Part shown: piece by piece, positions 1-64,000 of the stretch | How the letters are laid out: each line of letters begins with the position of its first letter | Numbering within the stretch: the first letter of the stretch is position 1 | Assembly: GCA_964035545.1 (NCBI GenBank) | Contig: OZ037773.1 | Location: 3,067,751-3,131,750 of the forward strand | DNA: 64,000 bases | Direction: 5' to 3' | Source of the DNA: Bugula neritina | Taxonomy: Eukaryota; Animalia; Bryozoa | Notes under the pieces: model-generated | Database searches by the model: none | What the model saw: the letters and a program-made list of their open reading frames with translations, nothing else | Told to the model about the DNA's origin: nothing | Translations under genes and position numbers: made by a program

Positions 1-1139
1 CATTTACTTTTACATGAATAATCAGTTTCTCAGTTTTTTTCTTTATCTTCATGAACAAGCATTAACTTTGAAGACCTAAAAATAATGCACACAATTTTGA
101 GGTATTTTTCTTCTTAAGTGTTTAAAATGTTTGACAGTTGGAAGAATATTTGGACATGATGTCAGTATGTTTCCTAGTTTTTCATATGGTTGAACTTGAT
201 TTTTGTCATTCTCCTATACTCCTCAAGTGTGGAGTCCTGAATGTACACTTTTACTACGCTATTGTTCAGGGTTGTTTTAATTTTACTCTGTTACTTTACT
301 ATATTTTAATCAACAAACCCCTAATTTATATTGATGGTATTTATGGTTATATTTTAGTCAAGCTGACCTAACACTTGTTCAGTTCAGGCTCATCAATGTA
401 TGTTTGGTTTAGAAAATTAAACTGCAATGTGAAGTATTCAGACTAGTTACTTAACTAAAAAATGCACTAAATGCAAGGAAATATTATGTTAATATTTGTT
501 ACCATAGTTCATTTCAAACTCATACATGTGATCAACAAAATACTTCATTTTGTTTTGCAGTGTAATCAAGATGAAATTATGAATGATGAAATTATGGATG
601 GCAGCCAATTTATTTTGACTATCAGACAAGGACTACAGTTTTTATGGTAATTTCAATTTTTGAATATATCTCTTATATTATACATAAAATGTTCACCTTC
701 TGCTTTAATTTGCAGCCAGGTTTTACTCATGGCTGCTGTATTCAAGTCACCTCATCACACAGCCAATCTACAAGACTGTCATAAAAGTTGCTATTATATT
801 TTTTCACCAATTAATTAAAAGAAATAGAACTTCGGCTTCACAAGTGGTGTCACTCTCATACTCATTGTTTTACTTAATTTTGCCATCCTCCTATTCTTCA
901 CTGTATTCTTTTAGGTCGCAGTGTTCTGCACTAATCTATGATCTCTTTTGATTTTTAACCCCCATGTTTAAATGTTTTGGTCTTGCTCCCTTTTTCTGGA
1001 GTTTCACACTGATGTAGCTGATTCCCTTCTTGTTTTATTGTTCTCTGCTGCATAGGTGCCCATATTATTCCAGCCTTCTCTTTCCCACAAATATAGTTAC
1101 TGCATTTACTGCCGCCCTGTCTCAGATCCCTTCATTTCT

Positions 1140-1644
1140 GGGAACGAAGCAATATTCCGAAGGCCCATTGCTCCGAAGGTCCATTAGTCCGAAAATTAGT
1201 ACACACAGGCATCCTCACTGAGAATATCATTAATATCACTCACAATTCAGTTTAAGTTCTTGCTATATTATTGATCTGTGGGTGGCATGCGTGTTGCCTA
1301 TTTGTGATTGTTTAGCCTGAGATTACACTATGATCAATAAGGGCTGTATCGTTTATCAACATTCCATTATGGCTGCTCCATAAACAAAGTACACACCAAG
1401 CTATTCATTAGCCTGTCACCTCGCAAGCCTGTAATTAATAATGTACCGTACGCATAATCATGTTGATAGATGATGTAGCAAGTAGGCAACACACATGCCA
1501 CCCACAGAGCAATAACATAGCTAGAACTTAAACTGAATTGTGAGTGAAATTAATGATATTCTCATTGAGGATGCCTGTGTGTACTAATTTTCGGACTAAT
1601 GGACCTTCGGAGCAGTGGGCATTCAGAATATTGACTAGTTACCC
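1140..1644. mobile_element. ~505-bp MITE with ~165-bp TIRs and near-perfect 8-bp TSD
   Basis: GGGAAC..CAATATTCCGAAGG... is mirrored at 1480-1644; flanks are TCATTTCT and TCATTGCT. Confidence 0.85.
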
Positions 1645-2629
1645 TCATTGCTTATGTAGCACAACTCATCTCCATGAAACCTAATTGATCCTCTAGGTAC
1701 TAAGAACTAGGGGCTGTCTGCAGTCATAATTTATTGCCAAAAGACATTGTCAGTCAAATGCACATTTTATATCAGCATTTTCAATTTTGTTGGCGTCTTC
1801 TTGATGGAGCCTTACCCTATTTCTTTTTCTACCCCTGTTTTGCATACTCTGTTGCTATGTGTCACTTCAATGAAACCATCGCCTCAACTTATTTAGTTTG
1901 ACTGTTGAAATATATTTTGCTTTTACAGGTCTAAAAGAAAGTGGCCATTTGAGTTTAAGTGCAGCTTCACTATTGACAAGAACATCTACGTTAGAGAAGA
2001 AAAGCATCTAGCTATATAATCAAGATGATTTGCATCCTGATTGTTACGATACCGCATGGTTCTGTTGTCATACTATTGTTCTTTCATACCTTTGTACTTT
2101 TTATTGTAAAGAGCTAGGCTTGAGCTCTGTAATAGGCAAGCCTACAATATATATTGACTGACAACAAATATGTCATCTCTCTCCCACATAATCGCAAGGA
2201 GTTACATTCTAGTATTGGTTCTAAAAACTCACACCTTAGTAATTAGATGCATAGCACAAAGTCTTAGCAATAGGGAGTATTGGTAAATTTTCCACATGAG
2301 TGGTGAGAAAATAACACTAACTTGAGACCTTTCTAAAACTCAACATTGCATTGCAAATAAGCTATACTTATTGTGCTTTATTCAGTGCTAGCTGGTATTT
2401 TTCAGACTGTTGGCCACAGCAAAGTATTTTGCCTTTTTTTGTACACATAGCCTAATGGTTGATTTAAGAAAATTGGAAGCTGCAGCCTACATGCACTGCA
2501 ATTCATCATTCTCATTCCGAAATGGATTTCTCATCACCTCATGGAACTAATTACATAACGAAGGAAACCACAACTGATGAGTTACTGCAACTACAAATTC
2601 ACAAAATGCTCAGTCATAGAAGCGAAGTA

Positions 2630-2790
2630 CACTGCGTTTCCATTATCGCATTATGCGAATGGATTTTTTCATTCGGCTAATGGGAACAGTTACATCCGAT
2701 GAAACGCAACTATAAGTTAATGCAAACCACAAACCGCAAATAATCCGTACAGAATTCATTCGCATTATGCGAAGTCATGGAAACGCAGTG
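2630..2790. mobile_element. ~160-bp MITE (copy at 39026-39186)
   Basis: TIR CACTGCGTTTCCAT...ATGGAAACGCAGTG with internal CGCATTATGCGAA palindromes. Confidence 0.75.
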
Positions 2791-4789
2791 ATAAAGAAGT
2801 CAATGTCAGCCCTGGTGAATATTTACCTAAAAGGCAACAAACAAATTTTACTGCACCATTTCAACAAGTTAAGATATAAAACGCCTATTCTTTTAATTTG
2901 ATTGTTCAGCTTTATTTTATTTTTAGATTGTACCAGCTGGTGCAATAAAAAATATATTTGGAAAGGCTTCAGTTTTATAGAGGAAAAGCAGTGAAATAAC
3001 TTTCGTTTTACCATGCACCCCTAATCAACGCTCTTGTAGTTTAAGAGCTTAGGTTAATAAAGTTTCTCAGCTAATTAATCCCACCTGCACACATTTTTAC
3101 ACATAATTATCAGTCGTCTCAGCACCATGCAATAGTTAGATGAAAAGGGTCATTTATTGACAATTAAAAGCCATAGTTAGCAGAGTAGTTAAAAGCCTTT
3201 TTTCAATAATAAGTTTTTGGTTGCATTTTTCAAGTTTATTCTTTCATTGTAAATTAAGATAAAAACAAAAACTGCAGGGCTTACCTACAGCCAAGTAGAG
3301 AAATATTCAATATGCTGTCAAAGGCAAACAAACTATATGAACTATTATAATATGATATTAACTATGCACATGTGCTATGCTTCTATTTATTTTTGAATTG
3401 TGGCTCAGATATGCTAAATACTCGAACTGCGGTTACTTCTTTTTCTGTTCAGCTGTATAAGTCAATAGGTAGTATTTTAGGATTGAGGTTTTTTCTTAAA
3501 TAGAATTTCTATAGGGTAGTCTTTAGTATAAATTCTTTGTCTGCTAAAATCTATGAGCAAAATAATATTTATAGTACTCCGTTTTGAAAGAATAGCACAC
3601 CATTTGGTACAGGAATTTGGCCCCTATAAAAATGCAAGTGTTGGTGATGGAAGTAGTAAACGAATTGCTACTGCAAGTGTAGAGTAGTGTGACTTTCAGC
3701 CATGACAGAACGTACTTCAGAGCATAATGACATAGCATAACGTCAATAGTTGTGCATTACACGGTTTAGTTGCCTGCTGGCCCGTTTGTAACACATTCTG
3801 TTAGTGCAAATAAGTGGTAATCCAGTAGGCCTAATGGAACTGCATTCGTGAACTATTTATAGTTAACATATTATGTCAACCACAATATCATTACCCTTTG
3901 ACCATCTTTGTTTTCCATATGCCTATTGTGAACTGCATAATGTTAGCCAACATGTTTTGTAAGCTTATCAGTTTAGCTATAGCTATATAAATGCTTGTAA
4001 GCTTGCTCGCACCTGGCAATACCATGGTAGGCCAACTGCTAGGACCATGACTAGTGCAGCCACAATTAATATAACCAACCAGCTTTCACTGTAGTGTGGC
4101 CATATGTTTGGCTTTGTTAATATTTTGTCAGAGTGCAAGTCTCAACTGATGCCATAAATTGCAATGTGAAAACTATCATGAATCAAGTAATATGTTGGTA
4201 AAGATATGCAAAAATGTATAACAAGTCACAAAGTTATCTCAAAACAATCAGGGTTTCAAATTTCATCACTGATGGCCATAGCTCAAGCAAGTTGAATATC
4301 ATTGCAACAAAAAGGAAGCAACTTATTTTCTCCAAAAAATTTGTTATTGTAAAAATAAGTAAAACTAATTTAATTTTTAAAATTTACCTCTAATATTAGT
4401 TTAGATCTTTTCATGATTTGCGGACGTAAACCTAAAATTAAGGCTGCATGCATGTTTTCTCAAACCAAAGTGTGTTTACCTATAAAAGATAATTTGACTT
4501 GTCAATCTATTACCTAGGTCCTAGTACATCAGTGTATATTTATATACCATAGCTCTGACCGCTGGCTGTGCCTTAGTAATAATATACAAACTACAGTTTA
4601 TTTTTAACCGTTGGTTTATTTAATCAAGATACCTTTGCAAGTAGCAACAGAGTCATAGGCCAATTTTAAAACAAGATGGCAATCCACTGCTAGTAAACAC
4701 CCTGATGGAATATAACCCACTCATTTTTCTAGCTGTTGTTTATATCATTATAGTATAATCCCTTATGTATTGGCATTCTTCCTAAGATG

Positions 4790-4870
4790 ATGCATTGGCT
4801 TCGTGGTAAACCGCGTTTCCTTTGCACTCGTTGGGTATGGGTTCAATCCTCGCAGTCAGCTAAATTTTTT
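4790..4870 (+). mobile_element. tRNA-like SINE head (copy at 41186-41266)
   Basis: A box TGGCTTCGTGG, B box GGTTCAATCC, followed by a T-run; no intact cloverleaf. Confidence 0.4.
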
Positions 4871-7828
4871 GCAATCTTGCATTCTTGTCAAATACTTCCA
4901 CTAAATTATTTTTACTAATTTTACACATTGATATGTGTAATAATAGTGATGGGTCAAATATGACTATAGTTGTAGAATTTCTTTCACTTTTTAAATAACA
5001 CTCAACAGGTGGACAGTGTATATAGTACATACATATTAGTTAGATACTGAACACTGGGCTAAATATAGGGTTTAGTTATTAAGTAAATATTGATAGTTGG
5101 TGCAATAATGGAGAAATTAAGTTATGTACATGTTCTTGTGATTACATTTTTATTAACCGCACCCCACGCTAAAATTTGTTATCCAGATGAAGAAGGTTAA
5201 GCTATCAAAGCTTTTAAATTACTGCACAGAAGTGTAAAAATAGCAGCCTATTTCTTCTTGTTATATAGTGAAATGACATTCATTATGTATATAGGCATAT
5301 ATATATATATTTTAATTCTGTTACATCATATTTTAGCTTTAAAACAAGCATGTTATGTCCATTTGTTTATCACACCCCTGCAGTAAATATGTCAAAAATT
5401 CCTTACTTTTGCTACCTAAAATTTCTTTTAAAATATAAGCAGCTACATAGAGCATTTTTTCAAGTTAGAAAATATGTATATATATTTTTCAACTACGTTT
5501 TAAAAGGAATACAAATATGTAAACCACAAAGCAGTGATTGTCTTCTTTCAATGCCATATTTTTGATGACACCAAGAAAGAAGGTGATAATGCAACTCCTA
5601 AGAGCATGTGCACTAAATCGCTCCTCTGTCTGAGAGTATACCATTTGTATTAATGTATGAAGTCTTCAACATATATTTCAACTTATTTTTGCAAGTAACT
5701 CATGACAGTAAACTATATGCTTGCTTTTCTTCATGTGTGTGTGCGTGTGTGAGTGTGTGTGTAAAAATGCAGCACTCATAATAGTTGCTATTTTATGAAC
5801 AGCTTACTATAGCTACAGTTATATGTAATTGCATAGGAGTGTTGCAAGTGTTTGCTAAAAGATGGTATATAAAACATGTCGACGAATTTGTTGTAGAAAA
5901 ATTTAAATAATTACTTAGCATTTAGCAATAAAATTGTTCATGTACAAATCAGAAACACCAAGTTGTATGCATATATTTCAAATAGTATATGCATGAATTT
6001 GCAAAAAAAATTAGAACTTATACTTTCACTATGAGTATATGTTTTATATATGTGCTCATTTTGTATATACTGCACAATATGTTATTTACAATGTTAAACC
6101 AAAATAATCAGAACTCAATATAGTGTAATACAGGCACATCTACAATGTTAACAAATATAACATTAAAAACAAGAAACAAAATTGTTGGTATCTTTTACTT
6201 AATTTTTTACAAGCAAAAAATTATTCTTGCCGCAAACTAAATTTAAATGCTGAGGTTCGTAAAGTTATATGTTTGTTAAATTATTTTGCATTTGTTTATA
6301 TTCTACAAATAATTTCTACATCTTTTATATAATTGCGATATTTCTTTTCGTCTACTACATGCAGCTCATTATATGCATATGTAGGCTATATACAATGCAG
6401 CATAAAATTTTATAATACTAAGCAAAAAATGCTATGAAAATAAAAACATTTTACAAAATGATATTATATTATGGTAGCAATAAAGTTGTAATAGACTATT
6501 ATTTAATGAGAAGACAATTATGTCTTTATAATGAAGATTGATAAATTTATAATATGAGCTGAAATTGAGTGAGAAGACAATTATGCTTTCAAAATACTTA
6601 CAAGACTAAATTCTTATCTAATAGCTACAGTATTTAATATCCTTTGTTCAGAACAAAGTCTAAAAGGAGCGGATTTAAATAAAAATTCAGACCTGCATTT
6701 GTTAAAACTTTTCAATCAAAATTATTACATTATATTATTCTTTCTCATAACTCCTAGCTTCTAAAACCTTTTGCATGAAAAAATTGATTTAGAATGCAAA
6801 TTACTGCTAGAAATTGCCGTGTTTTAATGTCAACCCTAACTGTATCCACCACTTGTTTTAGTTGTTACGATCGTTGCCTAACCAATGAAGTTGAACTGGT
6901 TGTACCTCCAGCCAATCAATTACTTATTTCAATTGCGCCTCATTAGGCTAGGATCGTTGACGAAATCTATATAATGTAATACAAATCCCATTACCACTGA
7001 TTGACCCGAAGTTCTCTACGACTTTTATAGTGGTATAGGATAATAGATATACTGCACTTACATTATAATATTATGCAGCCTCAATTAGATTCATTGAACA
7101 TGATTGCTATCTCTATAATATGCATACATGTAGACATGTGTAGACGATTCTAAATAAATATAAATACAAGATTTATGTAAAACTATATATAAGAGATTTA
7201 TTCACTCTAAATTGTGGTATATTTTATTGTATGTATCACTATACTTTTACTGACATGTAAATATAGATATCTGAATAAAATATAATCATTCATCAGCTGC
7301 ATGTATTCATATTACACTGCCCAGCTCTCAGCTGACACTTTAATGAAAACAAGATTATTATAATAATATATATAACAATAATAATATATATAACAATATA
7401 TATTATTATAATAATATATATAACAATATATATTAGAACATAATTTTAAGGTGCCTGAAAATGTAGTTTTATTTGCCATAATTGATGAAATATTTAATAG
7501 ATCACAAATTTGCATGTTTTAATTTGCTATATACATTAACAAACTTTGCTCTATATTGGTTATGATTACAAGATTTAGCCAAAATCTTATAATAATACAC
7601 ATTTTACTTTTATATGATGACAGTTTACCAGTATAACTTAAAATTCTAGCTTATAGCTTAATTTACCCATGCAACTGCGTTTTGTAAATATAATTTTATC
7701 AATGTAATTTTGCTTTTAATGGCTCTAAGAATGTATATATGCATCAGCTTAATACAATAACCATGAACCTATATATGATTGAATATTTCAAACTGACAAT
7801 ATAATTGTATATGTTATCTTGTAGTGAG

Positions 7829-10800
7829 ATGAGAAACTGCCACTGCAGCGTTTTGTATAATCTGTCCTGTTTAGCTATCTACACTGCAGGTAGAAATTGT
7901 CCCATACCCAGTCTATAAAATATTATTCAGCTATAATATTATGCACACATGATTATATAGGACTGTTTACAGAACACAGTAGCATATAAGAATTTTTGCA
8001 GCTTACATGTATGTTTTTATGTGGTTTTAGCACAGCCATCTACAGAGATAGACTACAGTACTACAACTTCACCAGATTTCTATAAAGATGAGAAGATAAC
8101 TTTCACATATGAAGCATCTGGTTATAATAATCTGAGATCCTTACAGTTACGATATGAAGCTGATGGAGACAGCACAATCTACAGAAGTGGGTGTAGTAGA
8201 AGTTCTAAGGATGACACAGTATGGGTGAGCTTTTCAACTCCAGATATTATTACTCTCTCTGGAATAGAAGGACCTGGAGTCAGTGATGCATACTGTAACT
8301 CAGTTGGTAAACCTGAAGGTTTCACTCTTTCTGTACAACTCACTGTAACAGATTCAACACTCAATCGGAGGTTTCACTGTAGAGGGTTTGAAGGAGGAGG
8401 TGTGGGGGAAATTTTCTCCTCAGAAGTTTCAGTAGAAGTTAAAAGTAAGTTTGTAAAATAAACTTCATTTTTTTCTTAGAATATTAGTTGCCAACGTTTC
8501 TTTTATAACCCCTGTATGCGTGCAACTACTACCCTGCAACGTATACACAGATTATGTATCACATATATTCATTGATGTAATATTTATTGTCATTATACTA
8601 CTTGTTATACCTCCACTCAAATAATAAGATTCCAAATGAGAATAAAGTAACAACAATGAGCATTGCTGCAGTTTCTGTATATATGCAGCAACAATATCTG
8701 TATAAATTGAGTTTGTCATATTTCTTCCACTGGACATCTTCGTAAACAATTTGGATATATATTTATAACCTACTTATAGACATTTCATATAAACAATCAG
8801 CATAAATGAAATTACTGTATGTTCTTCACCGCATTCAACATGCAACGTGACTTCTAATTGGTTTTTGTTTTCAACAGCCGCTCCAATTGATATATTTCTA
8901 AATGTACAAGAAAAGATCACGGAAGGAACAGTGTTTAATTTTGATTGTATCTCTGCGGGGGCAGTTCCTGTGTCAAACTATGAATACGGTGAGTATTTTT
9001 TGAAATAGTTCCACAATTAATTCAGAAATAGCGTAGGAATAAAAGTAGAATATATATCACATCACTGAACCCCACCTGATATAATCAGAAATAAATTTTA
9101 AAGTGATTGAGACATATAGATTTTAAAATATTCGGGTTTTTTAAAAGCCAACACTATTGGGGTTCTTTCACAGAGTCTGACTATAACTATACATTAGTAA
9201 AACAGTTTCCATAAGATCTTTTGCTATATATACTGTGCTTGCATATACGGTAGGTATATAGCATAAATTAATGTCAACGGTGCAATAGTATAATAAGAAA
9301 TATTTACGTCTCAGAAGTAAATGGTAACACAGTGGCTGGAAAGTATACTCCTACTGAGACAGACAGAACTGGACTAACTTTATCTTGTACAGATACAGAA
9401 CATTCTAACTGGAAGAGAGGAAACACTAATAAAACTGTTACTATCATGCCACAGTGTGAGTATCATAAAAAAATTATATAATTATGCCACAGGTATATGC
9501 ATTATAGAATTAAAGCTTATATAAATTACCATACTTGGTGACATTATAACAAGCTCGCTTACAATAAATTTCATTGCTGCAGATTTAACCGTAAAACATG
9601 GTACAGATACTATAATCATAAAAGAGTTTAACCCAGGACAGTCTGATGTGAAATTAGAGTGTAGTCAACATGTGGATGCTAACCCACCACTCTCTACCTT
9701 TACTTGGACATATAATGGAGTTGTGACTACAGAAACATTTAATAAGCTGACTTTGACTTCTCAAGCAGATGGTGTATTAGAAACAGTTTCATGTACAGCT
9801 GAGAATGGTCTATGTAAGAAATTATTTAAAGAATTATCACCATTTACTGATTTGTTCAGATACAAAACTTTAGATAATTTTCACATAAATGATCCCATTA
9901 AATCTTTTGAGAAACATGCATATTGCAAAGTGATCAATACTATTAACAATCTGTATTAATTGATAATTTTCTGCCAATCAATTAATGCAGATTGTTAGTA
10001 ATATATTGATAACTTTGCAATATGTTTCTCAAAAACTTTAATGAAAGTATTTATGTGAAAATTATCCAAGCTCATTCAGAGAAGACGTGCAGATATTTTG
10101 GCCAAACTGATTTAAGCAAATTGTTGTTTATTCCTTACAAGAAAAGCATGTGTGAGAGAGATACAGAAATATTAAACAAGCAAAAGTATTTTAAATTATA
10201 GATTATTAAAGAGTGATTACTACCAATTTTGCTCATGACTTATAGGGACTGCTTTTTGCCTTCTGACAGTTTACAACGATAGGGATCTAATCTAAATTAA
10301 AAAGTGGTTGTATATATAATATGGGTTCAAAGCTTTATATAATCCTCAGAAAAAGTCTCATATTGAGAAAAGTCTTAACCGTGCATCCTTGCAGCAGCTA
10401 ATTATAGAACAAATGTATTCTGTAATTTGAATAGGAGATTATCCCCTCATTCACACTTACCGTATCGTACGCCGTAACAGCAAAAATAAAATGGCGAAGC
10501 TGTTGCATTTTGTCAACGGGTGTTCACACATTGCCGTAAAAGTACAACGCATGACGTTGAGCTGTGATCAATCATAATAAAGCCAATTCTTGTCTGCGGT
10601 GATTTGAACGCCTTTGAATATTATTTACAAATTATTCGCAACATTCTTATCAAAAGATGTTATATAAATGCTATTTACTAAATAAAAGCAATTACATGAA
10701 AAGAATCTTTTTTTTAAATATATTCGTTTTTAAAATAATTGTGCAAACTAATTTAAATAATGAATATTTAAGCCGTCCAAATCATTTTTAAGTTTTTGGT

Positions 10801-12171
10801 TTGCTTGATTTTGTGATTAGGGAAAGCTAGATTTTTAAGCTGGGTTTAATTCAAACAAGCCGGATAAAGATTTTTTAATCTTTTAAAACTTTTGAATTGG
10901 TTAAATTAAATCAAAAATAAGTGATTAAAATAAACTAGCGAAATAGTTCTTTAAATTTTAGTACCAGATCAACTCTACCCAATAGGAGCCCGCCGTGATT
11001 TTTTGAATCAAGCACTGCTTGATCAACGCCGCAACGTATACCGGAGTACGATTTAGCCCGGATGTTAACAAAATCGCTAAAATTTGCTGTTACGGCGTAC
11101 GGTACGGTAAGTGTGAATGAGGGGTATACTAGCAAGAAAGCTGTAACATGACAGACATAGATCAGTGTAATAGTAACTTATAGTACATATAAATAACTTT
11201 GTTGTGGTAACAATTTTATTATTTTTTTTGCAGCTGAAGTTGTTACTGTTTTGTGGGCTATAAAATGGAGTTGTTCTATCACACTGCCAAACACGTTGTC
11301 CACCAAAACTCTTTCTAAAACACCACCATGTGTAGACATAGACAAAGCTGCTCTGGGAGGAGCACTTGCTGGTTGTTGTCTGTTACTTATCATCACAGCT
11401 GGAGTGGCATTTTATTTTGGAAAGCTGAAAGGTAATATATAATTGAAATGTGTAATGGCACAGTAGCTTTGACTAAAAATATGTTACACTTCCACGTTTG
11501 ATATTTAGTTTGACTGCTGGGTGAATTATAACCAAACCTCAGAAATAGAGAATAATTACTAACTATCTATTCAAAGAAATTAGTTTTGATAAAAAGTTTA
11601 AAAACAATTTTATGATTAAAAAAAGGGAGTAGAAGGAACATCTAAGATCCGTCGGAAACAATATTATCTTTTTGTCATTAGCTTTATTTATTTTTACATA
11701 TATACAGGAATCAGGACAGGTAACTCCCCATACACAGAAATATCTGTCACTAGGACTGATAATGCCCAAATAACAGAAAGGTCTGTCACTAGGACTGATA
11801 ATTCCTCATACACGGAGATATCTATTACTAAGACTGATAACTCCCCATACACAGAAATGTTTTTCACTCGGACTGATAATTCCCCATACACTGATATGCC
11901 TGTCACTAGAATAGATGATCACAACTATGACTCACCAGATGTATCTCAGAGATACCAAGTCAGTCATTCTCCAGATAATGAGTCAAAGAGTATTACCAGG
12001 AAAGATGATTCATCATATGTAGAAATGTCTGTCACTAAGAAACATGTTGACAAGTATGACTCAGTTGATATTTCTCAACCACAAGCAGTCAGTCAGTCTA
12101 GAACTAACTTTGTAGATTCAGATGGCCATGTGGGACCTGCTCAGAATATGTATGCTAACATTGGACTTTAA
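7829..12171 (+). CDS. Gene A: 3-Ig-domain type-I transmembrane receptor with tandem cytoplasmic tyrosine motifs (~539 aa, 7 coding exons)
   Basis: Exons 7829-7889 (signal peptide MRNCHCSVLYNLSCLAIYTA), 8031-8444 (V-like D1), 8878-8988 + 9315-9455 (D2), 9583-9813 (D3, C..DANPP..FTW..C.AENG), 11234-11431 (D3 G-strand, stalk, TM ALGGALAGCCLLLIITAGVAFYF), 11708-12171 (tail ending MYANIGL*). All introns GT-AG and phase 1. Spliced length 1620 nt with no internal stop; exon sizes match paralogs B and C. Confidence 0.88.
10443..11124. mobile_element. 682-bp PIF/Harbinger-like MITE in gene A intron
   Basis: ~42-bp TIR CCCCTCATTCACACTTACCGTA.CGTACGCCGTAACAGCAAA with TAT 3-bp TSD on both sides. Confidence 0.88.
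11713..12078 (+). repeat. 39-bp coding minisatellite (13-aa unit RTDNSPYTE[I/M]SVT) in gene A tail
   Basis: Units start at 11713, 11752, 11791, 11830, 11869, with a YDS variant at 11908; a second diverged pair (SSYVEM, KYDSV) starts at 11998. Confidence 0.92.
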
Positions 12172-12559
12172 ATTCTTTGTTGAGTATTTTGGGCTTAGAA
12201 AAGAATTGAAAGCTTTTTATGCTAACTCTTATAGTGTACCAAAAATACTTGAACATAATATCATTTATTCAGAGCTTTTAGGCATTTTTGTGAACTTTGA
12301 AAACTTTATCTTAGTTGGAAAGTAAAATAAGCTGGAAACAGCGTTTGATATTTTAAAAAAAAAGTTGTTTCAATTTCTACCACAGTCACATTTCTAATAA
12401 AGAATTATAAAATTGCTTTTGAGATATTATTTTGCTATAGAATGTAGAAAGTAGGCAAGTAAAGCAAAAAGGCACATTTTGTTTATGAATGGGCACGTGC
12501 AGTGCTCGATTCTTATATTTTTCAAACAACAATTGATGTATGCAGTGTTGAGTTTATTG

Positions 12560-12640
12560 AGGTGTCCAGGTTTTGCTTAGCTTGCCTGCTTGCAAGCCAG
12601 AGGAGGTATTGGGTTCAAATCCCAGTGAGGGCAAAATTAT
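12560..12640 (+). mobile_element. tRNA-derived SINE head (Ala-TGC-like)
   Basis: GCCTGCTTGCAAGC anticodon-like arm and B box GGTTCAAATCC; related copy at 61015-61095 (-). Confidence 0.5.
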
Positions 12641-13320
12641 ATTTTTATTATTTACAAACATTTTACTCTTTTTCATAAGATATTCATACCAATAGTTAAA
12701 TAATTTTGCTCTGCTTTTGTTCCCTTTTCGACATTTATTTAAGGTACAGAACAGCTGAAAATTAAAAAATATATAATGGATAAATAGAAAAATTAGTTAA
12801 CATGCCTTGTTGAAATTAGACCATCTTAGTTATAATACAGCTAAGATACATTGTGAGTATAAAACACTAATAATTATTATAGTAAAATAGTCATTAAATA
12901 ATATTCAAAGGAGTCATCTTTTCTTTCACAGTGTACTGTAGCTCATAAAATCACTGAACTGAAACAATAACCCAGGGAGGTTATAGTTCAATGCATAGAA
13001 TGTACTAGCTAATCGAGCAACAACGAGGAAGTTGAGTACGTCTATACAATGTGTACATTGTTGACTTAACATATACAAACAACACACACTGATTATAGCC
13101 AATAGAAACTTTTCGGATGTAGTTAGTAGCCTATAGCTTGTGTCATTTTCTTTAATAGTCAAGTAAAAGCTAGTTTTCACTTTACTATATTATAGGTGTA
13201 GAAATGTAACTTATCTTCAACCTGCTGCTTTAGGATTAAGTTTCCTTTTACGACTTGAAGCTGTGGAAATTATATTACACAGTTTTATATAATAAAGACA
13301 ATAATTGAATCTTATGTAGT

Positions 13321-13460
13321 TTAAAGGTCAAAAGCTTGACACTCAAGTCTTAGCAGTTAAATTGAGATTATATACATTAGGTTTTTTACTAACTTATTTT
13401 TCTGTATATTTTACTCAGTTGACAACAGACACTGTAAGTATAAAGCACTACTTATATACT
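13321..13460 (+). promoter_or_regulatory. Putative promoter / non-coding first exon and donor of gene B
   Basis: AAAGGTCA..TTGACACT...AGTTGACAA...GTAAGTATAAAGCACTAC (donor at 13434) is conserved with 56461-56600. The ATG exon is preceded by an acceptor (tgtag|TGAGATG), so an upstream exon is required. Confidence 0.5.
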
Positions 13461-14364
13461 AATAGAAATAGTTACAGAGTAGTAAAAGCGTTGGGGCAGT
13501 GTTAGATGTAGTGGGTTACAAGACTAATATAATAACTTTTATCAAAATTCTAGTAAGGTGTATATATACTACTAATGGTCAAAAATTTACTCATCGTACC
13601 TCATACGCTCACAATAAAGCATTTAGCCATATTCTGCTTCATATCTTCACAGAACCCTAGTGGGTCTTTATAATTTGCTCTCATACCCTCATTATTCATG
13701 TTCTTTGAAACTTATTTTTCGATTTCATACTGTTAATTTTTTTCATATTCCCCTTGTACCCTTTTTTCTTTCTCTCCTATAACATATTTGCTCATTACTC
13801 AGTCATATACTTCTCTTATGTAAAAATTCACAGATAGTTTTAAAATATGTGAGATAATTTTAAGGTCAGCAAACTGAGACTAAAGCATGATGATTGACGT
13901 TGCAAATAATTATATTTCTTAGTAACTTCATATCTTTTTATGCTGCTGAGCTGACTTAACATACAATGGTAGTATAAAATACTACTTATTATAGTAAGAA
14001 TAGTTGTTATAATTACAGATCAGTAAAATTATAGTAGAGGAGTAAAAGGGTCAGCATGTGTGAACACTGTGTTATTACTAATATAATAATTGTGTAATGT
14101 ATTGATATGTTATATTATATTGATAAGGTATATCAATGCATTGTATTGATATGGTATATATCAGTGTGTTATAATTATATTGAAATAGTCTATTTTATAG
14201 GTTATATATTGGTGTGTTATATATTGACATGAAATATATTGTTATGTTACATATTGCCATGTTACATATTGATATGTTATATATATTGATATAGTATATA
14301 TAATTGATGTATGTTATATATTGATATTTTATATATATTGATATACTTAATATATTGTAGTGAG

Positions 14365-16206
14365 ATGACACACTTCTATTACTTCCTGTATTTTGTTGTC
14401 TACCTATCTATCCATTCTGCAGGTAAAATTATTCTTTACTTGGTTTATGTTATTACCCTTTGTTATATAACATTTACACATTGTCTAGAAGAATATATGC
14501 AGTCATTATTATAGCTAAAATAATGACTGCATGCATATATTCATCTTAAATTAATTTTAATCATCAATGTTTATTATATTCTTTATTTCTCTTGTGTGTA
14601 TAAATTGATAATATTATATAATATAACATAATACAGTATAATACAATATAATATAGTATAATATAATATAGTATAATATAATATAATATAATATAATATA
14701 ATATAATATAATATAACATAATATAATATAATATAATATAATATAATATAATATAATATAATATAATATAATATAATATAATATAATATAATATAGTGTA
14801 ACATAATATAACACAATATAATATTATATTATAAAGTATTGCACAATTTGCAGTATTACATATCATCTAATATCTCCAGCACAGCCATCTACAGAGATAG
14901 AGTACAGTACTACAACTTCACCAGATTTCTATAAAGATGAGAAGATAACTTTCACCTGTGAAGCATCTGGTTATACTGATCTGAGAATCTTACGGTTACA
15001 TTATGAAGCTGATGGAGACAGTACAGTCTACAGGAGTGGATGTGCTCCAAGTATAGAAGATGACACAGTGTGGGAAAGTTCTTCAACTCCAGATATTACT
15101 ACTGTCTCTGGAATAGAAGGACTTGGAGTTAGTAATGCAGACTGTAACTCAGTTGGTAAACCTGAAGGGTTCACTCTTTCTGTACAACTCACTGTGACAG
15201 ATTCATCACTCAAAGGGAAGTTCTACTGTAGAGGGTTTGAAGGAGGAGGTGTGGGAGAAATACTTTCCTCAGACGTTTCAGTCGAAGTTAAAGGTAAACT
15301 CTTAGTAGTAACTGTTTCTATTTTAATATTATATGGTGACAGACTATCTTCTGAAACAACTTTAACAAACTTTAACTTTCAAATTGCCATTCATCTCCAC
15401 GGTGACATTCAATTCCCTTGCCACAACGAGTGGTGGTGAAACCGCTATATCTTGTCTTGTATAAGGCATCATACATAGTTTTTACTTCATTTTGTTAGGC
15501 ACTTAGCAAGGTAACGCAGTATTTAACTTTTTCTGTATGAAGCTGTATAAGTAAAAATCCGCTACAAGATCAACCTGTCACACACAATGTGTTGTCAACA
15601 AGAGCAGAAATTTCCAAGCTAATAAGATTATTTAGTTTCAAGTGATTACTGCTCATAAACCACATCTCTATAGCTACGCCTATGCATGCACTGCAGTGTC
15701 TGCATGTTTATATAAAGCATTTTTGAAAAAAATTATATTTGGATAGTTACAAAATAGACATGAGTACTTGAAATTTTAAAAGAGTAATCATACGCAGTCA
15801 AATATTCCTCTCATAAAAAACAACTTTTCTATCTGTGTTGATTTCTTATTTAATGTACTGGCGTCAGCTTAACAAAAAACACATACTTTGTACTTGATGG
15901 CAGGTGCAGGTGTTTTGGTTAATTGCTAATCTATTTTGCTAGAGATGTGTAATTCATGGCTGTGCTCTTGTTATAACAGTTGCTGCATACCCTAGACTAC
16001 TCTCAAAAAACATCACGAAAGGAAAAAGTATAATGATTCTATGTTTCTATTTTATTTAAGATTTTTTCTATATATACATATATATCATATAGCCAAAGCT
16101 TGAGATAAAAGTATTGGCAAGAACTCTTGCTACAGTTGTACTGTATATTTGTTGACCTGAAAGTTTTACATGTAGCTTATTTTTGCAAAGGATATATCTA
16201 TATATA

Positions 16207-16295
<89 letters not shown>

Positions 16296-18505
16296 ATTGT
16301 ATCGTGAGATTTTTAAAAAACAGCGATAAAAAAGTGCTCAAATTATTACGTGTATAATAATGAGCAATTATATTATTGAGGAAAAGAGCAATTTAATTAT
16401 ATAGATGTTGTTTTATTGTACTACTAATAGTTTCATGCCTCTTCGGCACTCCTCAGGCACAATATTGACAAATTTAAATTTTTACATTAAGAAAATCAAA
16501 ATGCTAAACACAAGGTAAAACGTAACGAAAACATAGCAGTGGCTGTATTGTTATATAGGTTTGTAGGTGTAAATTAATATATAAAAACCATAATGTAATG
16601 TACAAACATAATTTATAGCAGATGCATGAAGTTTTTGTTGGGTGACTATTCTCTATGGGTATTTGTATATTATTTACTATAGTACTTATAATATAAATAG
16701 GCTACAGAGTTTCTAGGTTTTGTGGTTGCACAGTAAGAATTTTTTTGAGTGTCGGCAGGTTGATAAGAGTTCGTTTCGCTTGTTTAAAGTACACATGTTA
16801 GGTTTGTATAAAATAAAGAAACATTCCCATAGGCATAAATTACACCTTTTGGTAGTTGTGTTGTATGGTTTCGCTTTTCTTAATATTTTCCAGCTTATGT
16901 TGTGCTTAATGTTTTTGTTAGTTAGTTGCCAAATGTGTTTGCTAAGTTCTGTTTGATTTGCTTTCTCCTTGTTTTTAAATGATGATCTGTGGTTTGCGTA
17001 TCTTAGTTTGAACGGTCCTTCACTTAGGCCAATGTATGTTGCAGGCTCGTTTTCGGTAGTTTCCACAGTTGCTTGGTATATAACTCTGCTCTCCTGGCAG
17101 CTTCCTTTCAGCGGACAACTTTCTTTTTTTCTACAGTTGCAGTTTTTTCTAGGGGTTTTGTTTTGTTGCTTCTGTTTCTCTAATAGTCTGTTATTGTGGG
17201 CATTTATGGTCTGTTTTATGTTTGGCATGCAGCTGTAGCTAACCTTTATAGTGTTTTTGTTGATTATTTTATAGAGTGGGTGTTGTTTTGGAAATTCCTC
17301 ATTCATGATTTTAAAGAAGATTTTTGCAATTCTTGTGGTTACATGTTGGCTGTATGGTGGATTGTACCAAACAACTTTTCTTTTTCGGTTTCGAGATTTC
17401 TGTTGTGTGTTGTTTGCAAACAATTTGTATGTTCACATATAAATTCATTGGTATACAATTATTAACGTCCAAATTAATATATTTACCTTCTGTAGACTTG
17501 GCCAGAAAACCTGGTGTTCAAGATCCAATTGTGAAAAAGTTCAACCCTCTACAACCTGATGCTAAACTAGACTGTAGCCAACATGTGGATGCTAACCCAC
17601 CACTCTCAACCTTCACTTGGACATATAATGGCGTTGTGACAACAGAAACATCTAATGAGCTGACTCTGGATTCTCAAAAGAATGGTGTGACAGAAACAGC
17701 TGAATGTGTAGCTGAAAATGGTTTATGTAAGAAATTGTTTAAATTGTACCACTGATGATAATTTATGCATGCCGTTACTTTAAGCTTAAAAAAATTATTG
17801 ACACTAATTATGCAATACATTTTATTAGATGGTAAACTTACTTATAGTACTAAATATGATGCTCAGAAATAATACAACATTTTAAAATAGTTATTATGTT
17901 ATATTGACATTTCCCTTTTATTCTGTTCTTATTATGCAGCCAAATCGGTTACTATTACATGGACAATAAAGTGGGATAGTTCTATCACACTACCAAGCAC
18001 AATCCCAACCACGACTCCTTCTGAAAAACCACCATGTGCGAGCATAAACAAAACTGCTCTGGGAGGAGGATTAGCTGGTGGTTTTCTGTTACTCATCATC
18101 ACAGCTGGAGTAGCATTTCATCTTGGAAAACTAAAAGGTATTGAGTTGATGAAATTCAAATATAAAATAATAATTTCATTACAAAAATTTACCAAGCTGC
18201 ATTCCAAAAAGGTAATTGCAAAATAAAACCGACTTGCCTTGCTTCATTAAGGAATTGGGTCACAAGGTGTAACAAGGACTGATAACTCTCCATACCCAGA
18301 GATTTCTGTCAATAGGACTGATAACTTCCCATACACAGAGATGTCTGTCACTAGAACTGATAACTCCCCATATACGGAGGTGTCTGCCACTAGAATGGAT
18401 GATCACAACTATGACTCACTTGATATTATATTTGATAGACAAGCAGTTAATACAGATAACCATGAGGCACCCTCTGGGCAAACTTATGTAAACATCAGAA
18501 GCTAG
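14365..18505 (+). CDS. Gene B: 2-Ig-domain paralog (D1+D3, D2 lost) with TM and tyrosine-motif tail (~384 aa, 5 coding exons)
   Basis: Exons 14365-14422 (MTHFYYFLYFVVYLSIHSA), 14880-15293, 17496-17726, 17940-18137, 18252-18505 (ends TYVNIRS*). GT-AG phase-1 introns, 1155 nt open frame, AATAAA at 18573-18578. D1 is ~81% identical to gene A D1 (26 of 138 differences by hand). Confidence 0.82.
14610..14830. repeat. (ATATA)n microsatellite in gene B intron
   Basis: Direct pentamer array. Confidence 0.95.
15980..16060 (+). pseudogene. Relic of first D2 exon in gene B
   Basis: Acceptor ataacag followed by VAAYPRLLSKNITKGKSIMILC then a stop. ATCACGAAAGGAAAAAG resembles gene A ATCACGGAAGGAACAG (KITEG); position matches exon 3 of A and C. 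Confidence 0.5.
16192..16291. repeat. (TA)n microsatellite at the PLE 3' end
   Basis: Direct dinucleotide array. Confidence 0.95.
16292..17425 (-). mobile_element. 5'-truncated Penelope-like retroelement (RT C-terminus/linker + GIY-YIG endonuclease) in gene B intron
   Basis: ORF 16713-17423 has WYNPPYS, KVSYSCMPN, CNCR..CPL.G.C, VIYQA..TYIG (GIY-YIG), FKLRYANH and CNLCL.E, all typical of PLE proteins. The 3' region carries a hammerhead and abuts a (TA)n tract. Confidence 0.9.
16414..16464 (-). ncRNA. Minimal type I hammerhead ribozyme of the Penelope-like element
   Basis: Minus strand reads UAUUGUGC-CUGAGGA-GUGCC-gaaga-GGCAU-GAAA-C-uauua-G-UA-GUACAAUA: 8-bp stem I, CUGANGA box, 5-bp stem II, GAAA, 1-bp stem III and GUA cleavage triplet. 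Confidence 0.85.
18275..18430 (+). repeat. 39-bp coding minisatellite in gene B tail (3 units + YDSL variant)
   Basis: Units start at 18275, 18314, 18353, 18392 and encode SPYPEI, FPYTEM, SPYTEV, HNYDSL. Confidence 0.92.
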
Positions 18506-19356
18506 TTAAGCATTATTACTGTAGACAGCACTATATAGATGTTCTTCATGCACATAATAATCAGGTATAACCAATAAAATCTTCAATTGCCTAATACTGT
18601 TACTATGAATTGTAGGCAACCATCATGTGAACTCTTTTAAATTAATTAGACATCAAATTTTTAATAAATTAGAGATTTTCTATTGGACAAGCCAACTTCT
18701 TGCTTCAAATCTTGGAATAACTACTAACTTTAATATTATATATATCGAAATTTTCTAGAATAGAGTGATGCTATATAGTTTATAGGCAGAAGAAACTCAA
18801 GCCAGGTCATCATGGCATATCGTCAAACTGTTTTACCTTCAACTTATAAACTTATGCTATACTCAACTGTAGATTAGATATGTTTATTATTGTACATATG
18901 TTAGAATGAGACACAGTCTAATATAGTCAAATGTAGTTTGAATTCACTTTTGATGCCAACTTGTTTTTATTATATAATTTTAAAGAAAGTTCTCCACATT
19001 TGTTTGTTAAGTGTAGCCTTTTTTGACTCATTGTTCTTTATAAGCTTTTCTTTAGTTAACTGTCACACTAGTTCAATAACTTGTGAACTTGTGCTCTAGA
19101 TATACACAATTTTAAATCAAGAACTATTTAGAAAGCAGACATGTTTATTTTTAGTGCAATTGTAACTTCATTAGCTGAAAAGGATTTCTCTCAACATTAT
19201 TAAAATTTAAATACTCAACAATTTAAAAGCTTTTGTTTTATTTCTGTTATGATTCATTGTGAGATAAATTATTCTTTTTAAATTATAGAATAGTTTGGTT
19301 ATGTAAGAAGACTTTTAGATGTTATGGTAGACTTCATGCTGCTTTGTCATATATAG

Positions 19357-19360
<4 letters not shown>

Positions 19361-19436
<76 letters not shown>
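19361..19436. repeat. (TA)n microsatellite
   Basis: Direct dinucleotide array. Confidence 0.95.
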
Positions 19437-19440
<4 letters not shown>

Positions 19441-20461
19441 GTACAATGAAAGAGCCTTATATACAACTATTCAGTATATATAATTGCTTGCAACCTATTT
19501 AGATGAAAGCTTTTTCAGCTCCGAGTCCCCCACTAACAATTTACATTGATATGACGTTGTATAAACGTTGGAAAAAACGTTTATTAAATGTTTAAATGTC
19601 GACACATTTTTGTACTATATACAACGTTTGAAACAAACGTTTATCGCAAAACGTTTTACCAACCTTTCATAAACGTTGCGTTGCATAACGTTGTGTAGAT
19701 GTTTTACATACAACGTTGGTGAAAGGTTGCGATCCAACATTGCGTAAACGTTTAAATTTAAATGTATCTCTTTGTCTCGCACAACGTTTAGGCAACAACG
19801 TTTTCTGCAAACTATTTTACCAACGTTTCATAAACAAGTCATACAAACGTTGCCATAACATTGCTTCGGCAACGTTTTTATAATGTTGCAAAGCAAGCGT
19901 TATCTAGATGTTCAAATGTAGACGTTATTTAGCTTTTTTATCTAAAACGTTCTATAAACAACTTTTCATAAATGTTATTATAATGTTGTATAAACTCTAT
20001 GCAGCATTGCAAATTTAGGTTATTATAATTATTTGGCAAGGTTTACATAACCATTGCTATATTAAAGTATATATAGCAGTATAATATATACAAGTGGAAG
20101 TTTTATATTGTGTATTGATAACTTTATTGTTTAAAAGTGAAGAGCAATAATTACAAAAAAAAATGTTACTAAAAAAACACGTGCAACCTAATATAAAGAC
20201 GTATTTGGCAATTTAAATGAGCTAAAATAAATTACATATAAAAAATGTGGCTCAATAAGTAGATAAATAAATTCATATTGGAGCTAATGCAAAAATTATA
20301 GATAGCAACAGGTCATAAGAAATACGCAAAATATTTAAGCAGCCAAAAAAGTAAAGCTGATTTACAAATGTTGATTCAAAACATAGCTATTTAGTAAAGT
20401 CAACAAAGAAAACATTTCTGTATATAAGCAAGTAAACGGAATAATACAAATTATCATTTTA

Positions 20462-20699
20462 GAACGCTAATCCCTTTATATCCAAAGCTGAACATTAGCA
20501 ATGAGCTTTATTTACTTTTTGGAGATTTAAAGTTATTTTAGCTTTCTAATTATTAAGCTTCATCCAAAATTGTGGTCCAGCTGAATGTTACAGAATAGGC
20601 TTCCGAAGACTGTGAATTCAGTCTGCTCATTCTTTTCCCCAAAATATATATTTAAAGCTTCAAGGTCTTGCTGCTCTTTACAGTAAGATGGTAACCACC
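20462..20699 (-). pseudogene. Possible decayed last exon of an EnSpm accessory ORF (DUF4806-like)
   Basis: Acceptor ttgtag, then WLPSYCKEQQDLEALNIYF...IKLIANVQLWI*RD*R with stops. Pattern and position near the element 3' end fit animal EnSpm second ORFs. Confidence 0.25.
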
Positions 20700-20809
20700 T
20701 ACAAAGCAACAAGAATACTGACTAGAAACAAAAAAACATTCAATGTAAATGTATATAAACTGTGGTAAAATGAAGTCGTGTTTAAGAATATGTTGTGAAA
20801 ATGGATGGT

Positions 20810-22320
20810 CAAATTCAAATTTTTGTTTATTTTTCTATAAAGATGACAAAAAAATTTGATATATTCCTAAATGGGTAGGCAACTTCGACCTTATGTGCAT
20901 TTCACTATAAAATGACAAACAAGCGTGATCAAAAATAGGTGACAACTTCAAGTTTATGTAAGTTTTGCTATAAAGATCGCAAACAAGACAGTTCTTAAAA
21001 TGGGCAGGCAACTTCAATTTTACTTAGATTTTATTATAAAAATGACTAACAAGAACGTTGGAAAATGGGTGGACAACTTCAATTTTATGTACATTTCACC
21101 ATAAAATAATATGACAAACAAGAAAGTTGGTAATTGACTGGCCAACTTCAATTGTATTTACATTTCACTATAAACAACTAGCACAAAAGTTAAATGGGTG
21201 GGCAACTTCAATTTCATGTACATTTTACTATGAAAATGACTAACAGAACATTGAAAAATGAATGGACAACTTCAAGTTTATGAACATTTTGCCATTAATA
21301 TGACAAACAATAAAATTAGGAAATGGGTGGGCAACTTCAAGATTATGTACATCTCACCATAAAATAATATGACAAACAAGAAAGTTGGTAATTGACTGGC
21401 CAACTTCAATTGTATTTACATTTCACTATAAACAACTAGCACAAAAGTTAAATGGGTGGGCAACTTCAATTTCATGTACATTTTACTATGAAAATGACTA
21501 ACAGAACATTGAAAAATGAATGGACAACTTCAAGTTTATGAACATTTTGCCATTAAAATGACAAACAATAAAATTAGGAAATGGGTGGGCAACTTCAAGA
21601 TTATGTACATCTCACCATAAAATAATATGACAAACAAGAAAGTTGGTAATTGACTGTCCAACTTCAATTGTATTTACATTTCACTATAAACAACTAGCAA
21701 AAAAATTTAAATGGGTGGGCAACTTCAATTTCATGTACATATTACTATGAAAATGACTAACAGAACATTGGAAAATGGGTGAGCAACTTCAAGTTTATGA
21801 ACATTTTGCCATAGATGACCAGCAATAAAAGTAGAAATGAGTGGACAACTTCAATTTTATGTATATTTCACTATAAAGATGGCAAGCAAGACTGTTTAGA
21901 TATTGGTGGGTATTTTTAATTATTTTACATTTCACTATAAATATAAAAAAGATTGTTCAGAGATTGGTGGGTACTTTTAATTTAATATAAATTTTGTGTA
22001 CATTTAACTATAAAAATTACTAACAATAGTGTTTGGAATTGGGTGTGCAAGCTTGACTTTATGCTAGTTTTACTAAAAAGATGACTAACAAAACAGTTGG
22101 AACATAGGTAGGCAACTTCACCTACATTTTGCTATAATGATTATTAAAATAATGTCTGATCATAGGTGGGCGACCTCACCTTCATACATACTGTTCTATA
22201 AAGATGACTAATAATTGGAAACTTGTGAAAATAGGTGGGCAACTTCTAATCCATGCACATTTTACTATAAAAATGACCAACAAGAAAATGGGGAAATGGG
22301 TAAGCAACTTCCAGTTCAAT
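20810..22320. repeat. ~64-bp minisatellite with 258-bp higher-order repeat
   Basis: Core GGGTGGGCAACTTCAATTTTATGTACATTTCACTATAAAATGAC; marker ATAAAATAATATGAC recurs at 21101, 21359 and 21617. Confidence 0.9.
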
Positions 22321-25300
22321 TCCAATAACTTACTTTAAACTGCTAAATATTACACTTTTCAAAGAATTATTGATATAATGACCTAACTTTGTAAATAATA
22401 TTATCAGTGCATAACTTATTTATTTTTATTTACAAACTAAAACTTTAAACTTTTTGAAAAGTTTGGTCAATATTATAAGGCAAGAGGTGATGTATTAAAT
22501 ACTACTTTCAAACATTACAAGCTTCAAATAATCAGAGTTGTGCTCACCAACCTATCAATAAGTTCACATAGTGGCACCTGTGCATTCCCTCATATACAGT
22601 GTGTAAATTACAGATAACTTCATTGGTATGACTATAAATTTACCTAAATAGCCAAGTACATGGAAATAGCTAAACTCCTATCATTCAATGAAAGCAAGGT
22701 ATAGATTGGTTCTTCTTGATGCACAGCCTGGGTAATTTTCTTATCAAGTAATCACAGGTGTGAGAATGGCTCAAGGGAAATTATTATTTTTAGCCTACAA
22801 ATAATAAAATATGCACAGATTAAACTAATAATTAAAATAGATTTTAACAAACTAGTTTCTGGCAAAAAAGGAATATTTTTGAAAAAACCAAAATGGTATA
22901 GGTTGAAGGAGTTAGGTGCAAAATGCATAACTATGTTCATGAAAACATTAATTATGCATGTGTACAGTATTCAAGCTATAAAATTTCAATATTATATAAA
23001 CTACTTGCTTGGAGCAAAATCAGCGACTTGGATTAATTTGAGGAATAAAATTTATGGAGATGATTAAACAACTTCAATTTGATGTAGGTTATACTGTCAT
23101 TTTAATTAACCTTCTTTAAATTTTATCAGTGACTTTGGCTCCAAGTCGCAAATTTAATATTTCAGTAATTAAAGAATAAATAGCAATTATACACACAGAG
23201 TTAAATAAATTGTGCCAAATTCATATTCAAGTTTTTTCTCTAAAATTATCTAGTAACTATTAATTTGTTCACAACTATGCTGATTGCATGTGTTAATCAC
23301 TGTGTCGTGACATTCATGCATGAACGGATATAATCTACACGCACATACTGCTTGTTTTATACTAAACACAATATGAGGTATAGTCTGAATTATTCTAGAA
23401 AAAATTAGCAGTGATTTGGAGTTATTTATCCAATAAAGCTTTATAAAGTGGGTACGAAACTTTTAATTTATGTATGATCTACTAACCACTATGCCATAAC
23501 TTGATGATTTTTGTTCAATTAAACAGAATTGCATTGTCAAAGAAAAGGTGCAACCTGCATATCTAGATAAAAGCATGAAAAATTGCCTTTAGTATGTATG
23601 TTCAAACAATGAATTAGTATACATAATATTTGATTAAATCAAAGACTATAACAAATTTGTTATTTAAGGCGATTTTAAAGAGTAAGTAGGCAACCTAAAT
23701 TTATTGTAAATTTTACTGTAATGATGACCAGCACAAATGTTGTGAAGAAGGTAGGAAACTTCAATTCAAAATAGGTAACCATGCACTCTGTCTAATGAAA
23801 CTGGCACAGGCTAAAAGGGCATAGGTAATAACTAATAATGGCACAAGTAATTTAATGGAAAAATGAAATATTGCAGTCATTAAGTACCTTGATGATCAAT
23901 TTAAACATGTAAAATTTTCAATCAACTCAAAAATTATGTTACAATAATCTATGAGAAAAAAGCAAAGTACTATTTTTCAATAGTTGCCTTTAAAATTTAA
24001 AAGACTGTATTCATAATGATTATTTATAGATTGCAAGCAATCTAAGCATTGTACCTAGCTTCACCAACATTACAATAATATGGTTGGGAGTTGTGCTTAC
24101 CATTTAATCAAACATGGTGGAACTTGTGCATTTCACAAGTTTACAGTATGTGCATAATTGGTACTATTACAAATTACCTTCTTAGCCAAATTATACTTGG
24201 AATTGCTGAAATCCTATCTTTCCGCCCATGCAGTTCTAGTTGATGCCGGGCCTAGATATTTTTTATTCGCTTCAAGTAGTCACAGGTGTGATAATAGCCT
24301 GAAGAAAATTCATACTTGTTTGCCTGCAAATAATATACACATTTAATAGACTGCAACAAACGTTTTATTGAACAAAAAGCAACAATCTTTTAAAAAGACT
24401 CTGTACTTAAATATAGTTGCTTATGGAAGAGATTCAAGATGCTTGTACAATCATAAAATTGATAAAAATGATCACCATGTGCATTGTATTTCTGCTACGT
24501 TTATTCCACGTCATATAAAATACTTGCATAATGAATAGAATTAGCACTTTATAGTGTTTACTTAGCATCCTTCTTTCCAACTTCAGAGTCAGATTGCTTT
24601 TCCATATTAGAGTAATCAATATAACCAAAGTAGTGAAAAGGATTATCTGAAAAGAAAAATTTGTGAACTTACAAATATGAAATAATAAGATAATAATATA
24701 ATATATTGATATTAACATAGACTATAAATTTTAATTAAAACGAACTTTTTTCTGATTAAAAAACAAATTTTGCAAATAAGTTGCTTTTAAAAATTAATGT
24801 AGGAATATATACATTAGATTAGCAATAACTTGACATTATGATTACATTTATTTAAGACATAAGTTTACAAACATTTTCAATTTATCATCTATAATACAAT
24901 TATTATTTTTAATATTATTATAAACTCTAAAGTTTAAAAGTTTAAAATTAAATTCAACATGGGAGATGCGAGACCTCTAGCTTTAAATTAAAAACTACTG
25001 AGACAATGAAATTAAATATATCTATAGTTCTACTGGTCTAACTTTAAGTTACACCTCTTATAGTAGTACTAGTAGTACTAGGATGATAAATTAAAATTAA
25101 CGTTTAACTTATAACTATAGTCTCACTGATCATAGTGTTAGTTAAAAGATAAACTTGAGTATATATAATATTAATTTTTCATTATTATTATAATTTTCTA
25201 TTAAGTTGCGTCTGATAACTTATTACATTTGTAAGTGATACCAAATATTATATGTTTAGTGGTCTAACCTGTATTTTGGCGAATCTCCATGTTTTTCAGA

Positions 25301-27499
25301 TCTTTAAATAAACCCCTGTGGAAGGGCAGTTCGAAAGTCTTTCTACAACCAGCTATTAAAGAAAGTGTATTATTAGCTTGCATTAAAAGCCAACAATGCT
25401 CTGTATAGCCTGAAATAATGGCTTGTTGTATGTAATCCTTTCAGTAAAAGCTATTCCTTTTATGCAAAATTTGCTTTATTTGTGCACCTTAAGTAACTTC
25501 TTACGAGTACCTACACCATGCATTGAAATAATTTCTTTGTTCAAATACCCATTGTACACTTAGCTTATAATTTATAGTCAGTATACAGATTATACACTGT
25601 ATACGCTAACGTTTAAGCTATGAGCAAGTTTCAGAATATGGTATCATATTTTCAGGATAGAATAAGTGCATGGCGCAAATTCATGGTTATGTGCTGGTTA
25701 TTTGGAGAAGTTTAGAAGAAATGTTGCCAATTAAAAATATGTTTAACTTTAATATTGCAAATTACCAGATGCCTAAAGTTTTGAAATTTTAGTATTTTGC
25801 ATCAAACTTAGGCAGAAATTTTATGCTCTAACAAAATAACCACATATACCCCACTCTAACATTGCAAACACAGATGTTACCAAGTTGATACATGAATTGT
25901 GCCAGCAGCTTGAACCAAAATATAATATTAATATTATTTGATGGGTGTACATAAATTATGTTGATAACTAAACAATTTTTTAAAAATTGGCTCAAAACTG
26001 TCGGTTTTACACAATTTTTTAAGTACACACAGTATGTGAATCACACCAATAGTGAGTCAAACTGATTTAATAGACTAATTATTCCAATTTGTTGGCAATT
26101 TTTGAGATAAAGTTGAAATGTAATTTTTAATGATTGGCTTGTTTATAAAGTCACAATTTATTTCAATGATGTCAAAATATACAACTTTATTTCATTATCT
26201 CACCGTATAAAATTCCAAAATTTCTATTGAAATCTGCATGCATCTAAAAATAGCTGAGTAACTGATTCTACTAGGGCATTATTTAAATTTACTTATTTGA
26301 ATTTATGTCTTAACCCTTCCCAGATCACAGATACATGTATTATGTCTTTTTAAACTTTTTTATTCACAGGTTAATTGAGCGAGTACGCCCAGTAAATGTA
26401 CAAACGATACCGCCTATGTTAAAGTTTTAGCTTTAGACCAAGTTACTCCAAGATTTATATAAGCAATGTTAAAAACAGTGCATCACACGGCTTTTACGAC
26501 TGTCAGGGTCGATCCTCATTTTGCCATTTCGCGATATTAGCCGCAATAAACAATATATTTTCGTGCGATAACATCGACTGTCTAGGGCGCTACTGTTGAC
26601 GAATCAGAACAAAGAGAGCACATGAGTGCTGTAAACATGTACGTGTTGTTATGGTTACTAATGATGATCTGCTACGTAATTTTTGTAGTAGACAACTCTC
26701 ACAGAAATCATTAATTTGTCTTTTCCTTATTTAGCTAACAACTTTTGCCTAGAAAAGAGAGAAGGCAAGGTGGCTCAAGCGATGCTGTATTTTTTTAGAA
26801 TGTTTTAGCTTAAATTCTGTTTGGTTTATCCTACTAGAATGTTACCTGCTGCAGCATCAACACTATCATTGCAAAACTATATCTACTTATAACAAAATCT
26901 TGATGCCCATAGCAAAATTATATACTTTATTGTGGCGGATGTGCAAGAGTTTGGAGTCATCTCATCAATTACACATAGCAACAGAAGAACACAATATAGA
27001 AATAACAGAAAGCCAAAGACGGTATACCTTTATTTTTAACCAAGAAAGAATTTTGTTAAACATTATATTGTTAAGTTCACCATAAAAAAACTGATTTTAC
27101 AAGTGGTTACATCTTTTCCGAAAATAAAGGTGCCATGAAGCAGCCGAAAATGAAGTCGTCCGCTCACCAGACACCTAAAAAATAATTATGCAACATGATA
27201 TTTTCAAAATTAAACACAGATATGCAACAGTCATCACCTACATAATTTTTTATAAATTTAACAAGCTTGTTTAGTGAAAGTGTATAATACAAACACTAAT
27301 GTTGATAGCGAAAATGCCATGTTCATGCAAGATAGTAAATCAATATAAATAAGAAGTCATATCATATCTATGTTATATATGTATTCAATTCTGGTTTATG
27401 CTTTATGCCTTCAACTATGAGTGCACAACCACTAATCCTATTTCTACCAACACCATCTCTACCGCTAACAGTACTAACGTCAGAACCAAAAACAACTTC

Positions 27500-27712
27500 A
27501 CCACTACTACTAATAATTCTATTATTTTATTATTATTACTTCTACTACTATACTACTGCTACTGCTACTACTACTACTACTAGTGCTACTGCTACTGCTA
27601 CTACTACTTCTACTACTGCTGCTGCTGCTACTACTTCTACTACTGCTACTACTGCTGCTACTACTACTACTGCTACTACTACTACTGCTACTACTACTTT
27701 TACCACTACTAA
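27500..27712. repeat. (CTA/CTG)n trinucleotide repeat
   Basis: Direct triplet array. Confidence 0.9.
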
Positions 27713-30700
27713 TATTGTTTCTACTACAAATACTGTAAATCTTACCAGCAGCAAGTTATATTGGAAACTGTTTGCTCATATTTTTATCATTGTATTAGTG
27801 CAATAACAAAATGTTTATATTTTAATATAGTCAAACCTTTTAAAAAGCTACGCTGCTACTTATGAACTAAGAAGTTGTGCTACCCACCTTGATATGCACT
27901 CAGCTCTAACACCAAGCAGGTGGTTATGATGCTTCTCCACAATAGCCAGGCTATCCAGCTGTCCGATTGTATGCATCTACGTAAAAATTATTGGCATATG
28001 GTGCAAGAAATGATTAAAAACCAGATAGGTGTGCTAGAATTTATACAGCATAATATAGAGTAAGGTAAAAGAGAACAGACCGTCAAGTGGTACAGCATAG
28101 AAACAATTACTAGCTATTATATGCTTTATAGAAGTTGGCAAATTGTAGCCCACTAGATATGAACTTTAGTTAGCATTTTATTTTGGCTTTCAGCAACTGC
28201 TTTAATCACTGATCTTGGTAAAACCAATATGTTTACAAATTAACACCTCCACTAGATAGGTATACAGGTCAAAATATTCCAATTGGTGACATACTAAAAG
28301 AAAATGTATATTTATTCATTTTTAAAAGATTGCTAATAATTTATAAAACAGCGTCGAAATCACTAAAGTAACAGCGCAAATAAGTTTATTAAACAGCATT
28401 ATAGGATTGCCTATTACTAGTTTCATGATTTCTATTATTTTACTGGTTTCAAACATAATATAGGCTGAAAAAGCAATATTAGTTCTCTCACTTTTGCTAA
28501 CTACATTGCTTGGAAGGCCATCATAATTAGATTAGATCAAACAAATGTGTTGACAGGTAGACTGGAACAGGCCTAAAATTTGCAAGGTATAATTTAAATT
28601 TATCTGGCCTGAAATTGCTGAAACTGACAATACAATAATATGAGAAACGAGCAGGGTTTTTTATTAAAGCTAGCAAAAATAATTCCTCTACATATAATTA
28701 ACATACAGTCCATACATATAATATATTACTATGTCCAGGCAGCAGTGCTTGTTCTAGCCAAAAGAAAACTGATTTAATGGCTGATTTTAATGGCCAACAA
28801 GAAATTTATGGCGCACAGTGGCATTGTCATATTTTTAATATTCAAAATTACAGTTCTAATCTATCAATCATTTTATCAATACTACTATACTATAATCTAC
28901 TCCTGCTGCTGCTGCTGCTGGTTCTACCACTGCTACCATACTGTTGAGTAATGCAAGCTAAGTAATTTAAATTACAATTAAAAAAATTATCGGACTTTCT
29001 TTTCTATTACCTGTCTAGTTTAGCATTTCTTTCATCATAGCTTGCCATATTAACTTGAAAATTCACAGGGTTTGAGTTAGACCTATGGAATATACTTACA
29101 AGTAGAATGAACCCACAGTTCTGCAATATATCATAAAAACATTCAAAATAAAACTATAGGAAAACCAAGTAAATGCTTCTAAGTATTAGCGCAAGTAAAG
29201 ATGCTATGCAATCTATCCAACATGCAGCCAAATGTCTCAAAATAGGCTTCAGAGTTATAAATATAAAATGTTTCCAAATCAAGGCTAGCAACACTTCTGT
29301 TGTTGTGATAGCAAATTTTGCTTAATAAAGTAAGGAAACCAGCTTCCCTTGCATGACTCAATTTCTATTAAAGAAAAATTATACTCTCCTATAATCGCTG
29401 AAACACAGGCCTGTCACAAGTACATGAATGGTAAATTTAGATGTTTTCCTAAAACCATCATCAAAACAGTAAACACACTGCAAAATATTTATTTTTACTT
29501 TTTCTGCTCAAACATTTAAATGGGCTCTGCAGGATATGACAAATACCAAAATAATTCGGCTTTGTGAACTAGCAAATATGGACAAACAAACACCCTAATA
29601 TTCACGCCAAAAGAAAAGTCTACGCAGTTGGTGTTCTCAGCATTCTTCCTTGTGAATCAAAAACATGGGCAACATGTGGACTGCAAGAATCAAAGCTCAG
29701 CACTTTTCATACCTGGAGTTTAAGATGCATGTTGAGTAAAATCTGGGAAGATAAAATGATAAATGAAGATGTATTTGAAATCACAGACCCGGATTCTCTT
29801 TCTTCAAAACTGAATTTCTTCTGTCTTCACTGGGCTGGTCAACATGCCAAAGTATCTCATCCGCCGCACTCGATTGCATGCATTAATATCAAAAGGAACT
29901 CATCCAGCTAGAAGAACTTATATCTAAGGTTTGAGGATGTCCTGAAACAAGAGCTTAAGGAATTTTACATAAAATCCAATCAATTTACCACCTCTCAAAT
30001 GGAGGCAAAGCATTCTTGCAGGATGGGCATTCAACACTGGAAACAATATAAAGGGAGCTATGGCTAGATGTTCAAGACATGAATGCTAAGGGTGTCATGT
30101 ATATGATCACTGAGATATTTATGACAATCTCTCAATATACCTTAGCATATTAAATATGCTTGTAGTTATAGCTATTACTATAGTTGTTATATATGCTACT
30201 AACTAACAAGCAATAACCGTATTACAAACATAGGTGAATAAGAAAAATAATTCAACAGTGGTGATATCAGTATAGGTATTATAATTTAGCAATTGGCATA
30301 CAAATTAAAAATGATGAATATAATGATGGTTAAAGTTATTAGATACCTAAACTTATACCTATATTAATTAAAACAGTGACTTGTTGAAAAATAAATAAAT
30401 TAATATTCATTAAAACTTTATTAAATTAAAAGATAATGTTGAAGTAAAATGAACAGTTAAAATTAATTTATTCACAATAATTTTAACTTTTTATGATCAA
30501 CCTTAAAATAAAAACTCAAGTATTTGTAGCAAAGTTTTGAATAAAGTTGGATTTTGCAACGGTTTGAGATACTTTCACTAGCACTATGTGCATAACTGTA
30601 TAAGTTTTATCATATTAATACAGTTACATACTCATACTCAAATATATAGTAACATTTTCAATAAATCAGGTATTGGTATTGAGATTGCGTTGGTCGAGAT

Positions 30701-33700
30701 AACATCATGGTTACTCACTTATGGTTGTATACTTTAGCTTATACTTTTAGTTACATGTACTACTGCCCTATTATTAAACTTAATCTTAGTCTGTCATCAC
30801 TTAGAAAACATAGTTCAGTCTTGAGGCAAATCAGTTTGAGTGTCGTTAGTTTCATTACCACTAATCATTAGATTTAGTCAGTGTACTTAAAATTTATTGA
30901 TCAATATTACCATCAAATTTAAGTGACTATTATTATGAATACTATATCTATCAAATATCAAAAACTGCAAGCTTAATAAGTATGATTAAGAAAATCACAG
31001 CCAACATGGCGATGATTGAATTGTATGCTCGTGCTATTGAGATTCCTAACATAAAGGTTAACCTTACATAATGATTAGATAACAATCATATTCAATTTTT
31101 CATTACTGTCATTTGTTAGGAAAAGCATCCAGTCATAATTACTCCTATGCTCCAACCAAATAATTGCTTAGCCCCATTTAACAAAAAACCTTTCCCATCA
31201 GGGGTTTCTCACAGGGATGCCAACTATAAACTTGCACAAGTTTTATTTAATAGTAAATTAATTTACTTATATAAAAATTATTACATTCACAGTGATACAT
31301 TGATGGTCATAATGTTTTATATATCAATATCATCATTATGATACAATTATCACTATTACTATATGATATCTTATCAATAAAATTTCATAAAGTTCATGAA
31401 AAACATTAAATATAACAATTTAATTAAAACTAAATCACTGCCAAAGGGCAAGGTAAAGTCAAAATTAAATAAGCTATAGGGTGTAGGCTATAAGTGTAAG
31501 TATAATTATCACTATAAAACTAAGTGACTGATGAGTTGGTACTTGGTAGAATAAACATAAAATGAACATAAACAATCATAAACTAAAACACCATTACATA
31601 TATGATTTATGACCCTTTGGTTTCTATTTTTAATTTTAGCTTTACCTTGTCTTTTGGCATTGGTTATAGTATTAGTTTAGGTTACACCACTATCAGTTAC
31701 TATGACTATGAGTATGAGTGAGTAGCCTTGCCCGTAGAACTAGGAGTAAGAGTAGATCACTAGAAGTAGAAGTATGGGTATCGGGGTGTGACTATAAGTA
31801 TAACTCATAGTCATAGTATGATTATCTTACTGAAAGTGATACTCATAAACCTCAAGTGATAATCATAATGATACTCAGCATGACATGTAAGGTGTATGAT
31901 AGTCAGTCTCGGTTATACAGAGTAGAATATCAAACTTTAAGTTTAACTGCTACTTTGAAGTAGGACTTAGACATCACCATTTATGGGTATGTCATGCCGT
32001 CATAGACTATAGACATAGTATAAGGTTCTAATACTATAAGTATAACTATTACTACTATAAGTATAAGTCTTTAAGTTTAAGTATAACTATATTTACTATT
32101 GATTAATTTCGATTTGATACTATTACTATTACTATTAGTAATACTGTATTAGTATTAGTATTACACTTTACAGTATTACTATTAGTATTAGTTGATCCCA
32201 TACTGATAGTGATACTCATACCACTACCATTATGATTATGATTAAGAGTACTACAGTGAGTTATACTCACAGCTATACTGATTACTAATTTAAGATCACT
32301 CTAATCAGTAACTGTTATCACTAAGTATTAGTGGATTATTTATCATTTTATGATTTTATCATAGTCATAGTGAAACTGATTGAGTAATACTTATAGTTAT
32401 AGCTATATTCATATTGGTAGTGATACTGATAGTGATGCTGATAGACTTAGACTTAGAGTGTGAGTCAGAGTGAGAGCGATATTCATGTTTATAAATATGA
32501 TTATAACTAAGACTAAGAGTAAGAGCAAATGTAAAGTCTAATCGTGACATTATAACTATTACCATTAGTGCATTCGTATTACTATTAGTATTAGTATTAC
32601 TAATTATTAATCTATTTTCCAATAATAACCATGCATATGCCCTAGCCTATAACTATAAGTTTGAGCACGCCTATGGTATTCAAAATTGAAATTGAATCTT
32701 TGGGTCATTTGACCAAAGGAGCCGCGGACTCAATTAGGCATTGGACCTTGGGGGCGATTCTAGTGTTCAAGTAGAACCGATATTCGGTCAAAACAGGTCT
32801 GGTCTATCATGGTGGCCAGTAATTTATCTGCGCAAATTTACTCGACTCTTGTGTTCATAATAAACTCGGCCTGACTACTCCGCAAATGGGGCGATAATCA
32901 TAAATTTCATAATAATATATTATTAGAGACTAATTTAGTATGTATACACATGTCGGTAATTACAATCTAGTTCCATTCTTCAGGAAAACCCATTACGGAT
33001 CAGGTTGGTACTATTGCTATTAGGTTGAGAATATTATTAGTAAAACAATCACAATGTGCTCATTTTTGATATAAATTATTATTACTACTAGTACAGTAGT
33101 AGTACTAGTAGTAGTAGTACTCTAGTTACTAGTACTAGTAGTAGTAGTACTAGTAGGCCCACTAGTAGTTATGGTGTCTAATACCTTGATTGAGAACTGT
33201 GAAAATCATTAGATTTAGTGATAACAGACTACCACTGTAAGTCTGTAAGTGCTTTAGTACTAGATGTACCACAAGTATCAATGCTTTAGGTTTTTATGGT
33301 GTTAAATACTCATTTTTTACAGTGATTGTTATTTTATTGGTACGTGTTCTGTTACTTGTGAGTATTGTTACAATTCCAAATGAATAAGCCATTTTAAGTA
33401 AATACTCTTATACGGTGTGAATATTGATATGAATTATATGTTTCACATTTACCGCTATAGTTTTATCAGTATGATATACATTTTTTTAATAATAATGATC
33501 ATAAAACATCATCATTAAAAGTGTAAAGTTTTACTCCACTTTTTGGGACCAGTTGCTGCTTCTGGTAGCATAGGTAGAGTCTTTGCTCATTTATCCTAAC
33601 ACACTAAGGTTTGAGTTTTATCTTTATTGCAACATCCAAAAACCTTTGCCGACCTTGTTCTTACAATCAACTATGAAACCTTGTGAGTCTATGCCTAGTA

Positions 33701-34510
33701 GATGCATTACTGATAAATAACTAATAATATCTGCTTGTTATATGGGGAAGAATTTTTTGCATAGTAATTTTTCTCGTGTTTGTATTTTGATTTTTCTAAT
33801 GTCAATATACTTAAGAAATATCCTGGAAAGCATTTTTTGCCAGTTCATTTCTTCTCTTTATTTCTTGTTCATTTTAACCATGCAATATCAGTTATTAACT
33901 CTCCAAGGTATACTGTTTTAATTATTCGTTGCTCTGGTGTAGCATCTAGGATGGTGTTGATATTAAGTGTGGTGCAGACTTTTTGAAAATCATGGCTTTT
34001 GTTTTAAAACCTTTCTTATCCATATCACAAAGTTTTCTTGCTTGTTTACCGCAATGAGTCTTAATCTAAATAAAAAAGCAATATTTGATCAATTAAATTT
34101 TCAATCTGAAATTGGTTTTCAAACTGCTTTTGCCATTTAGTGTTCTTTTGCTGATGCTATATTAATGTGATTTTAAAAGGGAGTTTGCTGCGTTATTAGA
34201 TGTACTTATAATATGGGTATTTAAGTTCAATGGGAATATAAATATCCTTTTCATTATTGAAATGTTCACAATGACAACTCTGTTCATATGAGCTGCTGAC
34301 TACAACTTAAAAGTTATCTGTTTGGAATGATTTTTATAGACTCTTGATAATGATTGCGTATGATTTACAATACAATACTATTTACCAACTATTGTTCGAT
34401 GGTCACATGTCTTGTTTTATTTTTTCATCTTTTTTGTTTTCAATATGAGCAAACAAATAAGAATTGTATGGGTACGTTAAATTATTATTTAATTTTTCAG
34501 AATATTTCAG

Positions 34511-35366
34511 TTGGTGACCACTGTGGAGGAATTGAATGGAAAGCTGCAAAGACGGTTTCAGGCACTTATATGTAAGGCATTGGATATGGAGAGAGGGAGA
34601 TCTGTGCTTATCCTTATATAATGCAAGTAAGTTAATTAATGTATTGCTGGCTTTTATTTATATGCATATAAAGTTTGTTTAGTGACTATTTGTGCTTGAA
34701 ATTATTTGCAAAATTTAATTTGTCCTCTGCTTATAAAAATCTATTCAGAACTTTTTGCCTGTAGAATCTTCAACGTTTTAATTATATTTTTTTGGAGTTT
34801 TAGAAACAATTTCTTGGTACACAATCTGTTGCTACCAATGTAAGGTGACGGTACTTCTCTTGACTTCTAAAATGCAAGCAAAGCTTGTTTCCTCTCACGA
34901 TTACTTTTTGAGTGTGATGTTCGCTAAGGCACACATTTGAACATGTCAGTTACTACACTTTAATAGATGTTTTAGTATTAGATATATTTTAGTTTTAGGT
35001 AACATGAAATATTGAAAATAATGTATGCGAATCTGGTGAATGTTTAGACTTCAACTACCCCTATGCAAATGCAGGTTTAAACCATATAATCAAACTAAAA
35101 ATCAATTATTTTTCTTTATATTTGATTTCTAGTTTTTTAGGTGAGAACTTGTTTTGTTTTGTTAAAAATTGTGGTTGGAAAATATCCTTATTCACCAGGC
35201 CACAGCTGCAACATTTACACTGCATGTCATCGTGATTTATGATTGAAGGCTAAGTGCAGTGGTAGAGTGTGGCAAGGCATAGGTCTAAGTACTGAAGAGA
35301 CCACGGAGCAGAAAAATATTTATATCTCAAGATGTGGCTTGATTACACAGCATATGAATTATGATG
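34511..35366 (+). pseudogene. KDZ (Kyakuja-Dileera-Zisupton) transposase pseudogene, spliced
   Basis: Exon-like blocks 34511-34626 (HCGGIEWKAAK...KALDM.RG/EICAYPYIMQ, frameshifted), 34804-34950 (FLSVMFAKAHI*TCQ) and 35249-35366 (KCSGRVWQGIGLSTEETTEQKNIYISRCGLITQHM). These match the Zisupton-type motifs LNM.RGE..AYP, FLSVMHAKAH and G...GEE.EQ.NS..SR. Confidence 0.8.
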
Positions 35367-36396
35367 GTAACAAAATATATGCCTTTCAACTTTAAAGTTT
35401 TTTTAAGCTTGCATTAATCTTATTCAAGATAGTATCTGTCCAAGCATTTAACAGCACATTGTATAAGGTTTTGCAAATGTTATTTAACTTTGTTTACTAC
35501 TTGTTTTTTGCTATTTTCAACAACTCGAACATGCCGCCAGTTTTTGTAATTTTCAAACAAGAAATTTCACAAACTCCATCAAATTGATTCAAATAGATGT
35601 TATATGCACTATGCAGTTACAAAAGAATATTTTATTAACTAATTATGAGTCATAGTGTGTTGTAAAAATCTAAAACTTAACTATGTATTATTATGTCTCG
35701 TAAGACTATTTTTCAAAAAATTCCAAAGGGTTTTATTTATATATAACTCAAAGCCTGAAAGTTTTTTTTTGTCCAAAGTTCTTATTGTGACAATTAAAAG
35801 TCGCATCATAGTTTTTATTCTGTTGAATTACTTCATCACCCTTCGAAATTATTTCTTTCACTATGATTATTATAGTTGCTACCTATGATTACCTAATTCA
35901 ACATATATTCTTATTGTTATCAATTTTTTTTCATAACTGTCTTAATTCCATTTTCAAAAACGTATTTAAAAATGATATTAGCAAGTTGAATAGTTAGTTA
36001 AATGTGGCTTCAGATGCCATACGTGCATACATTGTCACTTTTTACATAGGCAATCATTGTATTTCCTAAATTAATTATTTCTTTTTAGTTTAAAATGAAC
36101 TACTCGATGGCTGTTGTGGTGAAGCTGAAAAATGCTGACATAGAAGATGTAATGGAAAGACTTTGTTTTGCTTGTCCAGGTAAATCATTTGTACAAAATT
36201 AAAAGTCTATTATGATAACAGATGATCTAAAAATAAATTGCATATCTTAAGGCTTAGTGGTAATATAATATACTTTGAGCACAAATTTAAATGATTAAAA
36301 AGCCCTGCATTGCTTACCTAGTATATTATCTCTTTACACATATTAGAAAAAGAAGTCATCATAATTTTTTTACTACAGAACATAGTCAAATTATTA

Positions 36397-39300
36397 CATT
36401 TACTTTTACATGAATAATCAGTTTCTCAGTTTTTTTCTTTATCTTCATGAACAAGCATTAACTTTGAAGACCTAAAAATAATGCACACAATTTTGAGGTA
36501 TTTTTCTTCTTAAGTGTTTAAAATGTTTGACAGTTGGAAGAATATTTGGACATGATGTCAGTATGTTTCCTAGTTTTTCATATGGTTGAACTTGATTTTT
36601 GTCATTCTCCTATACTCCTCAAGTGTGGAGTCCTGAATGTACACTTTTACTACGCTATTGTTCAGGGTTGTTTTAATTTTACTCTGTTACTTTACTATAT
36701 TTTAATCAACAAACCCCTAATTTATATTGATGGTATTTATGGTTATATTTTAGTCAAGCTGACCTAACACTTGTTCAGTTCAGGCTCATCAATGTATGTT
36801 TGGTTTAGAAAATTAAACTGCAATGTGAAGTATTCAGACTAGTTACTTAACTAAAAAATGCACTAAATGCAAGGAAATATTATGTTAATATTTGTTACCA
36901 TAGTTCATTTCAAACTCATACATGTGATCAACAAAATACTTCATTTTGTTTTGCAGTGTAATCAAGATGAAATTATGAATGATGAAATTATGGATGGCAG
37001 CCAATTTATTTTGACTATCAGACAAGGACTACAGTTTTTATGGTAATTTCAATTTTTGAATATATCTCTTATATTATACATAAAATGTTCACCTTCTGCT
37101 TTAATTTGCAGCCAGGTTTTACTCATGGCTGCTGTATTCAAGTCACCTCATCACACAGCCAATCTACAAGACTGTCATAAAAGTTGCTATTATATTTTTT
37201 CACCAATTAATTAAAAGAAATAGAACTTCGGCTTCACAAGTGGTGTCACTCTCATACTCATTGTTTTACTTAATTTTGCCATCCTCCTATTCTTCACTGT
37301 ATTCTTTTAGGTCGCAGTGTTCTGCACTAATCTATGATCTCTTTTGATTTTTAACCCCCATGTTTAAATGTTTTGGTCTTGCTCCCTTTTTCTGGAGTTT
37401 CACACTGATGTAGCTGATTCCCTTCTTGTTTTATTGTTCTCTGCTGCATAGGTGCCCATATTATTCCAGCCTTCTCTTTCCCACAAATATAGTTACTGCA
37501 TTTACTGCCGCCCTGTCTCAGATCCCTTCATTTCTGGGAACGAAGCAATATTCCGAAGGCCCATTGCTCCGAAGGTCCATTAGTCCGAAAATTAGTACAC
37601 ACAGGCATCCTCACTGAGAATATCATTAATATCACTCACAATTCAGTTTAAGTTCTTGCTATATTATTGATCTGTGGGTGGCATGCGTGTTGCCTATTTG
37701 TGATTGTTTAGCCTGAGATTACACTATGATCAATAAGGGCTGTATCGTTTATCAACATTCCATTATGGCTGCTCCATAAACAAAGTACACACCAAGCTAT
37801 TCATTAGCCTGTCACCTCGCAAGCCTGTAATTAATAATGTACCGTACGCATAATCATGTTGATAGATGATGTAGCAAGTAGGCAACACACATGCCACCCA
37901 CAGAGCAATAACATAGCTAGAACTTAAACTGAATTGTGAGTGAAATTAATGATATTCTCATTGAGGATGCCTGTGTGTACTAATTTTCGGACTAATGGAC
38001 CTTCGGAGCAGTGGGCATTCAGAATATTGACTAGTTACCCTCATTGCTTATGTAGCACAACTCATCTCCATGAAACCTAATTGATCCTCTAGGTACTAAG
38101 AACTAGGGGCTGTCTGCAGTCATAATTTATTGCCAAAAGACATTGTCAGTCAAATGCACATTTTATATCAGCATTTTCAATTTTGTTGGCGTCTTCTTGA
38201 TGGAGCCTTACCCTATTTCTTTTTCTACCCCTGTTTTGCATACTCTGTTGCTATGTGTCACTTCAATGAAACCATCGCCTCAACTTATTTAGTTTGACTG
38301 TTGAAATATATTTTGCTTTTACAGGTCTAAAAGAAAGTGGCCATTTGAGTTTAAGTGCAGCTTCACTATTGACAAGAACATCTACGTTAGAGAAGAAAAG
38401 CATCTAGCTATATAATCAAGATGATTTGCATCCTGATTGTTACGATACCGCATGGTTCTGTTGTCATACTATTGTTCTTTCATACCTTTGTACTTTTTAT
38501 TGTAAAGAGCTAGGCTTGAGCTCTGTAATAGGCAAGCCTACAATATATATTGACTGACAACAAATATGTCATCTCTCTCCCACATAATCGCAAGGAGTTA
38601 CATTCTAGTATTGGTTCTAAAAACTCACACCTTAGTAATTAGATGCATAGCACAAAGTCTTAGCAATAGGGAGTATTGGTAAATTTTCCACATGAGTGGT
38701 GAGAAAATAACACTAACTTGAGACCTTTCTAAAACTCAACATTGCATTGCAAATAAGCTATACTTATTGTGCTTTATTCAGTGCTAGCTGGTATTTTTCA
38801 GACTGTTGGCCACAGCAAAGTATTTTGCCTTTTTTTGTACACATAGCCTAATGGTTGATTTAAGAAAATTGGAAGCTGCAGCCTACATGCACTGCAATTC
38901 ATCATTCTCATTCCGAAATGGATTTCTCATCACCTCATGGAACTAATTACATAACGAAGGAAACCACAACTGATGAGTTACTGCAACTACAAATTCACAA
39001 AATGCTCAGTCATAGAAGCGAAGTACACTGCGTTTCCATTATCGCATTATGCGAATGGATTTTTTCATTCGGCTAATGGGAACAGTTACATCCGATGAAA
39101 CGCAACTATAAGTTAATGCAAACCACAAACCGCAAATAATCCGTACAGAATTCATTCGCATTATGCGAAGTCATGGAAACGCAGTGATAAAGAAGTCAAT
39201 GTCAGCCCTGGTGAATATTTACCTAAAAGGCAACAAACAAATTTTACTGCACCATTTCAACAAGTTAAGATATAAAACGCCTATTCTTTTAATTTGATTG

Positions 39301-42300
39301 TTCAGCTTTATTTTATTTTTAGATTGTACCAGCTGGTGCAATAAAAAATATATTTGGAAAGGCTTCAGTTTTATAGAGGAAAAGCAGTGAAATAACTTTC
39401 GTTTTACCATGCACCCCTAATCAACGCTCTTGTAGTTTAAGAGCTTAGGTTAATAAAGTTTCTCAGCTAATTAATCCCACCTGCACACATTTTTACACAT
39501 AATTATCAGTCGTCTCAGCACCATGCAATAGTTAGATGAAAAGGGTCATTTATTGACAATTAAAAGCCATAGTTAGCAGAGTAGTTAAAAGCCTTTTTTC
39601 AATAATAAGTTTTTGGTTGCATTTTTCAAGTTTATTCTTTCATTGTAAATTAAGATAAAAACAAAAACTGCAGGGCTTACCTACAGCCAAGTAGAGAAAT
39701 ATTCAATATGCTGTCAAAGGCAAACAAACTATATGAACTATTATAATATGATATTAACTATGCACATGTGCTATGCTTCTATTTATTTTTGAATTGTGGC
39801 TCAGATATGCTAAATACTCGAACTGCGGTTACTTCTTTTTCTGTTCAGCTGTATAAGTCAATAGGTAGTATTTTAGGATTGAGGTTTTTTCTTAAATAGA
39901 ATTTCTATAGGGTAGTCTTTAGTATAAATTCTTTGTCTGCTAAAATCTATGAGCAAAATAATATTTATAGTACTCCGTTTTGAAAGAATAGCACACCATT
40001 TGGTACAGGAATTTGGCCCCTATAAAAATGCAAGTGTTGGTGATGGAAGTAGTAAACGAATTGCTACTGCAAGTGTAGAGTAGTGTGACTTTCAGCCATG
40101 ACAGAACGTACTTCAGAGCATAATGACATAGCATAACGTCAATAGTTGTGCATTACACGGTTTAGTTGCCTGCTGGCCCGTTTGTAACACATTCTGTTAG
40201 TGCAAATAAGTGGTAATCCAGTAGGCCTAATGGAACTGCATTCGTGAACTATTTATAGTTAACATATTATGTCAACCACAATATCATTACCCTTTGACCA
40301 TCTTTGTTTTCCATATGCCTATTGTGAACTGCATAATGTTAGCCAACATGTTTTGTAAGCTTATCAGTTTAGCTATAGCTATATAAATGCTTGTAAGCTT
40401 GCTCGCACCTGGCAATACCATGGTAGGCCAACTGCTAGGACCATGACTAGTGCAGCCACAATTAATATAACCAACCAGCTTTCACTGTAGTGTGGCCATA
40501 TGTTTGGCTTTGTTAATATTTTGTCAGAGTGCAAGTCTCAACTGATGCCATAAATTGCAATGTGAAAACTATCATGAATCAAGTAATATGTTGGTAAAGA
40601 TATGCAAAAATGTATAACAAGTCACAAAGTTATCTCAAAACAATCAGGGTTTCAAATTTCATCACTGATGGCCATAGCTCAAGCAAGTTGAATATCATTG
40701 CAACAAAAAGGAAGCAACTTATTTTCTCCAAAAAATTTGTTATTGTAAAAATAAGTAAAACTAATTTAATTTTTAAAATTTACCTCTAATATTAGTTTAG
40801 ATCTTTTCATGATTTGCGGACGTAAACCTAAAATTAAGGCTGCATGCATGTTTTCTCAAACCAAAGTGTGTTTACCTATAAAAGATAATTTGACTTGTCA
40901 ATCTATTACCTAGGTCCTAGTACATCAGTGTATATTTATATACCATAGCTCTGACCGCTGGCTGTGCCTTAGTAATAATATACAAACTACAGTTTATTTT
41001 TAACCGTTGGTTTATTTAATCAAGATACCTTTGCAAGTAGCAACAGAGTCATAGGCCAATTTTAAAACAAGATGGCAATCCACTGCTAGTAAACACCCTG
41101 ATGGAATATAACCCACTCATTTTTCTAGCTGTTGTTTATATCATTATAGTATAATCCCTTATGTATTGGCATTCTTCCTAAGATGATGCATTGGCTTCGT
41201 GGTAAACCGCGTTTCCTTTGCACTCGTTGGGTATGGGTTCAATCCTCGCAGTCAGCTAAATTTTTTGCAATCTTGCATTCTTGTCAAATACTTCCACTAA
41301 ATTATTTTTACTAATTTTACACATTGATATGTGTAATAATAGTGATGGGTCAAATATGACTATAGTTGTAGAATTTCTTTCACTTTTTAAATAACACTCA
41401 ACAGGTGGACAGTGTATATAGTACATACATATTAGTTAGATACTGAACACTGGGCTAAATATAGGGTTTAGTTATTAAGTAAATATTGATAGTTGGTGCA
41501 ATAATGGAGAAATTAAGTTATGTACATGTTCTTGTGATTACATTTTTATTAACCGCACCCCACGCTAAAATTTGTTATCCAGATGAAGAAGGTTAAGCTA
41601 TCAAAGCTTTTAAATTACTGCACAGAAGTGTAAAAATAGCAGCCTATTTCTTCTTGTTATATAGTGAAATGACATTCATTATGTATATAGGCATATATAT
41701 ATATATTTTAATTCTGTTACATCATATTTTAGCTTTAAAACAAGCATGTTATGTCCATTTGTTTATCACACCCCTGCAGTAAATATGTCAAAAATTCCTT
41801 ACTTTTGCTACCTAAAATTTCTTTTAAAATATAAGCAGCTACATAGAGCATTTTTTCAAGTTAGAAAATATGTATATATATTTTTCAACTACGTTTTAAA
41901 AGGAATACAAATATGTAAACCACAAAGCAGTGATTGTCTTCTTTCAATGCCATATTTTTGATGACACCAAGAAAGAAGGTGATAATGCAACTCCTAAGAG
42001 CATGTGCACTAAATCGCTCCTCTGTCTGAGAGTATACCATTTGTATTAATGTATGAAGTCTTCAACATATATTTCAACTTATTTTTGCAAGTAACTCATG
42101 ACAGTAAACTATATGCTTGCTTTTCTTCATGTGTGTGTGCGTGTGTGAGTGTGTGTGTAAAAATGCAGCACTCATAATAGTTGCTATTTTATGAACAGCT
42201 TACTATAGCTACAGTTATATGTAATTGCATAGGAGTGTTGCAAGTGTTTGCTAAAAGATGGTATATAAAACATGTCGACGAATTTGTTGTAGAAAAATTT

Positions 42301-43450
42301 AAATAATTACTTAGCATTTAGCAATAAAATTGTTCATGTACAAATCAGAAACACCAAGTTGTATGCATATATTTCAAATAGTATATGCATGAATTTGCAA
42401 AAAAAATTAGAACTTATACTTTCACTATGAGTATATGTTTTATATATGTGCTCATTTTGTATATACTGCACAATATGTTATTTACAATGTTAAACCAAAA
42501 TAATCAGAACTCAATATAGTGTAATACAGGCACATCTACAATGTTAACAAATATAACATTAAAAACAAGAAACAAAATTGTTGGTATCTTTTACTTAATT
42601 TTTTACAAGCAAAAAATTATTCTTGCCGCAAACTAAATTTAAATGCTGAGGTTCGTAAAGTTATATGTTTGTTAAATTATTTTGCATTTGTTTATATTCT
42701 ACAAATAATTTCTACATCTTTTATATAATTGCGATATTTCTTTTCGTCTACTACATGCAGCTCATTATATGCATATGTAGGCTATATACAATGCAGCATA
42801 AAATTTTATAATACTAAGCAAAAAATGCTATGAAAATAAAAACATTTTACAAAATGATATTATATTATGGTAGCAATAAAGTTGTAATAGACTATTATTT
42901 AATGAGAAGACAATTATGTCTTTATAATGAAGATTGATAAATTTATAATATGAGCTGAAATTGAGTGAGAAGACAATTATGCTTTCAAAATACTTACAAG
43001 ACTAAATTCTTATCTAATAGCTACAGTATTTAATATCCTTTGTTCAGAACAAAGTCTAAAAGGAGCGGATTTAAATAAAAATTCAGACCTGCATTTGTTA
43101 AAACTTTTCAATCAAAATTATTACATTATATTATTCTTTCTCATAACTCCTAGCTTCTAAAACCTTTTGCATGAAAAAATTGATTTAGAATGCAAATTAC
43201 TGCTAGAAATTGCCGTGTTTTAATGTCAACCCTAACTGTATCCACCACTTGTTTTAGTTGTTACGATCGTTGCCTAACCAATGAAGTTGAACTGGTTGTA
43301 CCTCCAGCCAATCAATTACTTATTTCAATTGCGCCTCATTAGGCTAGGATCGTTGACGAAATCTATATAATGTAATACAAATCCCATTACCACTGATTGA
43401 CCCGAAGTTCTCTACGACTTTTATAGTGGTATAGGATAATAGATATACTG
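36397..43450 (+). repeat. Segmental duplication copy 2
   Basis: Apparently identical to 1-7054; diverges at 43451 (GTTAAAA versus CACTTAC at 7055). Confidence 0.95.
37536..38040. mobile_element. Duplicate of the 505-bp MITE
   Basis: Lies inside segmental duplication copy 2. Confidence 0.85.
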
Positions 43451-45112
43451 GTTAAAAATGCACCTCAGTAGTTTATAGATCACTATAGACAATAAATCTG
43501 AATAAATGAAAAGCTACAAAGCCAGCTAATAACTTTTAATTCAATACCAGAATACTAAAATTAGCAGTACATTTTGCATTGTTTTTATAACTTAAAAAAG
43601 TTAGCTATTTGGCGGCCTTGTGACGATGCAGCCTTGTAGAATAAAGCGCAATGACTCTGAAAAGTTAAAAGGTTAAATGAATCATACGTAAATTTGCTAA
43701 TAATTGAAAGAAATAATGTCTGGACTGTTATTATGAACTATATAGCATTTAATGGGATCAATAACAGGGTTGATTTGGAGACTTTATAACACCAACATTT
43801 ATAAAAGTACTCTTTGATCATTAGACCAGTCTTAATACATCAATGGATCTTTTGAAAGATTCTTCATTAAATAATATATTTGTAATTTACCGGTATATGT
43901 TGTACAACTAAAATAATGGAAATTCATTTAAAATTGTGTTTGGCAAAATATACTGTACTTCGATTAGGTTAGCATATGATTATCACATACAATAGATACC
44001 TTTTCATGTACGGCTCACAAATAGAATGCTATATAACAATGCTAGCTAAAAAAACTATGATTTATCAACTTTTATTCAGTTGTAAAGTTAGTTAGTTTTG
44101 AAATTTTTATCCCAACAACTGTTCATAACTCATTGCTCAACTTGTTGCGCCTAAAGTCATTCCTGAATGAACTACTTGCATTCAAGGCTGGAGTAACTAT
44201 TAAAGCTGCTTGACTAATGGGTTTTTAAGGTGCTTTAGTCAGGTCTGGGATTTGGAGTTATATAACTATATATTATAACTATTTATACGTCAACCTAAAA
44301 GATTGTCTTTATTTAGAATAGGGTGCTGTCCAGAATTAATAAATAGAGAGTGCAGATTGTCTTCAAAGTCCAGGTCTAAAGTTAAACATAAATATAAATA
44401 GCTAATTGCTATATTTATATTTTTGCCACTATAAATTGGTTATCTACAAGCTGCTTAGCTGCCTCACTAGAAATTGTTATATATAGTAGCTTAAATATTT
44501 TAGCCAAAGCCAGTAGTCTTGGAAAGTAAAGCATATAAAGTATATACCCAGTGGTCAAAATATGCATGTGTAATCATCTGGTATAGTATTATTAAACAGG
44601 GCAACTTAGTCTAAACTTTGCTCTTTTGTTTTACTGGAACTAACAACAGCTATAAGTTACTGCCGCTGAACTGAAACTATAGTTCGATAGTTACTGCTAT
44701 GTATTTATCTCAATTCTAAGTAAATAAGTCTTATAAATATTATGCTTTGATGCATTATTTCCATGTAATCTTAAAATTTAAGTAGGCTGTTACAATATTA
44801 TTATGTAATAGTCCTTCATTTGAATTAGCATTAAACTCCTTGTTTACTACTCAACGATAAACATATACCGTGCTCCTGCAAACATTTGGTTGTATAAAAT
44901 ACATAAGCAGAGCATTAATATGGCCTACGTAGCTGAGTGATGTTTTTGTAGTTTATTAGTTTACCTCAGTTGGAAGCAATGGGACTAATTTGAAATAATG
45001 ACCACTAAACACCAATCTGTCACATAATGAGACAAGACATTTTTTTCTACTACTGAATTTTAGTGCATATATATATATATATCTTCTTTTAGCCAATCAC
45101 TTGCAATGATTT

Positions 45113-46445
45113 CAGGTAAAAATGGCACAGGTAAAAATGGCACAGGTGATAATAGCACAGGTGATAATGGCACAAATGGAAAATTAGGTAAAAATAACAA
45201 ACTGATGTAAAATTTTCTCAAACCCCAAGTCCAAACCACCCACCTGAAACTCAAGCTGCCAACCTTGGAATTCAACCCCAAACTCAAACCTCTATTCCAA
45301 ACTCCGACCCCAAACCCTAATTTTGAAAGTGTACCATTATTTGGTGATTAATCAATATTTGGAAGGCCCATTGCTTCGAAGGTGCATTAGTCCTAAAATT
45401 AGTAGAGATAGTATTATATTGCTGAGAATATCATAAATTTCACTCACAATCTTGCTATATTATTGCTAGCTGTAGGTGGCATGCGTGTGGCCTACTTGTA
45501 ATTTTTTTAGCCTGAGATTACTTTACGATGCTGCTTCAATCAGGGCTACATAATATATCAACATTCTATTGTGGCTGTCTCATAAACTAAGTACACAGCA
45601 AGCTATTCACTAGCCTGTCAGCTAGCAAGCTTGTAATTACTAATCTATGAATTAGTATCTCCTCATCTCTTCATCTGAGTATTTTAGTATTTTTATTTCA
45701 CAGTTCATATAAAAATGACAGCTATGGGCAATGAACTCAAAATAGCCAGTTCAATGGCTATAGGGACTGCAATTCTATTCTAGCTAATGTCAGTCAGCTT
45801 ATATAGGCCTTTCATATGCTTACTATTAACTGAAAAACTAAAGTAAAAATATTAAAGCCAAGCAAACATTTTGGGTCTGCTGGACTGTATTTATGATAAG
45901 CTTGATAAAAGTTTACCTCATAGTTTATAAAAAATGGTTTGCATTTTATTTTGGCACCAAAAAATTATTGGTATTCAATGAAATAGTAAATTTTTGGCTT
46001 GGCAATTAATTATTTGATATCACATTTAATCTCTAAAAGTATTCCTAATATCAGTAAATGCAAGCATTTAAGACAAAAAAAGATTAACATCTTGGACGCT
46101 ACTTAAAATTAAATAACCAAAGCTGCACGAACACCATACCCCAAACAAAACAACTCTACAAGATATGTAGATAACGGATAAGGGCAAAATTATTAGCATA
46201 TAAGATTTCAGGCTTGCTAAATGAAGCCTCACCTAACCTAAAATTTAAAAACTATGTTGCATATCTTCCTGTTGCTCAGAGCAACTTTTTGAAATGTTCA
46301 ATAAATAATTTTAATTCTAATAATAATTCTACTAATTTTCGGACCAATGCATTTTAGGAGCAATGCACCTTCAGAATATTGCACCGGCCCCCCATTATTG
46401 CTTGTGCCATTATTACCAAGTTTTGCCATCTTTAACCTGGGTACC
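45113..46445. mobile_element. MITE with 15-bp GGTAAAAATGGCACA terminal arrays, containing a nested relative of the 505-bp MITE (~45343-46385)
   Basis: Tandem 15-mers at 45113-45200 are inverted at ~46390-46445; the inner CAATATT..GAAGGCCCATTGC arm matches 1150-1430. Confidence 0.65.
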
Positions 46446-47734
46446 AACTTGAAATACATGCTGCTTTGTTATTACAGCATGAATGAAATATTTATTTGGA
46501 ATTTTGATAATGATGATGTTAAATTCATAAACTTATGTGTTGAATTTACAATCTTAAAGTAAGCTATTCTAGCAAGCTAACCCACCAACCCCATTCTTGC
46601 ATGCTTTTAAGGGTTATAGTTGATAGTATATGAGCTTGTTTAAATAAAGATGCTACCTAGGCTGTTATTAGGAATTATTTGCAGCTTTACACTATTTACC
46701 AAACTTGCACTTTAATGTAGCTATAAAAACTATTCTGAAAAATGTTTTGTACATTAGGAAGCATAGATAAAAAATTACCATGTGAAGATTATTTTGCTAA
46801 AACTCAGTGCTATCCCAGCCAATAAAATTTTAACTTAAAGTAGTATACTTGTGAACTGCCTTAGCCTCTAATACTTAATTGTAGTATAGCGTTTACTGGC
46901 TAATTGTATTTTCTAATTCTAATAATAAAGGGTACAACAAACGATTATACCAATAATTTTTACTAAAGACTGCATGTAAAACTTTCAGCTCACCTTGCCA
47001 TCTATTCTTAATTACAGTTTGAAATACATCTTGCTGGTCTAAGACCTAGGTTTTTGCATTGAAACATAGACTTTATTCAAACTGGTAAGACTAAATTAAT
47101 TAGTACCAACACTGCAGGTAACGGTGGGTAGTTGGGGGTTTGGAAATATTTAGCATCACTGTTACATCTTACCTACTCTTTCATTTGTCATTATTACCTT
47201 ACCATTATTAATTGTGCCAATATTGCTCATGCATGTACCTGTGCCATTTCTGTCAGACACCCTATCTGTTACATGGAGTTGTCACAGGGGGCTTTCCTAA
47301 ACATTGTAGATACAATTTATTATAGCGAAGAACAAAACTTAGAATATTTCACTCAGAATTTGTGTTACTAATTCTAAATAATAGCTCAACTATAAACAAA
47401 CCCATTATATGCCAGCTAACTATTTCATTAGTTTCATACCAAGTTCCAAAATGTTATATAATCACCCAAATGCTAAATTTAATAACTCATTGTTGCTATA
47501 ATAACAAGGACAGAATGTATTGTGTGTTGTACCAGCAACAGCTGCAGCTATAAGCAGCCCAGTAAGCCTTGAGGAATATTTTCAAACGCATAATTTTCAA
47601 CAGCGCGATTAAATTTTAAAGTATTAATAAATTCTATGCTCAATATATGCAAAATTTGCTACAAATATTTTTAGAAACATGCAACACGCACTTGAACTTG
47701 AAAAAATTTATTTAAGTTATTATGGTGAGATATA

Positions 47735-49185
47735 CCAGCGGTGTCATTCTACTTAGACGGTTTTCACTTATACCATATTTGTAAATTTTAGCGTAATATA
47801 TGTATTTTATACTATTATTTAGCACATAATAGAAAGCAAGAAGCCACCAGCAAGCCATTTACAATAACAATGCTTCTATAAGAAGCCATCTTGCACAAAC
47901 CTTAAACCTAAAGGTAAAAGAGAGACAAGATATAATAAGAAAAAGTTGCAATATAGCAGTACGTGATATACCACGAAATGCATTTGTGCATTTTATTATG
48001 TTATTCTGAATAAAATAAACTGTAGCTAAACTAGTATTGAGTCAAAGCAAATAGCTGGCTTGGTAGCTTGTTTCATGTTTAGCAGTAAATGCAACAGTTA
48101 TATTTGCATATTACTGTATATATTGTACCAAAATAAAAAAATAGTCCAAGTGGTATGAAACCTCACCAGCACTACAATACTCTAGTCTAAGATGATATCA
48201 TGTTTCCTCATGATTGTACATTGCTGGTTATAGGAACAAAATGATTTTAAGTTGTGGTATGCAAATCTTATGTACATATTTTCTTTAGTCTTTATAGAAT
48301 ACATTACTGTTTATTCTGCTAAATAAATAAATATTAATAAGTCGTATGCACAGTCTGCATTGCATCTCATTTAGCTTATTGTTAAACTCTGACCAAAGTA
48401 AAACTACGAAACCAGAGTAACGTTAGTCCAAATGACATGAAACTGAATATTAATATAAATCTTGGCTACAATTCTGACGTTTCCAGCTATTCAGCACTGA
48501 ATAATTGTACTCTCATTATATGTTAAAACTAAATATATGCAGTAGATTCAAACTTCATGATAAGGCTAAACATTTTAAAGCTAATAAGGCATGAGTATTT
48601 CAAATTTATATGCACACTATACTACCACTTTATCCTATACTAAAATACCTGTAATTTCAACTGCAGTATAACTTAGTTTAAGTTGTTTAAATTAAATTAT
48701 TTCTGTGTGTTTTCCAGGTATCATCTTATTTAGACGCTTCCCACATAGATGCTGTGTACGTGGGAAGCTTCTATTTATATATTTTATAAATATTTATAGA
48801 TTTTAGAGTAATATATGTATTTTATGCTATTATTTAGCACACAATAGAAAGTAAAGAAGCTACCAGCAAGCCTTTTTACAGTAACAATGTTTCTATAAGA
48901 AGCCATCTTGCACAAACCTTAAACTTGAAGGTAAAAGATAGACAAAATATAATAAGAAAAAGTTACAATATAGCAGTACGCGATATACCATGAAATGCAT
49001 TCGTGCATTTTACTCTGTTATTCTGATTAAAATAAACTGTAGCTAAACTAGTATTGAGTTAAAACAAATAGCTGGCTTGGTAGTTTATTTAATGTTCAGC
49101 AGTAAATGCAGCAGTTATATTTGTATATTGTTATATATATTAGACCAAAATAAAAAATTGACTAACTGGGATGAAACCGTTTTCC
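47735..49185. mobile_element. Two related ~430-470-bp non-autonomous elements (47735-48167, 48714-49185)
   Basis: Direct repeat ~47780-48145 versus ~48795-49160. Imperfect TIR GCGGTGTCATTCTACTTAGAC / GTCCAAGTGGTATGAAACCTC. Confidence 0.6.
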
Positions 49186-49549
49186 ATGCTCAGTGCATCT
49201 ATATGATGGGTTTGTTCTAACCGCTATTGTTCAAATTTTATCTATCAGTTAGTGAAAATATAGGCAATGTGAGATAAATTCACTAGTTTATGTAAAAACT
49301 GATTTATTGAGAAAATTTGATGTAATATATTTTTATTTGTAAAACCTAAAAGTAAAATGTACAATGGATAAATGTCATTCATGTATATTAACTTTGTGTA
49401 TGGTAAGTTACAGACCAGTATTTGCCTATCACCCCATCTGGGGTACATGATACAGGTGTTGTTATTAAAGCACTGCAAACAAAGGCATTCTTTCTTGAAA
49501 TTAGTAGTTGGCTGGTGAAAGTAAACATAAGCATTTGTAGCTTTCATGA

Positions 49550-52150
49550 ACCCAAAACCCATCTTTCTAAGAGTGTTATTTACTTCTAAAGTTGTTTGTC
49601 CCTGTATAGGCAAACACTCCCATTGAAGATTTGTAATGTTGCTCTGAGAAAAAAGGATGTCAAAGGAAATATTACTTCACAAGCTTCAACTACTATAGTA
49701 TAAAGAATCAGAATAAGCACTTCATAAAAATTTTAACTTACGAGTTGCAAAGTGTTTTTATTTAAAAAAACATAACACTTCATACTTCATAAATTGATAA
49801 TATATTTCTTTGGGGTTTTTTAGAAAATATGCCAAGAGACATAAAAATATATTGCAAATGCTAGTGCTGACCATCCTTGTTTAGAAACCTAAAACTTTTA
49901 GTCAACCAAACAAATTTAATCAAAATGTAGAAATCACTTTTCACATCATAAATGACTATTTCTTGCTTTAAATTTGTAGTCTAAGATTATTTTCACAAAA
50001 GCTCTTTAGATGTTTTACACGTTTCACAGGAAAATGTCAATTATAAGGTGGCTATGCTCTAATAACAGTTCTGACCATCTGTAAAAGCTGTGCTTGTTTC
50101 CAATACAATAGTTAGTTCATTGAAATATAACTGGAGAGGCAACAACTGAAGCTATTAAAATATTTTATTTTGTAGCTTGTTCTATTTATCCTACAGTTTA
50201 GAAATAAAGTACTTGGTTCCCACCATTTAGCATTGTACTCTTTAAATAGTTCAGGGTACAACTGTCAAAGCATTTTAGCTGGTACACAAAATATTTCAAT
50301 AAAATACTTTGTAACAGTTTTATTCTATTGAATATTGACTAGTCACCCTTAAAGCAAATTATAGCCTATCCACGTTGCCAGCCAATAGGTTCCACGCTAA
50401 TGTACTAGAAATAGAACTTATCAGCAAAATATTAATAAATAACTATTAAATTTGGGCTTCCAGTTGCTCAGATAAATTAAAATTACAATTGTCAATCAAC
50501 ATAAAACTAATATATAGTAGCTAGTCTTTTAAAGTGGCCTACAGCAAGAAGTAGTTATTTTTACCGGTCTATGACAAAACATAGGAAATATCTATTCTGT
50601 CAAATAGTATCTGAGTAGTTGTAAAATTTGTTTGAAATACTGGTATTATGCACAGCATATTATAAATATAATCAAAGTATGCCAGCAAATGAGACTTATA
50701 GTTTACTCTGTTACTACTGAACACTGTAGTAGTATTTACACTGCACTATTGCTATAAGTAGCTCAGTTAGATATGTAAGCTAGTATGATATATCTATTAA
50801 CTTCAGTATAGTTATCCATATCTATTGTCTCATGCAAAAACTTTTTATGAAGTTTAATACTTCTAGTGTAATAGAATATAGTAATGATGTCACTTAGCTC
50901 TGGTCCATTTAGAGCTATAGATGATTATATACTAGATTTATCCCCTTTTCATTGGTAGGAAAGCTTCTAATCTTTATTCTGGTGCATGCGCTTTCAACAC
51001 TGAATAGAAATTTATTGTCTTCTGGTGTTTATAAGGAAAACTCGTGTCTAGTTGCAGACTATTTTCAATTTGGTACCTTTATAATGTATATAGCTATATA
51101 GCTATATAACTGTAGATTGATTGCTAAATAGCTGATATGCTATAATAGCTATAATAGCTAATTATCTAAGTATAATAGTATAATAGTTCACATTTCACAG
51201 AATTGCTCATGGCAAAAACAGTAATATGTTAATAATAAACATTATTTTTAATGAATACCTATTAACACATTATTTTTCAATCAACAAGAAGTAGAGAATA
51301 TGCAAAATTATTAAATGCAATTAAATTAAATCAAATTAAAATCAATGCAGATCACAGAAATTTATTCATGTACTGGATATAACAAACAATTGATCCAACT
51401 TTATTTAACTATGATATATTTTAATATTATTCAAATAAATATAGAATAAATATTATTGTACAAAAATAAACAAATAGTGTCCAAGTAAGATAGATTCAAG
51501 TAGGAAATTTAGCTTAGCATCTATAATAAATGGGAACCATCTATATTTGCGATGACAGAATATATTAATCGATAATATTTATAATTTACAAAAGTTACAA
51601 CTAAAAGTCCAAAAGGTTCTAAAGCAGTAGAATCTCAGGGTGTCTTCAATGTTTTGAGAAGTAATATTTTGGAGTATATTGAAATTACATGTTCTTCAGA
51701 GTTTATAGGCCAATAATATTGTTAAAAATAAACATGTTTTGAAGTTAAGATAAAATATTATTATAAAGGTTAAAATTGAGAGCATAAAAAGATTATAGAC
51801 ACTATAATGTGTTTTTGGTGAGTTTTAATTTTATATGTCGGCAAACCTGTTTGGATCTTGTTTGAGGGATACAATTTTGATTGACTTTATACAACTGGCA
51901 AAAAGTTCAGGATGAGTTTGCATTACAGATGAAGGGCTGGCACATGTTTTGGAGGATATAAATTTTATTCATTCAGAGTTTAAAAGAAAAGCAGTGCACT
52001 GGTGTATTCTGCAGTGCAGATGTATAGAGTTTAAAAAACCTGCATTGCAAAATTCGAATATAAATATGCAATTTATTCTACAAGTTTGTAAATTCTAAAC
52101 CAGCTCACATATTTCCTGTGTAAATGCAGCAAATGAAAGGATACCTCTTA
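49550..52150 (-). pseudogene. Heavily degraded EnSpm/CACTA-type transposase
   Basis: Minus-strand fragments in the expected order: LLKTLKTP (~51640-51661, cf. RTLLKTP), ANIDG followed by a frameshift (51536-51550, cf. NIDGLPLF), VCN*TRVFLINTR (~51020-51059, cf. CDxPARAF). Many stops and frameshifts. Confidence 0.42.
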
Positions 52151-55100
52151 AAAGATTGTATTATTTTAATTGGTTTAACATCCTATATTGCATTGCTTGA
52201 AACACCTAGGTTATATAATAAGTCTGATAAAAACATATAAATCTGGCTCCCTACAGCTTTACCAAGGATATCAACGATGCAAGTGCTCTTAGCCTATCTA
52301 TATAACTATAGCCAAAATAATTTATCTAACTAGAGAGGATATCAGAAATTTGCAACAATATGGACATTGCATCTTGGTTTATAATGAAGAAGTTCCAGAT
52401 TTAGGATATTATATTTATATTGCTAACAAAAGAATTGCTTTGAATAAACTGTAAGATTTAATCTTCAAAATAGCAAGGTATAGTGCAAGGTAGTTAAATG
52501 ATCATCGATTTTGTATAAAATAATAAACAAGTTGAAGTATGACTGTTGGTTAAATAAAATAGATGTAGATAGTCATATTTTACAACTGATGGCCTAATTC
52601 TTGATGCCGCCTAACAGAGCTTTATATATCAATTGATTCCAGTTAACGCTGTTTTATAATTTTGAAAGAAAATCTCATGTTGAGTAGGAAAGGCATTTGC
52701 ATGCTTTTAATAGGTTAATTTCTAGTTTATTTGTTGACTAAAAGTTACCATAAGAAAAAAGCTGGCTATAATTATGCCTAGTATCTATTATGTACATAGT
52801 TGCATTTAAAAAAAAAATGTTTATTTTTTAAAAATTTCTCAAGTGGCAGCATTGGACTTGAATTGATATATGAAAACAACTTAGTTTCCCACAATAAATT
52901 TCAAAATGGAGTTGTTTTTAATTTTATTTACACCAAAACAGGCAAAAATGCACACATGCACGAACCATGTGCACACATGCACACGTAAAAACCTAATTAT
53001 AATTTAATAAGGAGTTATATTTCCAATATACATTATCCTAGTTGCATTGGAAGGCAAAATTGAAGGAAAATATTTCACAGTAACGCCTTATGTTACACTT
53101 CGACTTAATTAAATTTCAGACATATAACATTCAAGTTCATTACAATATTTTATTTACAGAATTCTGGTGCAATTTCAATTTTGAATATTAAGATTCAACA
53201 AAACCTAACCTGGACGAATTTTCAAAAGACATATTTTCAGTAACAGACAACTCTTAAAAACTTCATCCAATCAAGCGAATTTTTACTTAAGATAGATTGC
53301 TCAATACTACTCCGGTAACTAACGCATAATTTAACATCAGCGTTATTTTTTAAAGTGCAGCAAGCACATTTTGTAAATTATTAAACGTTTTGTTTTAATC
53401 ACTATATATAGCTGTCAAGCAAGAAGCTATTAGATAGCTTTTGACGCTAGCTTTTATGCAACCCACTATAATTAAATTCATGATCACCCAATAAACTTGT
53501 TATTTAGTTTTTTCATAACTACACTGTTTATGTTTTTTTAGCCTAAGTTTTCCTACTCAACAGGTCAAATTTCTTCATTATATTGTCATCAATTATCAAT
53601 AAAAATAACTTGCCATAACCAGTAAAAAGTTGCCCTTCAATTTCAATCTTTTATTAGGAAACACTTTAGATATCTTCTTCTTTGTTCTAATAAATTATTG
53701 TTTATAATTACAAAAGTTCTTGCTTTACATACAACTTTATATAACACTATAAAATAATTATAAGCAGAGTTGTAGAAATAGAGAGAGTCCGCAACTCCAA
53801 CTACAAAACTAAATATTTGAGTTGTGTAAAAATAGATTATACAACGTTTATAATATACATTGATAAAACATTTTTTTAAAACATTTTAGTAACCTTACTG
53901 AGAAACTGTTTTAGTAACGTTGTTTTATAACATTAACTTTATATTGGAGAAAAAACGTTGCATTGAAATGTTGAAGTAACGTTTTATTGATGTTTTTTGA
54001 AAACCTTTTTGAAAAAAGGTTTATACAACATTTCAAAATACATTCATGCAACCATTTTATCAAACATTTGAACAACATTGGTATCAATCGTTTCTTTAAC
54101 GTTGGGTTAAAACGTTATGTTTATGTTTGCAGAACAACGTTGTTTGAAATGTTCTATGAATGTTGTATAAATGTTTAGTAAAACAATTTAGTTAAAACAT
54201 TTATAAAACATTTTGAAAAAACATTGATCCAACCTTTTTATCAAACATTCTATTAACCTTGGTAAAAATCATTTATTGAACGTTGAATTAAAACATTGTG
54301 GTTACGTTTGAAAGAAACGTTGTATTGAAATGTTGTATAAACGTTGTATTAATGTTTTATTGAAACAGTTTGTGCAAAACGTTGATAGAATGTTTTGAAA
54401 ACAACATTAATACAACCTTTTTTTCAAACACTTAATAAACCTTTGAAAAACACATTTATTAAACGTTGGGTTATAACGTTAATTTCATGTTTACAACAAA
54501 CGTTGCTTTGAAACATTCTACCAACGTTTAATGGATGTTTTGTTACAACGTTTGAGTCAAACATTTAATGAACGTTGTGATATACATTTATACAACAACT
54601 TTTCTCAACATTTGGTAAATGTTTGACCAAAATGTTGACTTTAAACATTTATCAAACATTACCATAACGTTAAACGGAAATGTTTGATTCTAATGTTGTG
54701 AACAAAACCTTCTGACAACACATCCGAAGGTTGTATAAACGTTTCTTGTTAGTTGGGTCCCAAAATTTATACATTCAAGTTTGCTCTTTAAAACAAAGAT
54801 TGTTTATAATTTAATATTAATTTCAACTCAATTCGACGTTCTTCTTGTATGCGTGTAGACATTTATACTCTTTTATATTAGGTTGGCAGCTGTAAATGGT
54901 TAAATGCATTTTCATTGTAATATAATCAAAGAGTTTCAAAATGCATTAATTAACATATTTACTACGTTTCTATTATTGCGCAAATGAATTCTTCATTTGC
55001 CCTATACTGAAGTACGTACATCGAAGCATAAATGCAGCCGGAAATTCATCTGAACAGCTCCTTCGATGAAAACATTCCTTTGCATTATGCACAGCTTGGA

Positions 55101-56460
55101 AACGGTTCATTCGATTAAATCGATTGAAACCTTTTGTGATGGAAGCAGATATCGGCGATTGTGGCGGCTAGTTACATATGAAGTTACAAAAGATAAATTC
55201 GTATGAATTGCATATAGGAACTTGTGACTTTCCTACGATGTAGACCGTATGGGTATTTGTACAGATTCATTTAACTTCATGAAGGCAATTACATATTATA
55301 TGGTGATGAGCATTGTTTTACATTGAACAGTTGCACAGTAAAGCACATAGTTTATATGTACCGAGTTGTAGTAGTCTTGACTTTCAGCTCTATTAGATTT
55401 AGAAAATTTTAATCCATTCAACCCTATAGAGAGACTGTGTACAGCTCAGAATCTGAAATACAGATGATTCAGTGTCAGAATTGTATTAGCATATAACATA
55501 ATATAACATGTATAAACACACAGCTGAATAGTTGTTTAATGTAGATTATCTGGATATTAAAGAAGATGGCTGAAAGTAGTTTTAGTAAATTCTGTTTTGA
55601 ATGTAAGAAAAAATTATTTCGGAACATCATTTCTATAAAAAGACCATTTTAACGCAGCTTATACAGCTAACAAAATCAAACAAGAATAATTCACAGGAAA
55701 CCAAATGCCACAAATTTTATATATGCATAGTGCGCTCACCTTTATTAATATCATATGAGCAATATTCTGCTGCAAATCCATGATTGTGTTCACAGCATTT
55801 TTGTTTTTAATGAATTAGTTTTCTATATTATTAGGTTTTGCAAAATGTGCCTCTATGTTGCACAAGATAAATTACAAGATAAAAATCATTTTACTTTAGC
55901 AAGTTTGTATTGTGATACTCCAAATTATGTGGTAATTTTATCATACGAAAATAGATATTTTTTTATATCTTTTTGTGTGTAGTACAGCACATATTTTATT
56001 AAAGTAGACATAGAGTTATTAAGCTACAATATTTCAAACTGGTACTATGAATTGTAGCTTAAATTCATGTAGAAAACAAAGAGCTTTAGTTGTGGAGTTG
56101 TCTCCCTTCTCACAACTTGACTTTGATAACACTGACTTCATCATTTTATGTAGTTGAGTATGCTCATTTACTTCATATACACAGTTTAATTCCTCAATTG
56201 CCATAGACCAACAATACACTCCAAATATACCTAATTGCAACCTTAGGTTGATGAGAACGATAATCTGTCAGCTCAATCACATTGGTCTATTATAACTTTT
56301 ACTAGCTCCATCAAATATCAGAATTCAGCTTATCTAGAGTATGTGTTTTGCATTAAATTAGATTTCAAAGACTGGAATGTGAAAGTTATGTATGCAGTAT
56401 ATATTAAGCAGACAATCAGTTTTACATTATGAAGTCAATTACTAAATTCAATATAATTTA

Positions 56461-56600
56461 AAAGGTCATGTAGTTGACACTGAGTCCCTGCAATGTGAAT
56501 CTCGTTCATAGTAGATAAGTTAGAATTATTCTGTTACTTTACATATTATGTTTCTAATAGCACCAAGTTGACAAGAACCAATGTAAGTATAAAACACTAC
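56461..56600 (+). promoter_or_regulatory. Putative promoter / non-coding first exon and donor of gene C
   Basis: AAAGGTCATGTAGTTGACACT...AGTTGACAAGAACCAAT|GTAAGTATAAAACACTAC (donor at 56583), homologous to 13321-13460. Confidence 0.5.
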
Positions 56601-56811
56601 AACTATCTGTAGAAAAAGTAATTGATAATTGTAGACTCCTGGCCAGATTATTAGGTAAAACAGGGCGAGAGAGAAACTTTGTAACCATAAGAAAAATAGA
56701 GCTTCTTGATTAACAACAATTTAGTGCATGTTTTATAGAAAAATAAGTTATATTTCATATTTATAGAGTAGACACGCAGTGCATCAGTCAAATTGGTATA
56801 TTTGACTGATG

Positions 56812-57298
56812 TGGTAGTAGTAGTGGTAGTAGTAGTGATTTTAGTAGTGTAGTAGCAGTGGTAGCAGTGGTAGCAGCAATATATAGTAGCAGTGGTAGCA
56901 GTAATATATATAGTAGCAGTGGTGGTGGCGGTAGTGGCAGTTGAGGCAGTGGCGGTAGTAGTGGGGGTAGTGATGGTAGTAGCAGTATTAGAGTGCTACA
57001 GCAGCAGCAGCAGCAGCAGTTGAGGCAGTGGCGGTAGTAGTGGGGGTGGTGATAGTAGTAGTGGGGGTAGTGATAGTAGTATAGTGGGGGTAGTGATATA
57101 GTAGTAGTGGGGGTGGTGATAGTAGTAGTGGGGGTAGTGATAGTAGTGGCAGTATTAGAGTGTTACAGCAGCAGCAGCAGTTGAGGCAGTGGCGGTAGTA
57201 GTGGAGGTAGTGATAGTAGTAGTGGAGGTAGTGATAGTAGTAGTGGAGGTAGTGATAGTTATAGTAGCAGTATTAGAGTGTTACAGCAGCAGCAGTAG
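56812..57298. repeat. (GTA/GCA/GTG)n compound repeat with 21-bp GTAGTAGTGG(G/A)GGTAGTGATA sub-units
   Basis: Direct low-complexity array. Confidence 0.9.
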
Positions 57299-57585
57299 TT
57301 TTTATAATCTAAGGAGATTCGAGCTCTCATAACATCCATCAGCTCTACAATATTATTATTTATAGAGAACAACTTTGAAACAAAAATTAACAATGATTTA
57401 CACAATCAGTAATAATATTTATAATATACTAGTGGTTCTAGTCTTGTGTGGTATTAAGAGCTGGTAATAGAATTATTTTGTCATCATGTTTATATCAGTT
57501 CTACAGCACAGTTATTCTCATTTCATTTGCAAACGAATCATAGTTAAAAAGATAAGAATTATTAGCTTTACACTGCCTTGTCAAT

Positions 57586-60240
57586 TAGTCTGGCAGAACT
57601 GGGGGTTAGGTTCGCAATCTCGGATAAAGTTTTTTTCTCTTTTGATTATTTATCTTGAGGGTCCAGGTAGATGTTTCCAGGTGGGTGTGGACCTGCCACC
57701 CTTGAGCATTTCGAGAAATCCAAGATGGCCGCCAATTATGAAAAAATCGTAATCTAGTCGGCATAAAGTCTATATATTATGTTGCAAAAATTAAAATAGA
57801 TGTGTATTTTTAAAATGAATATGTGCCATGCCAGTAAAAGGAATCAAAGTAAAAAGCCAAGAGACATGTTTCTCAGCTCAAAAATCGGAATTGCTTCAAT
57901 AAAACATCACATATGGTGCAGAGAAATGATAGAAGGTTTTTGAATAACTGTTTGGACACTGGACAGATATATAAAGAAAAATATTGCTTATTGCCAGTGA
58001 ATAGAAAGTGAAAAAAAGATACAGATGCAGCATATTGCTCAGCTAAAGTTAAAATTGAACATAATTATATATAATCGTACAAATGCGACAAACTTCCACT
58101 CATGTTCATATTAAACACCTTTTTCATTTTTTTCTATCATTAGCATTTGTTAGAAATGTTAGTTCATTGCAGCACACTCCTGTTACTGCTTCACAAGGGC
58201 AGAACTCTGTGCATGGGATAGATGTACTAGAATAGCCATATTGTGTTGTTTTGCATGATTGTTGGCTTTCACAGGAGCATTTAATGAATTTGGACCATTT
58301 TACTTTATTTAGTACACATCAGCAGATTATGGTCAAACATTCTAAAGTTTGCTCAAAATTCATGAAAACTTACTATATGGGGTAATAGAATTTGCTGATT
58401 CTATCTATGCATAACAAAAATGACTGGGAAGAGGTCCTGCAAGCGCGGCGTCATTATCATACAAGCTAAATATACATTTGTGAATCATCACGGCTTATAT
58501 AATATCCCAATGTAATAACAAATTAGGAAAAGACATAGAAAATCATGCATAATTGGAAAAAGTCTTAATTATTCAGTTTTATTTGTTAAAATTTTGATAG
58601 TTTGAGGCAAAAATCTATATGCAATAGCAGCTAAATTGTAAAAAATTGCCAAAAGCTAGAGTCGTCGAGTATACACCAAATTAACTAACATGATCTACTT
58701 CATAATACTGTCTGGTGTAAGCACAACATCATTTTCTACTCCTTTTGGGAAAAGAGATTCTATTAGATTCCCTATCACCTACCAATGTTCTAGTGGGTTT
58801 AATGCCACAGTTTTATATGGCTACCTAGAGGTGTGCTTTGGTGACATTGTCCAATAGCTTCATCTGTAGGAGGCAAAGTACATAAGTTAAAGGCACATCG
58901 CAAATAGCATTGCTGACCTTGGTTTCCCAAGCCTTTTGTCTTGTAGATGTCATGGAGGAGCACTTTGCATAATTGTAGCAACATAGCATAAACTTGGTAG
59001 CTTGTATGAATAGTAATCCTGAAAAAAGCACTAGTGTCACCAAATCACACTTTCTTTCTACCAAGACATTTAGTATGACTCCCTTTCCAATATTTTACAT
59101 CGTTGCCCCTGAGAGGCCGTGAGAAGGCAGCAAATTGTTCATTATAGGGCTTTGTCTCGAACTTTCTCATCCAGTACGCTGTGGTCCAGGATGAGTAGCG
59201 GTTTTGCAGGGCACCAAGTGCTATCAGAGTGTCATCTGATTCTATTGTCAACATCTTCATCTGAGAAGCCACATTTCAGTATGCCATCCTTCACTGTATC
59301 CATTAACCTTTTTTTGCCCTCCCTCTCTTTCTCTTTCTCTGTATCCTCATCTCAGCCACCATTATAATATCTTCCTCCGTATCTCTTCTGTGCACATGCC
59401 CATACTATTGAAGAGGTCTCCTCCTCATGTCTATTGCGATAGCTTCTATTTTGGCCTCCTCCTTTATATTATCATTTGTTACATGGTCTTCCCAATTCAT
59501 ATTGTAAATGTTTCGAAGCATCCTCATCTCAGTTGCACTTATCTGCTTCAATATTGACAAGAGCAACTGGGTGGCATCATTCTTTGAGTGGGTCATTGCC
59601 GAGTTCAATCTTCCGTTTGACAGACTCCCTGTCCTTTGAATCAGATTAGATTCTTGATTGCATCTCATCCTTATGAGCAGTAAAAGCATTTATTTCAGAC
59701 TCATCCCTGATGTCACTGCAGCCATACTGTATCTTAACGTACGTTGCATGAGTTTCGGATTTAGTGGTGATGCCAATGATTCCCCTTGCTGTGACCAAAT
59801 CTTACGAAAGTTACCTCAATGGTCATGTCCAACCAGATGCCGTCGAGCTGGCCGCGTTTATGATGCATTGTGTGGTTACCAGCCGCAAATTCAGTCCTTA
59901 CATCTTGTGGCATGACCTTCGCGCTATTCAGATAGTGCATTTCCTCTTCCATTGCTAGGTGTAAGGCCCAGTCTCCTTCTCTAACAGCTATGATGTGGGT
60001 GTTGATGGTAAAAATTTCTCCAATAAAGCACATGGTCCACAGTTTTGCTGTTCTTGAGCTCTCTGCAATCTTAATCAACATCTTTGCAAGCTTTTTCATG
60101 CTAGTGATTACACTTTCATCAAGACTGGCATTAACAGTTCTCCCACCAATATTCTCAGACCTTGTACATTCTGGAGAAACTTTTTCGATTTAGCATTTTG
60201 GAGAAACCACCAAAAGTAGAATTAACTACTTCTACCAAAT
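57586..60240 (-). mobile_element. Decayed Academ(X)-like DNA transposon
   Basis: Minus-strand fragments SRTAKLW..VREGDWALHL, GIWLDMTIEVTF, LPPTDEAIGQ and the terminal Cys-rich FIKCSCESQQSCKT..PCTEFCPCE..CCN (~58160-58290); TAGTCTGG terminus at 57586. Confidence 0.6.
59340..59545 (-). mobile_element. LINE (RTE-like) ORF2 C-terminal fragment nested in the Academ-like remnant
   Basis: ISATEMRMLRNIYNMNWEDHVTNDNIK...RRRPLQ*YGHVHRR, cf. the EM..LR..W.D..N..RL.W.GHV.R motif. Confidence 0.7.
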
Positions 60241-61014
60241 CACTTTCAGCTATTAGTGTTCCAGTGCACTCAACATAGGTCATTAAAAAGGGAGAAATTA
60301 ATAGTAAACGTTAATGAAAGGGGATTGGTATGAAAAAGGTAGGGAACCACTGTTCTAATAAATGTATTACTTCCCTCAGCATGAAATATATTTTCATTCA
60401 TAAAAAACTGTTTACAAATGCTTTTAGAGGAAAAGTGAAATGTGCTGATTGTAGAAATAGTTTTTGAAAGCAAAAATGTCAATATTTAGATAAATGATGT
60501 GTCAATAATAAAGCAATTAAATTATGTTAAGAAGCCATGGTGCTGTGTTATTAAGATTGTTGACCCCTTTTTATAACTTTAAAAAACATAGCAAGAGTTT
60601 TAAAACTGAAAATAACTATTAAGTTGGCAGCTCAACAAACCTTTTCGATAAGCATGCCAGTTGGAAATAAATTGCTATTTAGCTCATATGGCAATGGCGT
60701 GTTTTGCCTGATGTATTTATTGACCAATTTATAACAGAGTTTTCACTTTAAAAATCATGGACAAAATATCATGAGTTCAATTAAGATGCATAAATTCGGT
60801 TATATTGTCAACTCCCACAAAAGGTGTCCAATACAGAATATTATAAACATTTTATCCGCACTACTCTATGAAAAAGTTAGTAGCTTATAAATACATCTTT
60901 TAATTCTTATGATAAAATATTACCACATCAACATACTTAGCTTCATTATAGCCAGTTATATGATTACAGTTATAGATAGTATATTATATTTATGGTTATT
61001 ATAATTAATTCAAA

Positions 61015-61095
61015 AACTTTGGCCTCACCTGGAATTGAACCACAGACCTCCAGCTTGCAAGCAGGCATGCTAAACTAATACAACACAGGGGCTGC
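61015..61095 (-). mobile_element. tRNA-derived SINE head
   Basis: Reverse complement GCATGCCTGCTTGCAAGCTGGAGGTCTGTGGTTCAATTCCAGGTGAGG, related to 12560-12640. Confidence 0.5.
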
Positions 61096-61343
61096 TAGTT
61101 AAACCCAACTCGACAAATATACTATACAATGTATAGCTATGTATTTTCTGATTTCACCCATTTGGAAGTTGCAGCTTATTTTATGACAATGTTATATGTT
61201 ACTTTTTAAGTAGTCCTGTGATATGGTTTTTCCTCTTATTATAACAACATTTATATACGTAGGTATACAATAAATCAGTATTTCATTGCATTATTCAAAC
61301 TCACTGTGTAATTGTATATATATATATGTTATCTTGTAGTGAG

Positions 61344-63902
61344 ATGATAAACTACTACCACCACTTCCTCTATCATCTGTTCTGTTTATTAATCTATGCA
61401 ACAGGTAACAAAGTTGTACCTCATGTATATTGTTTATTTTATTATCACCATTTATTATATATTTAAACTTGACAATTAGGAGTGATGCATACTAAATTAG
61501 TGTAGAGCACTGAAAGAGTTATGTGTAACTTACACTGTCATAACATATTTCTAGCACAACCATCTACAGAGATAGACTACAGTACTACAACTTCACCAGA
61601 CTTCTATAAAGATGAGAAGATAACTTTCACATGTGAAGCATCTGGTTATACTGATCTGAGAACCTTACAGTTACGATATGAAGCTGATGGAGACGGTACA
61701 ATCTATCAAAGTGGATGTAGTCGAAGTGCTGAGGATGACACAGTATGGGAGAGTGCACCATCTCCAGATATTATTATTGTCTCTGGAATAGAAGGACCTG
61801 TAGTCAGTAATGCATACTGTAACTCAGTTGGTAAACCTGAAGGGTTCACTATTTCTGTGCAACTCACTTTAACTGATTCAACACTCAGAGGAAAGTTCTA
61901 CTGTAGAGGATTTGAAGGAGGTGTTGGAGAAATTCTCTCCTCAGAAGTTTCAGTGGAAATCAAAGGTAAGTTTGTGAAACAAAAATTGTATTATTTTTCT
62001 AGAATACTTTAGTTGCAAATATTTTAAATGATTTTTCTTGCAACGATTGTGCGTCCTTACCGCATATGGATTTACATACGTGAATTATCTAAAAATTGCG
62101 ACAGCAATAAAACCCATTCCCGCATATGTATCACAAAGATTTATAAATGTATATATTGTTTGTAATACTCAATATTCAACCTTGATTAGAAAATTCTAAC
62201 AAGAAAAAAATATCAGCAATGAATGAGTCAATGCAATTTCTATATACAGAGGAAACATTTGCATAATACTATGAACTGAACTTTGATAATTATTATAAAT
62301 TATTTTCATTTAAGCGATTAAGCAATGCCACTTTATATATAACATAATATAAATTTCTATATTCTGGAGTGCAGGTCTTACTTTTGTTTTTATTCAACAG
62401 TGGCTCCAACTGGTATATCACTCAATAAACCAGAAACTATCATAGAAGGAGAAGAGTTTACTTTTGATTGTAACTCTACAGGAGCAGATCCTGTGTCAGT
62501 CTATGAATACAGTGAGTATTTTTGAGTTCATCACATATTATTTATTCTACAAAATAAGTTAAGTCTAAAACAATACAGTACGTTGCAATATTAGATTGTA
62601 ATTTGATAAAATCAGTAATCCGTTTATACCAAGTAAAGAAAGATAAGTTTTGAAATATTCAACATTTAAAAAGTTGAAGCCAACAATTGTTTTGATTTTC
62701 AGATTCTAACTACAGCAGCTATCTAATGATTAGAAATGTACTAGCTATAGTACAATTTTAACTATTATAAATAGTTCTATATATAGTATCAAATCCTTTG
62801 TTATATGAGCTGTGCTAGCATATATTAAATAACATGCATATGACTGCCTAGAGTGCAATGATATATATTGACTTATTTTTATATTTCAGAAGTAAATGGT
62901 AACACAGTGGCTGGCAGATATACTCCTACTGAGACAGACAGAGCTGGACTAACTTTATCCTGTACAGATAAAGAACATTCTAACTGGAAGGGAGGGAATA
63001 CTGAACAAACTGTTACTATCACACCACAGTGTGAGTATCATCAAAACCACACTACTCGTTTGCACAAGTTTGTAAATAAGTTATGCAGCCTAAACTACAT
63101 TTGGTGAAGTTAAACAACTATAAACGAGTCTACAATTTTTACTTTGTAGATTTAGCTAGAAAACATGATGAAATTAATATAATCATAAAAGAGTTTAACT
63201 CTGGACAATCTGATGCTAAACTGGATTGTAGCCAACATGTAGATGCTAACCCACCACTCTACAGCTTCACTTGGATATATAATGGACATTTCACCAGAGA
63301 AACATCTAATGAGCTGCCTTTAGGTTCTCAAGCAGATGGTGTCACAGAAACAGCCTCATGTACAGCTGAAAATGGTCTACGTATGAATTTATATAATCAG
63401 CTATATTACAATTTAGGAGTATGCTAAGTTCACAATATTTAGATAGTTTCCTTATAAAAGTTACATCATCTCATTTCATCAAGAGAAGCTTATTTTCGAC
63501 AAAACATTTTTACCAAAAGTTCGTTTCTATTGTTAGCTATCAATGATTGCGCAGTTAGTTTAACAAGTGAGCTGCGTTCACCTCACTCATGACTTTATTC
63601 ACATAATTTTCAATTTATTGACATTTTGATTGTTCAACTACTGTAGTTAGCTTTATGGAGCAAAATTACTGCATTATAACTCAAACTAACTCTTTGTTAT
63701 TCTCATCCTTTTGCATTTTGTTTGTTTTCTGTAGCAAGAGCTATTATTATATTGTGGGCTATAAAATGGACCAGTTCTGTCACACCACCAAGCACAACGT
63801 CAACAATCATTAACAAAGCTCCTATGAGTGGGGGAATTGCTGGTGGCTGTCTGCTGCTTATCATCACAGCTGGAGTAGCATTCTATCTGGGAAAATTGAG
63901 AG
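61344..63902 (+). CDS. Gene C: 3-Ig-domain paralog, 3'-partial (cytoplasmic exon expected beyond the window)
   Basis: Exons 61344-61404 (MINYYHHFLYHLFCLLIYAT), 61555-61965, 62401-62511, 62890-63030, 63150-63380, 63735-63902 (TM MSGGIAGGCLLLIITAGVAFYL). Same exon sizes and phases as gene A apart from a 3-nt D1 deletion and a 30-nt stalk deletion; open frame throughout. Confidence 0.87.
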
Positions 63903-64000
63903 GTAATACAGAATTAAAGTTATCTGTAATGACACGGACGTTTTACTGAAAATATGCCACATAATTTTTAGTCAAACTTCCTATGCTCGATATCTAATTT

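Follow-up and report, generated by a model that had tools for sequence, protein, structure and literature searches.

Three neighbouring genes, here called A, B and C, lie on the same strand of the window, the whole 64,000-nucleotide stretch of Bugula neritina DNA analysed here, and encode predicted proteins of 539, 384 and 499 amino acids, respectively. The assembled models comprise seven exons in A, five in B and seven in C; all junctions are GT..AG and in phase 1, and the frames are open throughout. Each gene encodes, in order, a signal peptide, an N-terminal domain D1, a second domain D2 (in A and C), a third domain D3, a stalk with a transmembrane (TM) helix and a tyrosine-rich tail. Tblastn searches between paralog exons gave E values of 1e-70 or lower, so the paralogy of A, B and C is not a matter of chance. 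A first-pass annotation had placed three same-strand paralogs between 7829, the ATG of gene A, and 63902, the final base of the gene C TM exon, and all three are present at these positions. Its further statements, that D1 of A is about 81–82% identical to D1 of B and C (81% and 82%, respectively), that the domain number is 3, 2 and 3, that stalk length and tail motif number differ, and that the listing of open reading frames (ORFs) gives only fragments of the genes, agree with our models.

Gene A begins, downstream of CTTGTAGTGAGATGA, which is kept in A, B and C, with an exon (7829..7889, + strand) that encodes the ATG and signal peptide (MRNC...IYTA, followed by AQPS) and ends in a GT donor at phase 1. 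Exon 2 (8031..8444, +) encodes the 138-codon D1, a V-set immunoglobulin (Ig) domain by predicted structure, in which Tyr stands in place of the B-strand Cys. The first half of the Ig-like D2 is encoded by exon 3 (D2a, 8878..8988, +), kept in C and in 12 other paralogs, and the second half by exon 4 (D2b, 9315..9455, +). Exon 5 (9583..9813, +), whose acceptor is common to B and C, encodes D3, a C2-type Ig domain according to profile matches; exon 6 (11234..11431, +; 198 nt) encodes a Ser/Thr/Pro stalk and a TM helix without charged residues, and exon 7 (11708..12171, +) a cytoplasmic tail of 153 amino acids with nine Tyr, including 4.7 copies of a 39-bp coding minisatellite (11727-11909). Gene B consists of a signal peptide exon (14365..14422, +), a D1 V-set exon with the canonical Cys pair (14880..15293, +), a D3 exon for a C2-type Ig domain (17496..17726, +), a stalk and TM exon (17940..18137, +; 198 nt) and a tail exon (18252..18505, +) that encodes 83 amino acids and holds 3.0 copies of the 39-bp repeat (18278-18395). 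It has no D2 exons, and in the corresponding D1–D3 intron sits a mobile-element insertion with an ORF of 236 amino acids (16713..17423, − strand), for which Pfam gave no significant match. In gene C, the signal peptide (61344..61404, +), the V-set D1 (61555..61965, +), D2a (62401..62511, +), D2b (62890..63030, +), D3 (63150..63380, +) and the stalk and TM helix (63735..63902, +; 168 nt, with a stalk 10 residues shorter than in A and B) are followed by a tail exon for 124 amino acids that lies outside the window, 279–655 bases past its end. Rfam, and Pfam on other ORFs, returned nothing relevant.

The fold of D1 is apparent from structure prediction. Pfam assigned no family, V-set (PF07686) included, to D1 of A or C at E values up to 1, and a D1 profile found no Ig chain among PDB sequences. 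The AF2 model (pLDDT 90.9) has ten strands in V-set topology, including C' and C''; the top 50 Foldseek matches are VHH, VL, VH and CD8 domains (E about 1e-4, TM 0.55–0.69), and VIA-align superimposes V domains of T-cell receptors (TCR), antibodies and CD8 with Z scores of 9.4–10.7 and an rmsd of 2.8–3.1 Å over about 110 residues, the best score (Z 10.7) being that of a TCR V domain; nectin-3 D1 also appears among the matches (Z 8.8). Four Cys and W64, which is located after the C' strand, are conserved across 21 paralogs. Of 25 close paralogs, 24 keep the B- and F-strand Cys pair (C26 and C116), B and C among them; in gene A, residue 26 is Tyr. The invariant C-strand Trp is absent from D1, its equivalent being Tyr41 in 24 of the 25; conservation extends to the F strand, the FG loop and a second Cys pair beside the B–F pair. 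For D3, a profile matched Ig domains of MAG, CEA and CD22 (E 7e-6 to 1.4e-4), and C18, W33 and C62 are invariant, which is consistent with a C2-type Ig domain; single-sequence Pfam gave a sub-threshold hit to Ig_3, and the 68-residue D3 model yielded weak beta-sandwich matches in Foldseek (GPVI, CD147 C2, Fn3; E 0.16 or higher). The residue pattern of D2 (F.F.C ... YEY.VNG ... L.L.C) suggests an Ig-like domain, and hhalign of D2 against the D3 and D1 profiles, using shallow alignments, was not significant. The layout originally proposed (signal peptide, V-like Ig, one or two short Ig domains, stalk, TM, tyrosine-motif tail) is thus confirmed for D1 by predicted structure and not by Pfam, and supported for D3 by profile search, with D2 Ig-like by residue pattern.

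The 39-bp minisatellite, whose period was confirmed by TRF, encodes a 13-residue tail repeat that is the source of ITIM-like, YxxM and YxN motifs; owing to this repeat length, consecutive Tyr motifs lie as far apart as in an ITAM (YxxL-x9-YxxL). The tail of A contains two ITIM-like SxYxxI motifs, SPYTEI and SSYTEI, 22 residues apart, and in that of B SPYPEI and SPYTEV fit the ITIM consensus [SIVL]xYxx[ILV] and a YPEI-x9-YTEM pair is kept; these are regular-expression matches, and short Tyr motifs easily match by chance. The tail of C has YxxM and YxN motifs and no ITIM, and the ITAM consensus YxxL/I-x6-12-YxxL/I is absent from all three tails. Five neighbouring paralogs carry an ITAM-spaced pair (YxEL-x9-YTEL), followed by two to six YxxM motifs and a terminal YVN; motif order is conserved among these five, and repeat number varies. 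In none of the eight TM helices examined (A, B, C and the five neighbours) is there a charged residue that would suggest pairing with an adaptor. Such a repeat would be a simple way to tune signalling, with tyrosines at ITAM spacing and a copy number that varies between paralogs.

RNA-labelled contigs from three studies cover the D1, D2b, D3, TM and tail exons and leave introns uncovered. At D2b, contigs start at 9317, and their loose ends read the end of a D2a exon, i.e. a spliced D2a–D2b junction. The splicing presumed from the genomic sequence is borne out for one predicted junction and by exon-only coverage. At 93–97% identity to gene A, however, the contigs may stem from paralogs or another strain, and they do not demonstrate expression of gene A itself.

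D1-like exons number at least 72 in the 216-Mb genome, the majority on the contig that carries A, B and C; D3-like matches number at least 37 and TM-exon matches at least 10, likewise concentrated there. Many D1 matches are fragments or contain stops (pseudo-exons). An orphan array of eight tandem D1 exons lies 26 kb past the window end. Searching 1.84 billion representative proteins with a D1 profile returned only 44 matches. Ten of these were looked up: eight are nameless (metagenome or sequencing-run assemblies), one is a B. neritina hypothetical protein, only 80–82% identical to this genome, and one is a fish CD22-like protein. Six of seven match sequences examined are single genomic exons translated beyond the splice donor. 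Given the 80–82% figure, this genome would be that of a relative or a divergent strain, or would lack the exact copy; a stop-free 109-aa piece of mitochondrial COX1 matched nameless fragments only, at 84% or less. The family is apparently confined to a Bugula-like bryozoan lineage, and the earlier impression that no orthologue can be recognised holds for the ten matches looked up. The proposal of a lineage-restricted, clustered multigene family of single-pass Ig-superfamily (IgSF) receptors, with a V-set domain at the N terminus and Tyr-motif tails, is likewise supported, and the pseudo-exons with stops, the loss of a domain in B and the variable repeat number are signs of gene gain and loss. 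A metagenome contig considered as a gauge of polymorphism was set aside, since it matches the genome exon by exon at 74–91% and comes from another species or represents a missing paralog.

The description of the receptors as diversifying was not supported. Across 25 paralogs, D1-wide dN/dS is 0.55–0.58, which rules out domain-wide positive selection on D1, and among A, B and C it is 0.33–0.47; far from being the most variable exon, D1 varies least of all between these three genes. Values of dN/dS are below 1 in all domains, and the range of 0.33–0.58 shows exons under constraint, though relaxed; dS between copies is 0.2–0.9, and exons are more conserved than introns. Six D1 sites (36, 55, 58, 65, 67 and 105) have many replacement changes, with a pooled ratio of only about 1.3. 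Synonymous divergence of D1 is about half that of other exons in the same genes, and long shared tracts between D1 exons are in excess (19 of 300 pairs at p <= 0.01, with 3 expected). It is conceivable, though we regard it as very unlikely, that the 170-kb cluster is the bryozoan equivalent of a histocompatibility or immune-receptor complex, whose V-type exons would stay diverse and be swapped through gene conversion, the eight-exon D1 array being a donor reservoir or a set of alternative exons. If true, this would represent an independently evolved diversification of a V-domain repertoire in a colonial protostome.

We propose that A, B and C probably belong to a multigene family, specific to their lineage, whose products are type I membrane receptors with Tyr-motif signalling tails and a putative immune or non-self role, the sensing of non-self being the most likely function. 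The ectodomain consists of a membrane-distal V-set D1, with a B–F disulphide and a second Cys pair, and one or two small C2-type Ig domains, joined through a short Ser/Thr/Pro stalk and one uncharged TM helix to the cytoplasmic tail. In a hypothetical mechanism, ligand would bind to D1, the tail tyrosines would become phosphorylated, and SH2 proteins such as an SHP-type phosphatase, a Syk/Shark-type kinase, PI3K p85 or Grb2 would be recruited. Signalling output would differ between paralogs, much as among the paired immune receptors of vertebrates, and the family would grow and decay by tandem duplication, exon loss, change of repeat number and probably exon-level gene conversion. Counting against this proposal are the missing canonical B-strand Cys of A, which might be a decaying copy, the lack of a canonical ITAM in A, B and C, of an ITIM in C and of an adaptor-type charge in the TM helices, and the fact that V-C2-C2-TM is also the layout of nectin/CADM adhesion molecules.

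The same layout, together with the match of D1 to nectin-3 D1 and the dN/dS below 1 in every domain, would fit an expanded group of nectin/CADM-type adhesion or developmental IgSF proteins, in which the tyrosines of the tail would act in trafficking or in attachment to the cytoskeleton and not in immune signalling. Nectins and CADMs are, however, widely conserved, exist in few copies and have tails that bind PDZ or FERM domains. The bryozoan family, unlike these (including the Necl proteins), has no recognised orthologue outside its lineage, at least 72 D1 exons with pseudo-exons, domain loss and variable repeat number, and Tyr-repeat tails; the tails of A, B and C end in ...YANIGL, ...YVNIRS and ...IELKILC, none of which is an afadin-type PDZ motif, and the ITAM-spaced pair is conserved in five neighbours. 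We therefore consider an adhesion family unlikely. Decay has some appeal in view of the many D1 matches that are fragmentary or contain stops, the structural Cys lost from A and the mobile elements scattered throughout, two of them 7-kb copies with 100% identity; the family could then be largely non-functional or an assembly artefact, with frames open only because the copies are young. Yet every splice site and open frame is kept over five to seven exons in A, B and C despite a dS of 0.2–0.9, dN/dS is well below 1 with exons more conserved than introns, and the RNA-labelled contigs are confined to exons and include a spliced junction. The identical 7,054-bp stretches were rejected as a segmental or misassembled duplicate of the locus, since they belong to a dispersed repeat of which at least 13 full copies exist. 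We judge non-functionality or artefact to be very unlikely.

The animal is colonial, and a role in allorecognition or kin recognition would be a further alternative. The cluster could be a histocompatibility-type complex in which D1 domains of different colonies or larvae bind each other homophilically and the outcome depends on whether alleles match, as for Hydractinia Alr1/Alr2. Several features are shared with the Alr family: clustered, lineage-specific expansion with pseudogenes, an N-terminal domain missed by Pfam that nevertheless adopts a V-set fold and is followed by smaller Ig domains, an aromatic substitute for the C-strand Trp in D1, and proteins that cross the membrane once and bear ITAM or ITIM motifs in tails of divergent sequence (PMC9546547). 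The B. neritina genome paper mentions 'weak similarities' to Alr1 (PMC7576161), and a kin bias in larval settlement has been reported from one B. neritina population, as cited in PMC10078279; according to that source, work on other Bugula populations did not reproduce kin recognition. In contrast to Alr, the bryozoan D1 keeps the canonical Cys pair (gene A excepted) and a second disulphide, the tails derive from a 39-bp minisatellite, and sequence homology to Alr was not detected among the ten of 44 D1 matches looked up, the two named records being from a bryozoan and a fish. The Fn3-like membrane-proximal domain (ECS) is absent from A, B and C, whose D3-to-TM interval comprises only about 35 Ser/Thr/Pro-rich residues, and D1, with a dN/dS of about 0.55 and less variation among A, B and C than any other exon, is not hypervariable. 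The bryozoan family, unlike Alr, is not known to be linked to a fusion or rejection phenotype. Taken together, we judge an Alr-like function to be quite unlikely. Likeness to vertebrate receptors is of a similar kind: Siglec/CD22, SIRP, CD300, KIR/LILR and teleost NITR proteins likewise have C2 domains after a V-set D1 and ITIM-type tails, and are encoded in tandem clusters with gene gain and loss; the C2 domains of MAG (Siglec-4), CEA and CD22 are the best solved relatives of the D3 profile, a generic Siglec match. Unlike vertebrate ITIM/ITAM receptors, however, the bryozoan proteins show no orthology to them and no charged TM residue (eight helices), and YxxM repeats dominate their tails. 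The resemblance to Hydractinia Alr and to vertebrate SIRP/Siglec/CD300 is one of layout, an analogy and not homology.

In summary, a bryozoan IgSF receptor family was not described in the literature searched, mainly titles and abstracts. Molecular immunology is almost absent for Bryozoa, a colonial phylum, and Bugula is known for its bryostatin-producing symbiont. With at least 70 putative V-set receptors missed by profile searches, the family would extend to a protostome what was found in Hydractinia, namely a greater age and wider distribution of V-set domains than sequence profiles indicate (PMC9546547). It also provides concrete candidates for receptors that may act in immunity, symbiont handling or kin recognition.

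The window, a stretch of eukaryotic DNA from contig C9 in an assembly of 216 Mb, is AT-rich, with about 31% GC. Self-comparison revealed three paralogous exon sets on the + strand, at about 8-12, 14.4-18.5 and 61.3-64 kb, which share 79-89% nucleotide identity. Modelled from reading frames and splice sites, gene A comprises seven exons (539 aa), gene B five exons (384 aa) and gene C seven exons (499 aa), the last of which lies just past the window end, in the adjoining stretch L043. All introns are bounded by GT..AG and all junctions are in phase 1, as is usual for exons encoding Ig domains. The D3 boundary was set by comparison of the three genes, which have a common acceptor at 9583, 17496 and 63150; their introns align only partially, with identity below that of the exons. 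The extent proposed in the first-pass annotation was confirmed, with 7829 being the ATG of gene A and 63902 the end of the gene C TM exon, as were the three, two and three ectodomain Ig-type domains it had assigned to A, B and C. In all three genes, a CTTGTAGTGAGATGA motif immediately precedes and overlaps the start codon (7815-7830, 14351-14366 and 61330-61345), and may represent either the acceptor of a 5'UTR intron (TGTAG, with the boundary after the G) or a conserved start context. Genes A and C have a second in-frame ATG 18 nt upstream of the start, and intron 1 of gene B, between the signal and D1 exons, contains a tandem repeat of about 300 bp with a 5-10-bp unit (14564-14866; one frame reads ILYYI...).

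No further family exons occur in the 43 kb between genes B and C, where debris of mobile elements and a single copy of a 7-kb dispersed repeat are found; no Rfam families were detected in the window. The repeat occupies 1-7054 and 36397-43450 as 7,054-bp stretches of 100% identity, the left end of the first being cut by the window start. It is present in at least 13 full-length copies on seven contigs (98-100% identity) and has an inverted pair of 155 bp in its interior and no long ORF. It appears to be a mobile element, probably non-autonomous, with very recent activity. Elsewhere in the assembly, the small contig C321 (probably the mitochondrial genome; TGA is read as Trp) carries a COX1 that recurs almost unchanged within a chromosome-scale contig (G000:C6:11174072-11175412). 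Either mitochondrial DNA was recently inserted into the nuclear genome or this second copy is an assembly artefact.

D1 (138 codons) matched neither Pfam families nor PDB sequences. Its AlphaFold2 model, built from an alignment of 21 paralogs, is confident (pLDDT 90.9, pTM 0.85); Foldseek ranked VHH, VL and VH domains and CD8 best, and VIA-align returned TCR V, antibody V and CD8 as best matches (Z 9.4-10.7, rmsd about 3 Å over about 110 residues). On these structural matches, D1 is, by predicted structure, a V-set Ig domain, and language-model features place it near Ig and V-set clusters together with unnamed molluscan fragments. The domain retains the B and F strand cysteines C26 and C116, the former changed to Tyr in gene A alone, and has a second conserved pair, C54 and C88, along with a conserved W64; in the C strand, Tyr41 takes the place of the Trp. 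D2, which is split by a phase-1 intron into two exon halves (D2a and D2b), looks Ig-like by its residue pattern. D3 (77 codons) contains the Cys...W...Cys core, and a profile of 18 D3 sequences matches C2-type Ig domains from MAG, CEA and CD22 (E-values 7e-6 to 1.4e-4); a fold search with D3 gave weak matches. The stalk of about 35 residues is rich in Ser, Thr and Pro, and the TM helix carries no charged residue.

The tail exon is built on a 39-bp (13-aa) coding repeat, present in 4.7 copies in gene A and 3.0 in gene B. The gene A tail has two ITIM-type SxYTEI motifs, three YxxM and a terminal YAN; that of gene B two ITIM-type motifs, one YxxM and YVN; and that of gene C three YxxM and two YxN, with no ITIM. 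A canonical ITAM is absent from all three. This tail type is nearly confined to the local cluster, where the tails of five - strand neighbours follow one common order: YxEL-x9-YTEL, then two to six YxxM, NYDSL and a terminal YVN. The YxEL-x9-YTEL element fits the ITAM regular expression, with a spacing set by the 13-residue period itself, and each of its halves also fits the ITIM one. That the order is kept while copy number varies argues that the motifs matter; their phosphorylation and partners are inferred. A lone copy of the last 62 residues of the gene A tail, 82% identical, lies at G000:C4:16602450-16602635, away from all D1 matches.

By tblastn, at least 72 matches to the D1 exon occur in the assembly. 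Three blocks of C9 (0.03-1.09, 3.07-3.25 and 4.14-4.2 Mb) hold most of them and C1, C2 and C4 a few, and about 14 are fragments or carry stops; for D3 there are 37 matches and for the TM exon 10. Extending over about 170 kb, the local cluster has genes A, B and C on the + strand and about 12 further loci on the - strand. Within G000:C9:3157879-3161750 (L028-L030), 26 kb past the window end, eight D1-type exons stand in tandem on the - strand at about 490-bp spacing, about half intact and the rest with stops or frameshifts, and no D3, TM or tail exons lie between them; this array could be a multi-V gene, a set of alternative exons or a gene-conversion reservoir. A D1 profile search of 1.84 billion representative proteins yielded only 44 matches, 40 of them shorter than 230 aa. 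Six of the seven match sequences inspected were genomic single-exon ORFs running past the splice donor, the seventh being P0027, a hypothetical protein of Bugula neritina that is only 80-82% identical to this genome. The source records of ten matches contained two named entries, P0027 and a fish CD22-like protein matching over short stretches only. A metagenome contig carrying a relative matches the genome exon by exon only, at 74-91%.

The family had been described as diversifying. For the 25 intact D1 exons compared, dN/dS has a pairwise median of 0.55 and is 0.58 by a tree-based count. No exon is better conserved between genes A, B and C than D1 (81-82% amino acid identity, dS 0.22-0.28; recomputation returned the 81% and 82% reported earlier); the corresponding values are 70-72% (dS 0.39-0.47) for D3, 62-65% for TM and 47-75% for the tail, and dN/dS is 0.3-0.7 for all exons save D2a between A and C (1.26 over 36 codons). 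Diversifying selection is therefore not supported; the pattern seen is one of relaxed constraint and an exon-by-exon mosaic of divergence. Replacement changes in D1 cluster on the C, C' and C'' strands and in the C'-C'' region, at positions that are exposed (36, 38, 55-58, 65-69, 85 and 87), and KFYCRGFEGGGVGE, which runs from the F strand through the FG loop into the start of G, is nearly invariant. When polymorphic sites were put to a runs test, D1 exons shared more long tracts than expected by permutation (p <= 0.05 in 43 of 300 pairs, p <= 0.01 in 19 of 300), which suggests gene conversion, as a lead only because the D1 pairs are not independent.

Expression evidence came from four RNA-labelled runs, available as contigs only. 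These cover the D1, D2b, D3, TM and tail exons, with zero coverage of introns except at a dispersed repeat, and in two studies contigs starting at 9317 carry upstream letters that match the end of a D2a exon and so read across the predicted splice junction. The contigs share 93-97% identity with gene A, so what they document is transcription, and splicing in accordance with the models, of close family members (or of another strain's alleles) rather than expression of gene A itself. That the family reflects decay or artefact is very improbable. The dispersed repeat, at 10367-11121 in gene A intron 5 (D3-TM), has very high depth in all four runs with many variant contigs, and is a dispersed element that is transcribed or abundant.

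Genes A, B and C most likely belong to a lineage-specific V-set IgSF family of signalling receptors. A function as adhesion molecules appears unlikely, and a role in allorecognition slightly more so; kin recognition in Bugula is itself contested (PMC10078279). In its layout and in how it behaves in the genome, the family is an analogue of the Hydractinia Alr family and of the vertebrate ITIM/ITAM-linked receptor clusters, but no test run indicated homology to either. For this lineage-specific receptor family, immune or non-self sensing is the best-fitting role and a reasonably probable one.

Follow-up and report, generated by a model that had tools for sequence, protein, structure and literature searches.

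An in-frame 39-bp minisatellite encodes the tyrosine-rich tails of a clustered, predicted Ig-type receptor family in the bryozoan Bugula neritina

The window analyzed here is a 64,000-nt stretch of chromosome 9 of Bugula neritina (genome size 216 Mb), and it contains gene A, the sister gene B and a third gene (Table 1). The model of gene A comprises seven exons with an open coding sequence of about 539-540 codons, AG/GT intron ends (12 of 12 splice ends are canonical) and phase 1 throughout; its first exon was assigned from a conserved block 5' of the V exon that is common to the third gene, and from an in-frame join. An AT-rich simple repeat occupies positions 7374-7413 of the window.

Table 1. 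Features of gene A and gene B, in window positions.
Feature	Positions	Strand	Remarks
Gene A exon 1, start codon and short signal-peptide-like leader MRNCHCSVLYNLSCLAIYTA	7829..7889	+	donor GT, phase 1
Gene A exon 2, V-set-like Ig domain, Pfam-silent	8031..8444	+	predicted fold and Foldseek matches
Gene A exon 3, putative second Ig-like domain, first half	8878..8988	+	open frame, AG/GT ends, phase 1
Gene A exon 4, putative second Ig-like domain, second half	9315..9455	+	full CDS remains open
Gene A exon 5, third Ig-like domain	9583..9813	+	weak Ig_3 match, phase-1 ends
Gene A exon 6, stalk, transmembrane helix ALGGALAGCCLLLIITAGVAFYF and GKLK stop-transfer	11234..11431	+	ends AAA G/gt
Gene A exon 7, cytoplasmic tail exon	11708..12171	+	acceptor cag/GA; stop TAA 12169-12171
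Five tandem 39-bp units	11716..11910	+	starts 11716, 11755, 11794, 11833, 11872
First terminal-type module IDDHNYDSPDVSQRYQVSHSPDNESKSITR	11911..12000	+	aligns with HNYDSL module of sister genes
Displaced sixth unit KDDSSYVEMSVTK	12001..12039 (repeat search: 11997-12040)	+	75% identical to reference unit
Second terminal-type module, KYDSV and C-terminal NMYANIGL	12040..12168	+	YxN at 12151-12159
AATAAA polyadenylation-signal-like hexamer	12396..12401	+	about 225 nt past stop; sequence reading, putative function
Gene B stalk/transmembrane exon	17940..18137	+	sister gene; 198-nt length equal to that of gene A
Gene B tail exon, three 39-bp units (YPEI, YTEM, YTEV), then HNYDSL and YVNI	18252..18505	+	

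The V-like domain of exon 2 matches no Pfam family at E<=1, exons 3 and 4 have no Pfam match, and the weak Ig_3 match of exon 5 (E=0.0031) lies under Pfam's cut-off. Exon 2 was modeled with AlphaFold2 (mean pLDDT 88.7), and the best 50 Foldseek matches to this model in the PDB are nearly all antibody or nanobody V domains, together with CD8a and a TCR chain (query-normalized TM 0.35-0.59 among these 50). The hydropathy maximum of the gene A protein (2.28 over 19 aa, residues 363-381) marks its sole strong hydrophobic helix, ALGGALAGCCLLLIITAGVAFYF, which is devoid of charged residues. Gene A is thus predicted to encode a type-I membrane protein with a leader, an ectodomain of Ig fold and one transmembrane helix.

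Positions 11708-12171 are the exact bounds of the terminal coding exon, which lies 277 bp 3' of the transmembrane exon and is preceded by an acceptor AG at 11706-11707. The encoded tail is 158 residues long and reads, in frame from 11710, IRTGNSPYTEISVTR TDNAQITERSVTR TDNSSYTEISITK TDNSPYTEMFFTR TDNSPYTDMPVTR IDDHNYDSP...RYQV...RKDDSSYVEMSVTK KHVDKYDSV...NMYANIGL, followed by the stop codon. Five 39-bp (13-aa) units in tandem, namely SPYTEI, NAQITER (Tyr lost), SSYTEI, SPYTEM and SPYTDM, with the Y+3 codons ATA, AGG, ATA, ATG and ATG, are accompanied by one displaced unit, and the module at 11911..12000 also aligns with 12040-12090 in the same exon. Tandem Repeats Finder, applied to the window, reports a 39-bp period at 11727-11909 (4.7 copies, score 197) as well as a 78-bp double-unit row, and a 20-nt core of the unit has seven matches in the window versus none in 100 shuffles. 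With head-to-tail, in-frame 39-bp units present in 4.7-5 copies in gene A and in up to eight copies in sister genes, the array is a coding minisatellite. The first-pass annotation had described a 13-aa repeat with nine tail tyrosines and one Tyr-less unit (NAQITER), which is just the list that translation gives; its placement of the repeat in a cytoplasmic tail agrees with a phase-1 join to the transmembrane exon, found in all eight repeat-tail genes of the genome, and with two independent Bugula neritina gene models in GenBank (KAF6038701.1 and EB796_020209), whose exon junction is identical (GKLK-G-IRSQ).

A 26-nt core of the unit has 35 matches in the 216-Mb genome, all within eight tail exons at C9:3.079-3.229 Mb, versus none for the reversed pattern in the same genome. 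These eight clustered genes carry 2, 3, 4, 4, 5, 7, 7 and 8 units per tail, and all eight share the succession of transmembrane exon and tail exon; among the ten transmembrane-type exons of the genome, eight are followed after 115-390 bp by a co-directional repeat tail. Two more genes, each with four modules, are present in another Bugula assembly, and all ten arrays have an open frame and a common conserved C-terminus. The second-assembly genes are only 75-85% identical to any sister gene by local BLAST, which makes orthology between the assemblies tentative and precludes an allelic comparison of copy number. A dispersed repeat of about 1.1 kb swamps the DNA matches of the other assembly's contig.

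A search with the tail against 1.84 billion representative proteins yielded one true relative; a second match, P0002, of bacterial origin, has a LKTDNGKLSEQLV repeat of its own and was judged a chance repeat-to-repeat match. The tail search and length-limited word-based searches returned Bugula or unnamed JGI proteins only, the sole database relatives being unnamed Bugula proteins, and a scan of metagenome contigs for the 39-bp unit gave no matches. A 36-bp satellite on chromosome 3 has a core of about 22 nt in common with the unit. A dispersed-satellite origin was rejected, as the eight tail exons are the only places in the genome where the unit occurs. The minus-strand frame is likewise open through the repeat, and codon periodicity does not tell the strands apart, since both frames share their third codon positions; an antisense reading was rejected on the grounds that the tail invariably has the orientation and phase of the transmembrane and Ig exons and finishes at a conserved stop.

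The 13-residue module of the family reads T-D-N-S-P-Y-T-[E/D]-(M/L/I)-S-V-T-R. Among the 40 units of the family table, the tyrosine is kept in 39, although the first-pass annotation's own expectation that it would be better conserved than other positions is only half borne out, given Asn at Y-3 in 40, a basic last residue (R/K) in 40, a hydrophobic Y+3 residue in 39, and Asp and Ser in 38 each. Conservation thus extends over the module D-N-S-x-Y-x-[DE]-hydrophobic in its entirety and is not limited to the tyrosine. The Y+3 codons of the 40 units are ATG (25), TTG (6), TTA (4), ATA (2), ATT (1), GTG (1) and AGG (1). Single-base toggling at this codon, as claimed by the first-pass annotation, is visible as ATA/ATG in gene A and ATT/ATG/GTG in gene B (whose three units have ATT, ATG and GTG in turn), yet it follows a position-dependent order and is no free toggle: the two units nearest the membrane carry L or I and the later ones M, an order kept across sister genes and preserved in both Bugula assemblies. 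The array of the family runs from two membrane-proximal YxxL/I units, both of ITIM consensus, through a variable YxxM run to a fixed HNYDSL and a C-terminal YVNI or YANI. Units 1, 2 and last have the same-position units of other genes as their nearest neighbors, and the interior units of the L005 tail are only 1-3 nt apart. The repeat slippage also proposed by that annotation is compatible with a unit number of 2-8 and with some near-identical neighboring units (1-3 nt apart), which fit in-register gain and loss; these copy-number differences are differences between sister genes.

The tyrosine strings of gene A fit the consensus patterns quoted for them; NYDSP, assigned to the Nck type by the first-pass annotation, is a YxxP string, of Crk/Abl rather than Nck type. 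ITIM-consensus sites ([S/I/V/L]xYxx[I/V/L]) are SPYTEI and SSYTEI in gene A, and two such sites occur in eight of the ten full-length tails; a match is weak evidence because the pattern is loose, and motif counts are not independent, since the units were copied from one another. Neither an ITAM-spaced pair nor the NxxY string had been part of the earlier reading. The ITAM consensus YxxL/I-x(6-12)-YxxL/I occurs once per tail in seven of the ten tails (five sister genes and the two of the other assembly), where modules 1 and 2 form the pair with a 9-residue spacer (YxxL-x9-YxxL) that stems from the 13-aa period. A consensus scan of the tails found no such pair in gene A, gene B or the third gene of the window; in gene A the tyrosine of module 2 is lost, and the pair is therefore missing; what remains are single sites of the ITIM, YxxM and YxN types. 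The invariant NxxY of the modules is a relaxed PTB-type motif, the sequence N-S-P-Y having its Pro at -1 and differing from canonical N-P-x-Y. Candidate SH2 readers are encoded in the genome by co-linear SH2-SH2-phosphatase exons (C3:23.740-23.749 Mb) and co-linear SH2-SH2-tyrosine-kinase exons (C7:14.371-14.378 Mb), and by several SH2-kinase genes besides.

On balance, we consider it probable that 11708-12171 closes the coding sequence of a type-I receptor gene whose in-frame minisatellite tail is a predicted SH2/PTB docking array. Units would be gained and lost through in-register slippage or unequal exchange; upon ligand binding, Src-type kinases would phosphorylate the tail tyrosines, and the phosphorylated modules would serve as docking sites for proteins with SH2 or PTB domains (SHP2-like, Syk-like, p85-like or Grb2-like), such that module number and Y+3 identity would set the valency and type of signal. 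The signal 'dial' proposed in the first-pass annotation would combine tyrosine phosphorylation and SH2 binding with copy-number differences between alleles. The tail, in its predicted signaling capacity, is a new way to vary a familiar type of signaling tail.

Alternatively, the modules may be phosphorylation-free sorting or uptake signals, with YxxΦ (Φ, hydrophobic) recognized by AP-2 mu2 and NxxY by PTB adaptors of the Dab2/Numb/Ced-6 type, a reading that we regard as possible but rather unlikely, as we do its corollary that more modules would confer faster internalization in the style of scavenger or engulfment receptors. With Asn at Y-3 in 40 of 40 units and a hydrophobic Y+3 in 39 of 40, each intact module is indeed both NxxY and YxxΦ, and NPxY is used alongside YxxL in CED-1/Draper/LRP-type receptors. 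The canonical PTB motif is nevertheless NPxY, whereas Pro stands here at -1 rather than -2, and the L/I versus M order, the acidic Y+2 and the C-terminal YVNI better match SH2 selectivity classes than generic YxxΦ. The engulfment receptors Draper, CED-1 and MEGF10, whose tails hold an N-x-x-Y-type PTB site and YxxL/I ITAM-like sites, differ from the Bugula family in having an EGF-repeat ectodomain, canonical NPxY and no known tandem array. SH2 docking and uptake are mutually compatible.

It is also conceivable, though unlikely, that gene A is a decaying or silent copy and that function resides in its sister genes only. The V exon has at least 72 related exons in the Bugula genome, and Cys27, which 22 of the 23 exons in an alignment retain, is replaced by Tyr in gene A; the tyrosine of module 2 was lost through three substitutions, in a unit that is also altered at S-2, P-1 and Y+3 and is the most divergent (eight differences from its nearest neighbor), while modules 4 and 5 contain unusual FF and P residues. 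A sequencing-run search with the stretch gave no RNA run; 70% of its words were present in one DNA run and 4% in nine small runs. Against decay stand the frame of about 540 codons, open and with all splice ends canonical, and a pN/pS of 0.42-0.63 between the gene A V exon and its relatives, equal to that among the relatives themselves (median 0.59). Given the Cys27 replacement and the decayed unit, gene A may be losing function.

The codon-level variation of the tails bears on a further alternative. Minor bases number 93 at codon position 3 versus 39 and 52 at positions 1 and 2, and, where the tails can be aligned, nine of ten pairs have a pN/pS of 0.21-0.57 and one a pN/pS of 1.46; the tail family is under moderate purifying selection. 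That the repeat is a neutral low-complexity spacer, conserved through recent duplication or gene conversion and with motifs that are accidents of the founder unit, would accord with the single ancestral unit of all copies, some of them 0-3 nt apart between different genes, with adjacent units no closer than units of different genes (7.25 vs 7.52 differences, compatible with exchange across genes) and with the one pair above unity, but is made quite improbable by the values below 0.6 in the other nine pairs, by ten synonymous AAC/AAT changes and zero replacements at the Asn codon and three TAC/TAT changes and one loss at the Tyr codon, by the ten open arrays with their common C-terminus, and by the position-specific L-versus-M order in both assemblies. 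Conservation of the module could, on the sequence evidence, also come from another constraint, or from the youth of the repeat combined with gene conversion.

The docking-array reading places the Bugula tails beside several known systems. KIR, LILR, PIR-B and SIRP-alpha combine an Ig ectodomain and an uncharged transmembrane helix with ITIM or ITAM-type motifs that vary in number among sister genes, and the three ITAMs of CD3-zeta originated by internal duplication; the motifs of the leukocyte-receptor-complex receptors, however, lie in unique sequence or separate exons and are not known from a short tandem array, and these receptors have no detectable homology to the predicted Bugula family. 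Variable tandem tyrosine modules generated by repeat recombination, with number and type altering SH2 partners and binding strength, are found in Helicobacter CagA (EPIYA), Chlamydia Tarp and Bartonella Bep; these are bacterial proteins injected into a host, whereas the Bugula tail belongs to the animal's own receptor, and the likeness is one of principle only.

Among colonial invertebrates, the Alr genes of Hydractinia form a large one-chromosome cluster of single-pass receptors whose Ig-like domains are missed by sequence-based domain models, adopt a V-set fold and mostly occupy one exon each, and whose tails contain ITAMs (some overlapping) or ITIMs, with Syk/Shark-like and SHP-like genes present in the genome (Huene et al., 2022; PMC9546547). 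Clustered single-pass receptors, Pfam-escaping V-set-like domains and ITIM/ITAM-type tails are common to Alr and the predicted Bugula family. The two belong to different phyla, and the diversity of Alr tails is said to preclude their alignment, whereas the Bugula tail is one subfamily-wide 39-bp minisatellite; the term 'tandem repeat' has no occurrence in the Alr paper (PMC9546547), and no cnidarian proteins were among the matches of the Bugula tail search and word-based searches, the latter being limited by length. A weak similarity of certain Bugula sequences to Alr1 has been noted (Rayko et al.). The Botryllus FcoR genes encode clustered IgSF type-I receptors whose tails hold ITIM, hemITAM and other tyrosine core motifs, 1-4 per gene, and their authors propose that signaling is tuned by motif changes (PMC12582321). 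In Botryllus, one motif is exchanged for another through substitutions between alleles or through alternative splicing (PMC12582321), in contrast to the 39-bp unit gain and loss and the point changes at Y+3 of the Bugula tails.

For bryozoans, which live in colonies, literature searches gave genome papers only and no recognition or immune receptor system described at the molecular level; the Bugula locus is a concrete candidate receptor family with an ectodomain overlooked by domain databases. The natural series of 2-8 modules and the natural Tyr-loss variants provide convenient experimental material, so that the relation of motif number and spacing to receptor output is testable with natural sequences. 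Beside cnidarians and tunicates, the family represents a third independent lineage of clustered atypical Ig receptors with ITIM/ITAM-type tails. Speculatively, and with a low probability in our estimation, the chromosome-9 cluster of Pfam-silent V-like genes may be a self/non-self complex (for colony fusion or immunity) convergent with Hydractinia ARC and Botryllus fuhc, in which the tail array would be polymorphic in length between individuals and its module number would shift a receptor among activating, inhibitory and PI3K-type output. If so, the tail would be a germline 'valency dial' undescribed for any animal immunoreceptor, and the loss of a single tyrosine, as in gene A with its missing ITAM-spaced pair, would move a receptor between output types.

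Gene A ends in an in-frame coding minisatellite. The tail frame runs from 11710 without a stop up to TAA 12169-12171 and contains five 13-residue units (TGNSPYTEISVTR / TDNAQITERSVTR / TDNSSYTEISITK / TDNSPYTEMFFTR / TDNSPYTDMPVTR), followed by IDDHNYDSPDVSQRYQVSHSPDNESKSITR, KDDSSYVEMSVTK and then KHVDKYDSVDISQ...NMYANIGL; the first-pass annotation's list of nine tail tyrosines and one Tyr-less unit matched this translation exactly. By Tandem Repeats Finder the array at 11727-11909 has a period of 39 bp (4.7 copies at 75% matches; score 197), with a second row for a 78-bp double unit, and repeat finding placed KDDSSYVEMSVTK as a sixth, displaced unit copy 129 nt past the fifth. The repeat is far above chance: a 20-nt unit core has 7 matches in the window vs none in 100 shuffles, and a 26-nt core matches 35 times genome-wide, always within eight tail exons at C9:3.079-3.229 Mb, with 0 matches for the reversed control pattern. 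The genome searched comprises 216,009,554 bases, its nine largest sequences being termed C1-C9; the Darwin Tree of Life assembly is described as 216.00 Mb in 9 chromosomes (PMC11480708). Separately, a 36-bp satellite on C3 (L016; 19.4 copies, 94% matches), open in two frames, has a consensus with a ~22-nt core (GATAACTC..CATACAC.GA) in common with the tail unit, which may reflect kinship or coincidence.

Features of the Bugula receptor family and other loci (window positions unless a sequence is named)
Feature	Location	Strand	Units
AT-rich simple repeat	7374-7413		
Gene A leader exon	7829-7889	+	
Gene A V-like domain exon	8031-8444	+	
Gene A Ig-like 2a exon	8878-8988	+	
Gene A Ig-like 2b exon	9315-9455	+	
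Gene A Ig-like 3 exon	9583-9813	+	
Gene A stalk and transmembrane helix exon	11234-11431	+	
Gene A tail exon	11708-12171	+	5
Gene B tail	18252-18505		3
Third gene's tail	just past window end		2
Five sister-gene tails		minus	4, 8, 4, 7, 7
Dense block of partly broken V-like copies	C9:3157879-3161756, ~26 kb past window end		
Isolated distal half-tail (L003)	C4:16602450-16602635		
36-bp satellite (L016)	C3:11259819-11262998, array 987-1688 of the locus		
~1.1-kb dispersed repeat (L019)	8727-9830 of the locus (draft contig VXIV02000374.1)		
SHP2/corkscrew-like exons	C3:23740128-23748502	+	
Syk/Shark-like exons	C7:14371513-14377601	+	
Kinase/phosphatase matches, unplaced contigs (examples)	C10:262-966, C33:18549-19265, C176:33222-33977, C201:57526-58122		

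That this exon is the predicted cytoplasmic tail, as first proposed, and belongs to an Ig-type receptor is backed by structure and gene anatomy. The upstream exon ends AAA G before gt at 11431 and the tail exon opens with GA ATC after cag, giving a phase-1 join (codon GGA); every exon end in the model is AG/GT, every intron is phase 1, and the joined coding sequence stays open over 540 codons, and its sole strong hydrophobic segment (residues 359-381) is followed by GKLK. None of the RNA sequencing runs searched was found to contain the stretch. At E<=1 Pfam still gave no family for the V-like exon, and a profile search with it matched only unnamed JGI metagenome fragments. Its AlphaFold2 model (mean pLDDT 88.7) was built from an alignment of 23 sister exons; almost all of the 50 best Foldseek PDB matches to it are V domains of antibodies or nanobodies, together with CD8-alpha and one T-cell receptor chain (query-normalised TM 0.35-0.59, probability 1.0). 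The third domain gave a sub-threshold Pfam match to Ig_3 (E=0.0031). V-like exons of this Pfam-silent type number at least 72, mostly on C9 (~0.03-4.2 Mb) and also on C1 and C4, and just ~10 are linked to a gene-A-type stalk/transmembrane exon.

A six-frame genome search located the gene-A-type tail exon in eight clustered genes; in all of them the tail is open and has a conserved C-terminus, and a co-oriented transmembrane exon precedes it by 115-390 bp. Unit number differs among these young sister genes, ranging from 2 to 8 as the predicted variation between paralogs would have it. An isolated distal half of such a tail (KDDSSYVEMSVTKKH...MYANIELKILC), with no repeat units upstream, lies on C4. 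Against 1.84 billion representative proteins the tail had one real relative, KAF6038701.1, a Bugula neritina hypothetical protein of 146 aa; the other match, a bacterial repeat protein, was taken for a chance match. A second Bugula model, EB796_020209 (196 aa), came from a word-based search. Both models derive from the 2020 draft assembly (PMC7576161), have four units each and join transmembrane to tail exon at an identical junction (...HLGKLK-G-IRSQA...). In that draft a dispersed repeat (L019) adjoins the receptor gene; every chromosome of the genome searched carries copies of it, at least 40 in total, with 85-95% identity.

Motif types within the arrays are position-specific. In a nearest-neighbour analysis of the 39-nt units, different genes corresponded by position in their first units (SPYTEL), second units (N-DNSLYTEL, the same in three genes) and last ones (…MSTTR, …MRATR). 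The number of interior SPY[T/I][D/E]M units is variable, and those of the 8-unit gene are just 1-3 nt apart. The suggested free toggling of Y+3 is thus not borne out: in both assemblies the position is L/I in the two units nearest the membrane and M in those further along. The motif claims for the tail tyrosines do hold at sequence level. Given the 13-residue period, adjacent YxxL units give YxxL-x9-YxxL, which fits the ITAM consensus as used by Huene et al. (PMC9546547); exactly one such pair occurs in seven of the ten full-length tails (eight from this genome, two from the draft) and none in gene A, gene B or the third window gene, gene A lacking it because unit 2 lost its Tyr. All tails terminate in a YxN site (YVNI; YANI in gene A). 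Every intact unit also matches NxxY and YxxΦ (Φ, hydrophobic residue), and the modules could alternatively be phosphorylation-independent sorting signals of these types.

Across the 40 units of the eight tails, the residues at positions 1 to 13 are T 35, D 38, N 40, S 38, P 29, Y 39, T 27 / I 9, E 24 / D 13, M 25 / L 10 / I 3 / V 1, S 35, V 25 / A 9, T 33 and R 34 / K 6. Tyr is among the best-kept positions, yet the residue that never varies is Asn at Y-3 (ten synonymous AAC/AAT differences, no replacement, against three TAC/TAT differences and one loss for Tyr), and selective conservation of Tyr on its own does not stand. In this genome just one unit lacks Tyr, unit 2 of gene A; it is also altered at S-2, P-1 and Y+3 and is the most divergent of all units, as would be expected if the module serves to present its tyrosine; in one unit of KAF6038701.1, His replaces Tyr. 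The repeat might also be a neutral spacer, its likeness between genes stemming from youth and gene conversion. The tails are under moderate purifying selection: codon position 3 is about twice as variable (93 vs 39 at the first and 52 at the second), and nine of ten pairs have a pN/pS of 0.21-0.57 over the tail parts that can be aligned, similar to or below that of the V exon (0.42-0.63, with a median of 0.59 between relatives). Decay of gene A itself could be read from residue 27 of its V-like domain: 22 of the 23 sister exons in the alignment encode Cys there and gene A encodes Tyr (FTC to FTY), which leaves the late Cys (YC) without its usual partner. Against decay, the frame, splice sites and pN/pS of gene A are all normal.

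The literature search found no paper that describes the Bugula receptor family; the draft genome paper goes no further than to note, for some sequences, 'weak similarities' with Hydractinia Alr1 (PMC7576161). Nearest to it are the Hydractinia Alr (PMC9546547) and Botryllus FcoR (PMC12582321) families. Each is a cluster of atypical IgSF receptors, with ITIM/ITAM-type tails, in a colonial invertebrate; for Botryllus, it is proposed that motif swapping by alleles and splicing tunes signalling (PMC12582321). The Bugula family belongs to another phylum, shows no sequence relation to either that protein database searches could detect and, unlike them, has a tail made of one short tandem repeat. Nearest in principle are injected bacterial proteins such as CagA, whose EPIYA segments provide a variable number of tyrosine modules.

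The first interpretation, a cytoplasmic tail whose repeat would multiply and re-tune tyrosine signalling motifs, is partly supported, by gene anatomy, motif content and the differences in unit number between paralogs. The genome contains co-linear SH2-SH2-tyrosine-phosphatase and SH2-SH2-tyrosine-kinase exons and several SH2-kinase genes, candidate readers that are expected of any bilaterian and whose presence shows no more than that docking is possible. Full-length kinase/phosphatase domain matches also occur on many small unplaced contigs, where they contain several in-frame TAA and TAG codons but never TGA, which has the look of a ciliate-type genetic code and hence of a cobiont in the Bugula assembly. 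In the signalling model, units would be gained or lost in register via slippage or unequal exchange, and the tail tyrosines would be phosphorylated and dock SH2 proteins. Going by the general selectivity of SH2 domains, the membrane-near units would presumably serve as ITIM/ITAM-type sites, the variable YxxM units as PI3K-type sites and the terminal YxN as a Grb2-type site, and unit number would set valency.
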